Shown here: positions 1-64,000 of the stretch, piece by piece
Layout of the letters: every line of letters starts with the position of its first letter
How positions within the stretch are numbered: the stretch's first letter is position 1
Position numbers and translations under genes: made by a program
Assembly: GCA_964637295.1 (NCBI GenBank)
Contig: CAZWWE010000001.1
Coordinates: forward strand, 252,312 to 316,311
DNA length: 64,000 nt
Direction: 5' to 3'
Origin: an uncultured Pseudomonadales bacterium
GTDB lineage: Bacteria; Patescibacteriota; Microgenomatia; UBA1400; PJMF01
Notes under the pieces: generated by a model
Seen by the model: the letters and a program-made list of their open reading frames with translations, nothing else
What the model was told of the DNA's origin: nothing
The model's database searches: none

Positions 1-8143: not shown

Positions 8144-8821
8144 CTATTTGCCAAAGCGTCTTTGTCTCTGCGCGTAATCTAGTAGCGCTTTGTCGAATTC
8201 TCTGTCATCAAAATCCGGCATCAATACGTCGGTAAAATAAAGTTCACTATAAACTGATTGCCAAATTAAAAAGCCAGATAATCTTTTTTCGCCTCCAGGA
8301 CGAATTAGTAAGTCTGGATCTGGTAAATCAAGCATTCTTTTCGTATCTAGAAAATCTGCAAATTTTTCTCCTCCGGCTTTCACTGCGCGCGCAATTTCAT
8401 CTCTGCCTCCATAGTTTAGGGCAAAAGTAACAATTAATTGTTGATTATTCTTGGTTTCATTTACCCAGTGTTCAATACCTTCGCGCACATCATCTGGAAA
8501 TCGACTCAAATCACCAATACTCGCCACTCTCACTCCTTTATCGTGCAATTTTGCCGCACTCGTAGCAAAAGTTTCACGAAAAAGATCCATGATGCCGTCT
8601 AGTTCTTCTTTTGGTCTTTGCCAGTTTTCTGTGCTAAATGCCCAAAGAGTTAAATATTTGATGCCCTTGCTCAGGGCAAAATCCGCTAATTTTTCAATCG
8701 TTTCTTCAGCGACTTTGCGATGACCTTTGACCACAAAAAGACCTCGCTGGCGCGCCCAACGGCGATTGCCGTCCATAATAATTGCAACGTGTTGAGGAAT
8801 GTTTAAATTTGTTTTTGCCAT
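8144..8821 (-). CDS. uppS: Isoprenyl transferase (undecaprenyl-diphosphate synthase)
   Basis: HVAIIMDGNRRWA motif and overall length/architecture of the cis-prenyltransferase family. Confidence 0.85.
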   Translation of the reverse strand: MAKTNLNIPQHVAIIMDGNRRWARQRGLFVVKGHRKVAEETIEKLADFALSKGIKYLTLWAFSTENWQRPKEELDGIMDLFRETFATSAAKLHDKGVRVASIGDLSRFPDDVREGIEHWVNETKNNQQLIVTFALNYGGRDEIARAVKAGGEKFADFLDTKRMLDLPDPDLLIRPGGEKRLSGFLIWQSVYSELYFTDVLMPDFDDREFDKALLDYAQRQRRFGK

Positions 8822-9390
8822 GTTTGAAGAATTTGTTCAATTTTAGTAAGCACCGTTTTTTGATTTAAAAATAAAGCAAACCAAGGAGTAATTTTTTTAG
8901 CAATAAATTGTTTTTGCTTAACAAGCTGCCAGTCTAGCCACTCGAAATTAAGTACCTCTAGTGAATCAGGAACAATCAGTAAACGATCAGCTTTTTCTTT
9001 AGATATTAAACCGACAAAAATGTGATCAATTTCGTTTTCTGCAAAACCATTTTCGCAAGCAACTTGATAATCTAAAACCAAAGCTTCTTGCAGCAACCAA
9101 TCTTCTTGCCAAAAAATACCTAATTCTTCTTTGAGACGACGCTTCAAACAAAATAAATGATTTTCTCCGGGTATTAAATTGGCACAAAGCGTATTAGCCC
9201 ATTGTAGAGCTCCCACGATTTTATGTTTACTGCGTTGTTGTAAAAGAAGTTCTAGTCCACCATCGGCTCTGTGGCGAAACAGAAATAAAGAAATTGCCTG
9301 ATGTTTCTTTCCAAAACCGCGATGAGCGTCTAGTAGATCTGTTTGACCAACAACTTCGTCGGCTGAATTAACTAAATTTACCTGTCTCAT
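8803..9390 (-). CDS. idi: Nudix hydrolase, probably type 1 isopentenyl-diphosphate delta-isomerase
   Basis: AISLFLFRHRADGGLELLLQQRSKHKIVGALQWANTLCANLIPGE resembles the IDI-1 core (AFSVFLFN..LLLQQRS..K.TFPGLWTNSCCSHP). Nudix box RRLKEELGI. Translationally coupled to uppS. Confidence 0.5.
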   Translation of the reverse strand: MRQVNLVNSADEVVGQTDLLDAHRGFGKKHQAISLFLFRHRADGGLELLLQQRSKHKIVGALQWANTLCANLIPGENHLFCLKRRLKEELGIFWQEDWLLQEALVLDYQVACENGFAENEIDHIFVGLISKEKADRLLIVPDSLEVLNFEWLDWQLVKQKQFIAKKITPWFALFLNQKTVLTKIEQILQTWQKQI

Positions 9391-9508
9391 ATTTTATTCA
9401 ATGTTATTTTACTATGAATTGTGACTAATAAAACTCCAGATAATCAGGAGTAATAATGTATTATAATCAAACATGGTCGGGAGCAAACTTAAATAAAACT
9501 AAAAAAAT

Positions 9509-11767
9509 ATGCTGGATAAACAATATCAAGCCCAAAAATATGAAGAGCAAATTTATCAGCTTTGGCTGAAACATGACTGTTTTAATCCAGACAGCGTCAT
9601 TAATCAAAAATTGCGAGCGCAAGCGAAGAAAAAATCAGAAAAATTTGCTCTCATCATGCCACCACCAAATGCAAACGATCCCCTGCACGTAGGTCACGCC
9701 ATGTTTGTGAGCGTTGAAGACACAATGGTAAGATTTGCGAGAATGCAAGGCAAAGACACCGTCTGGATCCCCGGCACTGATCACGCCGGCATTGAAACTC
9801 AATTTGTTTTTGAAAAAAAATTAAAAAAAGAAGGTAAGAGTCGCTTTAATTTTGATCGAGAAAGTTTATTTCAAATGATCTGGGACTACGTACATGAAAA
9901 CTCAGCCATTGCTGTGGAACAAATTAAAAAGCTTGGTGCCAGCGCCGACTGGAGTCGCTACAAATTTACCCTTGATCAAGATATTGTGCAAAGCGTCATC
10001 GATACTTTTATACAAATGAACAAGGACGGATTGGTTTATCGCGCCAATCGTTTAGTAAACTATTGTCCAAAATGTGGCACAGCTTTTAGCAATTTGGAGG
10101 TTAATCATCAAGAACAGGTAACCAAACTCTATTATATTAAATACGGACCATTCGTTTTGGCCACCACTCGACCTGAAACTAAATTTGGCGACACTGGCTT
10201 AGCAGTGCACCCCAACGACAAGCGTTATCAGCAATATATCGGTCAAGAAGTAGAGGTTGAGGGCTTAAACGGCAGCTTTAAACTCAAAGTGATTGCTGAT
10301 GATTTTGTTGATCCAAATTTTGGAACCGGCGTGGTCAAAATCACTCCTTATCATGATTTTAATGATTTTGCTGCCTGGCAAAGACATAAAAACGAATTAC
10401 CAGAGCCAATTCAAATTATTGATTTTGCCGGACGTTTAACTGAAAAAGCTGGCAAATATGCTGGACTAAAAATTGCAGTGGCCAGAGAACAAGTGGTTAA
10501 AGATCTAGAAAATAGAGGCTTACTAGTTAAAATTGAACAAAATTATCACAATAATTTGAGCGTTTGCTATCGCTGTGGTAATCCCATTGAGCCACTGCCT
10601 CTACCGCAATTTTATATTCAAGTCAAAAAACTCACCCAAGCGGTGCTAGAAAAACTAGATAAAAAAGAAATAAAAATTTATGGGGCTGGCCACGATAAAA
10701 TTTTGCGCCATTGGCTAGAAAACTTAGAAGATTGGAATATCAGTCGACAAATTGTTTGGGGCATTCGTTTGCCAATCTGGTACAAAATTGATGACAATCC
10801 TGATGCGCAAATTACTTTTATTGATCAGCAAAAGCAACCTATTAGTGGCCAATTAGCCAATTTGCTAGAAAAATATTCATTTACAGAAATCAAGAACGGC
10901 TTACAAAGCATTAGCGCTAACGTCAACGCTAAATACCTCATCGCCAAAGAAAATCCGGGTGAAAATTATTTGCAAGAAACTGACACTTTTGACACTTGGT
11001 TTTCTTCCAGTCAATGGCCTTTTGTTACCCTCATGAATAATCAGCCCGGAGATTTTCAAAGATTCTACCCCACCACTGTCATGGAAACCGCCTATGACAT
11101 TTTAATGTTCTGGGTGATGAGAATGCTGATGATGGGCACCTATAAAACAGGCTCAGCTCCTTTTAAACACGTTTATCTTCACGGGCTGATTAGAGACGCC
11201 AAAGGACAAAAAATGAGCAAAAGTAAGGGCAATGTAGTCAACCCGATGGATATCAGCGAAAAATACGGCACTGACGCGCTTAGAATGGCCCTTTTAATTC
11301 GTTCTTCTGCTGGTTTAGACAAGTCCATTGGCGAAGGCGATTTTAAAGCTGGGCGCAATTTTACCAATAAGCTTTGGAATGCCAGTCGCTTTATTTTACT
11401 TGCCAAAGAAACTGAACTGGAACAAACAAATATAAATCAAAGCCAATCCAATAATTCAAAAGACGCTATTTTTTCAGATAAACTTAAAAAAATTACCAAA
11501 CAAGTAAGTAAAAATCTTGAAGCTTTTCAACTCGGAGTGGCCGCCGACACGCTCTATGACGAATTTTGGCATTGGTTTTGCGATCAATGTATAGAAGATG
11601 CTAAAAAAGGATTGATAAGCCAATCTTTAATTTTAGAAGGTTTGATAACATTTTTAAAATTACTCCACCCTTTTATCCCCTTTGTAACTGAAGCGATCTG
11701 GCAAGAATTGGCACAAAAAAAATTAGTTAATGAAACAATTTTGGCTAGCAGTGCATGGCCTATTTAA
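9509..11767 (+). CDS. valS: Valine--tRNA ligase (short form lacking C-terminal coiled coil)
   Basis: PPPNANDPLHVGHAMFVSVEDTMVRFARMQGKDTVWIPGTDHAGIETQ matches the ValRS HIGH region. KMSKSKGN motif present. 752 aa. Confidence 0.8.
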   Translation: MLDKQYQAQKYEEQIYQLWLKHDCFNPDSVINQKLRAQAKKKSEKFALIMPPPNANDPLHVGHAMFVSVEDTMVRFARMQGKDTVWIPGTDHAGIETQFVFEKKLKKEGKSRFNFDRESLFQMIWDYVHENSAIAVEQIKKLGASADWSRYKFTLDQDIVQSVIDTFIQMNKDGLVYRANRLVNYCPKCGTAFSNLEVNHQEQVTKLYYIKYGPFVLATTRPETKFGDTGLAVHPNDKRYQQYIGQEVEVEGLNGSFKLKVIADDFVDPNFGTGVVKITPYHDFNDFAAWQRHKNELPEPIQIIDFAGRLTEKAGKYAGLKIAVAREQVVKDLENRGLLVKIEQNYHNNLSVCYRCGNPIEPLPLPQFYIQVKKLTQAVLEKLDKKEIKIYGAGHDKILRHWLENLEDWNISRQIVWGIRLPIWYKIDDNPDAQITFIDQQKQPISGQLANLLEKYSFTEIKNGLQSISANVNAKYLIAKENPGENYLQETDTFDTWFSSSQWPFVTLMNNQPGDFQRFYPTTVMETAYDILMFWVMRMLMMGTYKTGSAPFKHVYLHGLIRDAKGQKMSKSKGNVVNPMDISEKYGTDALRMALLIRSSAGLDKSIGEGDFKAGRNFTNKLWNASRFILLAKETELEQTNINQSQSNNSKDAIFSDKLKKITKQVSKNLEAFQLGVAADTLYDEFWHWFCDQCIEDAKKGLISQSLILEGLITFLKLLHPFIPFVTEAIWQELAQKKLVNETILASSAWPI

Positions 11768-11781
11768 GCTATATTTAGATT

Positions 11782-12237
11782 GTGTGGAAAAAAACCTGTT
11801 TTTATTTAAATTTAATGATTTTGTGCTGGAGATTAATCTGGCACTTGTTGATCTTTATCTTACAAATATCTTTTAATCGCTTGCAAATCAAAAAACTAGG
11901 CACGGTTTTATGTTTGGCTTTGCTTTTGCTTATTTGGATAGTTAATTTTGGTCTTTTACTTAAAAAAAATTCACCAATCACAACGTTTAAAACTGCTGAA
12001 GAATTACCACACCTCGACAACCAGTTATTTGCTAGCGACAAAAAAGAATTTACACCAGAAGAAGCCGGGTTGCAATTAAAAAAATATCAAGAACTTGAAA
12101 AAAGTGGGATCAACAATTTTTATTTGCTTTTAAACCTCAATCAACTTAGTCAAGTTTTAGACCAAAGAACAGAAGCAAAAGAATATTGGCTAAAAGCTCT
12201 AAAAATTCAACCTGTTAAATCGGCAAATTTAGATTAG
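11782..12237 (+). CDS. Hypothetical membrane protein with TPR-like C-terminus
   Basis: ORF only; hydrophobic N-terminus; C-terminal KEYWLKALKIQP is TPR-like. Start uncertain. Confidence 0.25.
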   Translation: MWKKTCFYLNLMILCWRLIWHLLIFILQISFNRLQIKKLGTVLCLALLLLIWIVNFGLLLKKNSPITTFKTAEELPHLDNQLFASDKKEFTPEEAGLQLKKYQELEKSGINNFYLLLNLNQLSQVLDQRTEAKEYWLKALKIQPVKSANLD

Positions 12238-12258
12238 GTGGCTTACCTACTCACTAGC

Positions 12259-12930
12259 TCACTTAGTAGAAGCATCTTGATCGGATGTTTTTTGTTCATC
12301 GGCAGTTTTTTCATTTACCAGAGCTGGTTCGGTCAAAGTACTTTCTGTTTCTTCTTCAACCACTTCCTCTGCTTTAGCTTGGACCAAGGCCAACACTATT
12401 TCTTCGGCTTTTTCATCTTCATTCAAAATTAAAGTGATTTTGCTTGGATCAAATTGTAAATCTTTTAGAGTAATGCGATCACCAATTTCTTTGAGCTGAC
12501 TCTGATCAATTGGAAAGCTGGCGGGCACATCGGCCGGCAAAGCTTCAACTTCGACGCTATCTTTGGCCAAAATCAAGACTCCGTCGGCAACATCGAATTC
12601 ACCTGTTAGCTCAACTGATACCTCGGCGCGAATTTTTTGCAATAAATTAATTTGACGAAAAACAACATGTAAAATTTCTTTGCCAAAAACATCGTATTGA
12701 ACTTCATCAATGAGGGCTGGAAGCTCTTTTTTTTCATCAGCAATTTGCAAATAAAGAACCGCATTTTCTGGAAGCTTGCGTAATAGTTTAGTAAAATCAA
12801 GGTTGTTCAACTCTAGAGTAAGTGATTCTTGACCAGCACGATATAAATTGGCAGGAATCAAGCCCTCTCTTCTTAATTGTTTGTTTTTTTTGTTTTGTTT
12901 TTTAGCTACTACAAATTTAATTTTTTCCAT
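12259..12930 (-). CDS. rplY: 50S ribosomal protein L25 (general stress protein Ctc form)
   Basis: MEKIKFVVAKKQNKKNKQLRREGLIPANLYRAGQESLTLEL is a typical L25/Ctc N-terminus. Acidic C-terminal tail. Start chosen at the internal ATG (the track ORF extends to 12960). Confidence 0.8.
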   Translation of the reverse strand: MEKIKFVVAKKQNKKNKQLRREGLIPANLYRAGQESLTLELNNLDFTKLLRKLPENAVLYLQIADEKKELPALIDEVQYDVFGKEILHVVFRQINLLQKIRAEVSVELTGEFDVADGVLILAKDSVEVEALPADVPASFPIDQSQLKEIGDRITLKDLQFDPSKITLILNEDEKAEEIVLALVQAKAEEVVEEETESTLTEPALVNEKTADEQKTSDQDASTK

Positions 12931-13142
12931 ACTAATTCTTTTGCCTTTCTCGAATAACAAGTAGTCATTTTATCACAAAAAGGACAGGCTTAAAAGACAA
13001 TTAAAAATTCTCGTTATACATACAAAATAGATCAAACTAAAAAGAAAATAAAAAACCGATCAAAAAGCGAAGCCTGGTCTAAAAAAGATTGTTGCCTTAA
13101 AACAATATTAGCTACAACACGTGAAAAATGAGCATGAAAATT

Positions 13143-16076
13143 TTATTGATTGAAATTAACAGCAAAAGAAAAATTATCTGTGTTTAAATTTTGAAAACTA
13201 ATGATTTTGTTTTCATATTTTGCTTGAGGAGCAATTAACTGTGGCTTAAGTTGATCATCAAAAACGATTTTGTAATTGGTAATTTTTTGATAAATACCTG
13301 CTTGCTTTTGATCATGAAAAACATAAGAAAAGGACGAGCTTTCGTCATGAGGAACCAAATAAGTAACTACCAACTCTTTTTGACTTTGTGCCGGTACTTG
13401 TACAGATAAAGACAATTCTTTGTTTTGTTCACTTTCCTCTGTTTTAATTTCTGATAAATTGATTATCTGATTATCAAATTCAACTTTTTCCAGCAAAGCT
13501 TGTTTGTTAAGATAAAATTTGTAATAAGCCTGATAAGTGCCAAAAGGCCAAACTAAAATGTCAGACGTGTTTTTAATATTTATTTTGCGCTTGTGGCGAA
13601 TAAATTTTTGACCAATGCCAATGCTGTGATCGATTTTTTCTTGAACGTAAACATTGACCTTGTTAAACCCAACGTTTGCGGCCACTTGAAAAATTGAGTC
13701 GACCAAACAATTTTCCTGCTTAAATTCAAGTGGGCAAAGCATTTTTGCTTGTTTACCAGCCCAGATGTTACCTTCAATGATTTCTTGTAACGTCACTGAT
13801 TTGCTATATAAAAAAATTTCTTTTTGATTAAGTCCATTAATTATGATTTGATTCAACTGAGCCAACTGCTCTTCCGATATTTGATTTAATTTGTTTAAAA
13901 ACGCATTGCCAATCTGCCATTTTTTATTAGCTTGGGAATCAGACTTAACTAACAAGAGACTTTTTGCTTGATAATTTTCTTGAGTGATACTCTCTCCATT
14001 GTTTAATGTTAATTCACCAAGGGCAGTCAGTAGTTGTAAAATCGTTTTTGTATTTAAACTCATCACCATGTCAATCTTATTGCCAGTGGCTTGCTCAACG
14101 AACCAGACAATGTTTTGGCCACTTTGAACAAAGTCTGCTTGCCAATTACTATCGTGTAAAAATAATTTTTTTTCTCCTAGCAAGTCTTGAATTTCTTGAT
14201 TAGCAGAAATACTTCCATAAGTTCTGTCATCTAATTCATCGATGGTTAAAGCTTGTTGATCAACTAGCTTGGCGCGATTAAAACCCAAGATAATGGCTTC
14301 TGTCAAAAAACCACCAGTGGCCCTCAGTTCATTACTGTCTTGAATTAGCAATAATATGTTGGCGCGATCAGACGCCAACAATAATTGACTAAAAACTGTT
14401 AAGAAGTTTAAGGATTGACTGGTGTTTTTTATATCTGATCTGATCTGGTCAATTTTTTTCTTCCAGATCATTTTTTCCTCGTCTGGATAAAGATCCAGGT
14501 TTAAATCGCTTAAATAAACATTATATTTTTTTTGTTCTTCAGCCAACTCACCTAGTTCCTTAATTAAATTTTCATAAGAAGATTTCAAGTTCTCTTCTCC
14601 ATTGAAAGTTTTTTTATATAGCTCAAAACTTAATTTTTGCGCTCTAATCTGACGATTTTTGAGATTGATTAATAATTCTAGATGTTGTTTTAAATCCAAT
14701 GTCTCACTTAGACTATCTTTTGGTAAAATTTTTTGAGAGAGCTTAATTTGCTCTAAAAATATACGATATTTAATTGATTTATCAATCTTTTCTATTTTTT
14801 CTTCTTCTCCGTTAATGATTTGAAAAATTGCTTTGTTTAAAATTTTTTGATTTACTTGAAAAAATTCACTAAAGAGCAAAACGCCAAAACTGAAAGCAAA
14901 AATTATTCCTCCAAGATAAAACAGAATTTTTCTTTTTCTGCTTTTTTTAATAATCTCAACACCCAAAGAAATGTTGGCGTTCTGTCTATCAAGCTTGCTT
15001 TGTTGTCTTTGAGTAGAGAAGAGCTTTTCAATTTTAGTGGTCAGCTCTGCATTTAAATCTGTACTTTTAAGCTCTTCTAACTTGCGTTTTTGGGCACGTT
15101 CTGTCAATTGTGACGCCCAGTTAGTTATGGTCTTTTTTATGGCAGAAGGCTTCGGTTGTGAGCTTTGATTTTTAAGTTCAGAGGCTGATTTTGGCGACAA
15201 GATTTGTTTAAGTATTTCAGAAGATTCAATTTTTTGATTAAAATTATTATCAAATTTAAATAAATTTCTGATTCTCTGGTCTAAAATGTTTTTAATATTT
15301 GATTTGCTGTTATTAACAACGGTAAATTCTTTAAACACCGACGGAATTTGTTCATAAGTCGTCAGGTTTAAATTAGATGTTTTTTTTTGAAAATATTGTT
15401 CATAGAGATAACTAATGTCATTTGCCATTTTTGTAGCAATGATTTTTTTACCTTGAACAATAAACTTTTTTGCTTGATGAGGTTTAATCAATTGTTCCTT
15501 AATAATTTCAAAAAAACTTCTTTCATCTTGAAAATAAAAATTATTGGCAGGAACTAAAACGTATTTTTCTTTAATAAGTAAAAAAAATAAGCGCAGGGGA
15601 TAGTCAACACTGCTTGTCTGTGCCAGTAATAAATCTTTGGCCAGAAAAACCATGCTCTGACTAAATTTTTTTAAAAAAGAATTCAAAAAAACTTGCTGTT
15701 TTTTCAAAAAAACATAGTACTGGTCGCTAAAATCACCCACAATTTCTAGAGAACTGCTTAAGTTAGAAATTAAAACCAGAGGAATTTGCAGACTGCGAAC
15801 ATGATTTTGAAATTCTAAAAATTTATGAAGTGCTTCGCTGGTTTTTTTAAGAGTATTCTCTAGACCATAGAGCAAAATAATTTTATAGATATTTTTTTGT
15901 GAATATGCTTCTGTTTTTTCTTGCCAAAAATTTATAGCTTGGTTGTCAATAATTAATAGCTCGACTTCAAGTTGCTTAGCTCGTAAAAAATCACAAATCA
16001 ATTTACAAAGTAAATTTTCTGATTCAGCAATCACTAAAAAAATGGGAACTTTTTCCTCTAGGGAATTTCTTGCCAT
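13143..16076 (-). CDS. Large membrane protein: receiver-like N-terminus, central TM, ~570-aa extracytoplasmic domain (possibly DUF4012-like)
   Basis: 977-aa ORF. N-terminus IFLVIAESENLLCKLICDFLRAKQLEVELLIID. TM ILFYLGGIIFAFSFGVLLF. No catalytic motifs recognised. Confidence 0.3.
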   Translation of the reverse strand: MARNSLEEKVPIFLVIAESENLLCKLICDFLRAKQLEVELLIIDNQAINFWQEKTEAYSQKNIYKIILLYGLENTLKKTSEALHKFLEFQNHVRSLQIPLVLISNLSSSLEIVGDFSDQYYVFLKKQQVFLNSFLKKFSQSMVFLAKDLLLAQTSSVDYPLRLFFLLIKEKYVLVPANNFYFQDERSFFEIIKEQLIKPHQAKKFIVQGKKIIATKMANDISYLYEQYFQKKTSNLNLTTYEQIPSVFKEFTVVNNSKSNIKNILDQRIRNLFKFDNNFNQKIESSEILKQILSPKSASELKNQSSQPKPSAIKKTITNWASQLTERAQKRKLEELKSTDLNAELTTKIEKLFSTQRQQSKLDRQNANISLGVEIIKKSRKRKILFYLGGIIFAFSFGVLLFSEFFQVNQKILNKAIFQIINGEEEKIEKIDKSIKYRIFLEQIKLSQKILPKDSLSETLDLKQHLELLINLKNRQIRAQKLSFELYKKTFNGEENLKSSYENLIKELGELAEEQKKYNVYLSDLNLDLYPDEEKMIWKKKIDQIRSDIKNTSQSLNFLTVFSQLLLASDRANILLLIQDSNELRATGGFLTEAIILGFNRAKLVDQQALTIDELDDRTYGSISANQEIQDLLGEKKLFLHDSNWQADFVQSGQNIVWFVEQATGNKIDMVMSLNTKTILQLLTALGELTLNNGESITQENYQAKSLLLVKSDSQANKKWQIGNAFLNKLNQISEEQLAQLNQIIINGLNQKEIFLYSKSVTLQEIIEGNIWAGKQAKMLCPLEFKQENCLVDSIFQVAANVGFNKVNVYVQEKIDHSIGIGQKFIRHKRKINIKNTSDILVWPFGTYQAYYKFYLNKQALLEKVEFDNQIINLSEIKTEESEQNKELSLSVQVPAQSQKELVVTYLVPHDESSSFSYVFHDQKQAGIYQKITNYKIVFDDQLKPQLIAPQAKYENKIISFQNLNTDNFSFAVNFNQ

Positions 16077-16131
16077 AGCTTTATTCTAAAGCAAAAAGAT
16101 TGCCCTCACAAACCAGCTTTGACTTTAAAAG

Positions 16132-16554
16132 CTAGCTGGCTATAGAGTCCATCGCTTGATTGGCTAATAGATCGGCCATTTTGTTTTCTTCGCGAGGAAT
16201 ATGCCTAATTTCATAAGCAAGAACGGGGAGAGTACTTAAAATTTTCCAGTTTTCCAAAGCTAAAGAACGTAGTCGATCTTCTTTAATTTGCCAATTCTTA
16301 TTCATTTGCTCCACCACTAATTTTGAGTCTAATTTAAAAATTAATGTCGTTGCTTGGTGCAGCTGGTTTTTTAGATATTGAAGAGCTAAATTAAGGGCAA
16401 GGTATTCAGCCTCATTGTTGGTTTTTAAGCCCAAATACTTATATTCTCGATATATTTCTTGACCATCAGCATCAATAATGTAGACTCCGGCCCCAGCAAT
16501 TCCAGGATTACCTCGAGATCCGCCATCGGTGAAGATAATCAGTTTTTTTTGCAT
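16132..16554 (-). CDS. rnhA: Ribonuclease HI
   Basis: IFTDGGSRGNPGIAGAGVYI and the downstream E/D catalytic residues of the RNase H fold. Confidence 0.85.
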   Translation of the reverse strand: MQKKLIIFTDGGSRGNPGIAGAGVYIIDADGQEIYREYKYLGLKTNNEAEYLALNLALQYLKNQLHQATTLIFKLDSKLVVEQMNKNWQIKEDRLRSLALENWKILSTLPVLAYEIRHIPREENKMADLLANQAMDSIAS

Positions 16555-16585
16555 ATTTACCGCTTTATTAACGCAACGTCTGGAG

Positions 16586-17044
16586 TTAATCGGCTTTTAA
16601 TTTGATCAATAAGACTCTTTCTTGATCTCTGTCTTCAGATAGACTCTCGAGTCTTTCAAAGTTTTTATTTTCAGTTAGCACACTGTGTACTAAAAATCTT
16701 TCATAAGAATTTAAGCTATGCATTTCTTCAGTTTGACCGGTTTCTAAAACTCGATGAGCAATCTCCAAAGCTTTTTCTTTTAAACGTTTTTCTAAAGAGC
16801 TACGATATTCATTGATATCAAGCATAATTTTTTTATTGAGAAAATCATTTTTAAAGGACAGCTTGGTTAATAACTCAATCGCTTCCAGGGTTTCTCCGCG
16901 ATTGCCAATGAGAAGTGCTGCTTCGCTTTGAGGAACAGTGATGTTTATTTTTAATCGCTCATCACTTTCTTCTAAAACGATTTCAAACTCATCATCTACT
17001 CCAAGATGTTGAATTAATTTTTCTAGATATTCTTGTACTTTCAT
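16586..17044 (-). CDS. khpB: Jag/KhpB-like RNA-binding protein (KH + R3H)
   Basis: C-terminal R3H-like YERFLVHSVLTEN. Sits immediately downstream of yidC as in the conserved rnpA-yidC-jag unit. Confidence 0.7.
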   Translation of the reverse strand: MKVQEYLEKLIQHLGVDDEFEIVLEESDERLKINITVPQSEAALLIGNRGETLEAIELLTKLSFKNDFLNKKIMLDINEYRSSLEKRLKEKALEIAHRVLETGQTEEMHSLNSYERFLVHSVLTENKNFERLESLSEDRDQERVLLIKLKAD

Positions 17045-17047
17045 ACT

Positions 17048-18046
17048 TTATTTTTTCCTTTTATTTTTGCGTTTACGCTTTTTTGCTAAGAGATCTTTTT
17101 TAATTTTAGTAGCCTTGGTATTTTTTGGTTTTAGTGAAACTTCGCTCCCATCTATTTTCTTCAAAACACTAGCCAAATCATCAGCTGGAGCCTGATGACT
17201 AAAAAGCTTGGTATCAAAAATAGATTTTTGCTTTAGATGAATTTTTTTAGGAATAGCAGTTAGCTTTGTTTGTGTCGTAACAGATAAATATTTATTTTTA
17301 AAAGGACCAAATTTAGTTACATATTTATTCCAATAAGTGGCTAGTCCACCCCAACCAGAAACAAAATATTGAGTAATCATTGTAATAAGAGTGCCAGCAA
17401 TCCAATATAAGGCTAGACCAGATGGCAATTTCAAAGCAATTACGGTAGTCATAACTGGCATTAAAAATATCATTTGTTGTTGCATGGTTGCTGCCATTTC
17501 AGCGATGTCTTCTTCTTTTTTATTCGCTTGCTGAATGATTTTTGATTTAGAATCATTGGCGACCACATCTCTGGTTTGAGTTGCAGGAGCAATCATTAAT
17601 GACAATAAAAATTGAGTTAAACCTGCAAAGACTGGTAAAACAAAAAACTGATCAGCTTGACTTAAATTCACCCATAAAAAATTAAGGTTAAAGTTGAGCT
17701 CGGGACTATTAAAAAGTTTAATAATCGCCTGATATAAAACTATTAAAATAAATAGCTGTAATAATTGGGGTAAACAACCAGCAAGAGGGTTAATATTATA
17801 AGTTTTATAAAGCTGAGCTTGGGCGAGGGCCATGGCTTGCTTGTCATTAGCATGCTTTTCTTTAAGTTTTTTAAGCTCTGGTTGTAGCTCTTGGATTTTT
17901 TTACTTGATTTAATACTTGGCAAAGTAAGTGGCAAAAGTAGTAGCCTAATTAAAACCGTGAAAACAATAATGGTTAAACCAAGATTATTAAAAATCGAAT
18001 CTAAAAAAACTAAAATCGAAATAAAAAAACTTATAAAATTACTCAT
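17048..18046 (-). CDS. yidC: Membrane protein insertase YidC/Oxa1 family
   Basis: Five-TM core with conserved LLPLTLPSIKSSKKIQELQPELKKLKEKH and a Lys-rich C-terminal tail. Synteny with yidD/rnpA. Confidence 0.85.
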   Translation of the reverse strand: MSNFISFFISILVFLDSIFNNLGLTIIVFTVLIRLLLLPLTLPSIKSSKKIQELQPELKKLKEKHANDKQAMALAQAQLYKTYNINPLAGCLPQLLQLFILIVLYQAIIKLFNSPELNFNLNFLWVNLSQADQFFVLPVFAGLTQFLLSLMIAPATQTRDVVANDSKSKIIQQANKKEEDIAEMAATMQQQMIFLMPVMTTVIALKLPSGLALYWIAGTLITMITQYFVSGWGGLATYWNKYVTKFGPFKNKYLSVTTQTKLTAIPKKIHLKQKSIFDTKLFSHQAPADDLASVLKKIDGSEVSLKPKNTKATKIKKDLLAKKRKRKNKRKK

Positions 18047-18056
18047 GTTTTAGATC

Positions 18057-18257
18057 CTAAAAATGGCGACAATTTATCACTCGCCATAAACCTTGTAATG
18101 CCCCGACAATTGTACCATTCTTTTTAATTTGGGCGAGAGCATAAGAACTACAACTAGGACTCTGCCTGCAAGATGATGAAAAACCAAAAAAACTAATTAA
18201 CAGCTGATGTTTATATGCCCTCATCGTTAAAAATGTTTTGGTTAAAATTTTATTCAT
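18057..18257 (-). CDS. yidD: Membrane protein insertion efficiency factor YidD
   Basis: SCRQSPSCSSYALAQIKKNGTIVGALQGLWRVINCRHF matches the YidD signature (CRFyPSCSqYA...G...RilrChP). Confidence 0.8.
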   Translation of the reverse strand: MNKILTKTFLTMRAYKHQLLISFFGFSSSCRQSPSCSSYALAQIKKNGTIVGALQGLWRVINCRHF

Positions 18258-18625
18258 GATTTAAATTTAATATTTTTCTGGATTTGTTTTGCCAAGATAA
18301 CAAAGTCTTTTTCTAGAAGCTCTTTATCTAGTGGAAAATTTCTTTTTAAAATGATCACTAGATCATAGGCCATGTTTGGAGAAAAATTACAATTTTGAAA
18401 CTCTTTTTCCACAAGTGAATATAAAAAACGGCGGAACTTATTTCTAAGTGTTGATTTAGATAAAGATGCTTTAGAAGTAAGACAACTTATCTTAAAATCG
18501 CTTTGATTTGATCTTAAATAGGCTAAAAAGTATTGGGAACTTAAAAATAAAGAATTGCCTCTAATAAAAATATTAGCATTCTGTTGTAAAGAAAGATTTA
18601 GGCGGTGTTTTTTAGCTAACATCAA
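18254..18625 (-). CDS. rnpA: Ribonuclease P protein component
   Basis: LAKKHRLNLS...NIFIRGNSLFL...RNKFRR is RnpA-like. Located between rpmH and yidD. Confidence 0.75.
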   Translation of the reverse strand: MMLAKKHRLNLSLQQNANIFIRGNSLFLSSQYFLAYLRSNQSDFKISCLTSKASLSKSTLRNKFRRFLYSLVEKEFQNCNFSPNMAYDLVIILKRNFPLDKELLEKDFVILAKQIQKNIKFKS

Positions 18626-18633
18626 TAATTAGT

Positions 18634-18780
18634 TTACCAGTGTTTGGCTACGGCCAATTTTTTTCTGCCTTTGGCACGACGACGTTTAATAACAACTTGA
18701 CCAGTAAGAGTTTGCATTCTTTTCAAGAAACCATGCATTCTCATGCGCTTTTTTTTCTTTGGATTCCATGTTCTTTTCAT
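18634..18780 (-). CDS. rpmH: 50S ribosomal protein L34
   Basis: Not in the ORF track (<60 aa). Reverse translation gives [48 protein letters not shown]. Confidence 0.9.
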
Positions 18781-18806
18781 AGGTTAGAGATTATATCATA
18801 AAAAAA

Positions 18807-19916
18807 TCAGCTATTTACCCTGAAAGGCATGGCTATATAAAAATAGTCTTCAGTGGTTTTATTTTTAAAGATTGCTGGCTTTAAGCTCTCGTTCATGCCA
18901 AAAATAAGAGTTTCTGGTTTTAAAGCATTTATAAAATCAATCAAATAATTGACATTAAAAGCAATTTCTCCAGTTTGATCAGAATCATTGTTTATTGTAA
19001 TTTCTCCAGAGTATTCTCCCAAGGAAGGAGATTGTGAGCTAATCAACATTCTATTTTTTTCAATCGCTAATTTTACTACGTTGGAAACATCTCTGGAAAA
19101 AATAGCAGCACGTTTAAGCTGAGTTAAAAACTCCAAACCATCAAATTCAATATTTAAAATAAAGCTTGGCGGAATAATTTTTTCATACGGTGGATAATCG
19201 CCTTCGATTAATCTCACATACATCTCTATTTGATTGAGTTTAAACAAAAGCTGCTTTAATTCAGAGGCTACAAGAATTTCAATTTTTTGCACCTCTGCTT
19301 GTTTGGCAATTCGATAAAGCTCATTCAAGGCTTTGGCTGGAATTAAAATCGTTTTATCTTGTTCAGAGCTAATTGTTCTAAGAAACAAACTACTTAAACG
19401 AAAACCATCAGTAGCAACCACTTCTAGGCCAAGTTTACTAAACTTGAACATTAAAGCTGTTAACACTGGTCTGCTTTGATCAACGCTCGCACAAAAAGCT
19501 ACAGCGGTTTGAATTTTTTCTAAATCATCTAAACCTAAATAAAAACTGTCTCCCTCGACAACTGGAAAGCTGGGAAATTCTTCGCTATTTTGACAAGCTA
19601 AGCGACTATTGGTTCTTCCTTGCTTGATAATTAAAAAATTATCTTTTAACTCAAAGCTAATTTTGCCATTTTCTAAAGAGTTGATGATATTTTTTAATAA
19701 TTCACCATTAACAATTAATTCTCCGGTATTTTCTGTTTCAACTATTAATTCAGTTTTAATACCCAAATAAAGATCTGTGGCTGACAGTATTAGTTTTTGA
19801 TCCTTAAGTTGCAAAAGAATGGATGATAATACTGAAATTTGCGGTTTTGTTGGAATTACCTTTTGTAAGTAATTGAGTGAGTTTTTTAAATTTTCTTGTA
19901 AAACATTGAATTTCAT
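18807..19916 (-). CDS. dnaN: DNA polymerase III beta sliding clamp
   Basis: MKFNVLQENLKNSLNYLQKVIPTKPQISVLSSILLQ plus three-domain length. Directly downstream of dnaA. Confidence 0.85.
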   Translation of the reverse strand: MKFNVLQENLKNSLNYLQKVIPTKPQISVLSSILLQLKDQKLILSATDLYLGIKTELIVETENTGELIVNGELLKNIINSLENGKISFELKDNFLIIKQGRTNSRLACQNSEEFPSFPVVEGDSFYLGLDDLEKIQTAVAFCASVDQSRPVLTALMFKFSKLGLEVVATDGFRLSSLFLRTISSEQDKTILIPAKALNELYRIAKQAEVQKIEILVASELKQLLFKLNQIEMYVRLIEGDYPPYEKIIPPSFILNIEFDGLEFLTQLKRAAIFSRDVSNVVKLAIEKNRMLISSQSPSLGEYSGEITINNDSDQTGEIAFNVNYLIDFINALKPETLIFGMNESLKPAIFKNKTTEDYFYIAMPFRVNS

Positions 19917-20224
19917 ATTTTCTTTTTCTTAATTATATATATTTAGTAGTTGTAGTAGTAGGGTTTGTTAATAAGTGAATATTTAAAACGATTAGATCGA
20001 AAAAATGCCTCATATTAAATGGTTTATAAGACCCAATTTTTTGTTAATATTTTTGTTAATACCTGTGGTTTTATGTTGACAGAATCTTTTAATTATTCAC
20101 AGTCCTATAATTTTTAGAGCAAATTGTTAACAAGCTTTCAACTATTTTTCCACTGTTTTTTCCACAATTGTTAATAAACTTGATTTAGATAATTACTTTG
20201 ACTGATAAATGACTGATTTATCAG
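19917..20224. promoter_or_regulatory. Candidate oriC (dnaA-dnaN intergenic region with DnaA-box-like 9-mers and AT-rich repeats)
   Basis: AATTATATATATTTAG AT-rich tract. Repeated TTGTTAATA (x4). TTTTCCACA / TTTTCCACT / TGTGGTTTT box-like elements. An 11-bp inverted repeat GACTGATAAAT-gactg-ATTTATCAGTC overlaps the dnaA stop. Confidence 0.5.
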
Positions 20225-21793
20225 TCAATTTGATATAGCAATTAGAGACATTTTGATTGCTGAAACATCTTGTTGCACTATCTGATCAGTAATCAAATCT
20301 TGTTCGATTTTTTTAATCGCGTGAATTACGCTACTATGATCTCTTCCGGAAAACCACTGGCCAATTTCCTCGAGAGGAATTTGTAATTCATTTCTTAATA
20401 AATACATGGCGACGTGCCTGGCTTTGACTAATTCTTTGCTGCGTCTTTTGCCTCTAACTGCGCTTTGTTTAATACGATAGTGATTAGCGACGGTTTTGAT
20501 AATGTCTTGAGGTTTGGCCTTAATTATTTTTTGTTGATTTTGTTTAACTTCGCTCTGCAGAATTTTATCGATTAAGTTGATATCAACAGCAAGATTTTGC
20601 AATTCCACCGCTGAGCGAATTTTTTTAATAATACCCTCAATTCTTCTAGCGCTATCTACTTGGGAAGCAATTTTTTGTGCTAAATTTATTGGAACATCAA
20701 GCTTATTAGCTTGGGCTTTTAATAACAGAATTGCAGTTCTTAACTCAAAAGTTGGTTGTTGAATATCAATCATTAAACCTGCTTCAAAACGAGAACGCAG
20801 ACGATCTTCAAGTAAGCTAATTTCTTGGGGTGGGCGATCAGAAGTCATGATAATTTGTGAATTGATGGCAATTAAGGCGTTAAAAGTGTGAAAGAACTCT
20901 TCTTGAACGGAATTTTTTCCAGCAATAAATTGAATATCGTCTAATAAAAGTAAGTTGGTTTTGCGATATTTATTTTTTAATTGCAGAGTATTATGACTTT
21001 TGATAGCTCTAACAATTTCATTAGTAAATTGTTCTCCAGAGGCATAAATAATTTCTGCATCAGGATTATTCTGCAAAAGATGGTGCGCTACAGCGTGAAT
21101 TAAATGGGTTTTGCCAACACCTACTCCGCCATATAAAAAAAGCGGGTTATAGCTAGTACCAGGATTATTGGCAACTGCTGTAGCAGCGGCATGGGCCATT
21201 TCATTGCTTGAAGAAACCGCAAAACTTTCAAAAGTGTAGTCTTGTCTAAGACCGATTTGTGAAGCACGAACCTTGAGCCGATCAAAAGTATTATTATTAA
21301 TATTAGCTTGAGAAAAAAGTTCTTCAACAGTAGGGGATTGAACGTTTTGCTGTTCAGTCAAAAAACCTTTATTGATTAACAAATTATTTTTTGATTGACG
21401 ATAATTTTGTTGAGTTATTTTTTGCGTTTTGGCAACTTGGTCGTTATTTTGTGGGGCCTGTAAATTCTGTGAATTTTGTGGGAAATAATCATTTTTTTTT
21501 GTTTGTCTTAAATCAGTAACAATAAACTCAATTTCCAGCGGCTTGTTGATGTATTTTTCCAGAGCAAGTTTAATTTGAGTATATAAATTTGTTTTCAAGT
21601 TAGTAACGTGAAAAGCCGTCATACAACTAATCGTGGCAACCGCTTTTTGCTCGTTTTCAATTTTTACCGCAGTCAATGGACTTGGAATAATCCAGGTATT
21701 GAAAAAAGCTGGGCTAAGGCTGGCTTCAAGATCTATTTTAGCCATCTGCCAAACCTGCTTAACGGTTTCTGAGTCATAAACCTGTTCTGACAT
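20225..21793 (-). CDS. dnaA: Chromosomal replication initiator protein DnaA
   Basis: GGVGVGKTHL Walker A, LLLDDIQF Walker B and the C-terminal DNA-binding helix. Ends in TGA. Confidence 0.9.
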   Translation of the reverse strand: MSEQVYDSETVKQVWQMAKIDLEASLSPAFFNTWIIPSPLTAVKIENEQKAVATISCMTAFHVTNLKTNLYTQIKLALEKYINKPLEIEFIVTDLRQTKKNDYFPQNSQNLQAPQNNDQVAKTQKITQQNYRQSKNNLLINKGFLTEQQNVQSPTVEELFSQANINNNTFDRLKVRASQIGLRQDYTFESFAVSSSNEMAHAAATAVANNPGTSYNPLFLYGGVGVGKTHLIHAVAHHLLQNNPDAEIIYASGEQFTNEIVRAIKSHNTLQLKNKYRKTNLLLLDDIQFIAGKNSVQEEFFHTFNALIAINSQIIMTSDRPPQEISLLEDRLRSRFEAGLMIDIQQPTFELRTAILLLKAQANKLDVPINLAQKIASQVDSARRIEGIIKKIRSAVELQNLAVDINLIDKILQSEVKQNQQKIIKAKPQDIIKTVANHYRIKQSAVRGKRRSKELVKARHVAMYLLRNELQIPLEEIGQWFSGRDHSSVIHAIKKIEQDLITDQIVQQDVSAIKMSLIAISN

Positions 21794-21888
21794 AAAGATT
21801 TTACCTTCTCAATTATTTGGGGGCAGAGTAAAAACAAAAAATGTTTGCTTACTTATACACAAAGTTTTCCACAATTGGCAAGGGGCAA

Positions 21889-24078
21889 TTATTTTGGTGG
21901 TTGGTAGTCGTTGATGTCGTAAATGCCGTGCTGGTCTGGTTTGAGGGTTTGCTCGTCATTTTCACTAAAGACAGTCTTAATTTGAAAATTATCTTTTTGA
22001 TCACGAGTTGTCAATTCTTGGTCGGCATTAAAAATTAATTGATCAGTTTTAAGCGCTTGTTCTGCTAATTTATTAGCGTTTTTTAGAGGATCAGTAGTAA
22101 GATCGACTTTTGGGTTTTTCCAAGCCAAAACACTGTTATTTAGATTCTCTTTTTCTTGAAAAGCCTGATTGTTGTCAAGTCGCTGTTTTTTTAAAGCTCT
22201 AATTTTTTGATAACTTTCAAAACTTTCACTCCTGGGATTTAGTCCAGAAGCTATGGTCTTTTTTTCATTTTTTTCATCTTCTTTTTTTAAGATTTCCTCA
22301 GGATTGGTGGTAATAACTTGATGTTCTTCTTCTGAAGCAATCACTCTCAATGCTACGTGATTTTGGCCGGCAAAGAAAATGCCTTCTCCTACGTCAGAAG
22401 AAACCAAGAGCTGTCTTTCGCCTTCAGATAAATAAAATGTTTGGGTGAGAATAGGGATAGAGGCGGTTGATTGTTTCATTAAAAATTGAATTGAGGCGTT
22501 AGAGACAATGGCCTTACCATAATCATTGCGTAAAAAATCTTCCACATCTTGAGTGATAGTGGTAATGCCCAGATAGTATTTGCGGGCTCTTTTGACCATG
22601 GAGTAAACAAAGGCAGCACTATCAGGATGCATCATAAAATACCACGCTTCATCAATGACCAAGATGCGTCTTTTGAGATTTTTTTTGACTCTAGTCCAAA
22701 TAAAGTCAAGAATAACGTACATAGCGATTGGTCGCAGCGACTCTTCCATTTCTTTGACAGAAAAAACTGTAAATTGCGAACTGATATCAACGTTAGAAGC
22801 TTGATTAAAAATACCACGAAAAGAACCGGTGATAAATTTTTCCAATCTTGCAGCCAAATCATCACTTTCTTCTCTTTCCATGCCGATCAGTGCTTTATAA
22901 AGATCTTCCATTAAGGGAGGAGTGTTTTTTTGTGTGGCTGGATCAGGAGTAATGCCTTTGGCTTTGTAGGCGGCAATGATGGCGCGATCAAGAATAGCTT
23001 CTTGTTGAGGGGTCATTTCTCCCAGCATTACTTTAAGCAAACCGTGAATGGAAAGAATTTTTTGTCCCAATTCGTTTTCACCTTCCTCGTAAACATTGGA
23101 TAGATCAAAAGGATTAATTTTTGCCTTTGAACCAAAAGTGAAATTGATATATTCACCACCGACCATTTTACATAGTTCTTCATATTCATGCTCTGGATCG
23201 AGAACAATAACTTCGGCGTCAAACATTAATTGTCTTAAGATTTCCAATTTGACAGTGTAAGATTTACCAGCGCCAGATTTGGCAAAAATCACCATGTTGG
23301 CATTTTCCATTTTGAAACGATCGAAAATGACTAATGAATCATTGTGTTCATTAATGCCATAAACAATACCAGTTTCCATGGTCAGCTCGGAAGAAGTAAA
23401 GGGAAAAGTCGTTGCCAGTGAGGTGGTGTCCATGTTTCTAGTGACTGAAAGGCGATCAACTCCCATTGGCAAAGTGGTTTTGAAGCCTTCGTCCATTTGT
23501 AGAGCAGATTTTTTGGAAACAATCATTAGCGCTCCTAGGGTACCCTGAATGCTTTTGGTGATTTTATCCAGCATTTCTTTGCTCTCAGCCCTCACAGTAA
23601 TGTAAAGTCCAAATTGAAAAAATCTTTCTGAGCCAGCAGCTAGTTGCTCTCTCATGGCGCGAGCATCACTTAGTTTAATTTCTGTGTTAATATTGCTAAT
23701 TTTTCCAGATCTAATGTCTGAAGTAATTTCTGCCTCCATTTCGGTAATTTTTCTCTTAAGATTATCAAGAATATCTCCCGTATCTGAAGGAAAAATAAAC
23801 ATAGATATATTGGCTTGATTAGGATAGTTAATTAAAGGAGAGAGCCAATTGGCTGGTACCGCCCTTGGGTAGCCAGCAATAAACAGAGTACGAGTATAAG
23901 TGGAGTTAATTTTTTGATAAGTAAAATCAACCTCAATTGCTTCTGGAGCAATGATGTCTTGAATGGTGACTAAACCACGAGAAAATTCGCTTAATTTTTC
24001 TTGCGTGTACTGTTCCGCGTTAATTTTATTCTGATCAGCTGTAACCGGAGTTTTTTTCTTAGAAAATAAATTTAGCAT
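21889..24078 (-). CDS. virB4: Type IV secretion ATPase VirB4/TrbE/CagE family (monoderm-type)
   Basis: Walker A VIFAKSGAGKSYTVK and Walker B ILVIDEAWYF. Start placed at MLNLFSKKK (ATG 24078), 1 nt after the upstream gene's stop. The track ORF starts at 24228 and overlaps the neighbour. Confidence 0.8.
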   Translation of the reverse strand: MLNLFSKKKTPVTADQNKINAEQYTQEKLSEFSRGLVTIQDIIAPEAIEVDFTYQKINSTYTRTLFIAGYPRAVPANWLSPLINYPNQANISMFIFPSDTGDILDNLKRKITEMEAEITSDIRSGKISNINTEIKLSDARAMREQLAAGSERFFQFGLYITVRAESKEMLDKITKSIQGTLGALMIVSKKSALQMDEGFKTTLPMGVDRLSVTRNMDTTSLATTFPFTSSELTMETGIVYGINEHNDSLVIFDRFKMENANMVIFAKSGAGKSYTVKLEILRQLMFDAEVIVLDPEHEYEELCKMVGGEYINFTFGSKAKINPFDLSNVYEEGENELGQKILSIHGLLKVMLGEMTPQQEAILDRAIIAAYKAKGITPDPATQKNTPPLMEDLYKALIGMEREESDDLAARLEKFITGSFRGIFNQASNVDISSQFTVFSVKEMEESLRPIAMYVILDFIWTRVKKNLKRRILVIDEAWYFMMHPDSAAFVYSMVKRARKYYLGITTITQDVEDFLRNDYGKAIVSNASIQFLMKQSTASIPILTQTFYLSEGERQLLVSSDVGEGIFFAGQNHVALRVIASEEEHQVITTNPEEILKKEDEKNEKKTIASGLNPRSESFESYQKIRALKKQRLDNNQAFQEKENLNNSVLAWKNPKVDLTTDPLKNANKLAEQALKTDQLIFNADQELTTRDQKDNFQIKTVFSENDEQTLKPDQHGIYDINDYQPPK

Positions 24079-24079
24079 A

Positions 24080-25243
24080 TTAAGTCGATGTTTGATTTGG
24101 TTGGGTTGACAATGGTTTTTGTAATGGTTGTATTTCTTCGCTGAAGTCGTCAGTTTCAGACATAGTTGTTGTAGCAGTTGCGGTAAACTCGCTTGAATTG
24201 TTGCTGTTGAGGCTTGGTGTACCTCCAAAAACTGGCACTTCGTTGGTGAACGAAGTTGTTACTTGAGGAATAACTGGGGTCTCTGGAGCAACTGGATTTA
24301 CTGGGTTTGCTGGATCCGCTAGAGGAACTGAATCCCTCGAAGTAAGCGGAGCCGTTTGTATTGTTGGTATTTCTTGGGCAACTGGTTGTTCTTGAGTTGC
24401 TGGTGCTTCTCGGGTGACTGGTTTTTCTTGAGCTACCGGCATTTCTTGAGCGACCGGTATTTCTTGAACAATTGGTCCTTCTTGAGTCACACTGTCGATT
24501 GAAGGATTAATGACTGATTGCTGTAAAGGTGTTGTTGTAATATTTGAACTCATAATTTTTTCTCCAAAGCTCGCCCTGACCAAGGGTGTGGTGTAATTCT
24601 CGTTATTGCTAATTTCTTGTCCCTCAGCTGCTTCGGGATTGTAATTAATATAAAAATTTTGAATAATTTCCTGAGTGTTTAGTTGTTTAGTGTAGAGTCC
24701 AAGTCGATTGAACTGAGAAATGAGATGATCGCGACGTGGCTCCAATAAATTTGCCGCTTTTTCCAAAATAATGCTTTTTTCAATACTATTGATGTCGAAA
24801 GTAGTTTTGCCAGGCAGAACATTGGTGGCGGTAATGAGACCCATTTCTCCTGGACTAGCTGGCACAGTGACGTAAAAATGTTTTTCCAAAACATTTCTTT
24901 CTTTAATCAAAGTGGCCACAAAATCTCGATACTGTTTAATTAGTTTAGCTTTGCGATCCGAGTTGGCTTTTTGCATTTGTTCATCAAGTAGTCTTAAGTA
25001 TTTAGTGACGTCTTTGGTTTGCGATTGAATGTTGATTTGAATAGGATAATTAAGAGAGTTTAATAAAGAACCATAGGTAAAAATGATAGCGTCTTGTTCT
25101 TGTTCGGCCAGCAAACTGAAATTCATCGTGCCCACCTGCAAAATAATTGAAGCAGTGCCGTCTTTCAAAAGAACAATATCGTTAATAATGTCATAGACAT
25201 CAAGAAATTCTTGAGTGGTGGAACTAATTACTTTATCGCTCAT
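24080..25243 (-). CDS. T4SS-associated hypothetical protein with Pro/Gln-rich heptad repeats
   Basis: Translationally coupled to virB4. C-terminal repeats PIVQEIPVAQEMPVAQEKPVTREAPATQEQPVAQEIP are encoded by 21-nt tandem repeats. Confidence 0.4.
   Translation of the reverse strand: MSDKVISSTTQEFLDVYDIINDIVLLKDGTASIILQVGTMNFSLLAEQEQDAIIFTYGSLLNSLNYPIQINIQSQTKDVTKYLRLLDEQMQKANSDRKAKLIKQYRDFVATLIKERNVLEKHFYVTVPASPGEMGLITATNVLPGKTTFDINSIEKSIILEKAANLLEPRRDHLISQFNRLGLYTKQLNTQEIIQNFYINYNPEAAEGQEISNNENYTTPLVRASFGEKIMSSNITTTPLQQSVINPSIDSVTQEGPIVQEIPVAQEMPVAQEKPVTREAPATQEQPVAQEIPTIQTAPLTSRDSVPLADPANPVNPVAPETPVIPQVTTSFTNEVPVFGGTPSLNSNNSSEFTATATTTMSETDDFSEEIQPLQKPLSTQPNQTST
24380..24500 (-). repeat. 21-nt tandem repeats encoding (P-V-A-Q-E-x-P)n
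   Basis: Plus-strand period-21 units: ...ttcttgagctaccggcatttcttgagcgaccggtatttcttgaacaattggtccttcttgagtcac. Confidence 0.6.
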
Positions 25244-25267
25244 GAGCTGTCAATAGTTTACTAAATT

Positions 25268-26122
25268 TTAAGCCTTGATTACAAGGGGCTCAGCAATTTG
25301 GCCAGTAAGCTGAATTTCAACTGGAGTAAAATTCAGTTGATCCTTTTCTACAACAATTTGATAAAGCCCATCAGCTAGAGGACGATCGGTTAAAAATTGT
25401 CCATTCAGATCACTTTTCAAAACGCGCAGAGTTTGTTGATTTTGATCTTTAATTTCAATAATTGCTTGAGCAATTTTTTGATTGTTTTGATCGAGAATAA
25501 GTCCGGCGATTTGATTGGGCAGTAATGGTTTTATAGTACTGTTTTCATCAGGGAGTTTAAGCTTGCGAACTCTAGTTTGTAGATTGGGCTTTTCTTGTTT
25601 AATTGGCTCAGCTTTAATCTGTTCTGTTTTGACCTCGACTTCAGCGAATTGATTGAGCACTGAGCTAATTTTTTCTTTTTCACTCAACTCAAATTGATCG
25701 AGGCTATTTTCTTCGGGAATACTTTTTAAATATTCAAAAATGCGCTGTTTACGCGCAGGATTTAAATTGATATCTGGTGCAAAAAAATCGTCTTGCGTAG
25801 AGCTAATTTTATAATTAAAAAAATCTGGAATTTTATTAGATTTTTTCCAAAAAAATTTAGTTGGTTTATAGATGTTTTTGAAAAAAGTTTTGATCCAATG
25901 ATCGAGAGGTCTTTCTTCAATCGGTACAAAAGCAATGGCCGCTCCCAAGCCAACGACAGAAAAAACTAACGGCCACTTGATGATCCCAATTAGATTGGTT
26001 TTATAGATAATAAAAGCTAAAACTGCGGCGATAGCTAGTTCAGCAAATTGCTTGAGAGTCATGCTTCCCACAAGATGAAACTTATAGTTGGTAATATCTT
26101 GTGGAATTGGATGCTGTTTCAT
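25268..26122 (-). CDS. VirB3/PrgI-like two-TM membrane protein with C-terminal beta-sandwich-like domain
   Basis: N-terminal two TMs (LAIAAVLAFIIY..., WPLVFSVVGLGAAIAFV) immediately upstream of the VirB4 unit. C-terminus GLYQIVVEKDQLNFTPVEIQL is carboxypeptidase-regulatory-like. Confidence 0.35.
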   Translation of the reverse strand: MKQHPIPQDITNYKFHLVGSMTLKQFAELAIAAVLAFIIYKTNLIGIIKWPLVFSVVGLGAAIAFVPIEERPLDHWIKTFFKNIYKPTKFFWKKSNKIPDFFNYKISSTQDDFFAPDINLNPARKQRIFEYLKSIPEENSLDQFELSEKEKISSVLNQFAEVEVKTEQIKAEPIKQEKPNLQTRVRKLKLPDENSTIKPLLPNQIAGLILDQNNQKIAQAIIEIKDQNQQTLRVLKSDLNGQFLTDRPLADGLYQIVVEKDQLNFTPVEIQLTGQIAEPLVIKA

Positions 26123-26208
26123 GAGTTATCTCATTTTAGCAGAAATATAGGTTGATTGTTTAGACTGAGCTTGACTGTTTAAAACTGAAGGTTGCCTCAA
26201 ATCAAATG

Positions 26209-27192
26209 TTATTTTTGGGCAGCGCTGGCCACTGCTGGAGTGATAATTTTGGCCTCGATATTAATTCCGGCCGAATTAGTTAGTTTGGCGCTAAATTTGT
26301 AAAAAGGATAGGCAATTTTTAATTCACTGTCATAGCGATATTCGATTTCGACCGCATACAAATCGGCTTCGATAATCCAATTAAGATCGATGACGTTGGC
26401 AATTTTGCTTTGAGCATCAATAATAGAGCCAACGCCATTTTTGATATTTTTAACAGCTTGGTCAAGCGAAAGAGAAGAAATTTCTCTTGCTGGCTCAAAG
26501 ACTTGATAGCTATCTTTAAATACAATTTTTCTAACTTCATAATTATGGTCGATTTTGCAAAAAAATGGATAATTATTTTCATTTTCGTAAAAAACTGAGA
26601 AGCCGTTTAACTCGTAAGTGAAAGGAATTTGTAAATAAACAGCGTCTTTTGGATCAGTTTCTCTTTGTTCTAATGTGCCACCAAGATACAAAATGCTATT
26701 TTTTTGAGCTATTAAAGATAGATCGAGATTGTATTTTTTATAAAAATTGGCGCATTGAGAGATTGCTTCTTCAATAACAATGGGAACAAAAGCACTTTCA
26801 TTTTTTGAGCCAATGTCAAAACTCCATCTGTTTTCAAAAACATTTTTAATTAAAAAGTTTTCGTCTTTAATCCAATAATTTCCCATTTTTTCATCTTTTT
26901 CCAATTGATATTCTCTAATGATTTTGTTGGCCAACTCATCTTCTAAATTTAAAGTGGCTTTGGCTTGAAAAATTGTAAAAAATTCTGGCACAAAAATTTT
27001 TTGGCCAGAAAAATCAATTTTTTTGTAAGTAGTCTGAGTCTGATTGTAATTATTGTTAACGAAATTATTTTGAACGATGGTTTCTTTTTGGGGAGTGATT
27101 AAAATCAATATCGCAGAAATCAATAATGAAACCGAAGCAAAAATAATTAATAGCGGAATGATTTTGATTTCTTTTTTGTTTTTTTTATTCAT
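26209..27192 (-). CDS. Bitopic membrane protein (possible VirB8-like T4SS component)
   Basis: Single N-terminal TM IKIIPLLIIFASVSLLISAILILI followed by a ~290-aa ectodomain. Overlaps the upstream giant gene by 8 nt. Confidence 0.3.
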   Translation of the reverse strand: MNKKNKKEIKIIPLLIIFASVSLLISAILILITPQKETIVQNNFVNNNYNQTQTTYKKIDFSGQKIFVPEFFTIFQAKATLNLEDELANKIIREYQLEKDEKMGNYWIKDENFLIKNVFENRWSFDIGSKNESAFVPIVIEEAISQCANFYKKYNLDLSLIAQKNSILYLGGTLEQRETDPKDAVYLQIPFTYELNGFSVFYENENNYPFFCKIDHNYEVRKIVFKDSYQVFEPAREISSLSLDQAVKNIKNGVGSIIDAQSKIANVIDLNWIIEADLYAVEIEYRYDSELKIAYPFYKFSAKLTNSAGINIEAKIITPAVASAAQK

Positions 27193-30100
27193 AGCAGGTG
27201 GTTACTCCATCATTTAAAAGTGGTGGATAATTGCCTTTATTGGTTTCTGGTACTAAAGTTTCAATAATGGAAAAATTTCTTGGACTAGGATGATAAAAAA
27301 CACCGTTAAAATCTACTTCATAATGCAGATGAGGTCCGGTTGAATTACCCCGATTGCCCATGGGGCCAATCAAAAAGCCTTCTTCAGTGTTCATGCAGGA
27401 TTCTGCCTGTGACAGCTGATCATTTGGCGCCTCAAAATGAGCAAATAATAATTTGCGACTAGTGCCGCTGTCGTCAAACGTCAAAACATAATAACAACCA
27501 TAGCCGCTGTCGCTACAACCCTTAAAGCAAAGTTCACCAGCGTAGGGCACATAAACATTGGGAAATTTGCCGCCGCCGCCGATATCATATGCATCAGCAT
27601 AGCCTTTAGAAAGAGGAGATCGATGAGAAGCATCTGCGTCTGGAGTTCCGACGCCAAAAGGTAATTGAGAAATGCCTCCGGTCGTTGGCCAACAACCGGC
27701 ACCAGCACTGCAGTTGCCAAGACAGACTCTGGCGGCGGTTTTGAGATTGTCTTGACCAGAGATAAAATTATTTTGGTAATAAAAGTTAAGCTCGATGGTG
27801 TTAATGATGGCAGTGTGATTGTAATCTGAGCTTAGGTCGTCGAGGGTATAAGAAAAAGTCAAGTTTTCTCCGGCTGGAATAATAATAAAGTCTGTTTCTG
27901 CGGGACTGGGATTTGCCAGGGGATCATTGACGTTGGCTGGCACATAGCTTGGTTCTTGTGGTATTGAAGAACCAGGATCGTTGAGTGGCTTTTGATCGAG
28001 GGCTTGATTGGCTTTGATAATTTTTTTGAAGTAAGCAAAATCTAGATTTTTTTGTGTTGGTATGGCGGGTATGGGTTTGCCACTTTCTTCCCAACCTTTT
28101 TTGCTTTGTTTAAATTTGATTTGATCTGTAATGTTGTTTATTTGTAGCGAAAAATCTTCTTTGGGCTTAACGGTGACGGTGTATTCGATGGAGAGTGGAA
28201 AACCGGGATTTTCACATTTAGTGCCATTGTTTTCAGGATTGGTACAGCCCTTGACAATTTTGGCAGTTTTTTTCATTTCTGCATATTTGGAAGTTTTTTC
28301 AACAGATTTGTTAATTTCAGATTCATTGAAAGGAAAATCAGTTAAAAAAGCTGAATTGAGACTAGTTTGATAAATCAAAACCAAGGTGGCCGTGGTGCCA
28401 AAAGTAATTAGCACGGCGCGACCAGCAGTTTGCATGGCGGTAGAATAATGTTGGCTGAGCAAGCTTTTGGCGCCATGTGGCAGTTGGGATTCAATTTGTT
28501 GTTGAGCAGAGACGTTGCTGTGTAAAATTCCGCCACTGGCTCCTCCGGCTCCACCTAGCGATTTACCAGCGGCCCCCAACAATCCTCGACTGCCAAATAG
28601 TCCGTTTCTGAGTAAAAAATAACCAGGAGCTAATAGCAAAAGCCAAGGGAGCAAGGCAGAAAGAGCGGCTAAAATTAGTCCTAAAACTATTAGTGGCCAA
28701 TATTTTTTAATTAGCTCAAGAATTTTTTCCAAGCCCATCTCGATCAGCTGCTCTTTAATTTTTTTGATAATGGGCAGCGCTGTTTCAGCGGCGCGCAAGG
28801 CCTCGCCTAAACCACCGGCCGCATCAAGAGCTAAATAAAGTCCCTCACTCAAGGCTTTGCTGGCTAGTTTTTTACCTTTTTGTCCTAAGGCACTGTCGAG
28901 AAAAGCTGTGCCCTGGTAATTCTCTCCGGGTGCAAAAGCTCTTTGCACGTAGCCACTGTCATCTGCCATAAAAGCATCTGCTCCAAATTGTTCAGCCATC
29001 TGTAGCATGTAAAAGTCCATGGGATTGATTTGCGGCGCAATTTGTTTCTGAAATACTTCTAGGCTGTATTCTTGATATGTGACTCCTGGAGCATAATAAT
29101 CAAAAAAAACTTTGAGCGTGTTTTGCTGTTCTGCTTGAGAAAGTTTAGCAATCTCTGTTTCTAAATATTTTTTGATAAGTTCTTGTTGTTGTTCTTGAAA
29201 AGCTAGGAGCTCTCGATTGTTAGGGTCGGCAAGCTTTGCCAGGCCTTCGGTAATTTGTTTGCCTCCGTAGCTTAAATTGAGTGCACCCAAGCGGCGCAAG
29301 GCTGCTAATTTTTTTGGATCTTTTTTGATGGTTTCGAAAAGTTGTTCTGCTTGTTCTGGAGTATATTTTTCTAGGCCCAGTTCTCGACCAACTATATTGA
29401 TATAGATAGCTCTTTTGCGTTTCCAATAAAAAATGATCAAATTGGCCAATTCTTCGCTGTGAGCATCGAAATCTTGTCGATCTAGGCTGTTGCCAAAAAG
29501 ATTGACAAAGCGGCCATAATCGAAATTTTTGGCATCTGGAATTAGAAATTCTGGCGGCAAGCCCTGTTGAATAAAAACTTCAACGAGCGGGCGAACATTT
29601 TCGATCACCAAGCTCATTCTGGCTCGATCTTGAGAGTTGGTGATGCTAATCAATTTTTCGAGGAAGGCTTTTTCTAAATAATTTTCATCTTGAATGATAT
29701 TGAGCTCAGATTCGATAATTTTGGCGAAATTTGAGTTATCTTGCTGAGTTGTTAATAGTTCTTCAGCTTTTTGACTAGTTAAAACATTTTCCTCAGTAGT
29801 GTCATTTTTGGCTCTGGAGCCAAGCTGGTCTGCTGTGAGTGGCTCTTTTTCGTTGGCACGAATTTGCACTTGACCGCCCTGAGCAATATTTCTGACGGCA
29901 GTGTTGAGTAAATTTAAACCATGAACATCCATTAATAAGTTTAAGGCTGTTTGGTTGCTAAAATTAATTCTTTCTGCTGGCTCACTGATTAATTTATCCA
30001 GCGAAAATTGCCCGCTAAGCAACAGGTTTTCTACTTGTGCAAAAGCTCGATCCATTAATTGCTGTCTTATTGCTAATGGAAGCTGGTCAAAAGTAATCAC

Positions 30101-30925
30101 TGTGCCTGGCGGTAAGCCAATTTTTGCCAGCGAAGCCGCGTTGAAATATCTACTTAGAGCTTGATTGATGGTGATAATTGAGAGCGACTGTAAATAGAGC
30201 TTGGCTTGAGGATCGAGCTCAGAGATTTTGAGGGGAGGGGCTTGTTTAGGTGACTCATCAGGAGGCCTTGGCTCTGTTTCTTGACCAGCGGCTTCTGCGC
30301 CTTCTTCATTTTTTGTAGTACTTGGCCAGGCTATTCCAGCCCCAGAGCCTTGCTTTTGTTCCAAATCTTCTTCTACAGAACTTGTTTCTGTCGATTGAAT
30401 CGCTTCAACACTCAAGCTGGGTCGAAGAATTGCATAAATTAATCGAATTCTTTCAATAATTTGCCGTGAAGATTCATAGTCTTCAATTTTTTGTAGCTCT
30501 TCGAGGCTAATTTTTTCTTCTGCTGGAGAAACGCCAATTAAGCTAAAAGTATTTTCCAATCGGTCAAGTTCCACTCTTTGAGCTGAGTTAATAGAAATCT
30601 TATTACTGGTCAAGGAAGTGCGGATTTGTTCAACGAAATTTACTAGGTCCGAGAGAAACAAAAAGGGCTCTTTGCCGTCAACGGGAACAGTGCCGTTCTC
30701 GATATCATTGGCAGTGCTCAAGTCAAATTCGCCACCATAACTAAATCCTTCAATGGCAAAATTTCCCTTAACTTTTTTGTGGCCGGCCGCCTCATTGTAG
30801 AAATCACTAATCCAATCAATGCTTTTTTGAAGCACTTCACTGATTTGATCAGCACTAAGACTATCAACTCCAGCCAATTTTTTCAGCTTAATGCGAGTGT
30901 TTTGATTGATTTTCTCGTCCGCCAT
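27185..30925 (-). CDS. Giant T4SS-associated membrane protein with C-terminal M23 peptidoglycan endopeptidase domain
   Basis: 1246 aa. ~740-aa N-terminal region, then TM YWPLIVLGLILAALSALLPWLLLLAPGYFLL. Gly-rich GLLGAAGKSLGGAGGASGG. C-terminal M23 signature GNRGNSTGPHLHYEV. Confidence 0.6.
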   Translation of the reverse strand: MADEKINQNTRIKLKKLAGVDSLSADQISEVLQKSIDWISDFYNEAAGHKKVKGNFAIEGFSYGGEFDLSTANDIENGTVPVDGKEPFLFLSDLVNFVEQIRTSLTSNKISINSAQRVELDRLENTFSLIGVSPAEEKISLEELQKIEDYESSRQIIERIRLIYAILRPSLSVEAIQSTETSSVEEDLEQKQGSGAGIAWPSTTKNEEGAEAAGQETEPRPPDESPKQAPPLKISELDPQAKLYLQSLSIITINQALSRYFNAASLAKIGLPPGTVITFDQLPLAIRQQLMDRAFAQVENLLLSGQFSLDKLISEPAERINFSNQTALNLLMDVHGLNLLNTAVRNIAQGGQVQIRANEKEPLTADQLGSRAKNDTTEENVLTSQKAEELLTTQQDNSNFAKIIESELNIIQDENYLEKAFLEKLISITNSQDRARMSLVIENVRPLVEVFIQQGLPPEFLIPDAKNFDYGRFVNLFGNSLDRQDFDAHSEELANLIIFYWKRKRAIYINIVGRELGLEKYTPEQAEQLFETIKKDPKKLAALRRLGALNLSYGGKQITEGLAKLADPNNRELLAFQEQQQELIKKYLETEIAKLSQAEQQNTLKVFFDYYAPGVTYQEYSLEVFQKQIAPQINPMDFYMLQMAEQFGADAFMADDSGYVQRAFAPGENYQGTAFLDSALGQKGKKLASKALSEGLYLALDAAGGLGEALRAAETALPIIKKIKEQLIEMGLEKILELIKKYWPLIVLGLILAALSALLPWLLLLAPGYFLLRNGLFGSRGLLGAAGKSLGGAGGASGGILHSNVSAQQQIESQLPHGAKSLLSQHYSTAMQTAGRAVLITFGTTATLVLIYQTSLNSAFLTDFPFNESEINKSVEKTSKYAEMKKTAKIVKGCTNPENNGTKCENPGFPLSIEYTVTVKPKEDFSLQINNITDQIKFKQSKKGWEESGKPIPAIPTQKNLDFAYFKKIIKANQALDQKPLNDPGSSIPQEPSYVPANVNDPLANPSPAETDFIIIPAGENLTFSYTLDDLSSDYNHTAIINTIELNFYYQNNFISGQDNLKTAARVCLGNCSAGAGCWPTTGGISQLPFGVGTPDADASHRSPLSKGYADAYDIGGGGKFPNVYVPYAGELCFKGCSDSGYGCYYVLTFDDSGTSRKLLFAHFEAPNDQLSQAESCMNTEEGFLIGPMGNRGNSTGPHLHYEVDFNGVFYHPSPRNFSIIETLVPETNKGNYPPLLNDGVTTCYE

Positions 30926-31025
30926 TCTATTTTATTATAACTTTTTACTCATGAGCTTGAAAGAGCAGGAAACAATAATTTACATATTAAACTTTTATAT
31001 CAAAATTGGTACAATATTTTAATCT

Positions 31026-33185
31026 ATGATAGAAGATTTTAATGGTGACCAAGAAGCAATTGGTTTGGCAAATGACATTAAAAAAGTCATTGCTGAATTG
31101 TCCCAAAAAATGGCAATTATATTTAGGGAGATTGACAAATCTGAAGACGGTAAAGATAGTTCTGGCAAACAAATTGATAGATCTCATTTGAAAGAAGTTG
31201 ACAAATTATTTGCCAGATTAAATAATCTAATGTCTCAGCTTGGTTTAGCAAATTTATCTGGGTTAGTGGACGAAGAAAAAGTAAGAGAGTATCAAGAAAA
31301 AATTATTAATCTTACTGACTATTATCAAAACTTATCTAAACAAATTGAAGATCTAAACCCTGCTTCTAAAGATCCTAAAACGATGACCATCGAAGAGGTT
31401 ATTCAGATTTTAGAAAGAGTTGTTGACGATGGGTCTGATTATTACAGAGAAGTAAATCAAAGATTCTTAGAATTACCTAAAGGTCCTCCGCTTAAAGAAG
31501 CAAAATATAGATGTAAAAGAGTCTTTCAAGCAATTTTGGCAAAAGGTGATACTGGTGAAAAAGATTTTGGCATCTGGTTTCCAGAAATTACTAACCAATT
31601 GATTAATAAAACCACTAACTTTATAGACATTGGTAGATATTTATTTACCATTCATTCAGAAAAAGATGAAAATTTATCAATTGAAGACGTAGACAGGTTG
31701 CCAATTAACGAAATTGCTTTGGATATGTGGGACTATGCCCTAGCCAGAATTAAGGGTAAGTATGGTGGTTTAGAAACTGATCCCGACAATCCAAACGATC
31801 ATACTAATTTTGATTATGCTCATTTATTTGGAGATAATATTACCGTTTTTCGCGATCATTTGAGGGCTAAATTTTCAAGTATTGATGATGAGCTTTTTGA
31901 GCAACTTTTTAAGTTTCTTCAATCTCATGATATAAAAACCACTGCTTATGTTGCTTGGCTAGCTAGAGAAACCACTCGTTCTCATGGTGCTGGTCCAGCC
32001 AAGTTAAGAGGTGAAAAATTTGAGGATCCTCTTTTTACGGTAGCTCCTTTTGCAGCTGGCATTTACAGCAGAGGTAGATATGGAGACGTAATTCCAAACA
32101 ACAGTTCGCCCGACATGGTTTTGATGCCCAGAGATGTAGCTGTTAATATTATTCCAGATAAAAAACCTGGAAAGCCTAACGAAAGTAAGAGAAAATCAGC
32201 CGCTGCGCTATGGGACATCGTCAATTCTTATTATACGAAGATTATGTGGCGAGGTACTCCTACATGGATAACTGAAGTAAGAAGCTTGTTTGGTATTGGT
32301 AGCAACGAGATAGATTTGTATAAAACTATGTTTCCAATGCCCGGCGAAGTGATAGTGGATACTTACAGAATTGAACTGGAAAGAAGAAAAATGAACGAAC
32401 GTCACGTTAGTGAGATTAGAAGACTAGAAAAGTTGAGAGATGCCGCTCCTACTCTTCCTGAAAAAGAAGCAATAAATAAAAGAATAGAAGAATTCCGCAA
32501 AATAACAATGGTAGCAGAAAAACAGTCATTCATCGATAAGTGGGAGAGATATGGTTATAGTGATAGATTTGATGAGATTGGTATAAGAAAATTGGCACAG
32601 AGCCCGGACGGCAAAGGTTATAATTTATCAGTTAGTCAATATGATGTTTCATTCAGAGCTATGACTGAAATGACAGATTTTTTCCATCAACCTTTTGGAA
32701 AAATGAACTTCGATCAATGTGTAGAAAAATTTAAACACTGGATGGATAAGATCATTGGTAAGGCAAAATTGGTTCCAGGAAGACATTATGTTTTGTTTCC
32801 ATACTTAACCATGTTTGCCATTGATAAAATCATTTCAAGCTATGAGCTTAGAGATAAATCTTATAAAATTAAGAGCTTAATTGAAAGATTGGGGGAGGAA
32901 TTAGAGCAAGCTGGCGGAGTTCCCGAAATAGTGAAAAAAAAGGTTTTTAATTTTATTCGTCAAGACGAAAAAACTTTTGGAGTTTTCCCAACTGCCATTG
33001 CTTCTAAAGAATATAAACAGGATCTTTATAGATTCAAAACAAGAGTGATGAATGGTGATGAAGAAAAAATTAGAAGACTTATTCCTCTTGGTTTGGCAGC
33101 TGTAAGAGAAGATGGTACTCCAATGAAAGTAGTTGTGCCTTGGGATTGGGGTGTTAAAACAGATAAAGACACGGCTGGCAAATAG
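31026..33185 (+). CDS. Hypothetical 719-aa soluble protein with coiled-coil N-terminus, embedded in T4SS locus
   Basis: No TM or signal peptide. Coiled-coil-like N-terminus. No motifs recognised. Confidence 0.35.
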   Translation: MIEDFNGDQEAIGLANDIKKVIAELSQKMAIIFREIDKSEDGKDSSGKQIDRSHLKEVDKLFARLNNLMSQLGLANLSGLVDEEKVREYQEKIINLTDYYQNLSKQIEDLNPASKDPKTMTIEEVIQILERVVDDGSDYYREVNQRFLELPKGPPLKEAKYRCKRVFQAILAKGDTGEKDFGIWFPEITNQLINKTTNFIDIGRYLFTIHSEKDENLSIEDVDRLPINEIALDMWDYALARIKGKYGGLETDPDNPNDHTNFDYAHLFGDNITVFRDHLRAKFSSIDDELFEQLFKFLQSHDIKTTAYVAWLARETTRSHGAGPAKLRGEKFEDPLFTVAPFAAGIYSRGRYGDVIPNNSSPDMVLMPRDVAVNIIPDKKPGKPNESKRKSAAALWDIVNSYYTKIMWRGTPTWITEVRSLFGIGSNEIDLYKTMFPMPGEVIVDTYRIELERRKMNERHVSEIRRLEKLRDAAPTLPEKEAINKRIEEFRKITMVAEKQSFIDKWERYGYSDRFDEIGIRKLAQSPDGKGYNLSVSQYDVSFRAMTEMTDFFHQPFGKMNFDQCVEKFKHWMDKIIGKAKLVPGRHYVLFPYLTMFAIDKIISSYELRDKSYKIKSLIERLGEELEQAGGVPEIVKKKVFNFIRQDEKTFGVFPTAIASKEYKQDLYRFKTRVMNGDEEKIRRLIPLGLAAVREDGTPMKVVVPWDWGVKTDKDTAGK

Positions 33186-33245
33186 TCCTATTGCTTCCTT
33201 GCGGATGAATTTTCTACTGATTAGGTTAACAAAGCTAAATTCCAA

Positions 33246-34910
33246 TTAAACTTGAAAATCAACTTCATCTTCAGTAGTGGCAGTTTCCCTAGCCTTTCTT
33301 TCTTCAGCAGCCCTAATTTTTTCTTTATTATAAGCTTGTGAAACCAGAGCTTTTTCCCAATTATTTGGATCAAATGCTTTTCCTTCAAGTAGCGTATCCA
33401 AGGCTCTAGCTTCTTCATTTCCTTTAGCAATCTGTATGCCCATGTTGGTTTTAACAGATTTGCCAATCGTTGGAATTGCAACATCCAATCCCTGACCTTT
33501 GGATGATCTAACTCCCTCAAACACGCCTTTTCCAAGACCGTATGCTCCTCTAGCAATTGGAGGTGTGTAAACAGTTGCGTTCTTCATATTCTTCAATGCC
33601 GATCCCGCCAATTGTCCAAATACGCCTTCTTCCACACCCATGGCCTTTTTGACTTGTTGCATGATTTCTGGAATGACCAAGAGAATGCCGATGCCTAGAA
33701 TGACGGGAATGATGTTGGCTTGACCTTGACCAACTAAAAATGGAGGCATGAAGCCACCGCCAAAAGCGCCATCCAGCGCGTCACCGGTGCCTTGCAGGCT
33801 TCTAATCGGAGCAGTTAGCATTCTTTGTACCAACACACAGAGTAAAACCACTGGCCACAGCACCAAGTTGCCAGCTAAATTTTTGAGCCATTTGCCGAAA
33901 GTATCTTTACCAGGAAAAGCGCCAAGCATCAAGATAATTGGCGAAAAGATAATTTGGATTAACACGGCCACATAAGTTTTGACCAGTTCAAAAAAAATTT
34001 TGAAAGTGGCAAAAAGAATAGCGATGCCGATAATGACCGTACCTAGTAAACTAGATAGCCAGGCGATTGCTTCTCCAACAAAAGAAATATTAAGCGCATC
34101 TTCCATAAATTGTTCAATGGCATTTTGCGTGGCACTGCCAGTGTCAGTGCCCTTAAACATTAGACCAATTAAGCCAAAAACATTGCGAGTGATAATGTCG
34201 GGCCCTTCGGTAAAATAGCCGGCTAAAACATACATCGCCACGTACATGATATCAATCATCAATCCGGCGATGGCATAGGAAAAAGTAACGGCGAGCATGG
34301 CGATCACCACGTTGGGAATAGCTTGCTGAGCCGTAATGGCAGCTTGACCAACCTTGGTGCGAAACATGATCATGAAACCAATAATCAGAAAAATAACCAC
34401 AAAAAAAAGATAAGCTAAATTGCGAAAAGATTTCCAAGTTTCTAGAATTGGATCAAGGGCGGAAAAACCTAAACCCTGGGCCTGCGCTTCTGGAATAATT
34501 TTGGCAGATTTCATCAAGTCAGCAACATAAGAGCGCGTGCTAGCGGGTGGAGTATACAAAGCTACGATGCCTTGATTTACTGAACCAATTAAACCCCCGC
34601 CCAAGCTTTTTTCAAGAGCAATCTTATCTGCACCAGTTATGCCTGCAAGCTTGGCTACTGTTTCTCCTCCATACACACTGCCATTAATAAAATTAAAACT
34701 ATTAGACCAAGTTGAAGAAACATTTTTTTCTTGAGCGACACCTTCTCCAAGAATTGCGTTGGTATAACTATTTGTAGCTTCTTCTATGCGAAAAATAGAG
34801 GCAATCCAATCAGAAACAAAATTCGCTTTTGCAGGTTTAATTGATATAAAAAAACACGAAAAAATACACAAAATAATTAATGATAAGCGAAAGTCTTTTA
34901 CTTGTGTCAT
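33246..34910 (-). CDS. Polytopic membrane protein, VirB6/TrbL-like
   Basis: Signal peptide plus at least six TMs (LAYLFFVVIFLIIGFMIMF, AIAGLMIDIMYVAMYVLAGYF, VIIGIAILFATFKIFFELV, LIQIIFSPIILMLGAF, LVLWPVVLLCVLV, IIPVILGIGILLVI) and a hydrophilic C-terminal tail. Lies within the T4SS cluster. Confidence 0.4.
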   Translation of the reverse strand: MTQVKDFRLSLIILCIFSCFFISIKPAKANFVSDWIASIFRIEEATNSYTNAILGEGVAQEKNVSSTWSNSFNFINGSVYGGETVAKLAGITGADKIALEKSLGGGLIGSVNQGIVALYTPPASTRSYVADLMKSAKIIPEAQAQGLGFSALDPILETWKSFRNLAYLFFVVIFLIIGFMIMFRTKVGQAAITAQQAIPNVVIAMLAVTFSYAIAGLMIDIMYVAMYVLAGYFTEGPDIITRNVFGLIGLMFKGTDTGSATQNAIEQFMEDALNISFVGEAIAWLSSLLGTVIIGIAILFATFKIFFELVKTYVAVLIQIIFSPIILMLGAFPGKDTFGKWLKNLAGNLVLWPVVLLCVLVQRMLTAPIRSLQGTGDALDGAFGGGFMPPFLVGQGQANIIPVILGIGILLVIPEIMQQVKKAMGVEEGVFGQLAGSALKNMKNATVYTPPIARGAYGLGKGVFEGVRSSKGQGLDVAIPTIGKSVKTNMGIQIAKGNEEARALDTLLEGKAFDPNNWEKALVSQAYNKEKIRAAEERKARETATTEDEVDFQV

Positions 34911-35025
34911 AAGACAAGTATATTTTAGATTAAGTCCATGAAAACTGCAAAACTAATTGTAGTAAAAATTTGTTTTAACTTAATCAGCTTGACAAGTGTT
35001 ACAAAAACATTTAAAACAATCTTAA

Positions 35026-35823
35026 ATGATCAATCAAGAACAAACTGATAAGCTTAAGGACATTTTAGGTTCAAGTCAAGATATTCTGCTGATCATGCCA
35101 AATATTGCTGATCTAGACTTGTTTTTAGCCGCTTACTGTTTTTATAGTTGTCTTGCACCCAAAAAAAGAATTCGCCTTTTGAGTCCAAGTGCTAAGCTCA
35201 GCATCCCGGCTGTTTTGAAAAAATTGCTTGATCAAAAAATTATCGAAACAGAATTGGGTAAAGAAAATTTGCTGATTAGCTTTCCTTATCAAGCAGAGCA
35301 GGTTGACAAGGTTTCTTACTACATTGGCGAAGAACAGCAACGTTTTTATTTAACCATCAAGCCCAAAAAAGGTTTTGCGCCTCTAGATAGTCAACAAGTA
35401 GAATTTTTTTATGCTGGGGCGCAAATTGACCTGATCTTTCTATGGGGAGTAAAAAATCTAGATGATTTGCAACAACTATATCTTGCTTACGAAGATCTTT
35501 ATCAGGGCAAAAATAATTTTGTGGCGACCATCAACCATCATTTTGTGCCAGATTTTGGCAATTTGAATTTGGAAATTGCTCCGGCTAGTTCATATTGTGA
35601 AGCAATTTTGGCCATACTAACTAAAATCGATCCACAAAATGAAAATTTTTTATCGCAAAGCAATTTGCCTAGTTTATTGCTATATGGCATTGAGAGTAAA
35701 ACTAAGGCTTTACAAACCAAAGAAGCTGGAGCAGAAACCTTTGCTAGCGTTGCGAGCTTATTAAAGCTGGGGGCCAAGAGATATTTTAAGCTAGCTGGTT
35801 CAAAAAAGATCAAAGACAGTTAA
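35026..35823 (+). CDS. Hypothetical protein
   Basis: 265-aa ORF with no recognisable motifs. Confidence 0.3.
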   Translation: MINQEQTDKLKDILGSSQDILLIMPNIADLDLFLAAYCFYSCLAPKKRIRLLSPSAKLSIPAVLKKLLDQKIIETELGKENLLISFPYQAEQVDKVSYYIGEEQQRFYLTIKPKKGFAPLDSQQVEFFYAGAQIDLIFLWGVKNLDDLQQLYLAYEDLYQGKNNFVATINHHFVPDFGNLNLEIAPASSYCEAILAILTKIDPQNENFLSQSNLPSLLLYGIESKTKALQTKEAGAETFASVASLLKLGAKRYFKLAGSKKIKDS

Positions 35824-35826
35824 AAA

Positions 35827-38736
35827 CTATAGCGAGTTCATGGCATTGACCAAAATGGCCATAGTAATCGAGCCCGGTCTGTCATAACGAGGATATTGAC
35901 TACCGTCACTAAAATTTTGACAAACGTTCGAGCCAGCGTAACAAAATTTTTTAGCATTTTCGATCAACCAATTTTTCTTTTCATCACTAAAATTCCAAAT
36001 ACTTTGTTTTTGGTCTAAATCAGCTCTCAGTTTAGCAATTACACTGGCAGTGGGACTGACGCTACAATTAAATTCTACATAATCAAGACAAAAAACTAGA
36101 TCCATGTCAGCATGGCGTTCATCAATGTAAGCAAGTGGGTGGGGATGATCTTCACTAGTAAATTGTGGTGGGCATTTGCCGCCATTTAGCCAGCGAGTTG
36201 ACTTGGCACAATTTTGATTACCCAAACCATTGTAGGCACCAATGGCTGCCACCAAAGTTTCGTAGTCAATATTGTTTTTATCGAAACCATTGGTAAATTT
36301 CTCAATTAAGTGTTCCATGGCCAGCTTAGCATCTTCTTTCAGTGAGCCGCCGTGCAAGTTCCCACCGTCAAAAAGTGACTGATCAGCGTTTGAACCACCT
36401 TCAGTCCAGTGGATACCGGCCGCAATTTCGCAAGGAATGCCAGTCATTTTTTCTGCATATTCATAAGCCTCGATGACTTCAGGAGTTAATCTGGGGGCAA
36501 TTTCCGCAGTGAAAATATCTTTGGCGAATTGCGGAATACCTGCAACATCTGGCATGTTTTTAATATTTTTGAACGCTTCGCCGCTACAGGCACTAGCAGA
36601 ATTTTTGCCACGGGGTTTACCACTGCAACGACCCAAGAACATGTCTTCCACTCTCTGACAAGAAGCGATGTAATCATAGGTTTGCTCGAAGCTGGCTCTC
36701 AAGGTTTGTTGAATTTTGCGCAACATGAAACCCAATCCAAAATCTGGCAATAGAATTTCTTTTTCTCCCTCATCTAAGTTCACTCCAAAATCGTAATTAG
36801 TACAAACTTGTACAATTTTTGTTGAAGGCACACCATTGGCATTTGTTTCTATAATTTCCTCATCGTGACATTCGTCGGCTAGACTAATAGAGTCACTGGC
36901 TTTGATGCCGATGTCTGCTCCTTTGAAAGTGTAATACTTGGGAATAACTCCTTTTTTGTTTTTCATGTCTTCAATGACGTTATTGCGTACCGTGTCAAAA
37001 AAAATTTCTTCATTCCAGAAAATCCCCAAAGCTTTATTAACATCTTTAATGGTTTCTCCAAGAGGAATGACTAAATAAGCGTTAACAATCATGGGTTCCT
37101 CTAATTTGGGTGGATCACTATTAATGGTCAATTGCCATTGAAAAAGATTGGTGTCTGCTGATTTTAATTTATCGACAATAAGTTGATTGACTGGACTTTG
37201 GTATTGATCTTTTTTAATATCCTTGGAGGCAGGCGTAAACAAGTCGCCTGCTTTTTCCCAATTCAACTCTTCTTGATTAAAAATTTCTTCGATGCCAGCG
37301 CTGCCACTCGCACTGTTTGTGGTAGTATTTTCAGTGCCCAACAAATTGCCAGCTAGCGTAGTTTCTTCAACAATTCTCAAAGTTGTGTTGGTGCAATTAG
37401 GAGCGCTACCGTTGATCATGTCGATTAAGACATTGCGCAAAGCATTGTCATCACTTCTTTGGCATTGAGGATAACTATCCGGACATTTAATAATGGGACT
37501 GCCCAAGTAGGGTGCACCTTTGGCTAATTCATAAATTTCCTTTCTTTTATTTTCTTGATCTTTATGATCTTTGGTATTTTGGGCTTTGACTTGAATAGCC
37601 ATCTTAGTTAATTCTAGGGTATCAACATTGCCGGTTGCCAAAGATTTGTTGGTGCCAAAGTCTGGGATTTTAAAAGCTACGATGATGGGCGCATGTACTT
37701 CTTCGTCAATTTGCGGATTGGCTTGTAAAAAATAAAAAGTGTCATTAGCTGCGCTTTTACCTTTATTTTGTTGAGGCACTAAGACTAAAAAAGCTAGACG
37801 ATAAAGAGAATCTAAATCAATTGGCAAGCGAGCGACTGCTGCTCTTAAACTTGCCAACTGATCAAGGCTGATACTTGGTGCTTCGTTTTCTTCCTGATCT
37901 TGCTTGGATGCAGAAAACTGATCGATGGTCAAATCAGCACAAACTTTTTTGTACAATTCTTCATTTTTTAGATTTGGTCTAGCTTGAGCAACCCAATCCA
38001 TTAGAATTTGATTATCAAAATTGACGTCAACGATGTGCTCATCGACCTTCAATTCTTGTTGACTCATGATTGAGCGACTGGCGCCTTGTTCATTAACCGC
38101 AATTTGAAAAGTATATGTTTTATTTAAAGAACAAGGCTCACCAACAATTTCTTTGCAAATTTTAATAGCAGAGAGAGTATTTTGAATTTTGGCCAAACAC
38201 TGATCGTAACTAGAGAGCAATCTTTGACTTACGCCAGCAGCATTGAGCATGTATTCGTTACCAATTTGTTGATAATTAGCTCCAAACATACCTTCAAAAG
38301 AACTATTTTTCAAAGTTTCTGTTTTGGTTTCCATGCCTCGCAAAAGTGGGATGCGGGCTTTGGACAGGTCAACCAGATAAGGATCATTGCCTCCAAAAAT
38401 AGTGGGATTAAATCCTTTGTAAAAACTTTCTTGCGGAGGAGTACCGCTGCTAAAAAACTTGTCAATTTCTCCCCAAAGAGTTTTGTTAATTACCCACTGC
38501 GCCCCGCCGCAATGTGCCTCATAACCCTGATCTTTAATCATGTTATTTAACAAGTCTTCGTAGAACAAACCAGCTTTGGCTTGTGGCAAAAACATGGGCA
38601 GCAGCGTGTAAGTGGCACTTTCGCTAGCCACAGACGCTTGAGTATTTTGTGCCTCAACTGGTTTGGCTTTAAGCAAAAACAATTGGCAAAACAAAAAAAA
38701 GCAGAGTAAATTTATCTTGAAAAATCGATTAAACAC
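35827..38736 (-). CDS. Large secreted protein (969 aa); possible divergent lysozyme-like domain near C-terminus
   Basis: Signal peptide MFNRFFKINLLCFFLFCQLFLLKAKPVEA. C-terminal segment HWTEGGSN...AAIGAYNGLGN is reminiscent of an SLT/lysozyme-like E...AYNxG pattern. This is a weak resemblance. Confidence 0.3.
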   Translation of the reverse strand: MFNRFFKINLLCFFLFCQLFLLKAKPVEAQNTQASVASESATYTLLPMFLPQAKAGLFYEDLLNNMIKDQGYEAHCGGAQWVINKTLWGEIDKFFSSGTPPQESFYKGFNPTIFGGNDPYLVDLSKARIPLLRGMETKTETLKNSSFEGMFGANYQQIGNEYMLNAAGVSQRLLSSYDQCLAKIQNTLSAIKICKEIVGEPCSLNKTYTFQIAVNEQGASRSIMSQQELKVDEHIVDVNFDNQILMDWVAQARPNLKNEELYKKVCADLTIDQFSASKQDQEENEAPSISLDQLASLRAAVARLPIDLDSLYRLAFLVLVPQQNKGKSAANDTFYFLQANPQIDEEVHAPIIVAFKIPDFGTNKSLATGNVDTLELTKMAIQVKAQNTKDHKDQENKRKEIYELAKGAPYLGSPIIKCPDSYPQCQRSDDNALRNVLIDMINGSAPNCTNTTLRIVEETTLAGNLLGTENTTTNSASGSAGIEEIFNQEELNWEKAGDLFTPASKDIKKDQYQSPVNQLIVDKLKSADTNLFQWQLTINSDPPKLEEPMIVNAYLVIPLGETIKDVNKALGIFWNEEIFFDTVRNNVIEDMKNKKGVIPKYYTFKGADIGIKASDSISLADECHDEEIIETNANGVPSTKIVQVCTNYDFGVNLDEGEKEILLPDFGLGFMLRKIQQTLRASFEQTYDYIASCQRVEDMFLGRCSGKPRGKNSASACSGEAFKNIKNMPDVAGIPQFAKDIFTAEIAPRLTPEVIEAYEYAEKMTGIPCEIAAGIHWTEGGSNADQSLFDGGNLHGGSLKEDAKLAMEHLIEKFTNGFDKNNIDYETLVAAIGAYNGLGNQNCAKSTRWLNGGKCPPQFTSEDHPHPLAYIDERHADMDLVFCLDYVEFNCSVSPTASVIAKLRADLDQKQSIWNFSDEKKNWLIENAKKFCYAGSNVCQNFSDGSQYPRYDRPGSITMAILVNAMNSL

Positions 38737-38763
38737 GTTCTTATTATACTAAGAACAAGAGTT

Positions 38764-39657
38764 CTAGGAAAGAATGCGAATACCAAAAATAATTTCCAAG
38801 AGTTGAGCGATCCAGTAGGCAGCAAATAAAATAATAAAACCAATGATGGCTGAGGTAATTTTTTGCTTCCCTTCGTCTAATGATTTGGAGTTATTAGCTC
38901 CAGATAACATTTGAAAACCTCCAAGCAACATGACGACGAATAAAATAATACCTGCGATGGGAAAAATGAAAAACTGCAGTGCTCGAGAAATAATTTTTCC
39001 AGGATTTGACAAATCTACGCTACTACCACCGATTTTAAAGGGATTGAGGCTTTCTAAGGTTGCCGCGCTAACTTCAACGTCATTAATTCCTACATCAGTA
39101 TTCTGACATTGACCATCTCGGTACCAGCCACAGCAACGAGTGTTACCAGTACTGCGATTGGGAATTGCCTCTTGATTAGAGCACACACACTTTTTGGCAT
39201 TTTGAGCATCGGGATCATATTCAGTGCCACAATAAACCTCGTTGACCTGAGGGGGAGCGCTGAGACATTGAGTTTTTTCTGGATTTAGCCAGCCGCAGCA
39301 GACTCTGTTGACCACATAATTATAGGACTGCCATTGTCCTCCTGGACAATCGCAAACCCCTCCCTGTGGGACGCTGGCTCTCATTCTGCTTTCACCACAG
39401 GCATAAATATTTGGATCCTTATTGGCGTAGCACTGACCTTCGATGGAAGAATAAGAGCCGCAGCAGTAATATATTTCACTAAGGACATTGCCGATAAAAT
39501 CTGGTTTATTATTAACATTACTGCAATTGCACATATTACTAACATCTTCTCCAAGTCGAGCTCTGAAAGTTTCACCGCATTGATATGCCTGGCTAGTATT
39601 AGTGAAAATTAAACAGAAAAAAACAGAAATAAATAGAGTTTTTAGTATTTTTTTCAT
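38764..39657 (-). CDS. Cys-rich secreted ectodomain fused to C-terminal VirB2-like pilin hairpin (paralog 9)
   Basis: Start at the internal ATG 39657 (signal peptide MKKILKTLFISVFFCLIFTNTSQA), 1 nt after the upstream gene's stop. CCGW/CxC-rich ectodomain. C-terminal IILFVVMLLGGFQMLSGANNSKSLDEGKQKITSAIIGFIILFAAYWIAQLL. Confidence 0.55.
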   Translation of the reverse strand: MKKILKTLFISVFFCLIFTNTSQAYQCGETFRARLGEDVSNMCNCSNVNNKPDFIGNVLSEIYYCCGSYSSIEGQCYANKDPNIYACGESRMRASVPQGGVCDCPGGQWQSYNYVVNRVCCGWLNPEKTQCLSAPPQVNEVYCGTEYDPDAQNAKKCVCSNQEAIPNRSTGNTRCCGWYRDGQCQNTDVGINDVEVSAATLESLNPFKIGGSSVDLSNPGKIISRALQFFIFPIAGIILFVVMLLGGFQMLSGANNSKSLDEGKQKITSAIIGFIILFAAYWIAQLLEIIFGIRILS

Positions 39658-39658
39658 C

Positions 39659-40519
39659 TTATTCTCCAAATCCTGGTATGCGTAAAATTGATACACCAAT
39701 AAATTGTAAGATAGTGACTGAAAAAATGACAAATAAAAGGCCAATAATTGCCGAAGTAATAATTTCTTTTGCCTCTTTGGTTTTATTTGGATCGCCTTGA
39801 GAAACTGATAGCATGAAAGAACCCACCAAAATCATAATTAGAACGATGCCGCCACCGGCTGTCAGGCCAATGGTCACGATGGTTGTAATAACACTTTCTG
39901 GATCACTAGGAATACAACCTACAGCTGTCCAGACGCCGCCATTTTGAAAACAAGCCTGACAAGCTTCGAATTGGCTGGTGCCTTCTTTGATTTGTTGTTT
40001 GCAAAGATCATAATTGGCAACTGCGTCAGTTTTTGTATTACATTGATTTTCCTCATTGCCGCATTGCAAAGCTGCTTGCGGAGAAGCAATGTAAATTTTT
40101 TGATCTGTAGTGGTGAGAGTGGGATATAAAATAACTGTTAGTTTATAAGAGCAATTAGGTTCAATATTTTTTCCTGCAATCACAATATCAACCGCGCCAT
40201 TTTTTACATCAAAAAAAGAATTATACATATCAGTAAATCCATTTTTGCAAGCTAAAGTTGTGCCGTCTAAATAAACTTTAATAGCTTTTCCATCAACAAT
40301 TTTGCCATCCGCATAAGCGATGTCGGTTAATTTCACATGCACATCTGTTCCAGCCTGGACACAGCCACTTAAAAAATTGCAATTTTGTCCATCTCTTTCT
40401 TGATAGACTTCCGTTGTCCCAATTCTGGCAGTCCCAGCCGCCAACACTTCTTTCACGTTGAGTGAAAAAAGTGAGCTAATCAATAAAAACACTAGAGCTA
40501 TTTTTCTCATTTTCGTCAC
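39659..40519 (-). CDS. Cys-rich secreted ectodomain fused to C-terminal VirB2-like pilin hairpin (paralog 8)
   Basis: Signal peptide MTKMRKIALVFLLISSLFSLNVKEVLA. Cysteine-rich ectodomain. C-terminal IVLIMILVGSFMLSVSQGDPNKTKEAKEIITSAIIGLLFVIFSVTILQFI. Confidence 0.55.
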   Translation of the reverse strand: MTKMRKIALVFLLISSLFSLNVKEVLAAGTARIGTTEVYQERDGQNCNFLSGCVQAGTDVHVKLTDIAYADGKIVDGKAIKVYLDGTTLACKNGFTDMYNSFFDVKNGAVDIVIAGKNIEPNCSYKLTVILYPTLTTTDQKIYIASPQAALQCGNEENQCNTKTDAVANYDLCKQQIKEGTSQFEACQACFQNGGVWTAVGCIPSDPESVITTIVTIGLTAGGGIVLIMILVGSFMLSVSQGDPNKTKEAKEIITSAIIGLLFVIFSVTILQFIGVSILRIPGFGE

Positions 40520-40579
40520 CTCTATATTAAATCATTAAATCTCATTAAAACCAAGCTTTTATTATAGTAGAATGGAATC

Positions 40580-42295
40580 ATGAAGCTGCTGCGTCATTTA
40601 TTTTTTTTACTTTGTTTACTGCTTTCTGTTGCGCTAGTTTTGTTTGCAAATTTATGGTTTATACCTAAAACAGCCCAGGCGATTTCAGATATTGAGCAGT
40701 TACAACAAGACATTGACAAGCTAGAAGAGCTCAAAAAACTTTCCGAAAATGCGACTGCTCCTCTCGAAAAAGAAGTGGCCGGTTTAGAAGCAAGGATCAA
40801 TTCAGCTCAAGCCGGAATTAATAAAGCCAAAACTCAAGCTCAAGAATTGGCTAAAAATATCGAAAAGAGAGAAACTGATTTGGCCTATCATTATCAACTT
40901 TTTGCCAATCGTGTTGCCGAATCATATAAAAGAGAGCGTGTCTTTAATCCCTTGGCTCTTTTTCTTTCTAGTCAAAATGCTAGTCAAATGACCAAAGATT
41001 TGGCTTATAAAGAATCGGCTCGCGCTCAAGATGACCGCTTGATTCGTTCTCTTTCTGGAGAAATTGCTCAGTTGCAGGCAGATAAAAAACAATTAGAGTC
41101 TGATCAAATTCGTTTAGCCGCTCTTTCAGTTCAACTTGACAAGCAGGCCGATTTTTTCAAAGGCGAAATCGCCAAGGCTAAGGCTTATCAAAGCGAATTG
41201 AGTGGCAAAATAGCGTCTTTATCAGCCAAACAGCAAGCGATTTTGTCGGAAAAATCTGGTACTTTTCAAACCACTGTCGGTGACGTGCCTTTGGCCGATG
41301 ATCCAGCCAGTCGCCCTGATTATAAACCGGGTTTCTCACCAGCTTTTGCCGTGTTTAGTTTTGGAGCACCACATTTCAAAGGCATGAGCCAATATGGAGC
41401 TTTGGGTCGTGCCAAAAGTGGCCAAAGCTACGAAAAGATTCTCAGGGCTTATTACGGAAGTGGGATAGAAATCAAAACTGTTGATGTCAATCAAAAAATC
41501 ACCGTTGATGGCTATGGTTCTTATTCTTTGGAAGAATACACCAAGAGAATTTATGAAGTGCCCAACAGCTGGGGAGACGACGGTGGTATGGAGGCGCTCA
41601 AAGCTCAAGCAGTGGCAGCACGCAGTTATGTTTTGGCGAGAGGGTCTTCAATCTGTGCGACTGAAGCCTGCCAGGTTTTTAAGCCAAGTCCCAAAGGGGG
41701 TAATTGGGAAAAAGCTGTCAATGAAACTAAGGGCAAGGTGGTTTATGCCAACGGCAAACCTTTTTCGACTTGGTACGCCTCTACTTCAGGTGGATATCAA
41801 GAGTCATATTCTGCCAATGGCTATTCAACACCAGGTTTTTGGGATACAGCTGATGGACGTAATGGTTGGACCTCCAAAGCTTATGAAAAAATTGCTGGTT
41901 CACCGTGGTTTTATAAAGCCTGGTATAAAACTAGATCGGGAGATGCTTGTGGACGCAATCATCCTTGGCTAACAAGTGAAGAAATGGCTGATATTTTAAA
42001 TGCTTGGGTGGTGATGTATAAAGGTGGTGGAGACAGTGGGCGAGTGACTCCAGAATCTTCTTGTTGGGGTGGTAATCCTTATAGCAAGAATGATCTACAA
42101 AAAATTGGTGGTTTTACTAGCGTCAGTGGGGTGAGTGTCAAATATTCCAATAATGGCACTACGGCTGAAGTTAGCTTCCAAACTAACAAGGGTAGCGTCA
42201 CCATCAATGGTAATGAATTTTATAAAACCTTCAACTTAAGAGCTCCGGGTAGAATTTCGGTCAAATCGGGGTTGTTTAATATCGAGAAAAAATAA
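40580..42295 (+). CDS. Secreted coiled-coil protein with C-terminal SpoIID/LytB domain (PcsB/CwlO-like architecture)
   Basis: N-terminal signal and long coiled coil (LEELKKLSE..., QLQADKKQLESDQ). C-terminus MEALKAQAVAARSYVLARG matches the SpoIID/LytB signature. Confidence 0.6.
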   Translation: MKLLRHLFFLLCLLLSVALVLFANLWFIPKTAQAISDIEQLQQDIDKLEELKKLSENATAPLEKEVAGLEARINSAQAGINKAKTQAQELAKNIEKRETDLAYHYQLFANRVAESYKRERVFNPLALFLSSQNASQMTKDLAYKESARAQDDRLIRSLSGEIAQLQADKKQLESDQIRLAALSVQLDKQADFFKGEIAKAKAYQSELSGKIASLSAKQQAILSEKSGTFQTTVGDVPLADDPASRPDYKPGFSPAFAVFSFGAPHFKGMSQYGALGRAKSGQSYEKILRAYYGSGIEIKTVDVNQKITVDGYGSYSLEEYTKRIYEVPNSWGDDGGMEALKAQAVAARSYVLARGSSICATEACQVFKPSPKGGNWEKAVNETKGKVVYANGKPFSTWYASTSGGYQESYSANGYSTPGFWDTADGRNGWTSKAYEKIAGSPWFYKAWYKTRSGDACGRNHPWLTSEEMADILNAWVVMYKGGGDSGRVTPESSCWGGNPYSKNDLQKIGGFTSVSGVSVKYSNNGTTAEVSFQTNKGSVTINGNEFYKTFNLRAPGRISVKSGLFNIEKK

Positions 42296-42296
42296 A

Positions 42297-44132
42297 TTAA
42301 ATTCCTCGCAAATATTTAGCAGCCCACGGTCTGTAGTTACTGTAATAATAGTCTTCGCGAATTAGTTCACCATCTTTGTCACGAATAACATTGGTGAATT
42401 CAGCCTTAATTCCGCTGGCTGCCCAATCGATTTGTTTGAGTTGACCTGGTTTCAGACTAGGATCGGGAATGTAAACAGCTGGCAAAGCGGGGACTTGTCC
42501 CCATTTTTTATATTTACTAATTTCTGTTTTGCGGCCATCGCTGGCGCCATAAAGCTTACAAAACATATAAAGTTTTTTACTGTCGCTTTGACAGCTAATT
42601 AAAATGTGGCCTGGAGTATCGTTGATAAAACGCAAATCAACGTTGCCTGCATACACTGTGGCGTCAAAACCTGGCTCATTACCAATTTCGTAGTAAGAAA
42701 CTCGATAAGCATGTGGTAATCTTCTGGTAATTTTAACTCCAGCATTCAGTAAGGCCCGAAAAAGAGTGCTGCTCACTTGACAAACTCCGCCACCTGGCGC
42801 CAATTTTGTTTCGCCTTTTTCAATAATATAAGCATTTTTAAAACCAGTTTTATCGGAAACTTCACCTAGAGCTTGATTAAAAGAAAATTCTTCTCCAGGT
42901 TTAACCAAATGAAGATTGATGCGATCGGTGGTCAAAGCGACGTTATCAATACGTCCAGGAATGGAATGATCGTACCAACTTTCGCCAAAACCAATGACTT
43001 CTTTGATGCCCAACTCATTGGTTTCGGCCAAAGTAATTTCTGCAGGACTATTTTTCATGGGAATTACAAAGGTATTTTCTTGGACAATTTGTTGTTCACT
43101 GGCTTCTTTTGTTTCTAGTTCAAGAATTTTTTCCAAAAATTCACTTAAAATTTTTTCCACCGCTTGAGTATCAATTTCAAGTCCATCTTGATCGGGAACA
43201 AATTCTGTAACTTTTAAGCTTTCTGGATCATATTGAAAACTTGCATTGCGACTGGGTCGATTGATTTGAGTTTTCAACTCTTCTAGAAAGGTTTCGATCT
43301 TTTCTTGATCTAATTTATCTGGTAAAGCGATTAAATCTAACAACTGTTGATCATTGAGAGCGATTTTTTGGTATTCATAAGTCAAATGAAGGGTTTGTTT
43401 GATGAATTTTTTAAGCAGTTTTTCGCTGGTTTCAATTTCTGCTTTAGATAATGGTGAAGTTGTTTGCAAAACTCTTGCTTGGACTTGCCAGTCTTTTTCT
43501 GTTAGCTCTACAATTTTTTTGGCAAAAATTTGCGTGCGAATGGCGTCAAGACTTTCATTAATAAGTAATTCTTGGCCCACTTGACCCTCATCTATCAGAA
43601 TTTCTTGATTTTTGATTAAGGCACTTGGTTTTTTGCCTGGCTGATCAACTTGTTTTTTCAATTCTTCCAAAAGAGCGCGAATCTGATTTTCTTCATAAGT
43701 TAAATAAAAATAATAGCGCTCTGCTTGCCATTGAGCAGTGAGCATTTTTTTCAGTTGTTGCCAAACAGAACCCTGATGTTGCCTAGCAAAAATCTTTGTT
43801 AAGTTTGAGTCAATATCATTAACCACTCCCAAATCTTGAAGCTTAGCTTCCACCTTTTTTTCTTGCACAAAAACTTGTAAAGACGTTTTTTCTAGGTCGA
43901 TAGAATTTTCTGTTGACTTTATCAATTTGCTTTTAGCTTCGGCCAAAGTTAGACCACTTACGTTAATATTTTCTACAAAAGTTTTTTGATAAAAACGTGC
44001 TTGATAATAAGTCAAATACAATCTCAGTAAGATGATGCTCATGAGCATCAGACCGAAACCTGTTCCAAATAAAAGCCAAAACGACTTTTTTTGTTGAAAG
44101 TTGAGCTTGATTGCTGAGTAAATTTTATCCAT
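42297..44132 (-). CDS. VanW domain-containing membrane-anchored protein
   Basis: N-terminal TM. C-terminal VanW core LVKPGEEFSFNQALGEVSDKTGFKNAYIIEKGETKLAPGGGVCQVSSTLFRALLNAGVKI. Confidence 0.7.
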   Translation of the reverse strand: MDKIYSAIKLNFQQKKSFWLLFGTGFGLMLMSIILLRLYLTYYQARFYQKTFVENINVSGLTLAEAKSKLIKSTENSIDLEKTSLQVFVQEKKVEAKLQDLGVVNDIDSNLTKIFARQHQGSVWQQLKKMLTAQWQAERYYFYLTYEENQIRALLEELKKQVDQPGKKPSALIKNQEILIDEGQVGQELLINESLDAIRTQIFAKKIVELTEKDWQVQARVLQTTSPLSKAEIETSEKLLKKFIKQTLHLTYEYQKIALNDQQLLDLIALPDKLDQEKIETFLEELKTQINRPSRNASFQYDPESLKVTEFVPDQDGLEIDTQAVEKILSEFLEKILELETKEASEQQIVQENTFVIPMKNSPAEITLAETNELGIKEVIGFGESWYDHSIPGRIDNVALTTDRINLHLVKPGEEFSFNQALGEVSDKTGFKNAYIIEKGETKLAPGGGVCQVSSTLFRALLNAGVKITRRLPHAYRVSYYEIGNEPGFDATVYAGNVDLRFINDTPGHILISCQSDSKKLYMFCKLYGASDGRKTEISKYKKWGQVPALPAVYIPDPSLKPGQLKQIDWAASGIKAEFTNVIRDKDGELIREDYYYSNYRPWAAKYLRGI

Positions 44133-44169
44133 AATAACAATACTACATTGTACTTTGTAGTCTGTTATT

Positions 44170-46209
44170 ATGCCAAGTCAAAACTTGCCCAAACCCAATC
44201 TGCCTGGTCAAAGTAGCCCAGTGAGCCAGAGCGACGCTGTTTCACAGCTTAATGCTTTGACTCAAGCTAACGCGCAGACAGTGTTTAGTCAAACAGCTCC
44301 TCAACCTCAGCAATTACAAAAAACCAATTTCGGAGCACAAGTCGTTCCTGGTGGCTTATCCAGAGAAAATCCTGGTGGCACACCACCCAACATGAAAGTG
44401 GCGGCACCAGCGCCGACTTTAACTCAAGAACAAATTGCTGCTCAAAATACTGTAATCGACCAAAACAAGCAACCTTTAGCAAGCATTTCTAATAGTCGTC
44501 CGCTTGGTCCTTTGGACCAAATCTCTTTGGGCGTGAAAACCAATTCTGCTTCAACTAGTGCTGCTGCGACCAGTACTGCTGCGACTGCTCAAGTTAATCA
44601 ATCAGCCCAGCCAGCTCAAGCATCACCAACTTTGGCACCTTCAACGCCTTCGACGCCAATTAGTACGCCAACTAATATCCCGATTAGTACGTCAAAGAGT
44701 GCTGCGACAAGTTTACCTGCCGTTGCGCCAGCCGCCGCCAAAACCCCCGCTTTTACATCTCCTGCAGCGACTAGTAAGACCTCAAATATCCAACCTGAGC
44801 AGATTGGTCAAACTGCAAATAAAGCGACCGGTATTTTAAGCAAATTCAAAAACAAAAAGTTTTTATTGACCCTATTGATTGGGGGAGGAATTTTACTTTT
44901 AATTATTTTAATTGCTTTATTGTTTAATTCTTTCAAAGCTAAAACTAACACCAGCAAGGTTAAAACCTCCACGAACAGCGATAGCGGCACCACTGCTACT
45001 GGTAATAGTACGGGACAAATTAGCACCATTACTTATTGGGGCTTATGGGAAGATAGCCAAATTTTGAAAGAAGTGATCGCTGATTTTGAAAGTAAAAATC
45101 CAAGCATTAAGATTGATTATCGTAAACAATCTCATCGTGATTACCGCGAAAGACTCCAACAAGCCATTCTTTCTGGTAACGGCCCAGATATTTTTCGCTA
45201 TCACGTCACTTGGACCTCGATGCTAGGCGCCGACTTAGCTCCAATGCCAGCCAATGTAATGAGTGTGGCTCAGTACAAAGAGATTTTTTATCCCACTGCC
45301 TACAATAATTTGCAGGTGGGCGGGCAAATTGTAGGTATTCCCTTGATGTATGATGGTCTAGCGCTGTTTTATAACAAAGAAATGTTGAAAACAGCCAATA
45401 TCGAGGTGCCTAAAACTTGGGCAGAACTGCGCACTGCCGCTAATAAATTAACTGTACCAGCAAACCCAAGTGAGCGCTCTAATTTAGTGAGAGCAGGTTT
45501 GGCCATTGGTAATGCGGGCAACGTCGACCATTTTTCTGACATTTTGGCTCTACTGATTATTCAAAATGGAGGCAATCCCGCTGAGGCTACTAGCCAATAT
45601 GTCAAAGATGCGATTACTTTTTACACTAACTTTGTTAAACAAGACAAAGTTTGGTCAGATCGACTTGCTAATTCCACCACCGCCTTTGCCAAGGGTGATG
45701 TGGCGATGATTTTTGCTCCTTCATGGAGAATTCATGACATTAAAGCCATCAACCCACAATTAGACTTTGCAGTGGCGAGAGTGCCGCAGCTCAACAGTGA
45801 AAGTCCAGTTAGTTGGGCTACCTTTTGGGCTGAGGGAGTGAGTAATAAAAGTAAAAACAAAGAAGCAGCTTGGGCCTTTTTGAAATATTTATCAACTCCA
45901 GAAGTGTTGCGTAAATTTTATAATAGTGCCAGTCAATACCGAGCCTTTGGCGAAATTTACCCACGCATCGACATGACGAGTGAACTCCAAAACAGTGACA
46001 CTGTGGCGGCCTATGTCGAAGATGCGCCTTTGGCGAAAACTTGGTCTATGGCAAGCTTTACTCATGATAACGGAATTAATGATCAAATCATTAAATATTA
46101 TGAAGATGCGGTCAACGCTGTTTTGTCTGGTGCTGATGTTAACAAAGCATTGGAAACCACTAAAACAGGCATTAGCACCGTGATTAGCAAGTACTCAAGT
46201 TCTAAATAA
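44170..46209 (+). CDS. ABC transporter extracellular solute-binding protein (family 1) with ~225-aa low-complexity N-terminal region and TM anchor
   Basis: Ser/Thr/Ala/Pro-rich N-terminus. TM FLLTLLIGGGILLLIILIALLF. Then an SBP_bac_1-like domain (ITYWGLWEDSQILKEVIADFESKNPSIKIDY..). Confidence 0.6.
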   Translation: MPSQNLPKPNLPGQSSPVSQSDAVSQLNALTQANAQTVFSQTAPQPQQLQKTNFGAQVVPGGLSRENPGGTPPNMKVAAPAPTLTQEQIAAQNTVIDQNKQPLASISNSRPLGPLDQISLGVKTNSASTSAAATSTAATAQVNQSAQPAQASPTLAPSTPSTPISTPTNIPISTSKSAATSLPAVAPAAAKTPAFTSPAATSKTSNIQPEQIGQTANKATGILSKFKNKKFLLTLLIGGGILLLIILIALLFNSFKAKTNTSKVKTSTNSDSGTTATGNSTGQISTITYWGLWEDSQILKEVIADFESKNPSIKIDYRKQSHRDYRERLQQAILSGNGPDIFRYHVTWTSMLGADLAPMPANVMSVAQYKEIFYPTAYNNLQVGGQIVGIPLMYDGLALFYNKEMLKTANIEVPKTWAELRTAANKLTVPANPSERSNLVRAGLAIGNAGNVDHFSDILALLIIQNGGNPAEATSQYVKDAITFYTNFVKQDKVWSDRLANSTTAFAKGDVAMIFAPSWRIHDIKAINPQLDFAVARVPQLNSESPVSWATFWAEGVSNKSKNKEAAWAFLKYLSTPEVLRKFYNSASQYRAFGEIYPRIDMTSELQNSDTVAAYVEDAPLAKTWSMASFTHDNGINDQIIKYYEDAVNAVLSGADVNKALETTKTGISTVISKYSSSK

Positions 46210-46215
46210 GTTTTA

Positions 46216-47286
46216 TCAAATTAGCTGCAAAAGACTGTTGGCCAATTTTTGTTTGTGATGGCGAATTAAACTTCTGTTTTGCGCATCATTTTGATCTTTT
46301 TGTACCAAAGTAGTGGAAAGCAAATCTTGGCGGATAAATCTCGAACTATTTTCTATTGGCAAATCATCAACGATAGGCAAATCACCAGCTGCTTGATAAA
46401 GTTTGAGAATTTTTTCCGGCAATGGACTGTTGTTGATTAAAACATAATCTGGTTTGCGCTGGCAATATTTTTCCACTTCACGCAAGTGATCACTGGCGGT
46501 CATTTGAAAAGTTTGAGAAAAATGAGTGACTAGGTTGCTGACATAAACAAATTTGCCGCCGCGTGCTTGATTTTTCAATAAGGCAGTTACAAAGCCGTCA
46601 ACTAAAGCATGCGGCAATAAACTGCCGTATAAATCTCCTGGACCCAAAACAATCAAATCAGCCTCGACAATAGTTTGTGCAGCTTTTTCATAAATTTTGG
46701 CAGTTTGATCTAGAGTGATTTGAGCAATTTTTTTGCCTCCGAAGCGTGGATCATCAAGATTTTTTTCACCTACTACCATTTGTCCATCTTCGTAGTGAAT
46801 TACCAGATGCACGCTATCTTCACTAATCGGTAAAACTTTGCCATTGATGCGAAAAATTTTGGAAGCGACTTCCACGGCTTTGCTAGCTGAACCCGTTAGA
46901 CTTTCGAGTGAAGTGAGAATTAAATTGCCCAGATTGTGACCTTGTAAACTAGAATTTTGTTCGAAACGATAGAGCAAAAGTTGGCGAATTTCTTTTTCAT
47001 TTTCACCAGTCGCCAGGGCCGCAATGCACTGGCGCAGATCACCAACAGGTAAAAAACCAAATTCATCTCTCAATCTGCCTGTTGAGCCACCATTATCTGA
47101 AACAACAATCACGGCACTCAAATCGATGTCAGCATAGTTTTTTAATCCAGCGAGCACGACGGCGCTTCCTGTTCCACCACCGATGGCAACAATTTTTTTC
47201 ATAAGCTTTGAGCCCAATTGTACTTCAAAGCAGCGGCGTGTTAAACTTGGATTTAATTCTAAGAGGGGCGAAGATTCGTTTTTCAT
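46216..47286 (-). CDS. YvcK/CofD-like gluconeogenesis factor family protein (UPF0052)
   Basis: KIVAIGGGTGSAVVLAGLKNY and SDNGGSTGRLR motifs. Confidence 0.75.
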   Translation of the reverse strand: MKNESSPLLELNPSLTRRCFEVQLGSKLMKKIVAIGGGTGSAVVLAGLKNYADIDLSAVIVVSDNGGSTGRLRDEFGFLPVGDLRQCIAALATGENEKEIRQLLLYRFEQNSSLQGHNLGNLILTSLESLTGSASKAVEVASKIFRINGKVLPISEDSVHLVIHYEDGQMVVGEKNLDDPRFGGKKIAQITLDQTAKIYEKAAQTIVEADLIVLGPGDLYGSLLPHALVDGFVTALLKNQARGGKFVYVSNLVTHFSQTFQMTASDHLREVEKYCQRKPDYVLINNSPLPEKILKLYQAAGDLPIVDDLPIENSSRFIRQDLLSTTLVQKDQNDAQNRSLIRHHKQKLANSLLQLI

Positions 47287-47755
47287 GTCAAATTTAGCAA
47301 CATTTTTAACTCAACGCAAAAATTTAGGAAAAACTTTAACTTTAGTGACGGGAGTTTTTGATATCTTGCATGAAGAACATCAAAAATTTTTGCAAAAAGC
47401 TAAAAACTTAGGCGATTTATTGCTGGTGGGACTCGAATCAGATTTGAGAGTTAGGCAGATGAAAGGGGAAGGGCGACCAATCAATCAGCAAGCAATTCGC
47501 TTAGCAAATTTACAAAAACTAGAGCTTGCAGATTTTGTTTTTATTTTGCCAGAGAAATTTTCTCAAACAGCAGATCATCGACAATTAATTGCCCAAATCA
47601 AGCCAGACTTTATGGCGGTTTCCGCCAATACGCTTTTCCAAAAAGAAAAAGCGCGAATTTTAGCGGAATTTTCTGCTAAGCTAGTAGTGGTGCATGATTT
47701 TAATCCAGCAGTCTCTTCGAGTCAAATTATTAAAAACATTTTGCAGAAAGGATAA
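47285..47755 (+). CDS. Cytidylyltransferase-like nucleotidyltransferase (HxGH-type, variant HEEH)
   Basis: LVTGVFDILHEEHQKFLQKAKNLGDLLLVGLESD. The start ATG at 47285 overlaps the divergent start codon of the YvcK-like gene. The track ORF begins at 47183 inside that gene. Confidence 0.5.
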   Translation: MSNLATFLTQRKNLGKTLTLVTGVFDILHEEHQKFLQKAKNLGDLLLVGLESDLRVRQMKGEGRPINQQAIRLANLQKLELADFVFILPEKFSQTADHRQLIAQIKPDFMAVSANTLFQKEKARILAEFSAKLVVVHDFNPAVSSSQIIKNILQKG

Positions 47756-47757
47756 CG

Positions 47758-48069
47758 ATGAAAAAACTCATTATTATTTTATTGGTTTTAGCGGCTTTTT
47801 TTGCTTTGGGCGCGATTGCTCTCAATAAATTCAAAGCCACTGTGCCTGCCTCAACTTCATCAACTGTTCAGCAAAAAGTGGGGACTACTACTAAAACTGG
47901 CACCATTTCTGTCAGTAACAATATTTTTTATTTACAAGAAGCCGGCCAAACACCCAAAGAAATTGATAGTTACACCGTTGATCTTGGTCAGTATGTTGGT
48001 CAAAGCGTGACTGTGAGCGGCCAATATAGTGGCGACACTCTTTTCGTGGGTAGCGTTGTAACAAAATAA
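47758..48069 (+). CDS. Small secreted hypothetical protein
   Basis: Signal peptide MKKLIIILLVLAAFFALGAIA followed by a Thr/Ser-rich region. Confidence 0.35.
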   Translation: MKKLIIILLVLAAFFALGAIALNKFKATVPASTSSTVQQKVGTTTKTGTISVSNNIFYLQEAGQTPKEIDSYTVDLGQYVGQSVTVSGQYSGDTLFVGSVVTK

Positions 48070-48071
48070 TT

Positions 48072-49496
48072 ATGTCTAAAGCCAAATCTCATTTTCGTTG
48101 TCAAAACTGTGGAGCGAGTTTTCCGAAGTGGTCAGGCCAATGTGCCGAATGTGGAACTTGGAATACTTTAGTTGAAGAAGTTTTACCCACTCCAACCGTT
48201 GATCGTCGCTCACAAAGCAGAAATTCTTTAAGTGAGGCCGAAATTGCAGAAAAAAGCATAGTTTTCTCTCGAGTGAAGCGATCAGAAGCCTCAAAACAGC
48301 GTTTTTCGACTAGCATTGGGGAATTGGATCGAGTGTTGGGCGGTGGTTTAGTGGCCGGCATGGTAGTTTTGTTGGGTGGCGAGCCGGGCATTGGCAAATC
48401 AACTTTGTTAACGCAGATGATTTTACAAATTTTGCGTTTAAGAAAAGATGCGCCCAAAAATCTTAAGCCGCTAAAAATCTTTTATGTGGCCGGTGAAGAG
48501 AGTCCATCACAAATTTCACTTAGAATCGATCGATTCTTGGATAATGAACAGCATAGCTACTCCAAAGATGACATTGGTGAGAGTTTAGTTTTTATCACTA
48601 CTACCGATGTAGATGAATTAACCTTTTTGATTAAGAAAGAAAAGCCAGATTTGCTGATTGTGGATAGTATTCAATCTTTATCGACAAGTTTTCTCACGGG
48701 GGCGAGTGGGAGCGTGGGACAAATTAGAGAAGTGGCCGATCGCATTATTAATACCGTCAAAGCTTTCGGGATCCCCACTTTTTTAATTGGCCACATTACC
48801 AAAGATGGAGTGATTGCCGGACCTAAGATTTTTGAACACATGGTTGATACAGTTTTGCTATTAGAGGGCGAAAGATCCGACCAATTACGTATGCTAAGAT
48901 CGCTCAAAAATCGCTTTGGAGCTACTGATGAAGTGGGTCTTTTTCAAAGTGAAGACTATGGCCTCAGGGAAATTAGTAATCCTAGTGAATTGTTTTTAGA
49001 AAACAGCAATCAATTGGTAGTCGGAGCGGCCACAGTTTGTTTGATGGAAGGCACACGCCCTTTACTCGCTGAAGTACAAGCACTAGTGGTCAAGTCACAA
49101 CTAGCCATGCCACGTAGAGTAGGGAGAGGAGTAGATTTGGCTCGCATTCAGGTTTTGTCGGCGGTCTTGCAGAAGCACGCCAATCTTCCTTTGGCTTTTT
49201 ATGATATTTTTCTAAGTGTGGCCGGTGGTTTCCGCATCAAAGAAGCCAGCGTCGATTTGGGTCTGGCAGTCTCTATCGCTAGTTCACTTACGAGTAAAAA
49301 AATACCTCAAAATACTGTTTTTATCGGAGAAATCGGTTTGCTTGGAGAGATTAGAAAAACCCCATATTTTGAACGCAGAGCCAAAGAAGCCCGAAGATTG
49401 GGCTTTAAGAAAATCATTTCACGAGAAACGCACGGGAATATTAGAGAGTTGTTAAAAGATTTAGGACTTTTGCAAAAGGGAACTAAAAATGAATAA
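48072..49496 (+). CDS. radA: DNA repair protein RadA/Sms
   Basis: N-terminal zinc finger CQNCGASFPKWSGQCAECGTW. Walker A GGEPGIGKSTLL. KNRFG motif (LRSLKNRFGATDEVGLF). Lon-like C-terminal domain. Confidence 0.85.
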   Translation: MSKAKSHFRCQNCGASFPKWSGQCAECGTWNTLVEEVLPTPTVDRRSQSRNSLSEAEIAEKSIVFSRVKRSEASKQRFSTSIGELDRVLGGGLVAGMVVLLGGEPGIGKSTLLTQMILQILRLRKDAPKNLKPLKIFYVAGEESPSQISLRIDRFLDNEQHSYSKDDIGESLVFITTTDVDELTFLIKKEKPDLLIVDSIQSLSTSFLTGASGSVGQIREVADRIINTVKAFGIPTFLIGHITKDGVIAGPKIFEHMVDTVLLLEGERSDQLRMLRSLKNRFGATDEVGLFQSEDYGLREISNPSELFLENSNQLVVGAATVCLMEGTRPLLAEVQALVVKSQLAMPRRVGRGVDLARIQVLSAVLQKHANLPLAFYDIFLSVAGGFRIKEASVDLGLAVSIASSLTSKKIPQNTVFIGEIGLLGEIRKTPYFERRAKEARRLGFKKIISRETHGNIRELLKDLGLLQKGTKNE

Positions 49497-49549
49497 ACAA
49501 ATATTTGTTTGACAAACTGTAGCTTAAGTGTTACAGTTTTCATGTATGA

Positions 49550-49857
49550 GCCTTGTTACTATACTCAAAACCAACGTTTTTGAGAAATGATTTGATAAGC
49601 TCAAAGATCGTCAGGCCAAAAGCATCATTCTTATACATATTGGCAGAATGACTGACAATAATTTTGGTGTCACTAAATCAGTGGGAAGTGGTATTTTTGA
49701 AAAAAAAATTTACTACGGACCAGGATATCGACTATATTATTGTTGTCAGGGAAAAGCATGGGTGTTACTTTTGTGCGGTGGGGACAAGTCGACGCAAAAA
49801 ACAGATGTTAAAGAAGCAAAACAAATTAAGGAAAATATATTATGTCTAAAAAAATAA
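49550..49857 (+). pseudogene. HigB/RelE-like addiction-module killer protein, apparently frameshifted or N-terminally truncated
   Basis: In-frame ATG ORF 49648..49857 encodes ...GVTKSVGSGIFEKKIYYGPGYRLYYCCQGKAWVLLLCGGDKSTQKTDVKEAK, the conserved C-terminal two-thirds of the killer family. A killer-family N-terminus (..TFLRNDLISSKIVRPKASFLYILAE*) lies in another frame at 49550..49654 with no ATG. Confidence 0.5.
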
Positions 49858-50180
49858 CTGTCACTCCATTTGATACTGCTAATTATCTCAACACTTCGGC
49901 AGACGTTGATAGTTATCTCAAGGCAGCCTTTGCTGATGGCGACCCAAAAGTCATTGTCCGCGCACTCGGAGATGTAGCTCGTGCTCGCAATATGACTAAA
50001 CTTGCCCGAGTCGCCAAGGTACATCGGGTGCACTTATATCGTGCGCTATCTATCGATGGAGATCCCAAGCTTAGCACGCTTAGCAGCATCATGTCTGCTT
50101 TAGGTTATCGACTATCATTTCGACGGGAAGCCGCTCCTCAATCATTGCTCAAGCTTTCTGAAAAGGCAAAAGCAGAATAG
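49842..50180 (+). CDS. HigA-like addiction-module antidote protein (XRE-type HTH)
   Basis: MSKKITVTPFDTANYLNTSADVDSYLKAAFADGDPKVIVRALGDVARARNMTKLA matches the 'probable addiction module antidote' family. Overlaps the toxin ORF by 16 nt. Confidence 0.7.
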   Translation: MSKKITVTPFDTANYLNTSADVDSYLKAAFADGDPKVIVRALGDVARARNMTKLARVAKVHRVHLYRALSIDGDPKLSTLSSIMSALGYRLSFRREAAPQSLLKLSEKAKAE

Positions 50181-50257
50181 GCTTAACAAAACCTCATAGA
50201 ATTCATTTTTTTTAACTTTTCACGACGTTGGGATTTACAATCAGGTTTATTAATTCC

Positions 50258-52486
50258 TTATAAATTCCTCTTCTTAGCGTATCTTTCACGACTATTGCGA
50301 ATCACTTTATCGCGATTTTGGTTGCTACTTTTAGCCAAGGGCAAAGTATAAGCAGGGAAGGGGCGACTGAGCACATTGTCGATGGAGATTTTGTTAATGA
50401 TTTGGTATTTATCCAAATTAACTAAGTCATCTTGAGTGTATAAATCACCATACTCAGCTTGAAAATAGGTAGCGTCACCAGCCCCCATGACAAAACTCAT
50501 GATGTTGCCACAGTTGCCAAAAATAGCTTGGCGCACTTCTTCTGGAATTTGATCAATATATTGATTGGCTAGAGTCAGATTAAGGCGATATTTACGGGCT
50601 TCAGAAAGAATTTTGATGAAAGCATCAGTTGCAAAATTTTGAAATTCATCGACGTAAAGATAAAAGTCGCGGCGTTTTTCTTCTGGAGTATTAACTCTAG
50701 CCATGGCGGCTAACTGAATTTTGGTGATCATCATCGCGCCAAGAAGAGTAGCGTTGTCTTCACCAAGCCGACCCTGAGATAAATTGACCAATAGAATTTT
50801 GCCTTGACTCATTAAGTCCTCAATACTAAAAGAAGATTGAGTGGTGTTGACGACATTACGGACAATTGGCGAAGAAACAAACTGGCCCACTTTATTAAGA
50901 ATAGAGGCGATGGATTCAGTGCGTTGACGCTCTTGCATCTTATTGTATTCATTAATCCAGAAATTTTTTAAGATCGGATCATCAAGCTTTTCGACGATAT
51001 TGTCGCGAAATTTCTTATTAGTCAATAGCTCGAGAATATCAGATAATTTAGCCTCTTTGCTTTTAAGTAGAGTTAATAAACAATTGCGTAAAATGTATTC
51101 AAGTCGAGGGCCCCAAGAGTAGCTATAAAGTTTTTGAAAAACTGAAATGATACCCGAAGCAATTAACTCACGATGAACAACATTTTCACCTTCAAAAAGA
51201 TTGATTTGCACGGTGCGTTCTTGATCAGCTGGGTCAAAGTAAATGACGTCATTAATGCGATGTTTGGGAATGTAATCAAGTAGGGTTTCAACTAAGTCGC
51301 CATGAGGATCGATGACGCACATGCCCTCGTTATGTTTGAGATCATTAATCGCCATGTTAGCGAGAAGAGTAGATTTACCGGTGCCAGTTTTGCCAATCAC
51401 ATAAAGATGGCGGCGACGGTCATTACGCAACAGACCATATTTGGTGTTGCGATTTTTATAAATGGTTTCAGCAATGACGTTAATGTTTTGGCGAATTTCT
51501 TCTGGCGTGTCTTGACCAACAATCGGCAAGTTTTCTGGTGCTTCGCCAAGCAATTTTTTGCCCCAAGTGATGTTGGGAATGTTGCTAAGTTTTTTACCAG
51601 GCAAATGAAAGAGAGTGGCGATTTCTTCTAGGCTTAAAATTAAACTGGGAGAAGCCTTGAAGCTTCGCTTTAGCATAGTTTTCAGAAAGGCTTTCTTAGC
51701 GAAATATCGTTTTTGCAATTGCAGAGCATTGCCTTCGCTTTGAGAAATAGCCTGATAAGCCGTGGCAATATTTTCCAGGATCAATTTGCTTTTTTGTGCT
51801 TGCTCGCTAAAAACTGCTATTTTGAAAGCAGCGCGCAAAGATCTTTGATTTAATTTTTGTTCAATTAGAGCTTTTTGCGGATGGAGAGAGAGGGCTTCTT
51901 GGGAGAGTGAAGCTTGTTGAGTAAAGGAAACTTCATTATCTAAGATTAATTGCAATAAAATTACGTCGTCGTCTTCATTTTTAGATAAAGTTGATAAAAG
52001 AGTAGCGAGTGGATCAAGCTCATTAAAGTCATGAAAAGTTTTGAGAGGTAAATAACTTTTGTTTTTAAGCTTTAAGCTCGCCAAACATGGCTTGATTGTA
52101 GTTTGGAGTCGATCAAGCAAAAGATCAGCTGGATCAAGCTGTAATTCGCTTAACACTGCTGCTGGATAACTAGCATGAAAAGCTCCCTTAAAATATTCAA
52201 GCAAACGCTCTGGCACACAAGCTAAAAAATGTAAGCGTTGTTTTTCTACCCAAATTTCAAAACTGATCGCTTCGGCTCGATTTAATAATTGATCCACAAA
52301 ATTGTTTTTTAAGTCTGGCAGAGTGGAGAGAAGTTGTACCGCCGCTTCTGCGGTTTCTTGACTATCTTTACTAGTTTTAATCTCGAGCAAGACATGATTT
52401 TTTAGCACAGCCCTAGTATAGCAAATCGCCTTCAGGCTGTCAGTTTGGCTGTCAGCGTGATGAAAAAGCTTTAACTTTATTAGCAA
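50258..52486 (-). CDS. VirD4/TrwB-like (AAA_10/TraG-D type) ATPase lacking N-terminal TMs
   Basis: Walker A HLYVIGKTGTGKSTLLANMAINDL and Walker B-like YLYVDEFQNFAT. 742 aa. No TM segments at the N-terminus. Confidence 0.5.
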   Translation of the reverse strand: MLIKLKLFHHADSQTDSLKAICYTRAVLKNHVLLEIKTSKDSQETAEAAVQLLSTLPDLKNNFVDQLLNRAEAISFEIWVEKQRLHFLACVPERLLEYFKGAFHASYPAAVLSELQLDPADLLLDRLQTTIKPCLASLKLKNKSYLPLKTFHDFNELDPLATLLSTLSKNEDDDVILLQLILDNEVSFTQQASLSQEALSLHPQKALIEQKLNQRSLRAAFKIAVFSEQAQKSKLILENIATAYQAISQSEGNALQLQKRYFAKKAFLKTMLKRSFKASPSLILSLEEIATLFHLPGKKLSNIPNITWGKKLLGEAPENLPIVGQDTPEEIRQNINVIAETIYKNRNTKYGLLRNDRRRHLYVIGKTGTGKSTLLANMAINDLKHNEGMCVIDPHGDLVETLLDYIPKHRINDVIYFDPADQERTVQINLFEGENVVHRELIASGIISVFQKLYSYSWGPRLEYILRNCLLTLLKSKEAKLSDILELLTNKKFRDNIVEKLDDPILKNFWINEYNKMQERQRTESIASILNKVGQFVSSPIVRNVVNTTQSSFSIEDLMSQGKILLVNLSQGRLGEDNATLLGAMMITKIQLAAMARVNTPEEKRRDFYLYVDEFQNFATDAFIKILSEARKYRLNLTLANQYIDQIPEEVRQAIFGNCGNIMSFVMGAGDATYFQAEYGDLYTQDDLVNLDKYQIINKISIDNVLSRPFPAYTLPLAKSSNQNRDKVIRNSRERYAKKRNL

Positions 52487-53019
52487 GTTGTTTAGAGTTT
52501 TCCCAAATTTTGCACATTTTTTACTTTGGCAAGCAAGTGTTGAAAAGTTATGAAAAATACTCTAGATTTTGTATAATAATAAAAATATAGGTCTAACAAA
52601 AAGAGAAGTATTAAAAGTTATAGGATATAATTGCTAATTGAAAAAAATATAGAATCAGCTATAATTCTCTATTAGTTCTTTAGAAATAATTTGTTTGAGG
52701 GAAAATGGTCTTTTCAATTTGTTTTTTGAATCACCAAATGGGTGTTTAAGCCAAGCGGTGGAGGATAAAAACAAAAAATCCATCCCGTTTAGGACTTGTT
52801 CTTAAGGCAGTCAAGAACCTAAACAAGATGGATCGTAGCGAACATTATTACCGCTGATGAATCACGAATAACAATGTAGCTTATTGTAGTTATCTCAAAA
52901 AGATAACTGATTGATTATAGACTAACATTTTCCCAGCAAATAGTAAATTATGCTTAACTGATATTATCTATATCAAAAATAGTATCAGCTCAATTGATTT
53001 TAAGAATTTTTTGCGAAAG

Positions 53020-53080
53020 TTCGGTAGTTGGGCAGGCAACCGAACTTTCGCAGAGAATTTTTCTACTTTTTGTTCTATAA
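53020..53080 (+). terminator. Stem-loop with downstream T-tract (candidate intrinsic terminator or oriT-like inverted repeat) in a 737-nt gene-free region
   Basis: GCGAAAGTTCGG-tagttgggcaggcaa-CCGAACTTTCGC (12-bp perfect stem) followed by agagaaTTTTTCTACTTTTTG. Confidence 0.35.
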
Positions 53081-53223
53081 TTTTTTTCAGGTGATAAAAT
53101 TTATGTTACCAGTGATCAAAATGGAGAGTCGCTGGTTGAATGGTTTCAAAAATTAGGAGAGGCAAGTAAATTTGTCGGAGTACCCTAAACAAACTATGTG
53201 GTTTATAATATGGTCTTACCAAT

Positions 53224-53955
53224 ATGCAAATAGAAAACAAAACAACTAGTCCAGAAAACGGACCTTCGGCCAAACTGGCACAAATAAAAACAACAATTAA
53301 AAGAATAATTTTAGGCTTGACTCTGGCCGCTACAATGACGTCTTGTGTATCAGAAGCCAATTCTTCTCAAGGTGCACAGCCAACTGGGACAGAGGGTGCG
53401 GTGCCTGCGGAAAAATATGATTATTATGGATATCTAGGAGAAACATATGGCATTGGACCAGAAGAAACAATGAAGTTAGTGGAAACTTTAAAGGAGATGG
53501 AATTAAAAGAAATTAAAACAGCTGATATCGATGGTTATTATTATGAGCTAAAAAAACCTTTAGAATTAAAATCCGATGGGTTATTTGTCAAGTTGACTGA
53601 AGAAAAGATTGCGGAAGATTTTAGTATTAAATTTTCTAGGTTGGCGGGCGTGGCTTTTAATTCACAAACAGGAGAATTTCATTTTCTTACTAAAAAAACC
53701 AACAATCATGTAATTGTTCCTGATGGTTCTTATATTGTTTTTATTCCTTCTGGAGTTAGCAATGAAGATGAGTGGAAAGCTTTTGCCGACCTCAACAAAT
53801 TTATCGATTCGCTTTTCTCTACAAAAAATACAAAGAGAAAAGAATTGCCTCTCATTCCTGAACCCACTGCAGAACCCAATTTAGAACCCACTGCAGAACC
53901 TACGCCAGTATTACCAGAAAATAATATTGATTTAGGTCAACCTGGAATAACCTAA
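53224..53955 (+). CDS. Putative lipoprotein with C-terminal EPTAEP repeats
   Basis: Signal peptide with lipobox-like LAATMTSC. C-terminal EPTAEPNLEPTAEPTPV repeats. Confidence 0.4.
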   Translation: MQIENKTTSPENGPSAKLAQIKTTIKRIILGLTLAATMTSCVSEANSSQGAQPTGTEGAVPAEKYDYYGYLGETYGIGPEETMKLVETLKEMELKEIKTADIDGYYYELKKPLELKSDGLFVKLTEEKIAEDFSIKFSRLAGVAFNSQTGEFHFLTKKTNNHVIVPDGSYIVFIPSGVSNEDEWKAFADLNKFIDSLFSTKNTKRKELPLIPEPTAEPNLEPTAEPTPVLPENNIDLGQPGIT

Positions 53956-54083
53956 TCTTGTATTTTTTAGTTTTTTTGTGATAATGGGGTAGTATAACTT
54001 CTCCTAAAACATTTTTATAATTATTTTCAATATGATTGTTCAAGCACAAGTTAAGCTTAAAATGAAGAAAGGTTAAATTTTTT

Positions 54084-55406
54084 ATGCCAGTTGTCAAAAC
54101 TAGCGATCCTAAAGTATTGCCTAGCACTGCGGCAAGTACAAATTCTGAGTCACCAGTTGACTCATCAAGCGAGTCGCCAGCTGAGTCGTCAGTTGATTCT
54201 CGCTCTGCCAATCGTAGTCCACGCATCACCCGTCACAGAGTTAATGGTGTTGCTGGCAATAATTTTGCGGACAACAATGAATCTGCCGAGGTGATCGAGG
54301 GGATCTTAGACATGTCCAGAGATGGACATGGGATTTTGCGCGTAGGTTTTGCAGAATCAGAGCGTGATGCTTATATTTCTACTTCGCAAATTCGTCGTTT
54401 GCAATTACGTCCAGGCGATGTTGTCGCTGGTCCAGCTCGTCGTCCCAAAGACAATGAGCGTTTTTGGGGTTTATTGAAAATTGATCGAGTCAATGGTTTA
54501 GCGATTGAAGATTTTTTGCAAAAAGATCGGGTCAAATTTCAAACTTTGACTCCAGTTTATCCAGATAGTCAAATTAAATTAGAAACGGGCAAGGAACCTT
54601 TATCTCTGCGCATTATCGATATGATCGCTCCTATCGGCAAAGGACAAAGAAGTTTAATCGTTTCTCCGCCCAAAGCTGGTAAAACCACCTTGCTCAAAGA
54701 CATTGCGACTGGGGTGGCCGCCAATAATCCAGACATTCACCTAATGGCAGTTCTGGTGGGTGAGCGACCAGAAGAAGTCACCGATATTTGTCGTCACATC
54801 GAAGCTTTAACTAAAGGCAAGGGCGAAGTGGCAGCAAGTAATTTTGATGAAGCGGCCACCGATCAATGTCGAGTAGCCGAATTAGCTTTGGAAAGAGCTA
54901 AGAGATTAGTAGAAACTGGCAAAGATGTGGTAATTTTACTTGATTCGATTACGCGTTTAGCCAGAGCCTACAATTTAGCCATGCCAACTTCTGGACGTAC
55001 TTTGTCTGGAGGTTTTGATCCAGCAGCACTTTTTCCACCAAAAAAGTTTTTTGGTGCGGCGCGAAATTTTGAAGTGCAAGGTTCATTGACGATTGTTGGT
55101 ACGGCCTTGGTGGATACTGGTTCCAGAATGGACGATTTGGTTTATGAAGAATTCAAAGGAACGGGTAATCAAGAAATTCATTTAGATCGTGGCTTAGCTG
55201 AACGTCGTATTCACCCTGCGATTGATGTGCAAAAATCTGGCACTCGTCGTGATGATTTACTCATTGATCCGGTAACTTACCAATCAATTATTACTCTGCA
55301 CCGTATGCTTGACATGCTGGGCAAAGATGAACGCACTGTGACCATGATTGAAAAACTGAAGAGAAGTAATAGTAATAAAGAATTTTTAGCTTCACTCAAA
55401 GGTTAA
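54084..55406 (+). CDS. rho: Transcription termination factor Rho (with Ser-rich N-terminal extension)
   Basis: IDMIAPIGKGQRSLIVSPPKAGKTTLLKDIA (Walker A). Q-loop and R-loop regions LDSITRLARAYN. The ~60-aa N-terminal insertion is low-complexity. Confidence 0.85.
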   Translation: MPVVKTSDPKVLPSTAASTNSESPVDSSSESPAESSVDSRSANRSPRITRHRVNGVAGNNFADNNESAEVIEGILDMSRDGHGILRVGFAESERDAYISTSQIRRLQLRPGDVVAGPARRPKDNERFWGLLKIDRVNGLAIEDFLQKDRVKFQTLTPVYPDSQIKLETGKEPLSLRIIDMIAPIGKGQRSLIVSPPKAGKTTLLKDIATGVAANNPDIHLMAVLVGERPEEVTDICRHIEALTKGKGEVAASNFDEAATDQCRVAELALERAKRLVETGKDVVILLDSITRLARAYNLAMPTSGRTLSGGFDPAALFPPKKFFGAARNFEVQGSLTIVGTALVDTGSRMDDLVYEEFKGTGNQEIHLDRGLAERRIHPAIDVQKSGTRRDDLLIDPVTYQSIITLHRMLDMLGKDERTVTMIEKLKRSNSNKEFLASLKG

Positions 55407-55427
55407 AAACCTAGTCAAAGGAGTCTT

Positions 55428-56591
55428 TTGTTTGGGAAAAAAAACTACTATCTCAAAAAAGAACATGGCTTTTTCAGTCAGCTCATTTTGTGGTTCGTAG
55501 AACTGCGAGCTTTTGGTACTTTTGTCAGAGCTTATCTTAAATATCGCATTTACAAAGTTTTTGCTTGGTTTGAAAATTTCAAAGATAAATTAGTTGATAT
55601 GCTTTACATGCAAAGAGGGAAATACACCAAGCCTTTTTTGCATTTTGGTACCATTGGCTTGAGTTTTTTGATGGTGACTTTGGGGCCAAATTTACTTAAT
55701 AAAACTGATCGCGCCGATCAGCAGCGAGTGCTGGCTAGTCCAGTGCTTTCCACTGCTACTGCGGCTGCCCCAGATTTTTATACTTCCCAGGCAGAAGAAG
55801 TCCGTCAATATCGTGGTGGAGAAATCATTACTCACGTTGTTACTGAAGGTGAAACCATTTCTAGCATTGCAGAACGCTATGGACTTAAGCCTAGCACAAT
55901 TTTTTGGGAAAATAATCTTACTGAACAGTCAAAAATTAAGCCTGGTCAAGAATTGAGCATTTTGCCCGTAGATGGAGTGCGTCACAAAGTGACGCGTGGC
56001 GAAACAATTTATTCAATTGGTAAAAAATATGGTTTGGATGGTTCTCAAGTGCAGATGATTGTTGACTATCCTTTTAATGAATTTCTAAATGACGAAACTT
56101 TTGAATTAGTGGTGGGTCAATATTTAATGGTTCCAGAAGGTGTTAAGGTAGAAGTGAAGTTGCCTAGCCGTTCACCAGGAGTGACCAAATTTGGTGTTAT
56201 TACTCCTGACGCCGGCACGGTTTCAGCTTTGGGCTCTTTCATTTGGCCAGCATCTGGTGGAATTACTCAGAGCTATAGTTTCTTTCACAAGGCTATTGAC
56301 ATCGCCAATCGAGCTGCTGGTCCTATTTTGGCAGCTGATGCCGGCGTAGTGACCACGGCCGGCTGGATTGATAGTTCTGGTTATGGCAATCGTGTGGTGA
56401 TTGATCATGGCAATGGTTACGTTACTCTTTATGCACACTTATCTGTCGTACAAGTAGTGACTGGCCAAAGAGTGAAGCGCGGAGATGTTTTGGGACAAAT
56501 GGGTAGTACCGGTCGCAGTACTGGCACACATTTGCATTTTGAAATTCGTCAGGGTGGAGCTTTATTAAATCCACTTAGCTTTTTGAAATAA
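55428..56591 (+). CDS. LysM-domain M23 family peptidoglycan endopeptidase
   Basis: TTG start after RBS AAAGGAG. Two LysM repeats (HVVTEGETISSIAERYGL, HKVTRGETIYSIGKKYGL). M23 motifs HKAIDIAN and GSTGRSTGTHLHFEIR. Confidence 0.75.
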   Translation: MFGKKNYYLKKEHGFFSQLILWFVELRAFGTFVRAYLKYRIYKVFAWFENFKDKLVDMLYMQRGKYTKPFLHFGTIGLSFLMVTLGPNLLNKTDRADQQRVLASPVLSTATAAAPDFYTSQAEEVRQYRGGEIITHVVTEGETISSIAERYGLKPSTIFWENNLTEQSKIKPGQELSILPVDGVRHKVTRGETIYSIGKKYGLDGSQVQMIVDYPFNEFLNDETFELVVGQYLMVPEGVKVEVKLPSRSPGVTKFGVITPDAGTVSALGSFIWPASGGITQSYSFFHKAIDIANRAAGPILAADAGVVTTAGWIDSSGYGNRVVIDHGNGYVTLYAHLSVVQVVTGQRVKRGDVLGQMGSTGRSTGTHLHFEIRQGGALLNPLSFLK

Positions 56592-56604
56592 ATCAAAGAA
56601 ATAT

Positions 56605-57768
56605 ATGATTGACTTAGTTAAATTAACTTTAGTAGCGGGGAATGGGGGTAACGGCAAGGTTTCTTTTCGCCGCGAGAAATTTGTCACCAAAGGTGGTCCA
56701 GACGGTGGCGATGGCGGCGATGGCGGCAGTATCATTATCAAAAGCGTGGCTGGTATGACCACACTCAGAGATTACGCGGGAGTCAAATTATATCAGGCAC
56801 AAAATGGTGGTCACGGTGGTCGTCGTAAAAAATTTGGTCAAAAAGGTGCAGATAAAATTATGGAAGTGCCAGTAGGCACAGTACTGTATTTGTTAGCCGA
56901 AAACCAAGCGGCCAAAAAAAGACGTCACAATTCTTTAATCGGCCAAGATTTATTGGGGGGAGGCAAATATTATTTAGAAGATGAAAACCAAGCGATTCCC
57001 ATGCGCGATCCTGATGATCAACTTGAATCGCTCACGGAAAAACTCCAATTATTTGTTTTTGATCGTCCCGATCAAGAATTTTTAGTCTGTCACGGCGGCA
57101 AGGGTGGACGAGGCAGCGTGCACTTCAAGTCTTCGGTAAAAACTACGCCTTTGGAGGCAGAGTACGGTGGCTTTGGTGAGCAGAAATTATTGCAATTCGA
57201 ACTCAAGTTGTTGGCAGACTTGGGTTTAGTGGGCTTACCTAATGCTGGTAAAAGTACTTTTTTAGCCAAAATGACCAAGGCCAATCCTAAAATTGCCAAT
57301 TATCCTTTTACTACCATTGAACCAAATCTGGGTATTATGCATCTAGGTGCCAATCAAAGCAAAGAAGAACTAGTGATCGCTGATATTCCTGGCCTGATTG
57401 AAGGAGCCAGCCAAGGCAAGGGTTTGGGCTTAGATTTTTTGCGTCACATTGAAAACTGCCAAGTTTTAATGTTTGTTTTGTACTTAGAAGAAAGCATCAT
57501 TTTTGACGAGCAACTTAGTGATTTAGACAGAGCTGTTCTGTTATGGCAACAATATCAGCAGCTAAAAAAAGAATTGGGTAATTACAGTTCTCAACTTTTG
57601 GCCAAACCCAGTCTTTTGACTATTAACAAGATAGATTTATACACTTCTAAACAGATAGATACTTTTAGATCATATTTTATAGACAAAGATATGAATGTGA
57701 TGCTTTTTAGCACAGTGACCAATGAAGGTTTAGACGAAATCAAACGAGCAATTGCAAAATTGTTTTAG
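56605..57768 (+). CDS. obg: GTPase Obg/CgtA
   Basis: Obg fold N-terminus MIDLVKLTLVAGNGGNGKVSFRREKFVTKGGPDGGDGGDGGSIII. G1 motif GLVGLPNAGKSTFL. Confidence 0.85.
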   Translation: MIDLVKLTLVAGNGGNGKVSFRREKFVTKGGPDGGDGGDGGSIIIKSVAGMTTLRDYAGVKLYQAQNGGHGGRRKKFGQKGADKIMEVPVGTVLYLLAENQAAKKRRHNSLIGQDLLGGGKYYLEDENQAIPMRDPDDQLESLTEKLQLFVFDRPDQEFLVCHGGKGGRGSVHFKSSVKTTPLEAEYGGFGEQKLLQFELKLLADLGLVGLPNAGKSTFLAKMTKANPKIANYPFTTIEPNLGIMHLGANQSKEELVIADIPGLIEGASQGKGLGLDFLRHIENCQVLMFVLYLEESIIFDEQLSDLDRAVLLWQQYQQLKKELGNYSSQLLAKPSLLTINKIDLYTSKQIDTFRSYFIDKDMNVMLFSTVTNEGLDEIKRAIAKLF

Positions 57769-57792
57769 CAAGCAAATTGTTTCAACAGGCTT

Positions 57793-59886
57793 TTAATTTG
57801 CCACAATGTTTTGATCAGGAGTGAGAGCGCCGTCTTGAATGACTGCTTCAGTAGTCTCTTGATCTAAGAGTTGAGACAGTCCAGAGTTATTAGCTTGATT
57901 GAGATTGTTCAAGGTCGTTGATTCGCTAGCCGCATTGTTTGTAGTGCCACCAGCAGGAGCACTATTGGCAGCAGCCCCTTTTTGCTCCTCTTCCGCTTTC
58001 TTAGCAGCACTTTCTAGCTGCGCGTTAAGCTCATTCACTTCTTTTTCGACCAGTGTATATTCCTGACTATCTTTGGCTAATAAACTCATTCCACTGACTA
58101 AGGCATTTCTAGCTTCCAAAAGCTGATTATTGGCTTTATATGCCTGTGCCAGATAGTAGTAAGCCACAAAGAGGTCTGGTTTTCTTTCAATTGCCTGACT
58201 GAAGAAGTTAGCGGCTTCAGTGGCTTGTTTGGCATTTAAAAATAATTGGCCCAAAATCAATCTAATTTCTGGATTGTTGGGATTGTTGGCTGCTGCTTTG
58301 GCAAGGGCATTGAAAGCTTCTTGCATGGCTTGATCAGTTGAGCCCAATAGTTGCATATAAATTTGTGCCAATACTAACCAGTTCTGATAATTGTAAGGAT
58401 CAAGAATAGTGGCAGCCTTCGCTTCACGAATGGCTTCGTTGACCAATTGCAATACCTGTTCTTGTTCGGCAGCCGTCAAGTCGGTTTTATTAGAAAGGGC
58501 AATAGCGATTTCTAAATTCATCAAAGCATAGCTTTGTCTAATCGAATCAATTTCAAAAGCCATTTCTTTGGCACGGCGATGATAGTCGTAAGCTTTGACG
58601 ACATCATTTTTCATGACATAAGCATTGCTTTGATAGAGTAGGTGATAAGCAACAAAAGTTTTGCCCACAAAATAGCTGGCAAAGCCAAGTAAACTTAAGA
58701 AAACAACGTTACTGATTAAGAATAAATAATAACGAAACTTATCAGCCTTGCGTTGGGTCAAAGAGCCAAGCAGAGACTGACTCTTAAAAATCATTTTTGC
58801 GTAAGCATCTTGGTTACTACTCAAGAACAAAGCTAAACTCACTGCCAAAAGGGCTAACATCACCAAGTTGATTGGCGCAAATAACTGCCAAATGAAACTT
58901 GCCAGTATTAAGGTTTTTAACCAAGTATCATGATGTTCTTTTTCTAAGACGAGAATGCTTTTCCAGATGAAAAACAAATAGGCGAGAAAAGCTAATACGC
59001 CTGCGCTGACAATAAGGCTTAAGGGCACGTTAAAGGCTGAATCAAAGGTGAAATTCCAGTATTTTAAGCCATTGATCCACACGGGCTTAAGAGTATTGTA
59101 AGCATTGCCGTAAGCATCTGGGCCATAGCCGAACATGGCATTTTTCGTAAAAGCTAGACCGTCTCTAGCCACACTCGCACTAGCGCTAAGAGATAAACTT
59201 TGAAAAGCAGCTTCTTCTCCAGGCAAAATGGCCCAAATGTTGATGCCTAAGCCGATGGCAATAATAAAAGTACTAATTTTGATAAACCAAGAACTTTGCC
59301 ACTTTTTTTGATCAAAAACATTACTAAGGAGAACGGTTGAAAGAAATTGAATGGTGATAAATGTCGCTCCAGTTAAGGCAAAAATCAAACTATTGGGCAA
59401 TTCCAAAATACTGAAACGATTGATTAAAGATGCCAAGCCAAAGCCAAATAATTGTAAAACACTCAATAAACTCAAGATAATCGCCGCGGCGTTCATAGTT
59501 AAAACAAACCAGTGCTTGTATTTTTTCTTGAGCAAAGAAGGGGCTAATAAGATGATGCTAGTAAAACTTAAAAAAACTCCGCCCATGCCCAAAAATTGCT
59601 TAGTCGGATATTGATGACTGACTAAGCCAGAAATAGTGATTAGGCCAGCAAAAATTACTAGCGGCCAAGTCAATGGAGTTCTGAGAATGGTCCAGCTTTT
59701 TCTGCGCCAGCTAGAAATGATGAAGCCAAAAATTGTCAAAAAAGCCAAGGAAAAAAATAGGATCAGCTTACTGTTAAAAAGAGGATTGGTGATATACGGA
59801 ATAAAAAATACCGGTAACAAAGTTGCTAGTCCCACAAATAACCAATTGTAAACAGCACTTAGTTTGTTTTCTTTCATATCTGACAT
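57793..59886 (-). CDS. Polytopic membrane protein with O-antigen-ligase-like core and C-terminal TPR repeats
   Basis: About 10 predicted TMs in the first ~420 aa. C-terminal TPR-like repeats (AYYYLAQAYKANNQLLEARNAL). Confidence 0.45.
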   Translation of the reverse strand: MSDMKENKLSAVYNWLFVGLATLLPVFFIPYITNPLFNSKLILFFSLAFLTIFGFIISSWRRKSWTILRTPLTWPLVIFAGLITISGLVSHQYPTKQFLGMGGVFLSFTSIILLAPSLLKKKYKHWFVLTMNAAAIILSLLSVLQLFGFGLASLINRFSILELPNSLIFALTGATFITIQFLSTVLLSNVFDQKKWQSSWFIKISTFIIAIGLGINIWAILPGEEAAFQSLSLSASASVARDGLAFTKNAMFGYGPDAYGNAYNTLKPVWINGLKYWNFTFDSAFNVPLSLIVSAGVLAFLAYLFFIWKSILVLEKEHHDTWLKTLILASFIWQLFAPINLVMLALLAVSLALFLSSNQDAYAKMIFKSQSLLGSLTQRKADKFRYYLFLISNVVFLSLLGFASYFVGKTFVAYHLLYQSNAYVMKNDVVKAYDYHRRAKEMAFEIDSIRQSYALMNLEIAIALSNKTDLTAAEQEQVLQLVNEAIREAKAATILDPYNYQNWLVLAQIYMQLLGSTDQAMQEAFNALAKAAANNPNNPEIRLILGQLFLNAKQATEAANFFSQAIERKPDLFVAYYYLAQAYKANNQLLEARNALVSGMSLLAKDSQEYTLVEKEVNELNAQLESAAKKAEEEQKGAAANSAPAGGTTNNAASESTTLNNLNQANNSGLSQLLDQETTEAVIQDGALTPDQNIVAN

Positions 59887-59916
59887 ATGTTAAGATTAAA
59901 GGAAATTGAAATAAAA

Positions 59917-60660
59917 ATGAAGAAGCAAAACGGCTTGACTCTTATCGAAATTCTGGTTGTAGTAGCAGTCTTGGCTTTGCTTTTACTAGCCTTGTTTAAG
60001 GTTTTTAAAGTAGATGTTAATCGCAGCAAAGATGCAGAGCGCAAGGCTGATCTGCAAGAAATTAAATTGGCTTTTGAAAATTATTACAATGATCATCAAA
60101 CTTATCCACCAGAAGAAGTCTTGGCTGATTGCCAAAGTGAAGCTTTGCGTCCTTACTTAAAAAATGTTCCTTGTGACCCAGAAACTGGCGAGCCCTATCT
60201 TTATTTGCCAGCTCCTGGCGATGGTGATAATAGTGCTGGCTATCGTTTGCTGAGCATTTTGACTGATAAAAGTGATCCAATTATCGAGAAAATTGGTTGC
60301 CAAGATGGCTGCGGCGTGCCAGAAGACCACCCTTTGGTTGGCAATAGTTTTAATTATGTTTATGGAATTGCCGAAGGAGTGCCTTTGGTTTTGACTAAAA
60401 AAGTTTTACCATCTGTGACCAGCACCTTGACACCCTCGCCAACGCCAACAACTGTGCCTACAGTGATTGACAGTTATTGTGACAGTCACTTGTGTTATTG
60501 TTGTTCTAACTCAGCCTATACTTCGACCGAAAGCTGTAACGTTTGGTCACGAGGTAGCAAAACCGGAGAAGTTCAAGAAAAAACTGACAATAATTGTGAC
60601 ATGGGGCCTTATCGCACTGCCGCCGAATGTTATAGTGCTACGCCTTGCGTAAGGCAGTAA
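59917..60660 (+). CDS. Type IV pilin/pseudopilin (GspG-like) 1 with Cys-rich C-terminal region
   Basis: Class III signal MKKQNG|LTLIEILVVVAVLALL. GspG-like SKDAERKADLQEIKLAFENYYNDHQTYP. Start taken at the internal ATG (the track ORF begins at 59887). Confidence 0.7.
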   Translation: MKKQNGLTLIEILVVVAVLALLLLALFKVFKVDVNRSKDAERKADLQEIKLAFENYYNDHQTYPPEEVLADCQSEALRPYLKNVPCDPETGEPYLYLPAPGDGDNSAGYRLLSILTDKSDPIIEKIGCQDGCGVPEDHPLVGNSFNYVYGIAEGVPLVLTKKVLPSVTSTLTPSPTPTTVPTVIDSYCDSHLCYCCSNSAYTSTESCNVWSRGSKTGEVQEKTDNNCDMGPYRTAAECYSATPCVRQ

Positions 60661-60665
60661 AAATT

Positions 60666-61262
60666 ATGCTCAAAAATTTAGCTAAACCTGGCTCAATTAA
60701 AGCTGGTTCAATTAAAGCTAGCCAAAAAGCTTTTACCTTACTCGAGCTATTAGTGGTAATTGCCATTTTAGCTTTACTAACTGGTTTAGGTTTGCGCACT
60801 TTTGGCAGTGTCCAAGAAAAATCTCGAGATAGTCGTCGCAAACAAGATTTGCAAAACATTAGTAAAGCTTTAGAAATCTATTTTAACGACTTCAAACGAT
60901 ATCCAGCGGCTGCGGCGGGACAAATTATTGCTTGTGGAGATGACGCTGCCGAAACTTGCCAATGGGGGCAAACTTGGGATAACACCAGTGATAATACTCT
61001 ATACATGAGCGTTTTGCCCAAAGACCCTGGTGGGAGTAGCTATTATTATTGGGCTGATGAACAGGGCCGCAGCTATCGTTTATTTGCTTATTTAGAAAAT
61101 CTAGAAGACGATAGCGTTGTGAAGAATGCTGAAGCAGAAGCCACTTTTTATAGTGACGCAGCATGCCGAATAGTCAACGACTCTCTCGTTGATAACAGCT
61201 GTAATTATGTTTTGACTAGCAGCAACTTGAGTTCAACTCCAATTTTAGTAGATGGCGACTGA
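60666..61262 (+). CDS. Type IV pilin/pseudopilin (GspG-like) 2 with extended leader containing GSIKA duplication
   Basis: ...PGSIKAGSIKASQKA|FTLLELLVVIAILALL. SRDSRRKQDLQNISKALEIYFNDFKRYP. Start uncertain (track: 60645). Confidence 0.6.
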   Translation: MLKNLAKPGSIKAGSIKASQKAFTLLELLVVIAILALLTGLGLRTFGSVQEKSRDSRRKQDLQNISKALEIYFNDFKRYPAAAAGQIIACGDDAAETCQWGQTWDNTSDNTLYMSVLPKDPGGSSYYYWADEQGRSYRLFAYLENLEDDSVVKNAEAEATFYSDAACRIVNDSLVDNSCNYVLTSSNLSSTPILVDGD

Positions 61263-61282
61263 TTTAGGAACCAAAAATATAT

Positions 61283-61753
61283 ATGAAAAAAAATGCTTTC
61301 ACCCTGATTGAATTGTTAGTAGTAATTGCTGTTTTGGGAGTGCTCATCGCCGTGATTTTACCTAATTTAATTGGAGTGCGTGCTCGGGCAAGAGATAGTG
61401 CTCGTAAAAATGACCTCAGACAATTAAAAATTGCTTTGCGCATGTATTACAACGATCACCAAACTTATCCGGCTGATGATGACAACGGGGGAATTGTTGC
61501 CTGCGGTGAAACTGACGATGAAACTGTGCTTTGTCCCAATCCAGAAGATGGCAGTTTTGCTAAAAGCGAAGTGGTTTACATGAAAAAAATGCCAGAGAGC
61601 GATCAATTTTTTTATGCACAACAAGCCAGTGGCGAAGATTTTCTATTGGCTACCATTTTGGAAAGTCCCTCTGACTCTGACATTGCGGCCAGCGTGGAGC
61701 ATTGTCAGGTTGAAACTCCAGTACCTGCTACATATTATTTATGTGCTGATTAA
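61283..61753 (+). CDS. Type IV pilin/pseudopilin (GspG-like) 3
   Basis: MKKNA|FTLIELLVVIAVLGVLIAVILPNL. ARDSARKNDLRQLKIALRMYYNDHQTYP. Confidence 0.7.
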   Translation: MKKNAFTLIELLVVIAVLGVLIAVILPNLIGVRARARDSARKNDLRQLKIALRMYYNDHQTYPADDDNGGIVACGETDDETVLCPNPEDGSFAKSEVVYMKKMPESDQFFYAQQASGEDFLLATILESPSDSDIAASVEHCQVETPVPATYYLCAD

Positions 61754-61758
61754 TTGAC

Positions 61759-61800
61759 TTTTCTTTTTTAATTGAATTGAATTGAATTTAATTTAATTGA
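61759..61800. repeat. Pentanucleotide microsatellite (AATTG/AATTT)n in convergent intergenic spacer
   Basis: ttaattgaattgaattgaatttaatttaattgaatg between the pilin-3 stop and the stop of the downstream minus-strand gene. Confidence 0.6.
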
Positions 61801-64000
61801 ATGATCCACCAGTTGAAAATGACGTTGTGATCAAGTGGATAGTCGATGCCCACTGTAAATTGACCCTCGTTTTCTTTGGTAAAGCTACTGTCAGCGATTT
61901 TGTTTTTAACGTAAAGCACCTGGTTATTAGTAGAGTTCATCGGAGTGATATAAATCATGCTATTTTCCTCAACTTTATCACTTTCAATGCTCACTTCTGT
62001 TTGGCCAGCTTGAAGAATGGCTTGGCCAGCACTGCGGCCAGCAGTTGTTTGACCGGGCTGAGTGCCGTCGGTTCCATTTTGTCCGAGTCGCAATGATCCA
62101 GTGAGAGCTAAATCACCTGTGGCTGAAAAACTGGCAACGGGAGTGGCTTGTTCATTGATAAATTCAAAATTATTTTGTCTGACAATGGTTTGATCAGAAT
62201 TTGGATCCTGATCAAGAGAGGCGAGTTGTACCTTAATACTTTCGTCAGGATTTTCGGCACTAATTAAATTGGTCAAAAGAGTGTCTTTGACTTTCAGTTT
62301 GTCTTCAACTTCCAAAACGCCAGCAACTTTGAGATCACCAGTAATACTGACAAAACCCCGCCCATCTAATTGCATGAGGCCTGCCATCAGAGATAATTTG
62401 CCTTGACCAGCTGGCTGAATGGAGAAAGTAAAGTCTGCGTCGTCAGCTAATTGTGGCTGATAACTAATGAAATCCTTGCCGATGATGGTGTCTTCGCCAA
62501 GCATGAGACTTTGACCCAGTTTAAGAGAGTTGCTAATTAGAGCATTGCCATTGACCTCAAAGTATTGATTGATGAAAGCAGTGTCGGCAATTAGATCTAA
62601 GCTTCCATCACTTTGAGCTAGCTCTTCAAGATCAGTGAGTGCAGCGGCGCTGGCCTGGTAATTGGTGTTAAATTCTGCTTGAAGTTGTTGAATGTATTCT
62701 TCAGTTTGTTTGCTGTTTTCACCAAAAAGTGTAGCAATGAGACTAGGTTCTTGCAGTGTTTCGTTGATTTTATCGCTTAGTCTCTCTTCTAAGCCACTAA
62801 TAACATTGGCCTTAATACTTTGTGCCTCAATATTTTCAGCATAAAGCGTGCCACTGACGGTCGCATTTTCTAAATTGGCCAATTTAGACTCGAGATAGTC
62901 CATGCGAGCAGAATTAACTTCTAGATGTTCAGCTATTACATTGTCAGCGGTTAAACTGCCAGCCACAGAAGCATCTTCTGCCATTAATTGACCCAGACGA
63001 CTGGTTCCAGCCACTTCTAATTCTCCGCTGAATGAAGCATTTCCTTCACTATCGAAGCTAATCACTGTTTCTTGATCCTGATTTTGAATCATTAATTTAC
63101 CCAAAGCACTGCTGGCGGAAGAATCTTGATTAGCGCCAAGTTGTAGGGCAATATCTTGTGCCTTGATTTCCAAAGTTTCTTCGTTGGGGGCTTGAATTTC
63201 TGCAACTTCTAATTGACCAACTTGCAATTTGCCGATGATTGCTTGGGCGACTGCTAGGGCAGAATCTAAAGCTTCTCCCGTACTAGTGTTGATCACTTGC
63301 CAGCCAGCTTGAATTTTATAGTTTACTAGCTGAGCTATTTCAGTTAAGCCAGTCAAAGCTTGTTGAGCAAATGATGGAGTAGCCATGACATCGCTCACAA
63401 TAGCTAGTACGCGATCGGTTTCGCCACCTGGACTCCAATTTTCAAAAGAACGACCCAGACTGAGTTCACCGACTTTGGCTTTGCGAGCTAAACCGGGTTG
63501 GGCGGCGGCCGTTAGGTAATCACCTTTTTTAATTGGTTCACTGTCTGGAGAAATTTTCACTGGCACACGTCCGTCTAAGGCTAGAAGACGACGATTGTCG
63601 GCTTTAATACCCAGAGCTGTGCCAGCTTGAGTAGAAATTACCCCCAGCAACATGGGATCATTGTTTTCTCGGCTTTTACGTAAAATTGGTACGCCAAATT
63701 CATCCATTTCGCCAGTAATTGCCACCACGTCTCCTGGTCCAATTTCAGCGTCATTGACAGTGTACCATTCAGCCAAGTCAGCTCCGAAAACAATGGCTTC
63801 AAGACGCAATTCTTGTTCTTCGCCAGTGTAATTGTAAACGCGTACCTTATTGGTATCGGTTTGTTCAATTTTATAGCCATTTTGATAAGTGAAGCTAATA
63901 TTGTCGATGGCCGGCTGATAAGCAGGATTAGTGGTGCTAAAAATTACTCGATATTGGAAATAGTTGTTTGGTGTCGAGGTAATTTTTGTACCCGAAGTCG
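61788..64000 (-). CDS. Large hypothetical protein; 5' end lies beyond the window (frame open to position 64000)
   Basis: The track ORF 61788..63809 begins at a TTG. The same frame continues upstream without a stop (..TSGTKITSTPNNYFQYRVIFSTTNPAYQPAIDNISFTYQNGYKIEQTDTNKVRVYNYTGEEQE-LRLEAIVFG..) to the window edge. No enzymatic motifs recognised. Confidence 0.4.
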   Translation of the reverse strand, partial: TSGTKITSTPNNYFQYRVIFSTTNPAYQPAIDNISFTYQNGYKIEQTDTNKVRVYNYTGEEQELRLEAIVFGADLAEWYTVNDAEIGPGDVVAITGEMDEFGVPILRKSRENNDPMLLGVISTQAGTALGIKADNRRLLALDGRVPVKISPDSEPIKKGDYLTAAAQPGLARKAKVGELSLGRSFENWSPGGETDRVLAIVSDVMATPSFAQQALTGLTEIAQLVNYKIQAGWQVINTSTGEALDSALAVAQAIIGKLQVGQLEVAEIQAPNEETLEIKAQDIALQLGANQDSSASSALGKLMIQNQDQETVISFDSEGNASFSGELEVAGTSRLGQLMAEDASVAGSLTADNVIAEHLEVNSARMDYLESKLANLENATVSGTLYAENIEAQSIKANVISGLEERLSDKINETLQEPSLIATLFGENSKQTEEYIQQLQAEFNTNYQASAAALTDLEELAQSDGSLDLIADTAFINQYFEVNGNALISNSLKLGQSLMLGEDTIIGKDFISYQPQLADDADFTFSIQPAGQGKLSLMAGLMQLDGRGFVSITGDLKVAGVLEVEDKLKVKDTLLTNLISAENPDESIKVQLASLDQDPNSDQTIVRQNNFEFINEQATPVASFSATGDLALTGSLRLGQNGTDGTQPGQTTAGRSAGQAILQAGQTEVSIESDKVEENSMIYITPMNSTNNQVLYVKNKIADSSFTKENEGQFTVGIDYPLDHNVIFNWWIIQLN

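What the first reader, a model, noticed from the sequence alone, without database searches (positions are those of the whole stretch)
18634..21888. Origin region: co-directional dnaA-dnaN-rpmH-rnpA-yidD-yidC-jag and identical 13-mers flanking dnaA
In most bacteria rpmH-rnpA-yidC-jag is divergent from dnaA-dnaN-recF. Here all lie on the minus strand in one series, and recF is displaced about 15 kb away (2437-3519). The 308-nt dnaA-dnaN spacer is AT-rich with repeated TTGTTAATA. It contains TTTTCCACAATTG. The identical 13-mer TTTTCCACAATTG recurs 70 nt upstream of the dnaA start (about 21863-21875), consistent with DnaA boxes of consensus TTTTCCACA used for both origin and dnaA autoregulation. 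The window probably spans oriC.
Basis: seen in the sequence. Interest (0 to 1): 0.55.

Follow-up and report, generated by a model that had tools for sequence, protein, structure and literature searches.

The report
Replication origin of a Pacebacteria chromosome
The stretch between dnaA and dnaN is an ordinary bacterial chromosome replication origin of the well-studied Bacillus type; its only unusual feature is that the small dnaA-origin-dnaN cassette was flipped in an ancestor of this group of ultrasmall (CPR) bacteria.

Summary
The interpretation (oriC plus dnaA autoregulation) is supported.

Directly upstream of dnaN lies a textbook basal unwinding system: two tandem DnaA boxes, a 5-nt GC-rich spacer, six DnaA-trios (five of them 3'-GAT-5'), then an AT-rich tract. 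This design is conserved in all relatives and matches Firmicutes origins.

The TTGTTAATA repeats are degenerate DnaA boxes (TTATTAACA) read on the other strand. At the same positions some relatives carry canonical TTWTNCACA boxes.

The cumulative G-C minimum of the window is at 19764. In 8 genomes of the clade, third-codon GC skew changes sign between dnaA and dnaN (in the window itself the dnaN value is still slightly negative).

The block upstream of dnaA, TGTGGAAAA-N3-TGTGTATAA, is nearly invariant in 16 genomes. It overlaps a promoter-like site, which fits autoregulation.

The co-directional order is a trait of one Pacebacteria/Microgenomates clade (16 of 16 genomes, down to about 50% DnaA identity). 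One inversion of the roughly 3.2-kb dnaA-oriC-dnaN cassette, centred on the origin, explains it.

This is a new member of a known kind, of low to moderate interest.

The parts
20225..21793 (-). dnaA (522 aa), the replication initiator
   Evidence: Pfam Bac_DnaA 220 bits and Bac_DnaA_C 90 bits. TIGR00362 at 437 bits. Best solved-structure match is B. subtilis DnaA 8BTG, E = 2.5e-91, with the GRDH(S/T)(S/T)VIHA motif retained.
19917..20224 (-). oriC: the 308-nt dnaA-dnaN spacer, 24% G+C
   Evidence: Highest DnaA-box density in the window. The skew switch falls here. Block-wise conservation in 9 genomes (alignment A1).
19944..19961 (-). DnaA-trio array. The sense strand reads 5'-CTA CTA CTA CAA CTA CTA-3'. 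The + strand, read 3'->5', reads GAT GAT GAT GTT GAT GAT.
   Evidence: It is the only place in either strand of the window with at least 4 of 6 CTA triplets in register; the 3 hits are overlapping registers of this one array, against 0.1 expected. It is essentially invariant in the close relatives (one of the nine differs slightly) and present in more distant CPR and in Firmicutes.
19966..19974 (-). Trio-proximal DnaA box TTATTAACA, 2 mismatches to TTATCCACA. The GC-rich spacer AACC(C) follows at 19962-19965.
   Evidence: The orthologous position in relatives reads TTATACACA, TTATTCACA, TTACGCACA or TTTTACACA. It meets the BUS search rule of PMC8287927.
19974..19982 (-). Upstream member of the tandem pair, ATATTCACT, which carries the CAC core in this genome
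   Evidence: Alignment A1. In most relatives this site is ATATTAAC and the proximal site carries CAC. The window, L172 and L167 have the reverse arrangement.
19917..19943 (-). AT-rich tract (24 of 27 bases A/T), the likely DNA unwinding element; it ends at the dnaN ATG (19916)
   Evidence: Read directly from the sequence. The ATATAATTAA core is conserved in most of the nine close relatives. Firmicutes origins have the same placement.
20042..20083 (-). Run of four sense-strand degenerate boxes at about a 12-nt period: TCTGTCAACA, AAACCACAG, GTATTAACA, ATATTAACA
Evidence: Coordinates. The AACAAAA cores are conserved in A1.
20093..20101 (+). DnaA box TTATTCACA
   Evidence: It lies within the TTATAGGAcTGTGaAtAA block conserved in relatives.
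20125..20133 (-). Degenerate box TTGTTAACA, which contains the GTTAAC palindrome
   Evidence: Conserved in 7 of the 9 close genomes; L164 has TTGTTCACA and L172 has diverged.
20146..20177 (.). Distal box cluster: sense TTATTAACA (20169-20177) head-to-head with TTTTCCACA (20158-20166, + strand) and TTTTCCACT (20146-20154, + strand). The last two are 12 nt apart. The first copy of the 13-mer lies here.
   Evidence: The sense box is TTTTCCACA or TTTTTCACA in L172 and L163.
21853..21881 (-). dnaA control block: a -35-like TTGCCA (21876-21881), DnaA box TGTGGAAAA (21865-21873) and DnaA box TGTGTATAA (21853-21861), which contains a -10-like TATAAG. The second copy of the 13-mer lies here.
   Evidence: It is the only conserved block of the dnaA upstream region. 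GTGTATAA is invariant in 16 of 16 genomes and TGTGG nearly so (alignment A2).
18807..19916 (-). dnaN (369 aa)
   Evidence: Three beta-clamp Pfam domains.
16132..18780 (-). rpmH-rnpA-yidD-yidC-jag(khpB)-rnhA, co-directional with dnaA-dnaN
   Evidence: Pfam and NCBIfam hits. The same order and strand hold in 16 genomes of the clade.
21889..30925 (-). Type IV secretion-like cluster (M23-peptidase protein, PrgI-like, TraC/TrsD-like, VirB4) ending 95 nt upstream of dnaA. It is encoded on the inferred lagging strand.
   Evidence: Pfam hits. Third-codon GC skew on the sense strand is negative in 8 of 8 genomes. The closeness of T4SS genes to dnaA in CPR is described in bioRxiv 10.1101/2025.01.22.634366.
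2437..3519 (-). recF, detached from dnaN
   Evidence: TIGR00611 at 240 bits. It hits the gene next to dnaN in Firmicutes and Saccharibacteria loci.

Best explanation
The dnaA-dnaN spacer (19917-20224) is the chromosomal replication origin of a Patescibacteria (Pacebacteria/Microgenomates) genome. It is built like the Bacillus subtilis incC origin.

**Proposed mechanism (inferred by analogy).**
1. DnaA binds a distal group of boxes at 20093-20177 and a run of weaker, same-strand boxes at 20042-20083.
2. DnaA also binds a tandem box pair at 19966-19982. This pair sits 4-5 bp from six DnaA-trios at 19944-19961.
3. ATP-DnaA bound at the pair extends as a filament onto the trio strand, which is the + strand of the window. 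The filament stretches that strand and opens the adjacent AT-rich tract (19917-19943) at the very start of dnaN.
4. Forks then leave in both directions. The leftward fork runs with dnaN-rpmH-rnpA-yidD-yidC-jag-rnhA. The rightward fork runs head-on through dnaA and the T4SS cluster.

**Upstream of dnaA.** The second copy of the 13-mer belongs to a separate element. It is a pair of DnaA boxes 12 nt apart that overlap a promoter-like site just upstream of dnaA. DnaA most likely represses its own transcription there.

**Gene order.** The co-directional order arose when the roughly 3.2-kb dnaA-oriC-dnaN cassette inverted in the ancestor of this clade. The inversion is centred on the origin, so every gene keeps its leading or lagging status. 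That would explain why the change was tolerated and then fixed.

**What is shown and what is inferred.**
- Shown: the sequence elements, their conservation, the skew switch and the clade distribution.
- Inferred: binding, unwinding, repression and the single-inversion path.
For: **Element anatomy.**
- Element positions and their uniqueness in the window.
- The element passes the published BUS search rule. That rule asks for a box with at most 2 mismatches within 0-16 bp of at least 3 trios, plus a second box with at most 4 mismatches (PMC8287927).

**Conservation.**
- The trio array and the tandem pair are conserved in 9 close relatives (A1).
- They are also present in L165-L168 and L002-L004, in other CPR phyla (L006, L033, L057, L028, L081) and in Bacillales and Clostridia loci.

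**Skew.**
- The cumulative G-C minimum is at 19764, and the best change-point is 19.5-21 kb with the residual halved.
- In 8 genomes, all genes from the T4SS cluster to DUF4012 are on one strand. Third-codon GC skew is negative up to and including dnaA (8 of 8) and positive on average from dnaN onward. In the window itself the dnaN value is -0.10.

**Box enrichment.** Binomial P = 4.5e-6. In relatives, exact-consensus boxes within several kb are almost confined to the two intergenic regions flanking dnaA.

**DnaA protein.** It is a standard DnaA with an intact domain IV motif.

**Upstream block.** It is nearly invariant in 16 genomes, while the rest of that intergenic region is not conserved.

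**Gene order.**
- The rpmH orientation is co-directional in 16 of 16 clade genomes and divergent in 82 of 82 other loci where rpmH is visible.
- Outgroups L081, L086 and L109 show rpmH-operon(-) | dnaA(+) dnaN(+) | T4SS(-). This differs from the window layout by one cassette inversion.
Against: - No whole-replicon skew or read-depth profile could be obtained. The skew minimum is therefore only local to 64 kb and to 13-kb loci of relatives.
- In the window itself the skew of dnaN and the small genes next to it is noisy (dnaN third-codon skew on the sense strand is -0.10). The switch cannot be placed more finely than between dnaN and dnaA from this genome alone.
- To the right of the inferred origin, about 63% of coding length in the window is head-on (from the ORF map). 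This is unusual for origin-proximal DNA in many bacteria.
- The trio-proximal box in this genome is weak (TTATTAACA), and the fourth trio (CAA) departs from the NAN rule.
- The promoter upstream of dnaA is not called by the consensus scan, because the -10-like hexamer ends in G or C. The 18-19 nt spacing is also suboptimal.
- Outgroup T4SS clusters carry two extra genes between virB4 and dnaN. More than one rearrangement therefore occurred near the cassette.
Confidence: 0.85

Rival explanations
1. The spacer boxes only regulate transcription (of dnaN or of an operon). The true origin lies elsewhere: either in the 95-nt region upstream of dnaA or outside the window.
For: The upstream region also has two good DnaA boxes. 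Only 64 kb of the replicon could be examined. Many bacteria have DnaA boxes at regulated promoters.
Against: The upstream region is 95 nt long. It has no trios and no AT-rich tract, and it is filled by one promoter-like block. The spacer has the only trio array in the window, set in the canonical box-GC-trio-AT arrangement. The skew sign switch falls between dnaA and dnaN in 8 genomes.
Confidence: 0.07
2. The repeated TTGTTAATA / TTATTAACA motif is the binding site of a second, lineage-specific protein (a regulator or nucleoid protein) and is not a DnaA box. Alternatively, it reflects a changed DnaA specificity (C to A at box position 6).
For: There are five copies of (T/A)T(A/G)TTAACA on one strand in 308 nt, far above chance. 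All lack the CAC core. Two are spaced exactly 12 nt apart.
Against: At the same aligned positions, relatives alternate between TTATTAACA, TTATCAACA, TTTTCCACA, TTTTTCACA and TTATACACA. These sites are therefore orthologous to ordinary boxes. TTATCAACA also fills the same BUS position in a Bacillales genome (L024) and in L081. Canonical CAC-core boxes are kept in the same spacer and at the dnaA promoter. The DnaA domain IV motif is unchanged apart from T to S.
Confidence: 0.1
3. The co-directional gene order is an assembly or binning artefact, and the repeated 13-mer is a chance duplicate.
For: The source is a metagenome-type sequence. Two of the nearest public records (L001 and L004) are mislabelled as Pseudomonadales.
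Against: The same order is found in 16 genome loci from many samples and assemblers (ENA, NCBI, Logan, JGI). Their DnaA identity ranges from 87% down to 50%. The 9-nt cores of both 13-mers are conserved DnaA boxes. Only the 4 flanking bases look coincidental.
Confidence: 0.01

Closest known systems
Bacillus subtilis oriC unwinding region incC, the basal unwinding system (BUS: DnaA-boxes 6/7 plus DnaA-trios)
   Same: - Location between dnaA and dnaN.
- Tandem boxes on the dnaA-sense strand, a short GC-rich spacer, repeated 3'-GAT-5' trios, then an AT-rich tract just before dnaN.
- Additional distal boxes further upstream.
- Bacillales and Clostridia loci fetched here read [TTATCCACA][TATCCACA]-AGCCC-TAC TAC TAT TAC TAC, then an AT-rich run. 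The window reads [ATATTCAC][TTATTAACA]-AACCC-TAC TAC TAC AAC TAC TAA, then an AT-rich run.
- The best structural match of the DnaA is the B. subtilis protein.
   Different: - The boxes are more degenerate; only one of the tandem pair carries the CAC core.
- There is no large box cluster upstream of dnaA (no incA/incB equivalent), only two promoter boxes, so the origin looks monopartite.
- The AT-rich tract is only 27 nt long and abuts the dnaN start codon.
- Function is untested.
Canonical origin-region synteny rpmH-rnpA-yidC-jag <- | -> dnaA-dnaN-recF-gyrB
   Same: The same genes are all clustered within 6 kb of the origin.
   Different: The dnaA-oriC-dnaN cassette is inverted, so all genes share one strand. 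recF is about 15 kb away. Sixteen of 16 clade genomes have this layout, against 82 of 82 other loci with the divergent layout.
DnaA autoregulation of the dnaA promoter (E. coli dnaA P1/P2 box; B. subtilis dnaA-dnaN operon auto-repression, cited in PMC6669920)
   Same: DnaA boxes overlap the promoter-like -35/-10 region directly upstream of dnaA, and they are strongly conserved.
   Different: There are just two boxes 12 nt apart, one of which contains the -10-like TATAA. The promoter assignment rests on sequence only.
Origin-proximal type IV secretion cluster of Patescibacteria (bioRxiv 10.1101/2025.01.22.634366)
   Same: VirB4, TrsD/TraC-like and PrgI-like genes lie next to dnaA, dnaN, rnpA and rpmH, as that paper reports for Paceibacterota and Microgenomates.
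   Different: From the text read, that paper discusses gene dosage and does not appear to address strand. Here the cluster lies on the inferred lagging strand (head-on), both in this clade and, by layout, in the outgroups.

Membership tests
DnaA-dependent bacterial chromosomal origin (oriC) | Cluster of DnaA boxes above background | tested here: met
   Six of 67 boxes (at most 1 mismatch) fall in 403 nt, P = 4.5e-6. The spacer has the highest density in the window. Shuffling the spacer itself gives P = 0.003.
DnaA-dependent bacterial chromosomal origin (oriC) | AT-rich unwinding element next to the boxes | tested here: met
   19917-19943 is 24 of 27 A/T, directly after the trios. This is a sequence criterion only.
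DnaA-dependent bacterial chromosomal origin (oriC) | Strand-composition (GC-skew) switch of origin polarity at the site | tested here: met
   Window minimum at 19764 and change-point at 19.5-21 kb. The sign switch falls between dnaA and dnaN in 8 genomes. The test is local only; the whole replicon was not available.
DnaA-dependent bacterial chromosomal origin (oriC) | Initiation demonstrated (marker frequency, autonomous replication, in vitro unwinding) | not testable with these tools
   No read-depth data and no experiments were available.
Basal unwinding system (BUS; Richardson 2016, Pelliciari 2021) | At least three DnaA-trios (3'-NAN-5', preferably 3'-GAT-5') | tested here: met
   Six triplets, five of them GAT; the fourth is GTT (19944-19961). 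The array is unique in the window. Rule taken from PMC8287927.
Basal unwinding system (BUS; Richardson 2016, Pelliciari 2021) | DnaA box with at most 2 mismatches within 0-16 bp of the first trio, plus an optional second box with at most 4 mismatches | tested here: met
   TTATTAACA has 2 mismatches and lies 4-5 bp away. ATATTCACT has 3 mismatches and lies 12-13 bp away.
Basal unwinding system (BUS; Richardson 2016, Pelliciari 2021) | Conservation of the box-spacer-trio arrangement in related genomes | tested here: met
   Nine close relatives (A1), seven more distant clade members, other CPR phyla and Firmicutes.
Basal unwinding system (BUS; Richardson 2016, Pelliciari 2021) | ATP-, box- and trio-dependent strand separation by the cognate DnaA | not testable with these tools
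   This needs the strand-separation assay described in PMC8287927.
DnaA-autoregulated dnaA promoter | DnaA boxes overlapping the core promoter of dnaA | tested here: inconclusive
   The boxes are present and nearly invariant in 16 genomes. A -35-like TTGCCA and a -10-like TATAAG lie 18 nt apart. The consensus scan does not call this promoter, and no transcription start is known.
Canonical divergent rpmH / dnaA origin synteny | The rpmH operon is transcribed away from dnaA on the opposite strand | tested here: not met
   rpmH is on the same strand and downstream of dnaN, in the window and in 16 clade genomes.

The most novel reading that the evidence does not exclude
In the tandem DnaA-box pair that anchors the filament next to the trios, the CAC-core (presumably high-affinity) box has switched between the two positions several times within this clade.
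- It is trio-proximal (5 bp from the trios) in eight genomes.
- It is in the upstream position (13 bp away) in the window, L172, L167, L166, L002 and L004.
- It is in both positions in L168.
- It is in neither position in no genome where the pair can be read.

If this is compensatory turnover, the unwinding system can be nucleated from either register. The many TTATTAACA-type sites would then be deliberately weak, ATP-DnaA-dependent boxes. The inverted cassette would further show that dnaA-oriC-dnaN behaves as a self-contained module indifferent to orientation.
Probability: 0.3. Interest if true: 0.4.

Novelty: new member of a known kind. Interest (0 to 1): 0.27.

Why it matters
- **Origin annotation.** It gives a well-supported origin for a Pacebacteria/Microgenomates lineage. 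Two literature searches here found no paper describing an origin for CPR bacteria.
- **Reach of the BUS.** It extends the Bacillus-type basal unwinding system, almost base for base, to several CPR groups.
- **Gene order.** It documents a clade-wide inversion of the dnaA-oriC-dnaN cassette centred on the origin. This is a clean natural example that inversions symmetric about the origin are tolerated even at the 3-kb scale.
- **T4SS orientation.** The origin-proximal T4SS cluster of these bacteria is encoded head-on to replication. This qualifies the gene-dosage argument made for it in the literature.
- **Overall.** None of this changes how origins are thought to work.

Tried and rejected
- **Metagenome scan.** The scan of metagenome contigs with DnaA gave no full-length relative closer than 40% identity; a 1.4-kb fragment, L085, reached 54% over part of DnaA. 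Close relatives came instead from the protein database and contig look-ups.
- **Changed DnaA specificity (TTATNAACA).** Rejected. Orthologous sites alternate with canonical boxes. The same variant occurs in Firmicutes BUS elements. Domain IV is conserved.
- **Third near-copy of the 13-mer inside rnpA** (18405-18417, 1 mismatch). It is not conserved in any relative, so I treat it as chance.
- **Box-like site inside dnaA** (about +880-916). It is present in most relatives, but it encodes the EFFHTFN motif, so protein constraint explains it.
- **Two-step rearrangement model based on L005** (virB4 next to rnhA). Replaced by a single cassette inversion once L081, L086 and L109 showed the T4SS cluster convergent on dnaN.
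- **Promoter and terminator consensus scan**. It did not call the dnaA promoter and found only an inverted repeat at the dnaA stop.
- **RNA searches.** Rfam on the whole window and on two long intergenic gaps, plus ARAGORN, found nothing.
- **Literature.** Searches found no description of oriC architecture in CPR. They found only the T4SS proximity paper.

Full report
**1. What is in the sequence**

The ORF map and profile searches confirm one uninterrupted series on the - strand:

| Gene | Coordinates | Note |
|---|---|---|
| VirB4-like ATPase | 21889-24228 | |
| dnaA | 20225-21793 | |
| dnaN | 18807-19916 | |
| rpmH | 18634-18780 | |
| rnpA | 18254-18625 | weak on its own: TIGR00188 23 bits, below cutoff |
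| yidD | 18057-18257 | |
| yidC | 17048-18046 | |
| jag/khpB | 16586-17044 | |
| rnhA | 16132-16554 | |
| DUF4012 protein (977 aa) | 13143-16076 | |

- Orthologues of the weak rnpA candidate carry PF00825 hits, which supports the assignment.
- recF is genuine (TIGR00611, 240 bits) and sits at 2437-3519.
- The dnaA-dnaN spacer is 308 nt with 24% G+C.
- TTTTCCACAATTG occurs exactly twice, at 20158 and 21865.
- TTGTTAATA occurs 8 times in the window against 1.6 expected, four of them in the spacer.

**2. Where the window comes from**

- The nearest DnaA relatives are metagenome-assembled genomes labelled Candidatus Pacebacteria, Paceibacterota or Patescibacteria.
- Two of the nearest records (L001 and L004) are mislabelled Pseudomonadales.
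- The protein database holds a graded series of relatives from 100% to about 50% identity.
- I fetched twelve further genomic loci, representing eleven DnaA relatives.

**3.

Read on the dnaA-sense strand, the last 66 nt of the spacer are ATATTCAC-TTATTAACA-AACCC-TAC TAC TAC AAC TAC TAA-ATATATATAATTAAGAAAAAGAAAAT-ATG(dnaN).

- In the CTA register this gives six triplets, five of which are the complement of the DnaA-trio consensus 3'-GAT-5'.
- It is the only such array on either strand of the 64 kb (0.1 expected).
- The published search rule for the basal unwinding system is met (PMC8287927). That rule requires a DnaA box with at most 2 mismatches within 0-16 bp of at least three trios, plus a second box with at most 4 mismatches.
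- The array is essentially invariant in nine close genomes (alignment A1).
- It is present in more distant clade members and in other CPR groups: Amesbacteria, Magasanikbacteria, a Saccharibacteria locus (L057) and an unclassified Patescibacteria locus (L028). One Saccharibacteria locus (L027) shows no clear array.
- Bacillales and Clostridia loci fetched in the same scan read [TTATCCACA][TATCCACA]-AGCCC-TAC TAC TAT TAC TAC, followed by an AT-rich run just before dnaN. This is the same design.

**4. What the TTGTTAATA repeats are**

- On the sense strand they read TATTAACAA. They are the cores of five sites of the form (T/A)T(A/G)TTAACA.
- In the alignment of nine genomes, the same columns hold TTATTAACA, TTATCAACA, TTTTCAACA, TTTTTCACA or TTTTCCACA at the distal site.
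- At the trio-proximal site the columns hold TTATTAACA, TTATCAACA, TTATACACA, TTATTCACA, TTACGCACA, TTTTACACA or TTATGCACC.
- They are therefore orthologues of ordinary DnaA boxes with A in place of C at position 6. Such sites are probably low-affinity.
- DnaA itself is standard. Its best match is the B. subtilis protein in the BUS complex (8BTG), and the domain IV motif GRDH(S/T)(S/T)VIHA is retained.

**5. Composition evidence**

- The running G-minus-C count of the window reaches its minimum at 19764.
- I fitted third-codon GC skew per gene with gene strand as a covariate and scanned for a change-point. The best position is 19.5-21 kb, and the residual sum of squares falls from 1370 to 650.
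- A cleaner test uses eight clade genomes in which all genes from the T4SS cluster to DUF4012 lie on one strand, which cancels the gene-strand effect.
- In those genomes, sense-strand third-codon skew is negative for the T4SS genes and dnaA. For dnaA it is negative in 8 of 8, with mean -0.22.
- It is positive on average from dnaN onward. In the window itself the dnaN value is -0.10.
- The polarity is that of an origin: the leading strand is G-rich.
- It follows that dnaA and the roughly 9-kb T4SS cluster are encoded on the lagging strand.

**6. The region upstream of dnaA**

- Only 95 nt separate the VirB4 stop from the dnaA start.
- In an alignment of 16 genomes, the single conserved block is TTGCCyCTTGCcAAnTGTGGAAAACnnTGTGTATAAs. 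GTGTATAA is invariant in it (alignment A2).
- The block holds two DnaA boxes 12 nt apart. They overlap a -35-like TTGCCA and a -10-like TATAAG.
- This is what an autoregulated dnaA promoter looks like.
- The promoter assignment rests on sequence only, and the simple consensus scan does not call it.
- The four bases that extend the shared 9-mer to a 13-mer belong to the -35-like element at this site. At the spacer site they belong to the neighbouring box.

**7. The gene order**

- Among 172 fetched loci, rpmH is co-directional and downstream of dnaN in 16. All 16 belong to the window's clade, with DnaA identity of 50-87%.
- rpmH is divergent and upstream of dnaA in all 82 other loci where it is visible.
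- Three outgroup loci (L081, L086, L109; 39-42% DnaA identity) show rpmH-operon(-) | dnaA(+) dnaN(+) | two genes | virB4(-).
- Inverting only the dnaA-oriC-dnaN cassette turns that layout into the window's layout.
- The origin lies inside the cassette, so the inversion leaves dnaA head-on and dnaN co-directional, and it leaves the flanks untouched. It is a miniature case of the well-known inversions symmetric about the origin.
- The two extra genes in the outgroups encode a cell-wall hydrolase and a small protein. Their presence shows that further rearrangement occurred within the T4SS cluster.
- Closeness of T4SS genes to dnaA, dnaN, rnpA and rpmH in these phyla has been reported before (bioRxiv 10.1101/2025.01.22.634366). 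In the text read, that paper discussed gene dosage, not strand orientation.

**8. A small point of possible interest**

In the tandem pair next to the trios, the CAC core sits as follows:

| Position of CAC core | Genomes |
|---|---|
| Trio-proximal box only | L169, L001, L161, L170, L171, L163, L164, L165 |
| Upstream box only | window, L172, L167, L166, L002, L004 |
| Both boxes | L168 |
| Neither box | none where the pair can be read |

The pair could not be read in L003. This pattern suggests turnover of the anchoring box between two registers. It agrees with the report that one box of the B. subtilis pair is enough for strand separation (PMC8287927). It is an observation from 16 sequences, not a test.

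**9. Verdict**

- The object is a standard DnaA-box/DnaA-trio origin plus a DnaA-controlled dnaA promoter.
- The only departure from the textbook is an ancient, clade-wide inversion of the origin cassette.
- Not done: whole-replicon skew, coverage-based origin mapping and any biochemistry.

Noticed in passing
window 21889-30925 (- strand); L161-L168: The origin-proximal type IV secretion-like cluster (M23-peptidase protein, PrgI-like, TraC/TrsD-like, VirB4) lies on the inferred lagging strand, head-on to the rightward fork. This holds in all 8 clade genomes tested. By layout it also holds in outgroups L081, L086 and L109.
   Followed up: partly
window 20000-64000: To the right of the inferred origin, about 63% of coding length is on the - strand. 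That is head-on to replication, even though GC skew marks the + strand as leading. Gene-strand bias therefore seems weak or reversed on this flank.
   Followed up: no
window 20198-20228: An inverted repeat with a 13-bp stem overlaps the dnaA stop codon. It is terminator-like only when read on the + strand, antisense to dnaA. Relatives have a shorter palindrome, TTGATnnATCAA, at the same place. Its role is unknown.
   Followed up: partly
window 19966-19982 and the same site in L001-L004, L161-L172: In the tandem box pair next to the DnaA-trios, the CAC core alternates between the upstream and the proximal box across genomes. It is never absent from both, which suggests compensatory turnover.
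   Followed up: partly
window 18405-18417: A third near-copy of the 13-mer (TTTTCCACAAGTG) lies inside the rnpA coding sequence. No relative conserves it, so it is probably chance.
   Followed up: yes
window 18254-18625: The RNase P protein candidate is very divergent: no Pfam hit, and TIGR00188 gives only 23 bits. The assignment rests mainly on synteny and on orthologues with weak PF00825 hits.
   Followed up: partly
window 21889-24228 and 24080-25243: The VirB4 ORF (779 aa, TTG start) overlaps the upstream TraC/TrsD-like ORF by 149 nt. VirB4 in relatives is 657-742 aa (730-742 aa in the closest), so the listed start is probably too far upstream.
   Followed up: no
window 1-64000: ARAGORN finds no tRNA gene and Rfam finds no family at gathering score in the 64 kb. 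Two long gaps free of ORFs of at least 70 aa (39745-40579 and 52487-53223) also have no Rfam match at E up to 0.1.
   Followed up: partly
L001 (CAZEEV010000002.1), L004 (CAZYNM010000002.1): The public records of the closest relatives are titled 'uncultured Pseudomonadales bacterium'. Their gene content and DnaA similarity place them in Patescibacteria (Pacebacteria), so they look taxonomically mislabelled.
   Followed up: no
window 13143-16076 (- strand): A protein of about 1000 aa with DUF4012 follows rnhA in every clade genome examined. It is a conserved member of the origin-proximal gene series and its function is unknown.
   Followed up: no

Follow-up and report, generated by a model that had tools for sequence, protein, structure and literature searches.

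The 64-kb stretch of DNA that we analysed (the window) very probably carries an origin-proximal, relaxase-free chromosomal type IV secretion system (T4SS) with VirB2-like pilins, the Microgenomatia version of the system of Patescibacteria (CPR). Such a T4SS is carried by most ultra-small CPR/Patescibacteria (PMC12102498), and the locus is an ordinary member of this already described kind of machine, not a new system. A first-pass annotation had read the block beside dnaA as a chromosomal, non-conjugative, monoderm-type CPR T4SS; domain matches, the lack of mobility genes and synteny in at least 70 genomes bear this out, the central reading agrees with the published description (PMC12102498, PMC10633639), and every ORF it named was found where it had been placed. 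The core is a minus-strand operon of five genes encoding an M23 membrane protein, a YycH/I-like bitopic protein, PrgI/VirB3, TrsD and VirB4. The virB4 stop lies upstream of dnaA (20225–21793, minus strand, recognised from its translation and given as context only), with 95 bp between it and the dnaA start, and the GC skew changes sign near 20 kb.

The virB4 gene (21889–24078, minus strand, in an ORF extending to 24228) encodes a 729-residue ATPase of the MPF_FATA/CD1110 type. It matches Pfam P-loop_TraG (93 bits, 1.5e-26) and CagE_TrbE_VirB, and the NCBIfam model NF045971 ('VirB4-like, CD1110 family') at 399 bits against a cut-off of 325, over model positions 148–734. Walker A (SGAGKS) and Walker B (ILVIDEAW) are both readable in the translation, as had been noted before. 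Translation most likely begins at the ATG at 24078, 1 nt past the upstream stop; alignments with VirB4 relatives begin at residue 1–2 of this version, and the canonical N-terminal domain is absent. The preceding gene (24080–25243, minus strand), separated from virB4 by 1 nt and translationally coupled to it, encodes a TrsD-like protein whose N-terminal 215 residues match TrsD/TraD (NCBIfam, 2.5e-5) and the N-terminal part of VirB4 models (positions 15–120 and 102–290) and are followed by a disordered Pro/Gln/Thr-rich tail. Since TrsD covers model positions 15–120 and VirB4 covers 148–734, VirB4 is split. The upstream Pro/Gln-repeat protein of the first-pass annotation is thus present and coupled to virB4, and its identity is revised to a TrsD-like, split-off VirB4 N-domain. 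The expected VirB3/PrgI-like two-TM protein is encoded at 25268–26122 (minus strand); it matches Pfam PrgI above the gathering threshold (GA) (30.3 bits, GA 27), has TM segments at residues 21–39 and 47–65, and carries a C-terminal extension of ~200 residues with a weak match to a CarboxypepD_reg-like β-sandwich (23.5 bits, below GA).

The bitopic membrane protein encoded at 26209–27192 (minus strand) has an N-terminal TM segment and a YycH/YycI-like ectodomain of repeated α+β modules, and no family match was found in Pfam or NCBIfam. It had been proposed as a VirB8-like candidate. This identity was rejected, the fold resembling YycH/YycI and not NTF2-type VirB8; the protein holds the slot expected for a VirB8-like scaffold without having the VirB8 fold. 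Its identity to the WalK-regulating bitopic proteins YycH and YycI of B. subtilis is 7–9%, which amounts to no sequence similarity, and in contrast to those genes it has no WalRK genes nearby and sits inside a T4SS operon, where its first 8 nt also form the 3′ end of the upstream hydrolase gene. That gene (27185–30925, minus strand) encodes a 1246-residue protein with a putatively cytoplasmic N-terminal region of ~730 residues without a recognised fold, hydrophobic segments at ~735–860, and a C-terminal region of ~400 residues ending in an M23 metallopeptidase domain. On its own the protein scores 25 bits against Pfam M23, below the GA of 28.7, and 1e-4 against PDB 3slu; a profile of its family matches solved M23 structures in the PDB at E = 1e-22. 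Among 35 positional homologues, M23 is present in 27, NAGPA in two and CHAP in one. The M23 assignment made earlier is therefore upheld. The FAH and HLH motifs are present in the alignment; the spacing of the first zinc-ligand motif is unusual. Two to three TM segments are predicted, and M23 would face outward only with an odd number. From these sequence features the protein is likely the wall-breaching component in the VirB1 role. The combination of pilins with M23 had been called atypical, a view we do not share: M23 is the usual C-terminal domain of the positional family, pilin arrays are a hallmark of the clade, and the identical combination occurs in a Bacillota megaplasmid cluster.

The best VirB6/TrbL candidate is a 554-residue protein (33246–34910, minus strand) with a signal peptide, a predicted ectodomain of ~140 residues, six (six to seven) TM segments and a helical cytoplasmic tail. 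It has no Pfam family match, and none of its 511 homologues is annotated. When its AF2 model (pLDDT 65.6) was searched against the PDB with Foldseek, the best match was TrwI/VirB6 (8rt9_F, E 0.29, probability 0.80), with other TrwI chains also among the matches. Pfam TrbL and TrbL_5 are matched by one of 33 family members at ~2e-3, and hhalign relates the protein to a TrbL-matching 8-TM protein of a Pontibacillus cluster, described below (probability 69.6%, E 4e-5). Each of these tests is sub-threshold and the signals are concordant; the polytopic topology in the first-pass annotation stands, while the VirB6 identity is that of a candidate, resting on weak concordant signals.

Both genes that had been called pilin fusions encode C-terminal T4SS_pilin domains that score above GA. 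The first (38764–39657, minus strand, ORF to 39744), whose start is probably the ATG at 39657, encodes a signal peptide, a Cys-rich ectodomain of ~200 residues and a VirB2-like two-TM T4SS_pilin domain (32.7 bits, GA 26.6; TrbC/VirB2 at 5.7e-4); 19 Cys and the TM pattern are seen in the protein, which aligns with the other pilins. The second (39659–40519, minus strand) has a signal peptide, an ectodomain of ~190 residues and the pilin domain at its C-terminus (29.6 bits). Outside the interval considered by the first-pass annotation, 14 kb beyond dnaA, lies an array of seven divergent VirB2-like pilin genes (4683–8118, plus strand) with 21–31% identity; T4SS_pilin matches were found in all seven, six of them above GA, and the last gene has a Cys-rich C-terminal extension. 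Co-oriented with the two fusion genes, in a pilin–pilin–969-aa operon, is the gene for a secreted 969-residue protein (35827–38736, minus strand), for which a signal peptide was found as anticipated. It contains 22 Cys and two modules (~40–700 and ~715–969), the latter with invariant Glu residues and a YNGxGN motif. No Pfam or PDB match was obtained, profile search included. An exhaustive profile search returned 462 representatives with modular matches. Relatives of the N-module carry a C-terminal T4SS_pilin (P0234) or GH5 and SLT_3 (P0235 and P0267), and 4 of 34 relatives of the C-module carry T4SS_pilin and one CHAP. P0234 also ends in the C-terminal motif of the second pilin fusion ('GGVWTAVGC...RIPGFGE'). 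As judged from these fusions and the gene order, the protein is probably pilus- or surface-associated.

Three further genes are putative or uncertain parts of the apparatus. A 719-residue cytoplasmic protein (31026–33185, plus strand) matches nothing in Pfam, NCBIfam or the PDB, and a 265-residue protein (35026–35823, plus strand) has no family match in Pfam or NCBIfam. Genes at the same position and strand in the distant locus L083 encode proteins with 33% identity over 610 residues (E 6e-95) and 42% identity, respectively, and the 265-aa gene is also found in L081 and L082. The third gene encodes a soluble 742-residue ATPase of the VirD4/TrwB superfamily (50258–52486, minus strand), which matches TrwB_AAD_bind (51.6 bits, GA 20.5) and TraG-D_C (24.6 bits, GA 22), while its NCBIfam CD1115 match (5e-14) is far under the cut-off and its match to TrwB (7e-7) is around Walker A only. 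It has a 340-residue N-terminal region without assignment and no predicted TM segment, in line with the earlier description of an ATPase lacking TM anchors. An alternative that we rate somewhat below an even chance is that the apparatus comprises only the hydrolase-to-VirB4 operon, the VirB6 candidate and the pilins, and that the 719-aa, 265-aa, VirD4-like and possibly the 969-aa genes are neighbours held by backbone synteny. The first two are on the opposite strand, cytoplasmic and without T4SS homology; the 719-aa slot is filled in the close relative L082 by an 831-aa gene without similarity to it; and clearly unrelated SBP, VanW and SpoIID genes are equally syntenic. The distance between the VirD4-like gene and virB4 is 26 kb, the former adjoins a toxin–antitoxin pair, and the T4CP homologue is not essential in S. 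epibionticum (PMC12102498). All three genes may be conserved neighbours in a streamlined genome. Against this, both the 265-aa and the 719-aa gene stay in place and on the same strand even where identity of the VirB6 candidate drops to 39%, and the 969-aa gene is co-oriented with both pilins and has relatives physically fused to pilin domains. We treat the 719-aa and 265-aa proteins as putative members of the T4SS and regard the link of the VirD4-like ATPase to it as uncertain.

VirB4 relatives are encoded at 263 genome loci. Across the best 80 of these (Patescibacteria) VirB4 identity is 67–90%, with dnaA after virB4 in 75, the trsD-like gene upstream of it in 74 and the PrgI/VirB3-like gene present in 70. 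The comparison of synteny proposed in the first-pass annotation recovered one conserved order in 70 or more species-level Patescibacteria genomes, DUF4012–yidC–dnaN–dnaA–virB4–trsD–prgI–(bitopic)–(large hydrolase), and in L082 and L083 the entire block is syntenic, reaching the pilins, SpoIID and VanW. Because this order is kept in at least 70 genomes, the block belongs to the chromosome and does not represent an ICE. As had been reported, a search of all window ORFs of 100 aa or more gave no relaxase, integrase or transposase domain; searches for tRNA genes and Rfam elements were likewise negative. With no relaxase in the window and the sole T4CP-like ATPase soluble and distant, the machine is not conjugative. 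That it belongs to a Gram-positive-type conjugative element (ICE or integrated plasmid) whose relaxase, oriT and integrase lie beyond the window is very improbable. Its VirB4 does fall in the CD1110 conjugal-transfer family, a VirD4-like ATPase is present, and of the 4,103 plasmid records that match VirB4, 2,738 are typed as conjugative. However, besides the 64 kb without relaxase, integrase, transposase or tRNA gene and the order shared by 70 or more species-level genomes, dnaA lies on one side of the block and housekeeping wall genes on the other, protein identities follow genome divergence, and no compositional break is seen. Moreover, the published survey counted 109 relaxases in 3,035 genomes, 15 of them near virB4 (PMC12102498).

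The non-conjugative chromosomal T4SS shares with Gram-positive conjugative systems (pCF10 Prg/Pcf, pIP501 Tra, pGO1 Trs and the C. difficile CTn-type CD1110/CD1115) the single-membrane architecture, VirB4, PrgI/VirB3, a polytopic VirB6-like protein and a membrane-anchored wall hydrolase, with TrsD common to it and the pGO1 subclass. Those systems have a relaxase with oriT and an in-cluster, membrane-associated T4CP, neither of which was found in the window, and SLT+CHAP hydrolases and the NTF2-fold VirB8-like proteins PrgL, TraM and TcpC, which were also not found; they use surface adhesins in place of pilins and are mobile elements, features likewise not found here. All of the plasmid VirB4s nearest to ours come from Bacillota or Actinomycetota, which would point to a monoderm ancestry of the apparatus. 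The closest non-CPR VirB4 (36% identity, E 3e-118) is on the Pontibacillus sp. ALD_SL1 megaplasmid (NZ_CP062975.1, ~351.8–361.4 kb), in a cluster that also has two PF18895 pilins, a TrbL-like 8-TM protein, a VirB3-like 2-TM protein, a TrsD-like protein (9e-28 to ours by phmmer) and a large N-anchored hydrolase ending in M23. The 12 kb to each side of the VirB4 match contain no relaxase, and the plasmid record is classed as non-mobilizable. In contrast to our locus, the cluster's hydrolase gene follows virB4 instead of heading the operon and encodes an additional NlpC/P60 domain. The cluster lacks a YycH/I-like gene, a 969-aa homologue and pilin ectodomain fusions and is not beside dnaA; the host is a free-living member of the Bacillota. 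A further comparison is with the ICE transfer module of mycoplasmas, wall-less monoderms: its VirB4 model (Mbov_0397) matches at 279 bits against a cut-off of 590, and the 'Mbov_0395 pilin-like' NCBIfam family matches the window pilins, the array included, at 17–32 bits, all below the cut-off of 40. These mycoplasma ICEs are genuine mobile elements, and their integration is of the DDE transposase type.

The closest likeness is to the Patescibacteria-clade T4SS (S. epibionticum SEML1_0006–0019), with which the locus shares the MPF_FATA-type VirB4, adjacent TrsD and PrgI/VirB3, a VirB6-type polytopic protein, a peptidase-type wall hydrolase, divergent VirB2-like pilin arrays, the absence of a relaxase, a far-off T4CP homologue and the origin-proximal site by dnaA/dnaN/rnpA. 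The Saccharibacteria T4SS has been published (Cell 2023) and is essential by Tn-seq (PMC10633639); in Southlakia epibionticum, from another class (Saccharimonadia), the T4SS and pilin array are essential for epibiotic growth (PMC10633639, PMC12857230). Quinonero-Coronel et al. (2025, Microb Genom) surveyed the Patescibacteria T4SS in 2,417 genomes, and their parts list of TrsD, pilin arrays, no relaxase, dnaA/dnaN/rnpA proximity and a distant T4CP matches the locus (PMC12102498). For Microgenomatia the survey lists VirB6 as 'scarce' and VirB8 as essentially absent (PMC12102498), whereas in the Microgenomatia form described here the VirB6 candidate and the YycH/I-like protein occupy the VirB6 and VirB8 positions. 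Two pilins with large Cys-rich ectodomains are a further difference.

In the mechanism that we propose, TrsD would supply the N-domain in trans to VirB4 hexamers, whose docking partners in the single membrane would be PrgI/VirB3 and the VirB6-like channel protein. Local cleavage of peptidoglycan cross-links by the M23 domain of the 1246-aa protein would let the apparatus cross the wall, with the YycH/I-like ectodomain protein as a putative extracytoplasmic scaffold or regulator at the place of VirB8 in other systems. VirB4 would pull VirB2-like pilins from the membrane for polymerisation into a short pilus or conduit, and the modular 969-aa protein, together with the two pilins that have Cys-rich ectodomains, may decorate this structure or form its tip, touching or attacking the host surface. 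A dedicated import machine like H. pylori ComB or archaeal Ced, bringing DNA or host macromolecules into the CPR cell, is unlikely. Both models are relaxase-free DNA-importing T4SSs, nucleotide biosynthesis is missing from CPR bacteria, there is a radA gene at a distance of 24 kb, and reviews name uptake as a possibility (PMC11665869, PMC12857230); the weak VirB4-type matches to CedB and CedD, however, are generic P-loop matches far under the cut-offs, and domain searches found no DNA-binding or ComEC-like component among the locus genes. Moreover, transformation of S. epibionticum needs comEC and type IV pili, yet this competence gene is dispensable and the T4SS essential (PMC10633639, PMC12857230). 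To the published picture the locus adds the modular 969-aa protein, with relatives fused to pilin or lysozyme-like domains, and seven extra pilin paralogues. As far as can be judged from the genes, the machine most likely mediates host-dependent exchange, by protein export to the host bacterium or by uptake of material from it.

The window has a GC content of 38% and is a segment of chromosome in which eleven genes lie between positions 21889 and 40519. Five of these, all on the minus strand and tightly packed, form a core operon whose end lies 95 bp from dnaA. Its first gene encodes a 1246-residue membrane protein (27185–30925) and is followed by genes for a 327-residue bitopic protein (26209–27192), the start of which overlaps the preceding gene by 8 nt, a PrgI/VirB3-like protein with two TM helices (25268–26122; Pfam PrgI, 30.3 bits, GA 27), a 387-residue TrsD-like protein (24080–25243) and VirB4. 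The latter scores 399 bits against the NCBIfam model "CD1110-family VirB4-like conjugal transfer ATPase" (cut-off 325), both Walker A and Walker B motifs can be read in its translation, and it is of the MPF_FATA type. The first-pass annotation had named both the VirB4 and the PrgI/VirB3-like protein correctly. Alignments of relatives begin at residue 1–2 of a 729-residue version of VirB4, so that its true start is almost certainly the ATG at 24078, 1 nt past the upstream stop. This product covers only positions 148–734 of the VirB4 models, and residues 1–215 of the 387-residue protein match, besides TrsD/TraD, the N-terminal positions 15–120 of the same models. Together these matches argue that VirB4 is split, and that its N-domain is a separate, translationally coupled protein with a disordered Pro/Gln/Thr tail. 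The earlier description of this gene product as a Pro/Gln-repeat protein was right as far as it went, and the NCBIfam matches give it the more specific identity of a TrsD-like VirB4 N-domain.

A scan of one genome per GTDB species located 263 loci encoding a VirB4 relative, and the comparative synteny that the annotation had called for was carried out on the best 80 of them, which share 67–90% identity. A TrsD homologue lies next to virB4 in 74 and a PrgI/VirB3 homologue in 70 of these 80 loci, and the order DUF4012-yidC-dnaN-dnaA-virB4-trsD-prgI is kept, with dnaA present in 75. Upstream of prgI there is almost always an ORF for a bitopic protein of 190–390 residues and then one for a membrane protein of 1100–1680 residues. 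Two longer contigs preserve the entire block, in the order SBP, VanW, SpoIID, pilin, pilin, a protein of ~900 residues, one of ~270 residues on the opposite strand, the VirB6 candidate discussed below, a large protein on the opposite strand, the hydrolase, the bitopic protein, PrgI and TrsD, an arrangement retained even at a mere 39% identity of the VirB6 candidate. The record titles of the best 80 loci name Pacebacteria, Woesebacteria, Microgenomates or Patescibacteria MAGs, with some evident submitter mislabels. Many read "uncultured Pseudomonadales bacterium", "candidate division TM6" (CP011212.1) or "Limisphaerales" at these same levels of VirB4 identity; such titles look like submitter or placeholder mislabels, the synteny being identical to that of the Pacebacteria and Woesebacteria MAGs. 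As a proxy for a tree, the VirB4 comparison gives CPR MAGs with identical synteny for all of the best 80, and a best non-CPR match of at most 36% identity. The nearest plasmid-borne homologues all come from monoderms. The DUF4012 membrane protein itself (977 residues, 13143–16076) is kept beside yidC/dnaN in 57 of the 80 loci.

The position of the locus bears directly on whether it could be an ICE or a conjugative system of the Gram-positive kind. Beyond the 95 bp that separate virB4 from dnaA come dnaN, an rnpA-like gene and yidC. Domain searches of the 64-kb window revealed no relaxase, integrase or transposase, tRNA and Rfam searches of the same DNA found nothing, and there is no compositional island or break in it. 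Conjugation would also call for a membrane-anchored T4CP encoded with the transfer genes, and the sole VirD4-like protein has no TM helix and is encoded 26 kb from virB4. From the 64 kb searched and the conserved synteny we therefore reject the ICE and conjugative readings: the locus is not a mobile element, and the chromosomal, non-conjugative interpretation offered in the first-pass annotation stands. GC skew changes sign, and its cumulative curve reaches a minimum, near 20 kb (~18000–22000), beside dnaA and dnaN, which places the replication origin at or next to dnaA. If this position is right, the core operon lies immediately to the right of the origin and is encoded on the lagging strand, where it would face replication head-on. 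A simple argument from gene dosage and co-orientation predicts the reverse. DnaA boxes are not enriched overall (24 found by scan, 16 ± 4 expected), and box-like sites occur twice each in the dnaN-dnaA and dnaA-virB4 spacers. Promoter and terminator scans were uninformative in this AT-rich DNA.

The VirD4/TrwB-superfamily ATPase itself (50258–52486, minus strand; 742 residues) is soluble; the first-pass annotation had already described it as lacking TM anchors. It scores 51.6 bits with Pfam TrwB_AAD_bind (GA 20.5) and 24.6 bits with TraG-D_C (GA 22), and has both the TrwB-type nucleotide-binding and the all-alpha domain. Matches to NCBIfam equivalogs fall far below their cut-offs, and TM prediction gives no hydrophobic segment and hence no N-terminal anchor. 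A role for this protein in the apparatus is doubtful. Adjoining its gene, a Gp49/HigB-like toxin fragment of 69 residues overlaps a gene for a dnstrm_HI1420-type antidote of 112 residues (49648–50180), and radA (48072–49496) lies just upstream of this pair.

A system of this kind is already known from Patescibacteria. Wang et al. (Cell 2023; PMC10633639) described, in the saccharibacterium Southlakia epibionticum, an unusual T4SS whose pilin array is essential and for which no coupling protein or relaxase could be recognised; Tn-seq, available for S. epibionticum only, showed the T4SS to be essential and required for epibiotic growth. Quinonero-Coronel et al. (Microb Genom 2025; PMC12102498) surveyed 3,035 Patescibacteria genomes and found VirB4 in 2,417, forming a clade nested in MPF_FATA. 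In that survey TrsD was the most abundant partner of VirB4 and PrgI/VirB3 was common, VirB6 was scarce in Microgenomatia and VirB8 nearly absent, and M23 domains occurred in some VirB1-like proteins. The same study reported 441 pilin arrays of 2–11 genes with ~25% identity, especially in Microgenomatia and Saccharimonadia, rare relaxases, T4CP homologues mostly far from virB4, and virB4 near dnaA, dnaN and rnpA. A 2025 FEMS review repeats this picture. The window shares with the published clade an MPF_FATA-type VirB4 with TrsD and PrgI/VirB3 adjacent to it, PF18895/PF04956 pilins (two in the locus plus a seven-gene array), the lack of a relaxase across 64 kb, a distant T4CP homologue and the proximity to dnaA, dnaN and rnpA. 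The observation made from the sequence was confirmed and its interpretation was largely right, and every headline feature, including the proposed function in DNA uptake or host interaction, is in published papers.

The 1246-residue protein had been described as ending in an M23 endopeptidase. Alone, it reaches 25 bits against Pfam M23, below the GA of 28.7; a profile built from 35 positional homologues matches solved M23 peptidases with E = 1e-22, which bears the description out. The FAH and HLHYE motifs are conserved, and the first His...Asp motif has an atypical spacing in this protein. At the level of the family profile, then, the protein is predicted to carry an M23 domain with the HxH and the catalytic His. 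Among the 35 homologues the C-terminal domain is M23 in 27, NAGPA in two and CHAP in one. The N-terminal ~730 residues are cytoplasmic and gave only chance-level matches with the family profile.

The bitopic protein encoded next had been put forward as a VirB8-like candidate. It has a single N-terminal TM helix (residues 14–32; helix 11–32 in the model), only 52 close homologues and no family match. The AlphaFold model, built from 38 sequences, is confident (pLDDT 88.4, pTM 0.82), and a Foldseek search with it returned YycH as the top match with a probability of 1.0 and no VirB8-type chain among the top 50. The ectodomain lacks an NTF2-like fold, and an identity as VirB8, TcpC or PrgL is rejected on this ground. 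Judged from the model, the protein is VirB8-like in topology and operon position but not in fold, which agrees with the literature, where VirB8 went undetected in most Patescibacteria.

The 554-residue protein (33246–34910) is the candidate for VirB6. It comprises a signal peptide, an ectodomain of ~140 residues and six TM helices, which exceeds the at least five expected of VirB6/TrbL, and the position of its gene within the locus is kept in relatives. All 511 homologues in its family are unannotated; the protein has no Pfam match, and its family profile found nothing among PDB sequences. Three independent signals, each weak, agree on the candidate assignment. The structural model is mediocre (pLDDT 65.6), and its top Foldseek match in the PDB is TrwI/VirB6 of R388 (probability 0.80, E 0.29, TM 0.34), with further TrwI chains also among the matches. 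One of 33 relatives matches Pfam TrbL and TrbL_5 at ~2e-3. Finally, hhalign aligned the family profile with an 8-TM protein of a Bacillota cluster from Pontibacillus (probability 70%, E 4e-5), and the aligned region falls inside residues 188–389, where that protein matches Pfam TrbL. The VirB6/TrbL-like polytopic protein of the earlier description therefore holds in topology and position, while its family identity is suggested by these weak signals and is unproven.

Two pilin fusions and a 969-residue secreted protein are encoded together in an operon on the minus strand (40519–35827; 969-residue gene, 35827–38736). Both pilins have a signal peptide, a Cys-rich ectodomain of ~200 residues and a C-terminal T4SS_pilin domain above the Pfam threshold. 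Outside the interval first annotated, seven tandem genes for VirB2-like pilins lie at 4683–8118 on the plus strand, and the nine paralogues of array and locus are 21–31% identical. The last array pilin (7351–8118) has the architecture opposite to that of the two locus pilins, with the pilin domain at the N-terminus and, after a linker rich in Thr and Pro, a pair of Cys-rich repeats (C..YC.NGYH..S.G...CGP). Transcribed divergently from the array is a gene for an ECF-type sigma-70 factor (4064–4630, minus strand), an arrangement that suggests dedicated regulation of the pilins. At the left edge of the window lies a gene for a Fic/DOC-family protein with a C-terminal DeoR-like HTH (439–1530).

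The 969-residue protein contains 22 Cys, and searches of Pfam and the PDB by sequence and by profile were empty. An exhaustive profile search recovered 462 representative relatives and revealed two modules. The N-module (~residues 40–700) recurs in proteins of 1100–1500 residues. One such relative (P0234) ends in a T4SS_pilin domain closely similar in sequence to the C-terminus of the 286-residue locus pilin, and in two others (P0235 and P0267) the N-module is combined with a GH5-like domain and, at the C-terminus, an SLT_3 lysozyme-like one; in a distant relative of the locus the N-module is kept (27% identity over 722 residues) and the C-module is replaced. The C-module (~715–969), marked by a pair of invariant Glu residues and the motif YNGxGN, is present in many other proteins, with T4SS_pilin in four of 34 and CHAP in one. 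The fusions to pilin domains tie the 969-residue protein functionally to the pilins. More broadly, its modules belong to a large domain-shuffling family in CPR metagenomes, with fusions to T4SS_pilin, SLT_3, GH5 cellulase-like and CHAP domains. A lysozyme or SLT identity of the C-module was suspected from the motif HWTEGG...YNGLGN; no Pfam match to an SLT/GH23 domain was found in 61 members (27 + 34), two PDB profile searches were empty, and hhalign against SLT_3-bearing relatives gave a probability below 1%. The likeness is at the level of motifs only (E-G-G-N-x-P, YNGxGN), and a lysozyme identity is a guess.

Between the minus-strand units, on the opposite strand, lie genes for cytoplasmic proteins of 719 and 265 residues. 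The 719-residue protein shows no similarity to the product of the gene in the same slot of a close relative, so the slot is not uniformly occupied. PDB sequence searches with the 554-, 719- and 969-residue proteins gave no match, and roles of the 719- and 265-residue proteins in the apparatus are doubtful. Flanking the T4SS block, and syntenic in relatives, are wall genes (40580–46209), whose products are a SpoIID-like protein (coiled-coil at its N-terminus), a VanW/PG_binding_4 protein and a solute-binding protein whose N-region is long and rich in Ser, Thr and Pro. A LysM+M23 peptidase is encoded separately, 15 kb further along (55428–56591). A second, unrelated filament system is present at 59887–63809, where three type IV pilin/pseudopilin genes encode N_methyl motifs, two of them together with Cys-containing C-terminal domains. 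Beside these genes a 673-residue protein (61788–63809, minus strand) has no family match.

The combination of VirB2-like pilins with an M23 hydrolase had been thought atypical of Gram-positive-type T4SSs, and the literature describes VirB2-like pilins as absent from Gram-positive/MPF_FATA systems, Patescibacteria excepted. The closest plasmid-borne VirB4, from the Pontibacillus sp. ALD_SL1 megaplasmid NZ_CP062975.1 (36% identity, E 3e-118), contradicts both statements. Its cluster (7543–17096 of the extracted locus) encodes two PF18895 pilins, the TrbL-like 8-TM protein, a VirB3-like protein, a TrsD-like protein, a CD1110 VirB4 and a 1050-residue NlpC/P60+M23 hydrolase, the same parts list as the CPR T4SS in a member of the Bacillota. 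One of its pilins, with a score of 47 bits, carries the NCBI name "Mbov_0395 family pilin-like conjugal transfer protein"; the pilins of the window give sub-threshold matches to this mycoplasma-ICE family. The TrsD-like protein matches that of the window with a phmmer E-value of 9e-28, and no relaxase is encoded within 12 kb on either side of the VirB4 match. On a Carboxydocella plasmid, a small M23 gene directly follows that of VirB4. From these sequence comparisons, the pilins may have been inherited with the monoderm ancestor rather than co-opted later.

Extrapolating from established T4SS biology to the observed gene content, homology, topology, operon packing, conservation and absence of mobility genes, we infer that the VirB4-TrsD ATPase would dock on PrgI/VirB3 and the VirB6-like protein, with the M23 domain opening the wall and the YycH/I-like protein acting as an extracytoplasmic scaffold or regulator. 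VirB4 would extract pilins from the membrane and polymerise them, and the ectodomain-bearing pilins and the 969-residue protein would sit along the resulting filament or at its tip and make contact with the host. Transport could be either effector export or uptake of host material; an apparatus that serves import alone is improbable. Joining these elements, one can go further, to a reading that we hold only tentatively and consider unlikely to be correct as a whole. The T4SS pilus of Microgenomatia may be a modular device for surface display or penetration, in which VirB2-type anchors would be joined, by fusion or as partners, to exchangeable Cys-rich ectodomains, among them both modules (N and C) of the 969-residue protein. 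These modules, in whose place relatives have lysozyme-like, GH5, CHAP or pilin domains, would attach to the host wall or break through it, and a YycH/YycI-fold protein would have taken the place of VirB8 as an extracytoplasmic scaffold coupled to the M23 hydrolase. The pilin, TrsD, VirB4 and M23 set shared with Pontibacillus gives this tentative reading its corollary on pilin ancestry.

Our data do not define a new kind of system. They offer Microgenomatia candidates for VirB6 and for the protein in the VirB8 position, fusion links to the pilins and a Bacillota counterpart, which are leads for specialists rather than surprises. Few machines have been shown to be indispensable to the epibiotic way of life of CPR bacteria, which are abundant and for the most part uncultured. 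The CPR T4SS is one of them, and the window provides a clean Microgenomatia example of it, with candidates for two subunits that went undetected in this class in the published survey. Gene fusion links a large family of secreted proteins to the pilins, and the matching parts of the Bacillota cluster are relevant to the question of whether pilins and monoderm T4SS were inherited together. If the corollary is true, a branch of monoderm MPF_FATA systems would have pilin-bearing T4SSs as its ancestors, and such T4SSs would be neither a CPR innovation nor a later co-option from diderms.

Follow-up and report, generated by a model that had tools for sequence, protein, structure and literature searches.

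A large membrane protein with a C-terminal M23 domain as candidate wall-cutting subunit of a chromosomal Patescibacteria type IV secretion system

The window, the whole 64,000-nucleotide stretch of DNA that was analyzed, comes from an ultrasmall bacterium of the candidate phyla radiation and encodes a 1246-residue protein in which a large cytoplasmic domain without precedent most likely anchors an intact zinc wall peptidase on the outside of the cell. Our preferred explanation, held with moderate confidence, is that it is the wall-cutting subunit of a chromosomal Patescibacteria type IV secretion system (T4SS), a functional analogue of the PrgK/VirB1 class and not a homologue. The N-terminal 742 residues would be cytoplasmic and dock onto the VirB4/TrsD/VirB3 base or serve there as a scaffold. 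Two hydrophobic segments (residues 743-772 and 833-856) and the LNSAFLTDFP motif would embed the protein in the membrane beside the translocon; hydropathy is the evidence for the embedding, and the partners are putative. Two predicted beta-sandwich domains and a Pro-rich spacer would hold the M23 endopeptidase, which is probably catalytically intact and disulfide-stabilized, outside the membrane. The peptidase would cut peptide cross-links of the producer's own peptidoglycan at the assembly site, and this local cutting would let the T4SS channel and the VirB2-like pilus pass the wall.

The gene, its family and its operon

The ORF that an earlier sequence-only reading had claimed was recovered by ORF calling on the minus strand. 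It runs from an ATG to a stop codon at 27185-27187 (Table 1). The whole architecture is kept in 36 full-length homologues with 37-73% identity, and distant homologues (P0038-P0043) were found beyond these. Because the 36 homologues and the more distant ones keep the full architecture, the ORF is no chance product. In all, more than 40 full-length homologues were found, every one from Patescibacteria-type MAGs. A literature search returned no description of the protein.

The association with a T4SS that had been suggested earlier was confirmed by a co-oriented operon containing PrgI-like, TrsD-like and VirB4 genes and by synteny in nine related loci. The gene order (M23 gene, 327-residue anchored protein, PrgI-like, TrsD-like, VirB4, dnaA, dnaN) is conserved in eight genome loci and in locus L015. 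The M23 gene heads the operon and overlaps the second gene by 8 nt; the other intra-operon gaps are 1-86 nt. The product of the second gene gave no family or PDB sequence match, and a VirB8-like assignment was dropped as such a match in support of it was lacking. The TrsD-like protein has a counterpart in L015 that is annotated as TraC-like. The listed VirB4 ORF extends to a TTG at 24228, but the ATG at 24078 is the probable start. Upstream of the M23 gene lie a VirB6 candidate, which is assigned tentatively because it has no family match, and two VirB2-like pilin genes, whose PF18895 scores of 32.7 and 29.6 bits exceed the gathering score of 26.6. No other hydrolase was recognized among the cluster genes scanned. 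The SpoIID-like and VanW/PG_binding_4 genes that adjoin the cluster indicate that the producer has its own wall.

The cluster has the same VirB4, TrsD, PrgI/VirB3, VirB6 and VirB2-like pilin arrays as the published Patescibacteria T4SSs (Wang et al. 2023 PMC10633639; Quinonero-Coronel et al. 2025 PMC12102498) and, like these, lacks a relaxase. Its location next to dnaA/dnaN is as reported for Microgenomatia and Paceibacteria (PMC12102498). Outside Paceibacteria, linkage of VirB1 homologues to virB4 is reported to be rare, and it was suggested that other hydrolases may substitute for them (PMC12102498); for Saccharibacteria, mention is confined to 'peptidase and lysozyme homologues downstream of virB4' (PMC10633639; PMC12102498). 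The 1246-residue protein is undescribed in these two papers (PMC10633639, PMC12102498), and in the present cluster the gene of the hydrolase, which has a unique N-domain, comes first and lies upstream of VirB3/TrsD/VirB4.

Table 1. Features of the 1246-residue protein and of the surrounding T4SS cluster, in window coordinates
Feature	Residues	Position	Strand	Basis
Whole ORF, 1246 aa	1-1246	27185..30925	-	36 full-length homologues and distant members P0038-P0043
N-terminal alpha/beta domain	1-172	30410..30925	-	AF2 model me6cfa64a7bb0, pLDDT ~65-93
Acidic Pro/Glu-rich disordered linker	173-233	30227..30409	-	pLDDT <50, conservation 0.34, composition
All-alpha domain	234-742	28700..30226	-	AF2 pLDDT 80-90
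Hydrophobic segment 1 (TM1)	743-772	28610..28699	-	KD 2.58, Hessa-type sum -2.0
Variable Gly/Ser/Gln-rich loop	773-832	28430..28609	-	pLDDT <50, conservation 0.46
Hydrophobic segment 2	833-856	28358..28429	-	KD 1.3-2.1 across homologues, conservation 0.66
Near-invariant juxtamembrane motif NSAFLTDFP	857-865	28331..28357	-	preceded by L856
Beta-rich domain 1 (C894, C904)	875-990	27956..28303	-	AF2 model m375865c0d20c, pLDDT ~80-93
Pro-rich variable spacer	991-1012	27890..27955	-	pLDDT <50, conservation 0.34
Beta-rich domain 2 (C1068, C1072)	1013-1075	27701..27889	-	AF2 pLDDT ~83-95, conservation 0.77
M23 metallopeptidase domain	1076-1246	27188..27700	-	Pfam and PDB HMM matches, Foldseek, invariance, M23A alignment
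327-aa protein, N-terminal TM anchor		26209..27192	-	start overlaps M23 stop by 8 nt, synteny conserved
PrgI/VirB3-like, 284 aa		25268..26122	-	Pfam PF12666, 30.3 bits, above gathering score 27
TrsD-like, 387 aa, resembling VirB4 N-terminal region		24080..25243	-	NCBIfam NF041427 and VirB4 N-region, sub-threshold
VirB4 ATPase		21889..24078	-	NCBIfam NF045971, 399 bits, above cut-off 325; Pfam P-loop_TraG
VirB6 candidate, 554 aa, signal peptide and ~6-7 TM segments		33246..34910	-	hydropathy, conserved synteny
Two VirB2-like pilin genes, Cys-rich N-terminal extensions		38764..40519	-	Pfam PF18895 T4SS_pilin

The N-terminal region and the membrane segments

Hydropathy analysis placed 742 residues before the first hydrophobic segment, in agreement with the earlier estimate of about 740, and the structure prediction that had been recommended for this part (AF2) gave two confidently folded domains. 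Conservation, expressed per segment as the majority-residue fraction in the family alignment, was 0.60 for the alpha/beta domain, which had no family match in Pfam, NCBIfam or the PDB HMM search. In the all-alpha domain a motif scan found neither Cys nor a Walker A motif, and a fold search found no structural neighbor (best E 0.25 in PDB and 0.49 in BFVD). The 742 residues together gave nothing in Pfam, NCBIfam or PHROGs and zero matches at E up to 10 in the PDB HMM search, and the motif scan detected no Walker A or HExxH motif in them. When a profile of this part was searched against 1.84 billion representatives only this same architecture was returned. The region is an orphan, without detectable relative and confined to this architecture, and was rightly called unusual.

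The orphan region also bears on whether the protein could have nothing to do with the T4SS and instead be a phage-derived tape-measure or ejectosome protein that ends in an M23 domain. The M23 region does match PHROG tape-measure and endolysin families as well as phage internal or ejection proteins, and the cyanophage A4 internal protein (9k2v), Gp16 (9m7n) and PHROG 10030 are likewise large and mostly helical, with hydrophobic segments and a terminal M23 domain. Phage M23 ejection proteins serve a trans-envelope conduit, a theme that is shared here. However, the PHROG matches cover the M23 region only, the N-domain is unrelated to the phage proteins by sequence (PHROGs) and by fold search (the BFVD result above), and no phage genes lie near the chromosomal VirB4 operon, which sits beside dnaA and is conserved in nine loci. 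We therefore rejected a phage origin as hardly credible.

TM1 is a stretch of 30 uncharged residues with a central Pro, and the invariant K741, part of a KK pair, stands just before it; its mean length is 30 residues over 41 homologues, and in the AF2 model its helix is broken at about residue 758. The Gly-rich stretch (residues 776-800) comes after TM1 and does not form the TM, as had been described. The loop carries a family mean charge of +4.9/-2.9 and is thus net positive before segment 2. Segment 2 is an Ala/Gly/Thr/Val-rich, marginally hydrophobic helix with Hessa-type sums of +1.8 to +4.4, values that fall among those of genuine TMs encoded in the window (in PrgI, YidC and the VirB6 candidate), and AF2 places a helix over it (829-858) at low confidence. 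In the LNSAFLTDFP motif N857, A859, F860, L861, F864 and P865 are invariant, and the motif is retained by P0042 and P0043, which have a different head. The 20 residues from N857 onward, after segment 2, have a mean charge of +0.2/-3.3 and are poor in Lys and Arg.

Of the earlier description as a bitopic protein, TM1 remains; that it is the only TM is an assumption because of the second conserved hydrophobic helix. Topology was judged by hydropathy, by the positive-inside rule and on a Hessa-type scale, which together narrowed the options only. If the N-terminus is cytoplasmic and both segments span the membrane, the peptidase would be in the cytoplasm, which counts against the preferred explanation and is the location that the sequence-only reading had itself named as fatal to its proposal. 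With both segments spanning, the N-terminal and C-terminal parts share one side of the membrane, so that the protein would be a cytoplasmic T4SS effector, or would have both parts outside and a cytoplasmic loop. Wall hydrolases of the Xanthomonas X-Tfe group are delivered through a T4SS as effectors. Such a topology would suit the TM-like hydrophobicity of segment 2, its better conservation than that of TM1, the net positive loop after TM1, and the fact that TM1 is an ordinary 22-residue span in P0042 and P0043.

The cysteine distribution and the flanking charges oppose a cytoplasmic peptidase. All 10 Cys residues fall within the final 375 residues, and the first 870 have none (0 in 1-870 vs 10 in 871-1246). 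In all 39 scoreable M23-headed members 10 or 12 Cys lie in the C-terminal part, and averaged over the family 0.39 Cys precede TM1 and 10.4 lie from the LNSAFLTDFP motif on. Among the cluster proteins those with a signal peptide are Cys-rich and the cytoplasmic ones Cys-poor. The flank after segment 2 is acidic, without Lys or Arg. The 1246-residue protein has no N-terminal signal peptide, and a highly charged N-terminal part of 742 residues is unlikely to be exported without one, given what is established about Sec/YidC N-tail translocation. Moreover, a TM of -2 kcal/mol would insert co-translationally rather than be secreted. We favor an extracytoplasmic C-terminus and consider two full membrane passages improbable.

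The putative ectodomain and the M23 domain

The peptides GNRGNSTGPHLHYEV, CLGNCSAGAGCWP and CFKGCSDSGYGCYY quoted in the sequence-only reading are present in the translation, and the Cys-rich stretch that it noted agrees with the cysteine distribution. Foldseek neighbors of beta-rich domain 1 were generic beta-sandwiches only (Spo0M, ApaG, TRAP). As had been observed, M23 is the sole recognizable family in the protein (PF01551, residues 1123-1209). The window protein scores 25.0 bits on PF01551, below the gathering score of 28.7, while distant members score 28.9-45.5 bits and the match is precomputed in 20 of the 36 homologues. The family profile matched solved M23 enzymes at E 1e-5 in the PDB HMM search. 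AF2 predicted the M23 fold with pLDDT ~90 over residues 1080-1246, and Foldseek gave a probability of 1.0 to LytM, lysostaphin, EnpA, Csd1/2 and NMB0315. The domain contains Cys residues at 1078, 1133, 1137, 1144, 1177 and 1244.

Six residues, H1101, D1111, D1114, H1163, H1199 and H1201, were invariant in 26 and in 37 sequences, and the active-site residues are also kept in the more distant members. The H1199-L-H1201 (HxH) motif aligned with the HLH of ShyA, NMB0315 and LasA, and hhalign to LasA (69 columns, probability 77.5%) placed H1163 on LasA H81. The first motif had been described as degenerate. An HxxxD motif with M23B spacing is indeed absent, as the position four residues before D1114 holds Ala in the window protein and is variable across the family, with His in one subgroup only. 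In its place the family has an invariant His 13-16 residues upstream of the Asp. In the window protein this is H1101-x12-D1114, a spacing of 13 residues that equals H23...D36 of LasA (checked against 3it5_A) and that recurs in the other M23A enzymes compared, beta-lytic protease and pseudoalterin (LasA, or staphylolysin, and these two: 3it5, 6ik4, 8af1). An L-INS-i alignment with the three structures placed H1101 on LasA H23 and D1114 on D36, aligned the HLH motifs, and put C1144 on LasA C65 and C1244 on C169. The distance from the Asp to HxH is 84 residues in LasA and 85 here. A QLP(W/F) motif, HLH and Cys at the C65 and C169 positions are common to M23A and this protein, and the disulfide pattern of LasA is shared in part only.

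The first-ligand region is covered by no HMM alignment to solved M23 structures, and the LasA-type assignment rests on spacing, invariance and the multiple alignment. On these grounds we propose H1101, D1114 and H1201, at positions that reportedly bind zinc in LasA, as zinc ligands and H1163 and H1199 as catalytic histidines. All five are invariant, so the first zinc motif does not appear degenerate; the M23 alignment showed no loss of both zinc motifs, and the predicted head is apparently active. A closer kinship with M23A than with M23B is not supported by sequence scores, as the family profile gave ShyA (M23B) at E 9.6e-6 and LasA at E 0.034. The M23A enzymes are also small, secreted and made with a propeptide, whereas here the domain is the C-terminal module of a 1246-residue membrane protein.

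The missing canonical HxxxD, with Ala at -4 from D1114, and the sub-threshold Pfam score would also fit a domain that binds or regulates without catalysis, as in PrgK-LytM, DipM, EnvC and SpoIIQ, in which case the protein would be a structural, wall-spanning T4SS subunit. In PrgK the LytM domain has a regulatory role and is degenerate (PMC11323569). Degenerate LytM domains, however, lose His/Asp residues, whereas here the five residues are invariant down to 37% identity, their spacing equals that of active LasA, and the protein has no other hydrolase domain to regulate. We consider a non-catalytic module unlikely. As to the sequence-only reading overall, the ORF, the unusual 742-residue N-terminal part, the M23 domain and the T4SS association stand, the single TM is an assumption, and the Gly-rich TM, the degenerate motif and its premise about known hydrolases are not supported.

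Comparison with PrgK and the target wall

That premise, according to which monoderm T4SS hydrolases are normally N-terminally anchored and carry SLT and CHAP domains, is too narrow, as PrgK starts with a 253-residue intracellular domain, crosses the membrane at 254-274 and then carries domains of the LytM, muramidase and CHAP types (PMC11323569; PMC12857230). PrgK is indispensable for conjugation, and its hydrolase domains are extracellular and attached to one TM helix (PMC11323569). Like PrgK (pCF10, DELTA-class VirB1-like, with relatives TraG of pIP501, CwlT and TcpG), the present protein is encoded in a T4SS operon with VirB3-like and VirB4 genes, contains a domain of the M23/LytM fold and, if the topology is as we infer, has a large intracellular N-terminal part, then an anchor, then extracellular hydrolase domains. 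In contrast to PrgK, there is no sequence homology beyond the generic M23 fold, the N-terminal part is a confidently folded orphan of 742 and not 253 residues, and the protein has in addition another conserved hydrophobic helix and the LNSAFLTDFP motif. M23 is the sole enzymatic domain, with all catalytic residues kept where PrgK-LytM is degenerate, and the system is chromosomal and lacks a relaxase. No match to muramidase/SLT, CHAP or NlpC/P60 was found in the protein (Pfam, NCBIfam, PHROG). With regard to the VirB1 class (ALPHA, BETA and DELTA of monoderms), the M23 gene does lie inside a T4SS cluster with VirB4, but these three collections gave no match to an SLT/muramidase or CHAP/NlpC-P60 domain homologous to VirB1, TrsG or CD419.

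In two distant homologues, P0042 and P0043, everything from the N-domain through TM1, loop and segment 2 to the motif is retained, as is the operon position, but the head differs. The P0042 head gave a weak Pfam match to Peptidase_C39 (E 0.07) and the P0043 head none; no PDB match was found for these heads, and two unannotated fragments were the only homologues recovered. They contain ACGPTS, GHYYIV and YDP (Cys...His...Asp-Pro), which we take to be a C39-like pattern. The head of these proteins thus weakly resembles a Cys peptidase, and we propose a conserved chassis on which the enzymatic head can be exchanged as a module.

LasA, beta-lytic protease and pseudoalterin are typically secreted weapons against other bacteria. 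Given these M23A weapons and the head swapping, a host-directed role fits as well as a self-directed one. A T4SS-tethered peptidase could cut host peptidoglycan at the epibiont-host contact site and so give the pilus or channel a way through the wall or allow nutrient uptake, which we regard as possible, if on the unlikely side. The exchangeable head might then track host wall chemistry, and segment 2 might be a putatively releasable, SAR-like anchor. A weakly hydrophobic Ala/Gly/Thr-rich composition is typical of SAR anchors, and segment 2 has it. Further support comes from the first-ligand spacing and several motifs that match M23A enzymes, from the replacement of the head in P0042 and P0043 with chassis and operon otherwise conserved, and from Patescibacteria T4SSs without relaxase being essential for epibiotic growth (PMC10633639; PMC12102498). 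Against a host-directed lysin, a membrane-tethered enzyme has a limited reach, the HMM scores put the domain nearer to M23B housekeeping endopeptidases (ShyA) than to LasA, the lineage is without known host, and the characterized monoderm T4SS hydrolases all act on the donor wall (PMC12857230; PMC11323569). It is doubtful, in a more specific form of the same idea, that the protein is a host-breaching device in which a LasA-type head, or a Cys-peptidase-like one in sister lineages, is mounted via the orphan 740-residue domain on the T4SS base, is retained by the weakly hydrophobic and perhaps releasable (SAR-like) segment 2, and opens the host wall at the contact site, giving the VirB2-like pilus or the channel access to the host membrane. 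If it were, the exchangeable head and the fast-evolving divergent neighbor gene would be host-range determinants.

No T4SS before that of Patescibacteria had been shown to be needed for growth of the organism that carries it, and in most classes surveys turned up no VirB1-type hydrolase linked to virB4. Under the preferred reading as a wall-cutting subunit acting on the producer's own wall, the protein is a candidate for the missing wall-cutting component in a Microgenomates/Pacebacteria-like lineage. Its orphan module of about 740 residues may show how a wall enzyme couples to the ATPase base. The LasA-type zinc site, the swappable head, the second helix with its juxtamembrane motif and the orphan module offer testable handles. 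If the host wall is targeted, the protein would be of direct relevance to the way in which ultrasmall epibionts penetrate their hosts.

The M23 gene and its T4SS cluster

The M23 gene (27185-30925, minus strand) runs from ATG to stop and encodes 1246 residues, and every peptide quoted in the sequence-only reading was found in its product. The sole recognised family in the protein was Peptidase_M23 (residues 1123-1209), which at 25.0 bits fell short of the gathering score of 28.7. Among 5.8 billion proteins searched, 36 were full-length homologues of 1223-1319 aa with 37-73% identity; 20 of these carry a precomputed PF01551 match, and one bears the name 'M23 family metallopeptidase [Patescibacteria group bacterium]'. 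The ORF thus represents a real, conserved gene. Literature searches returned no description of the protein.

The neighbouring genes belong to a type IV secretion system (T4SS). The first gene downstream of the M23 gene, on the same strand, encodes a 327-aa protein anchored by an N-terminal transmembrane (TM) segment; its start and the M23 stop overlap by 8 nt. Still on this strand, it is followed by genes for a PrgI/VirB3-like protein (a PF12666 match above threshold), a TrsD-like protein of 387 aa and a VirB4 ATPase (NF045971, 399 bits) and, beyond VirB4, by dnaA, dnaN and yidC. A polytopic VirB6 candidate of 554 aa is encoded upstream, again on the same strand. The cluster is the T4SS reported in 2023-2025 from Patescibacteria chromosomes, an MPF_FATA-related system with pilin arrays and without a relaxase. 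In Microgenomatia and Paceibacteria it adjoins dnaA/dnaN, and a Saccharibacterium requires it for epibiotic growth (PMC10633639; PMC12102498; PMC12857230). The same gene order recurs at eight loci of genomes that bear the labels Pacebacteria, Parcubacteria or 'uncultured', and on a metagenomic contig coding for a distant member of the M23-protein family. The record labels of the related loci L001-L014 are inconsistent ('uncultured Pseudomonadales', 'Candidatus Pacebacteria', 'Parcubacteria group', 'Amphibacillus', and 'candidate division TM6' for CP011212.1, a complete genome of 853 kb), and their titles are unfit for taxonomy.

As listed, the VirB4 ORF has a TTG start at 24228 and overlaps the TrsD-like gene by ~150 nt (24076-24228, minus strand). 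The start is probably the in-frame ATG at 24078, one base past the TrsD-like stop, which would imply tight translational coupling of the two genes. Both VirB2-like pilins have a Cys-rich N-terminal extension of ~200 residues (19 and 10 Cys) before the two-helix pilin hairpin; classical VirB2 pilins are far smaller. The 969-aa secreted protein gave no family match; it may belong to the surface, act as an adhesin or be associated with the pilus.

The slot that separates the VirB6 candidate from the M23 gene is always occupied by large genes divergent from the latter, either one of 720-1215 aa or two (loci L003 and L010). The encoded proteins have few Cys and no signal peptide, and they evolve fast: identity from locus to locus is 24-57%, and for the copy in the window the match is confined to a fragment in L007. 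They may serve the T4SS as a substrate or a specificity factor. In the 100-bp divergent intergenic region (30926-31025) a TATAAT box ends 8 nt ahead of the ATG of the M23 gene and a Shine-Dalgarno sequence is not obvious, so the M23 mRNA may be leaderless or very short-leadered. A second promoter-like site occurs at 31003-30975 on the minus strand.

Features of the window, of related loci (L numbers, own coordinates) and of the M23 protein (aa; layout from AlphaFold2 on a 37-sequence alignment and from conservation)
Feature	Position	Strand	Remarks
DUF4012 protein, 977 aa	13143-16076	-	one central TM; downstream of yidC, jag, rnhA; near putative replication origin region
Divergent slot gene(s), window	31026-33185	+	
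Divergent slot, L001	6664-9933		
Divergent slot, L002	6835-9912		
Divergent slot, L003	6251-9863		
Divergent slot, L009	7110-9938		
Divergent slot, L010	6231-9884		
Divergent slot, L011	6119-9766		
Divergent slot, L012	6228-9839		
Divergent slot, L015	6482-9958		
Secreted protein, 969 aa	35827-38736	-	signal peptide, 22 Cys; T4SS cluster, upstream of M23 gene; synteny conserved
VirB2-like pilin	38764-39657	-	PF18895; tandem, upstream of M23 gene
VirB2-like pilin	39659-40519	-	PF18895; tandem, upstream of M23 gene
SpoIID-like protein	40580-42295	+	flanks T4SS cluster (40580-44132)
VanW/PG_binding_4 protein	42297-44132	-	flanks T4SS cluster
Alpha/beta domain	aa 1-172		folded (AlphaFold2)
Acidic disordered linker	aa 173-233		
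All-alpha domain	aa 234-710		pLDDT 80-90
Hydrophobic segment 1 (TM1)	aa 743-772		
Variable Gly/Ser/Gln loop	aa 773-832		
Hydrophobic segment 2	aa 833-856		
LNSAFLTDFP motif	aa 856-865		near-invariant
Beta-rich domain 1	aa 875-990		pLDDT ~80-95
Pro-rich spacer	aa 991-1012		
Beta-rich domain 2	aa 1013-1075		pLDDT ~80-95
M23 domain	aa 1076-1246		pLDDT ~90

The predicted zinc site of the M23 domain

The model of the M23 domain matched LytM, lysostaphin, EnpA, Csd1/2 and NMB0315 with a Foldseek probability of 1.0, and sequence and profile searches reached the same enzymes. Invariant in the domain are H1101, D1111, D1114, H1163, H1199 and H1201. The first zinc motif had been suspected of being degenerate. 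HxxxD is indeed absent, with Ala at -4 from D1114, but the invariant H1101 is found instead. It precedes D1114 by 13 residues, exactly as H23 precedes D36 in LasA (sequence identical to PDB 3it5_A), and from the Asp to HxH there are 85 residues, against 84 in LasA. Aligning the domain to three solved M23A enzymes by L-INS-i placed H1101 on LasA H23, D1114 on D36, C1144 on C65, C1244 on C169 and QLPF on QLPW, with the HLH motifs co-aligned, and hhalign placed H1163 on LasA H81. The catalytic roles of the LasA residues are as reported for the LasA structure. Spacing, invariance and these correspondences suggest a site of the M23A type that appears intact, in contrast to the degenerate LytM domain of PrgK. 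That the domain is a non-catalytic module is disfavoured, as all five active-site residues are invariant.

By HMM scores the domain is nearer to M23B enzymes than to LasA; none of the HMM alignments to solved M23 enzymes covers the first-ligand region. M23A membership was rejected on overall similarity and on architecture; the protein has an M23 fold in which the first ligands are arranged much as in LasA.

Membrane topology and the exchangeable head

The single TM segment proposed earlier proved too simple. Segment 1 is a strongly hydrophobic stretch (KD 2.58; sum of about -2 for a Hessa-type 19-mer) of unusual length, averaging 30 uncharged residues in 41 homologues. A Pro or Gly-Gly lies at its centre, and its helix is broken at ~758 in the AF2 model; it may be either a membrane span or an in-in hairpin. 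Segment 2 is rich in Ala, Gly, Thr and Val, more conserved than segment 1 and marginally hydrophobic. Its Hessa-type sum of +1.8 to +4.4 compares with about -5 to +4 for genuine TM segments in the window (PrgI, YidC, VirB6 candidate) and at least +7.4 for the best-scoring segments in the tested soluble proteins. It is possibly a true span, perhaps SAR-like.

Averaged over 41 homologues, positive and negative flank charges were +2.95 and -3.05 in the 15 aa before segment 1 (KK adjacent), +2.2 and -0.7 in the 15 aa after it, +4.9 and -2.9 in the whole loop between the segments (mean 55 aa), and +0.2 and -3.3 in the 20 aa from N857, after segment 2. The mean number of Cys before segment 1 is 0.39; from the motif onward there are 10 or 12 in 39/39 scorable M23-headed members. 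Proteins of the T4SS cluster are Cys-rich if they have a signal peptide and Cys-poor if cytoplasmic. Because of the flank charges and the Cys asymmetry, an extracytoplasmic C-terminal part is favoured. A two-span topology that leaves the two large parts on one side of the membrane, with delivery via the T4SS, has a low probability given the same Cys asymmetry and the acidic flank after segment 2.

Six distant homologues differ in the C-terminal enzymatic part, or head. Four (P0038-P0041) have M23 heads. P0042, whose gene has the same operon position as the M23 gene, and P0043 retain the N-terminal domain, segment 1, loop and segment 2, and keep the juxtamembrane motif as (L/I)xSAFLT(Q/H)FP, but in place of the beta-sandwich and M23 domains they have a domain of ~190 residues with 5-7 Cys and the motifs ACGPTS, GH(Y/F)YI and DP. 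The P0042 head is weakly similar to Peptidase_C39_2 (E 0.07), a similarity not found for P0043 and not confirmed by a PDB search. The motif thus survives replacement of the whole extracellular head. As (L)NSAFLT(D/H/Q)FP (28331-28357, minus strand; aa 857-865) it is conserved more strongly than any other short element of the family; candidate roles are partner docking, a processing site or a membrane-interface element.

The N-terminal domain and the proposed function

The first 742 residues gave no Pfam, NCBIfam or PHROG family match, no PDB sequence match at E up to 10, and no fold neighbour in PDB (best E 0.25) or BFVD (best E 0.49); a Walker A motif was sought and is not present. Among 1.84 billion representative proteins, a profile search recovered 17 clusters, the full-length members of which all have 1096-1319 aa and the architecture of the M23 protein. 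As judged from these searches, the domain is therefore a lineage-restricted orphan, found only together with the membrane segments. A phage origin of the protein was rejected on gene context and on the N-terminal domain being without any match.

PrgK, the membrane-anchored wall hydrolase of monoderm T4SSs, has an intracellular domain of 253 residues and, beyond a single TM helix, LytM, muramidase and CHAP domains outside the cell (PMC11323569; PMC12857230). By analogy, the most economical reading is that the M23 protein would be a functional analogue of PrgK, different in that the enzyme is a predicted, apparently intact M23 endopeptidase on a far larger and unrelated cytoplasmic module. Of the sequence-only reading, both observation and interpretation hold in part: the T4SS wall hydrolase is retained, the degenerate motif and the single TM are not. 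The endopeptidase would open the producer's own peptidoglycan and let channel and pilus through. Processing of its own peptidoglycan by the organism is indicated by the SpoIID-like and VanW/PG_binding_4 genes adjoining the cluster. A rival, less likely reading is a lytic role directed at the host, to which the M23A-like site, the head swapping and the epibiotic lifestyle point. Membership of the VirB1, TrsG and CD419 groups was rejected, there being no SLT, CHAP or NlpC/P60 domain.

Linkage of VirB1-type hydrolases to virB4 is reported to be rare, and the M23 protein is absent from accounts of the Patescibacteria T4SS (PMC10633639; PMC12102498; PMC12857230). As a PrgK-like candidate, the protein would fill this noted gap among the Patescibacteria T4SS parts, and its orphan 740-residue module, conserved second helix and motif, and exchangeable head are features worth testing.

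What the first reader, a model, noticed from the sequence alone, without database searches (positions are those of the whole stretch)
38764..40519. Two cysteine-rich secreted ectodomains fused to a C-terminal VirB2-like pilin hairpin
Two adjacent minus-strand genes (286 and 326 aa, 1-nt spacing) have signal peptides, ectodomains with about 14 and about 25 cysteines (CCGW / CxC / CxxxC patterns) and the same hairpin module as the 4.7-8.1 kb array (…GDPNKTKEAKEIITSAIIGLLFVIF… / …GANNSKSLDEGKQKITSAIIGFIILFAAYW…). The seventh array member (7351-8118) shows the inverse arrangement: hairpin first, then a Thr/Pro linker and two Cys-rich ~40-aa repeats. Fusion of a pilin-like membrane anchor to disulfide-rich extracellular modules is a plausible pilus-tip or surface-displayed adhesin or toxin scaffold. 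I do not recognise it as a described family.
Basis: seen in the sequence. Interest (0 to 1): 0.8.

Follow-up and report, generated by a model that had tools for sequence, protein, structure and literature searches.

The report
Secretion-system pilins carrying cysteine-rich ectodomains
Two neighbouring genes of an ultra-small (CPR/Patescibacteria) bacterium attach disulfide-rich outer domains to the small two-helix hairpin that normally makes up a whole type IV secretion pilin, which suggests that this poorly understood, apparently essential machine displays swappable surface-contact modules.

Summary
Gene A (39659-40519, minus strand, 283/286 aa, 10 Cys) and gene B (38764-39657, minus strand, 297 aa rather than 326, 19 Cys) lie 1 nt apart. 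Each has a signal-peptide-like N-terminus, a Cys-rich ectodomain and a C-terminal hairpin that passes Pfam PF18895 (T4SS_pilin). The hairpins match a profile of the 4.7-8.1 kb pilin array at E 3e-10 and 5e-17.

A's ectodomain is predicted as an Ig-like beta-sandwich plus a 6-Cys helical neck. B's is three copies of a six-Cys module (CG..CxC..CCGW..C). That module has no Pfam or PDB relative. It occurs in only 12 of 1.84 billion representative proteins, and every complete one carries a pilin hairpin. Its copy number runs from 0 to 5.

The pair heads a conserved T4SS-like locus in all 19 related genomes. Hairpins are 71-94% identical in the 12 closest genomes, ectodomains 28-55%. Modules swap between hairpin types, and related hairpins carry up to about 930 residues, including a homologue of the neighbouring 969-aa protein.

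Best reading: modular minor pilins or surface-contact subunits of the Patescibacteria T4SS. This is a new variant of a known kind. An adhesin role is inferred, and a toxin role is unsupported.

The parts
39659..40519 (-). Gene A: an A-type modular pilin of 286 aa (283 aa from ATG 40510) with 10 Cys. It is the first gene of the operon.
   Evidence: ORF and translation. PF18895 29.6 bits against GA 26.6. 21 orthologues, all with the same architecture.
40439..40519 (-). A: Sec-type signal peptide, residues 1-27 (…NVKEVLA|AG).
   Evidence: Hydrophobic segment 4-28. AF2 helix 2-16. The cleavage site is inferred from the AxA-like motif conserved in alignment A2.
40070..40438 (-). A: predicted Ig-like beta-sandwich ectodomain, about residues 28-150, with 4 conserved Cys.
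39905..40069 (-). A: Cys-rich helical neck, about residues 151-205 (LQC..QC..C..ACQACF..VWTAVGCIPSDPES). Its six Cys are invariant or nearly so, and it is the signature of the A-type.
   Evidence: Invariant columns in A2. The same motif precedes the hairpin in P0037, P0043, P0044, L028 and L070.
39662..39904 (-). A: two-helix pilin hairpin, residues 206-286, with loop SQGDPNKTKEAKE and tail IPGFGE.
   Evidence: Pfam hit at 217-274. Array HMM E 3.1e-10. AF2 helices 204-238 and 244-275 in 283-aa numbering. 82-94% identical in the 12 closest genomes.
38764..39657 (-). Gene B: a B-type modular pilin of 297 aa with 19 Cys. It starts 1 nt after A's stop codon.
   Evidence: PF18895 30.6 bits. 11 orthologues.
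39586..39657 (-). B: signal peptide, residues 1-24 (…TNTSQA|YQ).
   Evidence: Hydrophobic segment 1-19. AF2 helix 2-19. Cleavage is inferred.
39430..39579 (-). B: CCGW module, copy 1 (residues 27-76; CG-x14-CxC-x19-CCG-x9-C).
   Evidence: Regex and alignment of 63 repeat instances. Repeat HMM built without the window's sequences, domain E 6e-9.
39265..39399 (-). B: CCGW module, copy 2 (residues 87-131).
   Evidence: domain E 4e-9. All six Cys are invariant in A1.
39106..39231 (-). B: CCGW module, copy 3 (residues 143-184).
   Evidence: domain E 2e-10. All six Cys are invariant in A1.
39004..39105 (-). B: conserved linker, residues 185-218 (DVGINDVEV..TLESLNP…DLSNPGKIISRAL). It is predicted to be flexible.
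   Evidence: pLDDT below 50 for residues 190-225, yet the sequence is nearly invariant. It is retained in B-type pilins that have no repeats.
38767..39003 (-). B: two-helix pilin hairpin, residues 219-297, with loop GANNSKSLDEGKQK.
   Evidence: Pfam hit at 225-287. Array HMM E 4.6e-17. AF2 helices 219-254 and 260-296.
35827..38736 (-). p969: a secreted 969-aa protein with 22 Cys and no family hit. It is always the next gene after B and is probably co-transcribed.
   Evidence: Synteny holds in 19 of 19 genomes. No terminator-like site lies between B and p969. In L070 a homologue carries an A-type pilin hairpin at its C-terminus.
33246..34910 (-). A 554-aa polytopic membrane protein and candidate VirB6/PrgH analogue. 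The assignment is inferred from topology and position only.
   Evidence: About 7-9 hydrophobic segments. No Pfam or NCBIfam hit. Conserved position.
27185..30925 (-). A 1246-aa protein with a C-terminal M23 peptidase domain. It is the candidate cell-wall hydrolase of the machine.
   Evidence: PF01551 at E 2.2e-5, below GA. Conserved in synteny.
21889..26122 (-). The ATPase block: VirB4-like ATPase (21889-24228), TrsD-like gene resembling the VirB4 N-domain (24080-25243), and PrgI/VirB3-like protein (25268-26122). It lies directly upstream of dnaA.
   Evidence: TraG P-loop 93 bits, CagE_TrbE_VirB 22.4 bits against GA 21, PrgI 30.3 bits against GA 27. TrsD and VirB4 NCBIfam hits below cut-off.
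4683..8118 (+). An array of seven small PF18895 pilin genes. The seventh (7351-8118) has a C-terminal Thr/Pro linker and two Cys-rich repeats.
50258..52486 (-). A VirD4/TrwB-type coupling-protein-like ATPase.
   Evidence: TrwB_AAD_bind 51.6 bits against GA 20.5, and TraG-D_C.

Best explanation
A and B are modular VirB2-like pilins of the chromosomal T4SS-like machine of a Microgenomates-type Patescibacterium.

Proposed mechanism (inferred): Each protein is exported by Sec. Its ectodomain is oxidised outside the cell, and the protein is held by a two-helix hairpin of the same family as the nine-paralogue pilin set. The hairpin docks the protein into the T4SS or its pilus. By analogy with solved VirB2/TraA pili (my own knowledge), both termini face outward and the loop faces the cytoplasm or lumen, so an N-terminal ectodomain would point away from the cell. 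A would display an Ig-like sandwich on a disulfide-stapled neck. B would display three six-Cys CCGW modules on a flexible linker. I read them as low-copy subunits (tip, initiating or decorating) that make the contact with the partner or host surface, probably together with the co-transcribed secreted protein p969. The seven small array pilins would supply the bulk structure.

Shown: the architecture, hairpin homology, operon position, the conservation asymmetry, repeat copy-number variation, and module swapping.

Inferred: topology, disulfides, pilus incorporation, position in the filament, and the adhesive function.
For: 1. Hairpin homology. PF18895 scores above GA for both. The array-only HMM hits at E 3e-10 and 5e-17 with no other hit in the window.

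2. Genomic context. The order SpoIID(-)|A|B|p969|p265(-)|polytopic protein|M23 is kept in 19 of 19 species-level genomes and in an 841-kb contig. VirB4, PrgI, a TrsD-like gene and a T4CP lie in the same 48 kb around dnaA.

3. Conservation asymmetry across the 12 closest genomes with complete genes (L004-L017). A hairpin is 82-94% identical and B linker plus hairpin 71-84%. The ectodomains are 28-55%, p969 is 49-67%, and the polytopic protein is 61-75% in the loci with a near-full-length match. So the anchor is the most constrained part of the locus and the displayed part the least.

4. The CCGW module keeps an invariant Cys/Gly framework while its loops vary in length. Copy number is 0, 1, 2, 3, 4 or 5, and Cys counts are 6, 12, 18 or 24 in the intact repeat-bearing members with 1-4 copies.

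5. Exclusivity. The module profile hits only 12 representatives among 1.84 billion proteins. Eleven end in a pilin hairpin and the twelfth is a fragment.

6. Modularity. CCGW repeats sit on A-type hairpins in P0037, P0043 and P0044, and on a third hairpin type in P0038. Hairpin-bearing ORFs at loci retrieved with the A-type profile have 26 to 936 residues ahead of the hairpin. A p969 homologue ends in an A-type hairpin in L070.

7. Cys counts are even in 64 of 83 long hairpin carriers. A CPR-enriched MdbA/VKOR oxidation system is reported (10.1101/335083).

8. A's ectodomain resembles Ig-like domains of the kind found in intimin, invasin and FN3 adhesion proteins.

9. Ordinary family members are 105-146 aa. 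Ectodomains of 170 to more than 900 aa fit poorly on every subunit of a tightly packed shaft, which favours a low-copy role. This last point is my own steric reasoning, not a computed result.

10. The pilin genes of the T4SS cluster are essential in the one Patescibacterium tested, and no PrgB-type adhesin was found in the phylum (PMC10633639, PMC12102498).
Against: - No pilus built from PF18895 proteins has ever been seen, so polymerisation is an assumption.
- Sequence links to canonical VirB2 are weak. PF04956 scores 19.2 bits against GA 27.9 for B and gives no hit for A. A profile of the window's hairpins finds no solved pilin in the PDB.
- The AF2 models are only moderately confident, with mean pLDDT 70.5 and 66.6 and the hairpin of A at 50-66.
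- Low ectodomain conservation could reflect relaxed constraint rather than adaptation to partners. No dN/dS test was possible at this divergence.
- Array pilin a6 is also about 90% conserved between genomes. High hairpin conservation therefore does not single out A and B as special.
Confidence: 0.55

Rival explanations
1. Shaft decoration. A and/or B are major or abundant pilus subunits, so the filament is sheathed along its length by disulfide-rich domains. The sheath would act as a protective or spacing coat rather than as a specific adhesin.
For: Both termini of VirB2-type pilins lie on the pilus exterior (my own knowledge), so N-terminal domains could coat a filament. B has a linker of about 35 residues predicted to be flexible, which could let domains splay radially. 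The genes come first in the operon.
Against: Seven small pilins with no ectodomain are present and are conserved orthologue by orthologue. They are the more natural bulk subunits. Related hairpins carry 300 to more than 900 residues, which is hard to fit on every subunit. The ectodomains are the fastest-evolving part of the locus, which is unusual for a purely structural coat.
Confidence: 0.15
2. Envelope-spanning scaffold. The hairpins are membrane anchors that dock into the inner-membrane T4SS complex, and no pilus forms. Together with p969, the ectodomains build the cell-wall-crossing stalk or cap of a monoderm channel. This would be functionally analogous to the missing VirB7/9/10 core or to the PrgC- and PrgL-type wall-spanning parts.
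For: A, B and p969 are strictly co-inherited next to the polytopic membrane protein and the M23 hydrolase. A p969 homologue is fused to the same hairpin in L070. The hairpins are very highly conserved. Monoderm T4SSs normally have no pilus (PMC12102498, PMC12857230).
Against: A fixed structural stalk should have conserved ectodomains. Here they are 28-55% identical, the repeat number changes from 0 to 5, and modules hop between hairpin types. The hairpins are clear paralogues of the array pilins.
Confidence: 0.2
3. Released toxin or signal. The hairpin acts only as an export and retention device. The Cys-rich modules are cleaved off and act as secreted knottin-like toxins, bacteriocins or signals.
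For: Small six-Cys modules with hypervariable loops resemble toxin scaffolds in general terms. A conserved acidic linker (DVGINDVEV) could be a processing site, though this is speculation.
Against: No similarity to any toxin, bacteriocin or defence family was found in Pfam, NCBIfam, PHROGs or the PDB. The module is never found without a hairpin. No immunity-like or maturation genes lie nearby. The linker next to the hairpin is nearly invariant, as expected for a retained junction.
Confidence: 0.05

Closest known systems
VirB2-like pilins (Pfam PF18895) and pilin arrays of Patescibacteria T4SS (Wang et al. 2023, PMC10633639; Quinonero-Coronel et al. 2025, PMC12102498)
   Same: The hairpin family is the same (PF18895 above GA). 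The chromosomal T4SS-like locus near dnaA has the same VirB4, TrsD, PrgI and T4CP components and a separate multi-gene pilin array.
   Different: Described pilins are small. The best 120 relatives are 105-146 aa, and the S. epibionticum pilins have hairpins ending at about residues 100-180. A and B add ectodomains of about 180 and 195 residues. They are encoded at the head of the machinery operon rather than in the array. I found no mention of pilin-ectodomain fusions in those papers, and PMC12102498 states that no adhesins were detected.
Canonical conjugative pilins VirB2 / TraA / TrbC (PF04956)
   Same: Both have a signal peptide followed by a two-helix hydrophobic hairpin with a short polar loop, encoded with VirB4-type machinery. 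The expected topology puts both termini outside (own knowledge).
   Different: PF04956 is below threshold for B (19.2 against 27.9 bits) and absent for A. No sequence match to solved pilins was found. Canonical pilins have no globular domains, and some are cyclised head to tail, which seems hard to reconcile with a large N-terminal domain (my own reasoning). Here the host is a monoderm.
VirB5 / CagL-type pilus-tip adhesins of Gram-negative T4SS
   Same: The proposed role is the same: a low-copy, surface-contact subunit associated with the T4SS pilus.
   Different: The proteins are unrelated. VirB5 is a soluble helical protein with no membrane hairpin (own knowledge). A is predicted as a beta-sandwich plus hairpin, and B as small Cys-rich beta modules plus hairpin. 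The likeness is functional, not membership.
Modular type IV pilins, that is, type IV pilins with grafted functional modules such as Streptococcus sanguinis PilB and PilC (own knowledge, not checked in the paper library)
   Same: The design principle is the same: a conserved polymerisation module fused to a variable, exposed functional module, used in small numbers for adhesion.
   Different: The filament superfamily is different. Type IV pilins have an N-terminal methylated helix and carry the module at the C-terminus. The window has separate genes of that type at 59887-61753. Here the anchor is a VirB2-type hairpin and the module is N-terminal, or C-terminal in array member 7.
PrgB-type surface adhesins of Gram-positive conjugation systems
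   Same: Both are surface adhesion functions encoded with a monoderm T4SS. A contains an Ig-like domain, as many such adhesins do.
   Different: There is no LPXTG sorting signal, and the proteins are anchored by a pilin hairpin instead of to the cell wall (sequence). No sequence similarity was found.

Membership tests
Pfam PF18895 T4SS_pilin (Patescibacteria-type VirB2-like pilin) | The HMM score reaches the curated gathering threshold of 26.6 bits. | tested here: met
   A scores 29.6 bits (residues 217-274) and B scores 30.6 bits (residues 225-287).
Pfam PF18895 T4SS_pilin (Patescibacteria-type VirB2-like pilin) | Two hydrophobic helices joined by a short polar, Lys-rich loop. | tested here: met
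   Hydropathy segments at 209-243 and 250-283 in A, and at 221-255 and 266-296 in B. AF2 helical hairpins. Alignment with the seven array hairpins.
Pfam PF18895 T4SS_pilin (Patescibacteria-type VirB2-like pilin) | Encoded with VirB4-type T4SS genes. | tested here: met
   The genes lie in the same strand block as the PrgI-like, TrsD-like and VirB4-like genes and the M23 hydrolase. The order is conserved in 19 of 19 genomes.
Pfam PF18895 T4SS_pilin (Patescibacteria-type VirB2-like pilin) | A small single-domain protein of about 100-150 aa. This is typical of the family but is not a formal criterion. | tested here: not met
   A is 283/286 aa and B is 297 aa. The best 120 hairpin relatives are 105-146 aa.
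TrbC/VirB2 conjugative pilins (PF04956) | The HMM score reaches the gathering threshold of 27.9 bits. | tested here: not met
   B scores 19.2 bits at E 0.0015, and A has no hit. A profile of the window's hairpins finds no solved pilin in the PDB.
TrbC/VirB2 conjugative pilins (PF04956) | Polymerises into an extracellular pilus with a lipid-lined lumen. | not testable with these tools
   This needs cryo-EM or cryo-ET. No PF18895 filament has been reported (PMC12857230 speaks only of a 'potential to elaborate conjugative pili').
VirB5-type tip adhesin | A soluble elongated helical fold with no membrane hairpin. | tested here: not met
   The predicted folds are a beta-sandwich or Cys-rich beta modules plus a C-terminal TM hairpin.
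Sortase- or PGF-CTERM-type anchored surface proteins | A C-terminal sorting signal, either LPXTG or PGF followed by a TM helix and a basic tail. | tested here: not met
   There is no LPXTG. The PGFGE of A follows the second helix at the very C-terminus instead of preceding a helix. No sorting-signal model was hit in NCBIfam.
Type IV (class III signal peptide) pilins | An N-terminal methylation motif (PF07963) and a single N-terminal helix. | tested here: not met
   A and B have no N_methyl hit. True type IV pilin genes lie elsewhere in the window, at 59887-61753.
CCGW six-cysteine module (proposed here; not a curated family) | The framework CG-x(6-30)-CxC-x(8-45)-CCG-x(4-22)-C, found N-terminal to a PF18895 hairpin. 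| tested here: met
   B has three copies, each at domain E 2e-10 to 6e-9 with an HMM that excludes the window's sequences. 63 instances occur in 26 of 27 relatives examined. Only 12 representatives among 1.84 billion proteins hit the profile, and every complete one is hairpin-linked.

The most novel reading that the evidence does not exclude
The A-type and B-type hairpins are general display anchors of the Patescibacteria T4SS. On this reading the machine, or its pilus, is primarily a host-recognition organelle. Its specificity would be set by swappable, disulfide-stabilised modules: CCGW repeats in 0-5 copies, Ig-like sandwiches, and ectodomains of up to about 930 residues including p969-type proteins. 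This would be a VirB2-superfamily counterpart of the modular type IV pilins. It would also explain why no PrgB- or VirB5-like adhesin has been found in the phylum.
Probability: 0.35. Interest if true: 0.8.

Novelty: new variant of a known kind. Interest (0 to 1): 0.62.

Why it matters
[quoted passage not shown] Canonical VirB2-type pilins are bare hairpins, and contact functions are delegated to other proteins. Finding the hairpin used repeatedly as a carrier for fast-evolving, disulfide-rich surface modules gives concrete candidates for the part of the machine that touches the partner cell. It also gives a sequence handle (A-type and B-type hairpins, CCGW module) for comparing host range across lineages.

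The finding also yields a small, autonomous six-Cys domain with no known relative. That domain is easy to express and probe.

Limits: everything beyond architecture and evolution is inference, and no member of this clade is in culture.

Tried and rejected
- Family searches of the ectodomains. Pfam at E up to 1, NCBIfam and PHROGs found nothing beyond the hairpin.
- PDB sequence profiles of both families found nothing.
- The afdb50 library was not available, so predicted-structure relatives were not searched.
- Fold search of A returned only generic Ig-like, MG and FN3 sandwiches. No specific family is claimed.
- A profile of the nine window hairpins against the PDB found no VirB2, TraA or TrwL hit. 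I therefore do not file A and B under PF04956.
- p969 has no Pfam, NCBIfam, PHROGs or PDB relative. A lysozyme-like C-terminus that I suspected from the sequence was not confirmed and is not claimed. The same applies to a glycosidase-like N-terminus in the distant p969 homologues of L026, L027 and L070, which had no Pfam hit.
- The CCGW module was tested in A, in array member 7 and in p969, and is absent from all three.
- The promoter and terminator scan was uninformative beyond the absence of a terminator between A, B and p969.
- Cluster look-ups gave no source names or accessions. The organism is assigned only through the titles of related genomes (Pacebacteria, Woesebacteria, Ca. Microgenomatus).
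- dN/dS was not attempted. The closest DNA in hand is about 53-55% identical in the ectodomains, so synonymous sites are saturated.
- The 326-aa start for B (TTG 39744) was rejected in favour of ATG 39657.
- A toxin reading and a sortase or PGF-CTERM anchor were considered and rejected (see rival explanations and membership tests).
Full report
**1. What is in the sequence**

The region 38764-40519 holds two co-oriented minus-strand genes.

- Gene A is 39659-40519. It is 286 aa from GTG 40519, or 283 aa from ATG 40510, which is the public gene model P0012.
- Gene B is 38764-39657 and 297 aa. It starts at an ATG preceded by GGAG, 1 nt after A's stop codon. Eight of the nine orthologues that keep an intact N-terminus begin MKK.
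- A has 10 cysteines and B has 19 (18 after the signal peptide), not about 14 and about 25.
- Both proteins begin with a typical basic-hydrophobic-AxA signal sequence. This is an inference, supported.
- Both end in two long hydrophobic helices joined by a short Lys-rich loop.

**2. The hairpin is a real, known module**

Both C-termini pass the gathering threshold of Pfam PF18895 (T4SS_pilin), at 29.6 and 30.6 bits against 26.6. Six of the seven genes of the 4683-8118 array also pass.

An HMM built only from the seven array hairpins finds B at E 4.6e-17 and A at 3.1e-10 among all 330 ORFs of 50 aa or more in the window. It finds nothing else. The similarity therefore survives proper statistics.

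Links to canonical VirB2 are much weaker. PF04956 scores 19.2 bits for B, below its threshold, and gives no hit for A. NCBIfam shows weak hits to a mycoplasma ICE pilin-like family. No solved pilin is found by sequence.

The repeats score 114 in local alignment against 25 +/- 5 for shuffles, and 0 of 1000 shuffles reach that score.

**3. The two ectodomains are different**

- sequence identity of 4-17%

B consists of three tandem copies of a 42-50-residue six-Cys module, CG-x-CxC-x-CCG(W)-x-C. A conserved but flexibly predicted linker follows. A repeat HMM built without the window's own sequences finds exactly three copies in B, at domain E 2e-10 to 6e-9. It finds none in A, in array member 7 or in the neighbouring 22-Cys protein. 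No Pfam, NCBIfam, PHROGs, PDB-sequence or PDB-fold relative was found for the module.

**4. Distribution**

- In 5.8 billion clustered proteins, the B ectodomain has 11 relatives and the A ectodomain has 21. Every B relative and 20 of the 21 A relatives are annotated with PF18895.
- A profile of the single CCGW module, scored against 1.84 billion representatives, gives only 12 hits at E <= 0.001. Eleven end in a pilin hairpin and one is a fragment.
- In species-representative genomes the family occurs in MAGs labelled Pacebacteria, Woesebacteria and Ca. Microgenomatus, and in one complete 853-kb genome. These belong to the CPR/Minisyncoccota.
- Cys counts are 6, 12, 18 or 24 in the intact members with one to four repeats. 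One relative has five repeats (32 Cys) and some B-type pilins have none.

**5. Genomic context**

The pair is the first transcription unit of a conserved block: SpoIID(-) | A | B | p969 | p265(-) | 554-aa polytopic membrane protein | (p719) | 1246-aa M23 protein. This order is found in all 19 genome loci and in an 841-kb metagenome contig.

In the window the same strand continues to a PrgI/VirB3-like gene, a TrsD-like gene and VirB4. These lie directly next to dnaA and dnaN. A T4CP-like ATPase lies at 50258-52486. No terminator-like site separates A, B and p969.

This matches the published picture of a chromosomal, origin-proximal, MPF-FATA-like T4SS with added VirB2-like pilins and pilin arrays in Patescibacteria (PMC12102498). 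That system is essential in Southlakia epibionticum (PMC10633639).

**6. Evolutionary pattern**

The table compares the window with the 12 closest genomes that have complete genes, L004-L017.

| Region | Identity |
|---|---|
| A hairpin | 82-94% |
| B linker plus hairpin | 71-84% |
| A ectodomain | 28-53% |
| B ectodomain | 30-55% |
| p969 | 49-67% |
| Polytopic protein | 61-75% (loci with a near-full-length match) |

In the more distant loci (L018-L024) the hairpins fall to 59-75% and the ectodomains are mostly unalignable. The anchor is the most constrained segment of the locus and the displayed part the least.

Within the CCGW module the Cys/Gly framework is invariant while the loops change in length and sequence.

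The modules are mobile:
- P0037, P0043 and P0044 carry CCGW repeats on an A-type hairpin, followed by a reduced B-type pilin and a p969-like gene.
- P0038 carries five repeats on a third hairpin type, 1 nt after an A-type pilin with a larger Ig-like ectodomain.

A metagenome scan with the A family returned 73 loci.
- ORFs bearing a pilin hairpin at those loci have 26 to 936 residues ahead of the hairpin, with a median of 185. Starts were taken at the first Met, so these are upper estimates.
- 53 of 71 loci have two or more adjacent hairpin genes.
- Cys counts are even in 64 of 83 long carriers.

In L070 a homologue of p969 (phmmer 8e-59) itself ends in an A-type hairpin that passes PF18895, at 29.0 bits. 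This fusion ties p969 to the same assembly.

By contrast, the 120 best relatives of the window's hairpins are all 105-146 aa. The pilins of the one experimentally studied system are also small.

**7. Mechanism**

Shown:
- the domain architecture and hairpin homology
- the position in the machinery operon
- a constrained anchor with a variable display part
- the six-Cys framework, copy-number variation and module exchange

Inferred:
- Sec export and disulfide formation outside the cell. A CPR-enriched MdbA/VKOR system has been reported (10.1101/335083).
- An N-out topology that points the ectodomain away from the cell, as in solved VirB2/TraA pili (own knowledge).
- Incorporation into the T4SS or its pilus through the hairpin.
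- A contact or adhesion role.

I favour a low-copy role (tip, initiating or decorating) for three reasons. Seven bare pilins are available for bulk structure. Each of those is itself conserved orthologue by orthologue. Related hairpins carry domains far too large for every subunit of a packed filament.

The rivals are shaft decoration, an envelope-spanning scaffold without a pilus, and released Cys-rich toxins. The first two cannot be excluded. The toxin idea has no positive evidence.

**8. Comparison and novelty**

A and B are members of PF18895 and work within a known system, the Patescibacteria T4SS with VirB2-like pilins. They fail the score threshold of canonical TrbC/VirB2. They are unrelated to VirB5, PrgB, sortase-anchored proteins and type IV pilins.

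Three things appear to be new:
- the use of the VirB2-type hairpin as a carrier for globular, disulfide-rich ectodomains
- the A/B pair as a conserved operon-leading unit
- the CCGW module itself

The two papers that catalogue these pilins do not mention such fusions, and one states that no adhesins were detected. The closest functional analogy is the modular type IV pilins (own knowledge). I rate this a new variant of a known kind, of moderate to high interest. The claims about function remain inferential.

Noticed in passing
L070 5015-8260 (metagenome contig Ga0209976_10000002); compare window 35827-38736: A homologue of the window's 969-aa secreted protein (phmmer 8e-59) ends in an A-type pilin hairpin that passes PF18895 at 29.0 bits. 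It is the third gene after an A-type and a B-type pilin. This Rosetta-stone-type fusion links p969 to the pilins.
   Followed up: partly
window 4683-8118, especially 6832-7236 (a6; the true start is probably MKSIKK at 6832): The seven array pilins are only about 20-40% identical to each other. Yet array member a6 is about 90% identical to its 133-136-aa orthologues in other genomes of the clade (P0045, P0065, P0067, P0077, P0086). Old paralogues that are each conserved argue for distinct fixed roles, and against the antigenic-variation idea raised in PMC12102498. Only one member was checked.
   Followed up: partly
window 7351-8118: Array member 7 carries a C-terminal Thr/Pro linker and two related Cys-rich repeats (C..T.TSGS..KC..YC.NGYH..S.G..CGP; score 114 against 25 +/- 5 for shuffles). 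They are unrelated to the CCGW module. The protein has no evident signal peptide. No homologue search was run for this domain.
   Followed up: partly
window 35827-38736: p969 is a 969-aa secreted protein with 22 Cys and no hit in Pfam, NCBIfam, PHROGs or PDB sequences. It is 49-67% identical across the clade and always follows gene B. Its function is unknown.
   Followed up: partly
window 4064-4630 (minus strand): An ECF-type sigma factor gene is divergently adjacent to the pilin array (Sigma70_r2 and r4_2). It is a possible dedicated regulator of the array.
   Followed up: no
window 21889-25243: The VirB4 function appears split. A 387-aa gene resembles the VirB4 N-terminal domain (TrsD), and it is followed by the ATPase gene. 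The listed TTG start of the ATPase ORF overlaps the TrsD-like gene by about 150 nt, so the real start is probably further downstream.
   Followed up: no
window 59887-61753: Three consecutive genes carry the type IV pilin N-methylation motif, and one also has a T2SS-G domain. The same 64 kb therefore encodes both filament systems.
   Followed up: no
L028 1894-4156 (ENA scaffold ANAN16-1…53974) and window 8144-8821: In a more distant lineage, an A-type pilin (372 aa) and a five-repeat CCG pilin (382 aa, 32 Cys) lie 1 nt apart directly next to uppS. That is the position occupied by the end of the small-pilin array in the window. The pair and the array may once have formed one cluster.
   Followed up: no
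L012 (CP011212.1): The complete 853-kb genome carrying a four-repeat B orthologue and the full syntenic locus is titled 'candidate division TM6 bacterium GW2011_GWF2_28_16'. Its gene content here looks like the Microgenomates-type relatives, so the label may be wrong.
   Followed up: no
window 439-1530 and 49842-50180: A Fic/DOC family protein and an HI1420-type antitoxin-like gene sit among housekeeping genes. The latter lies next to the T4CP-like gene.
   Followed up: no
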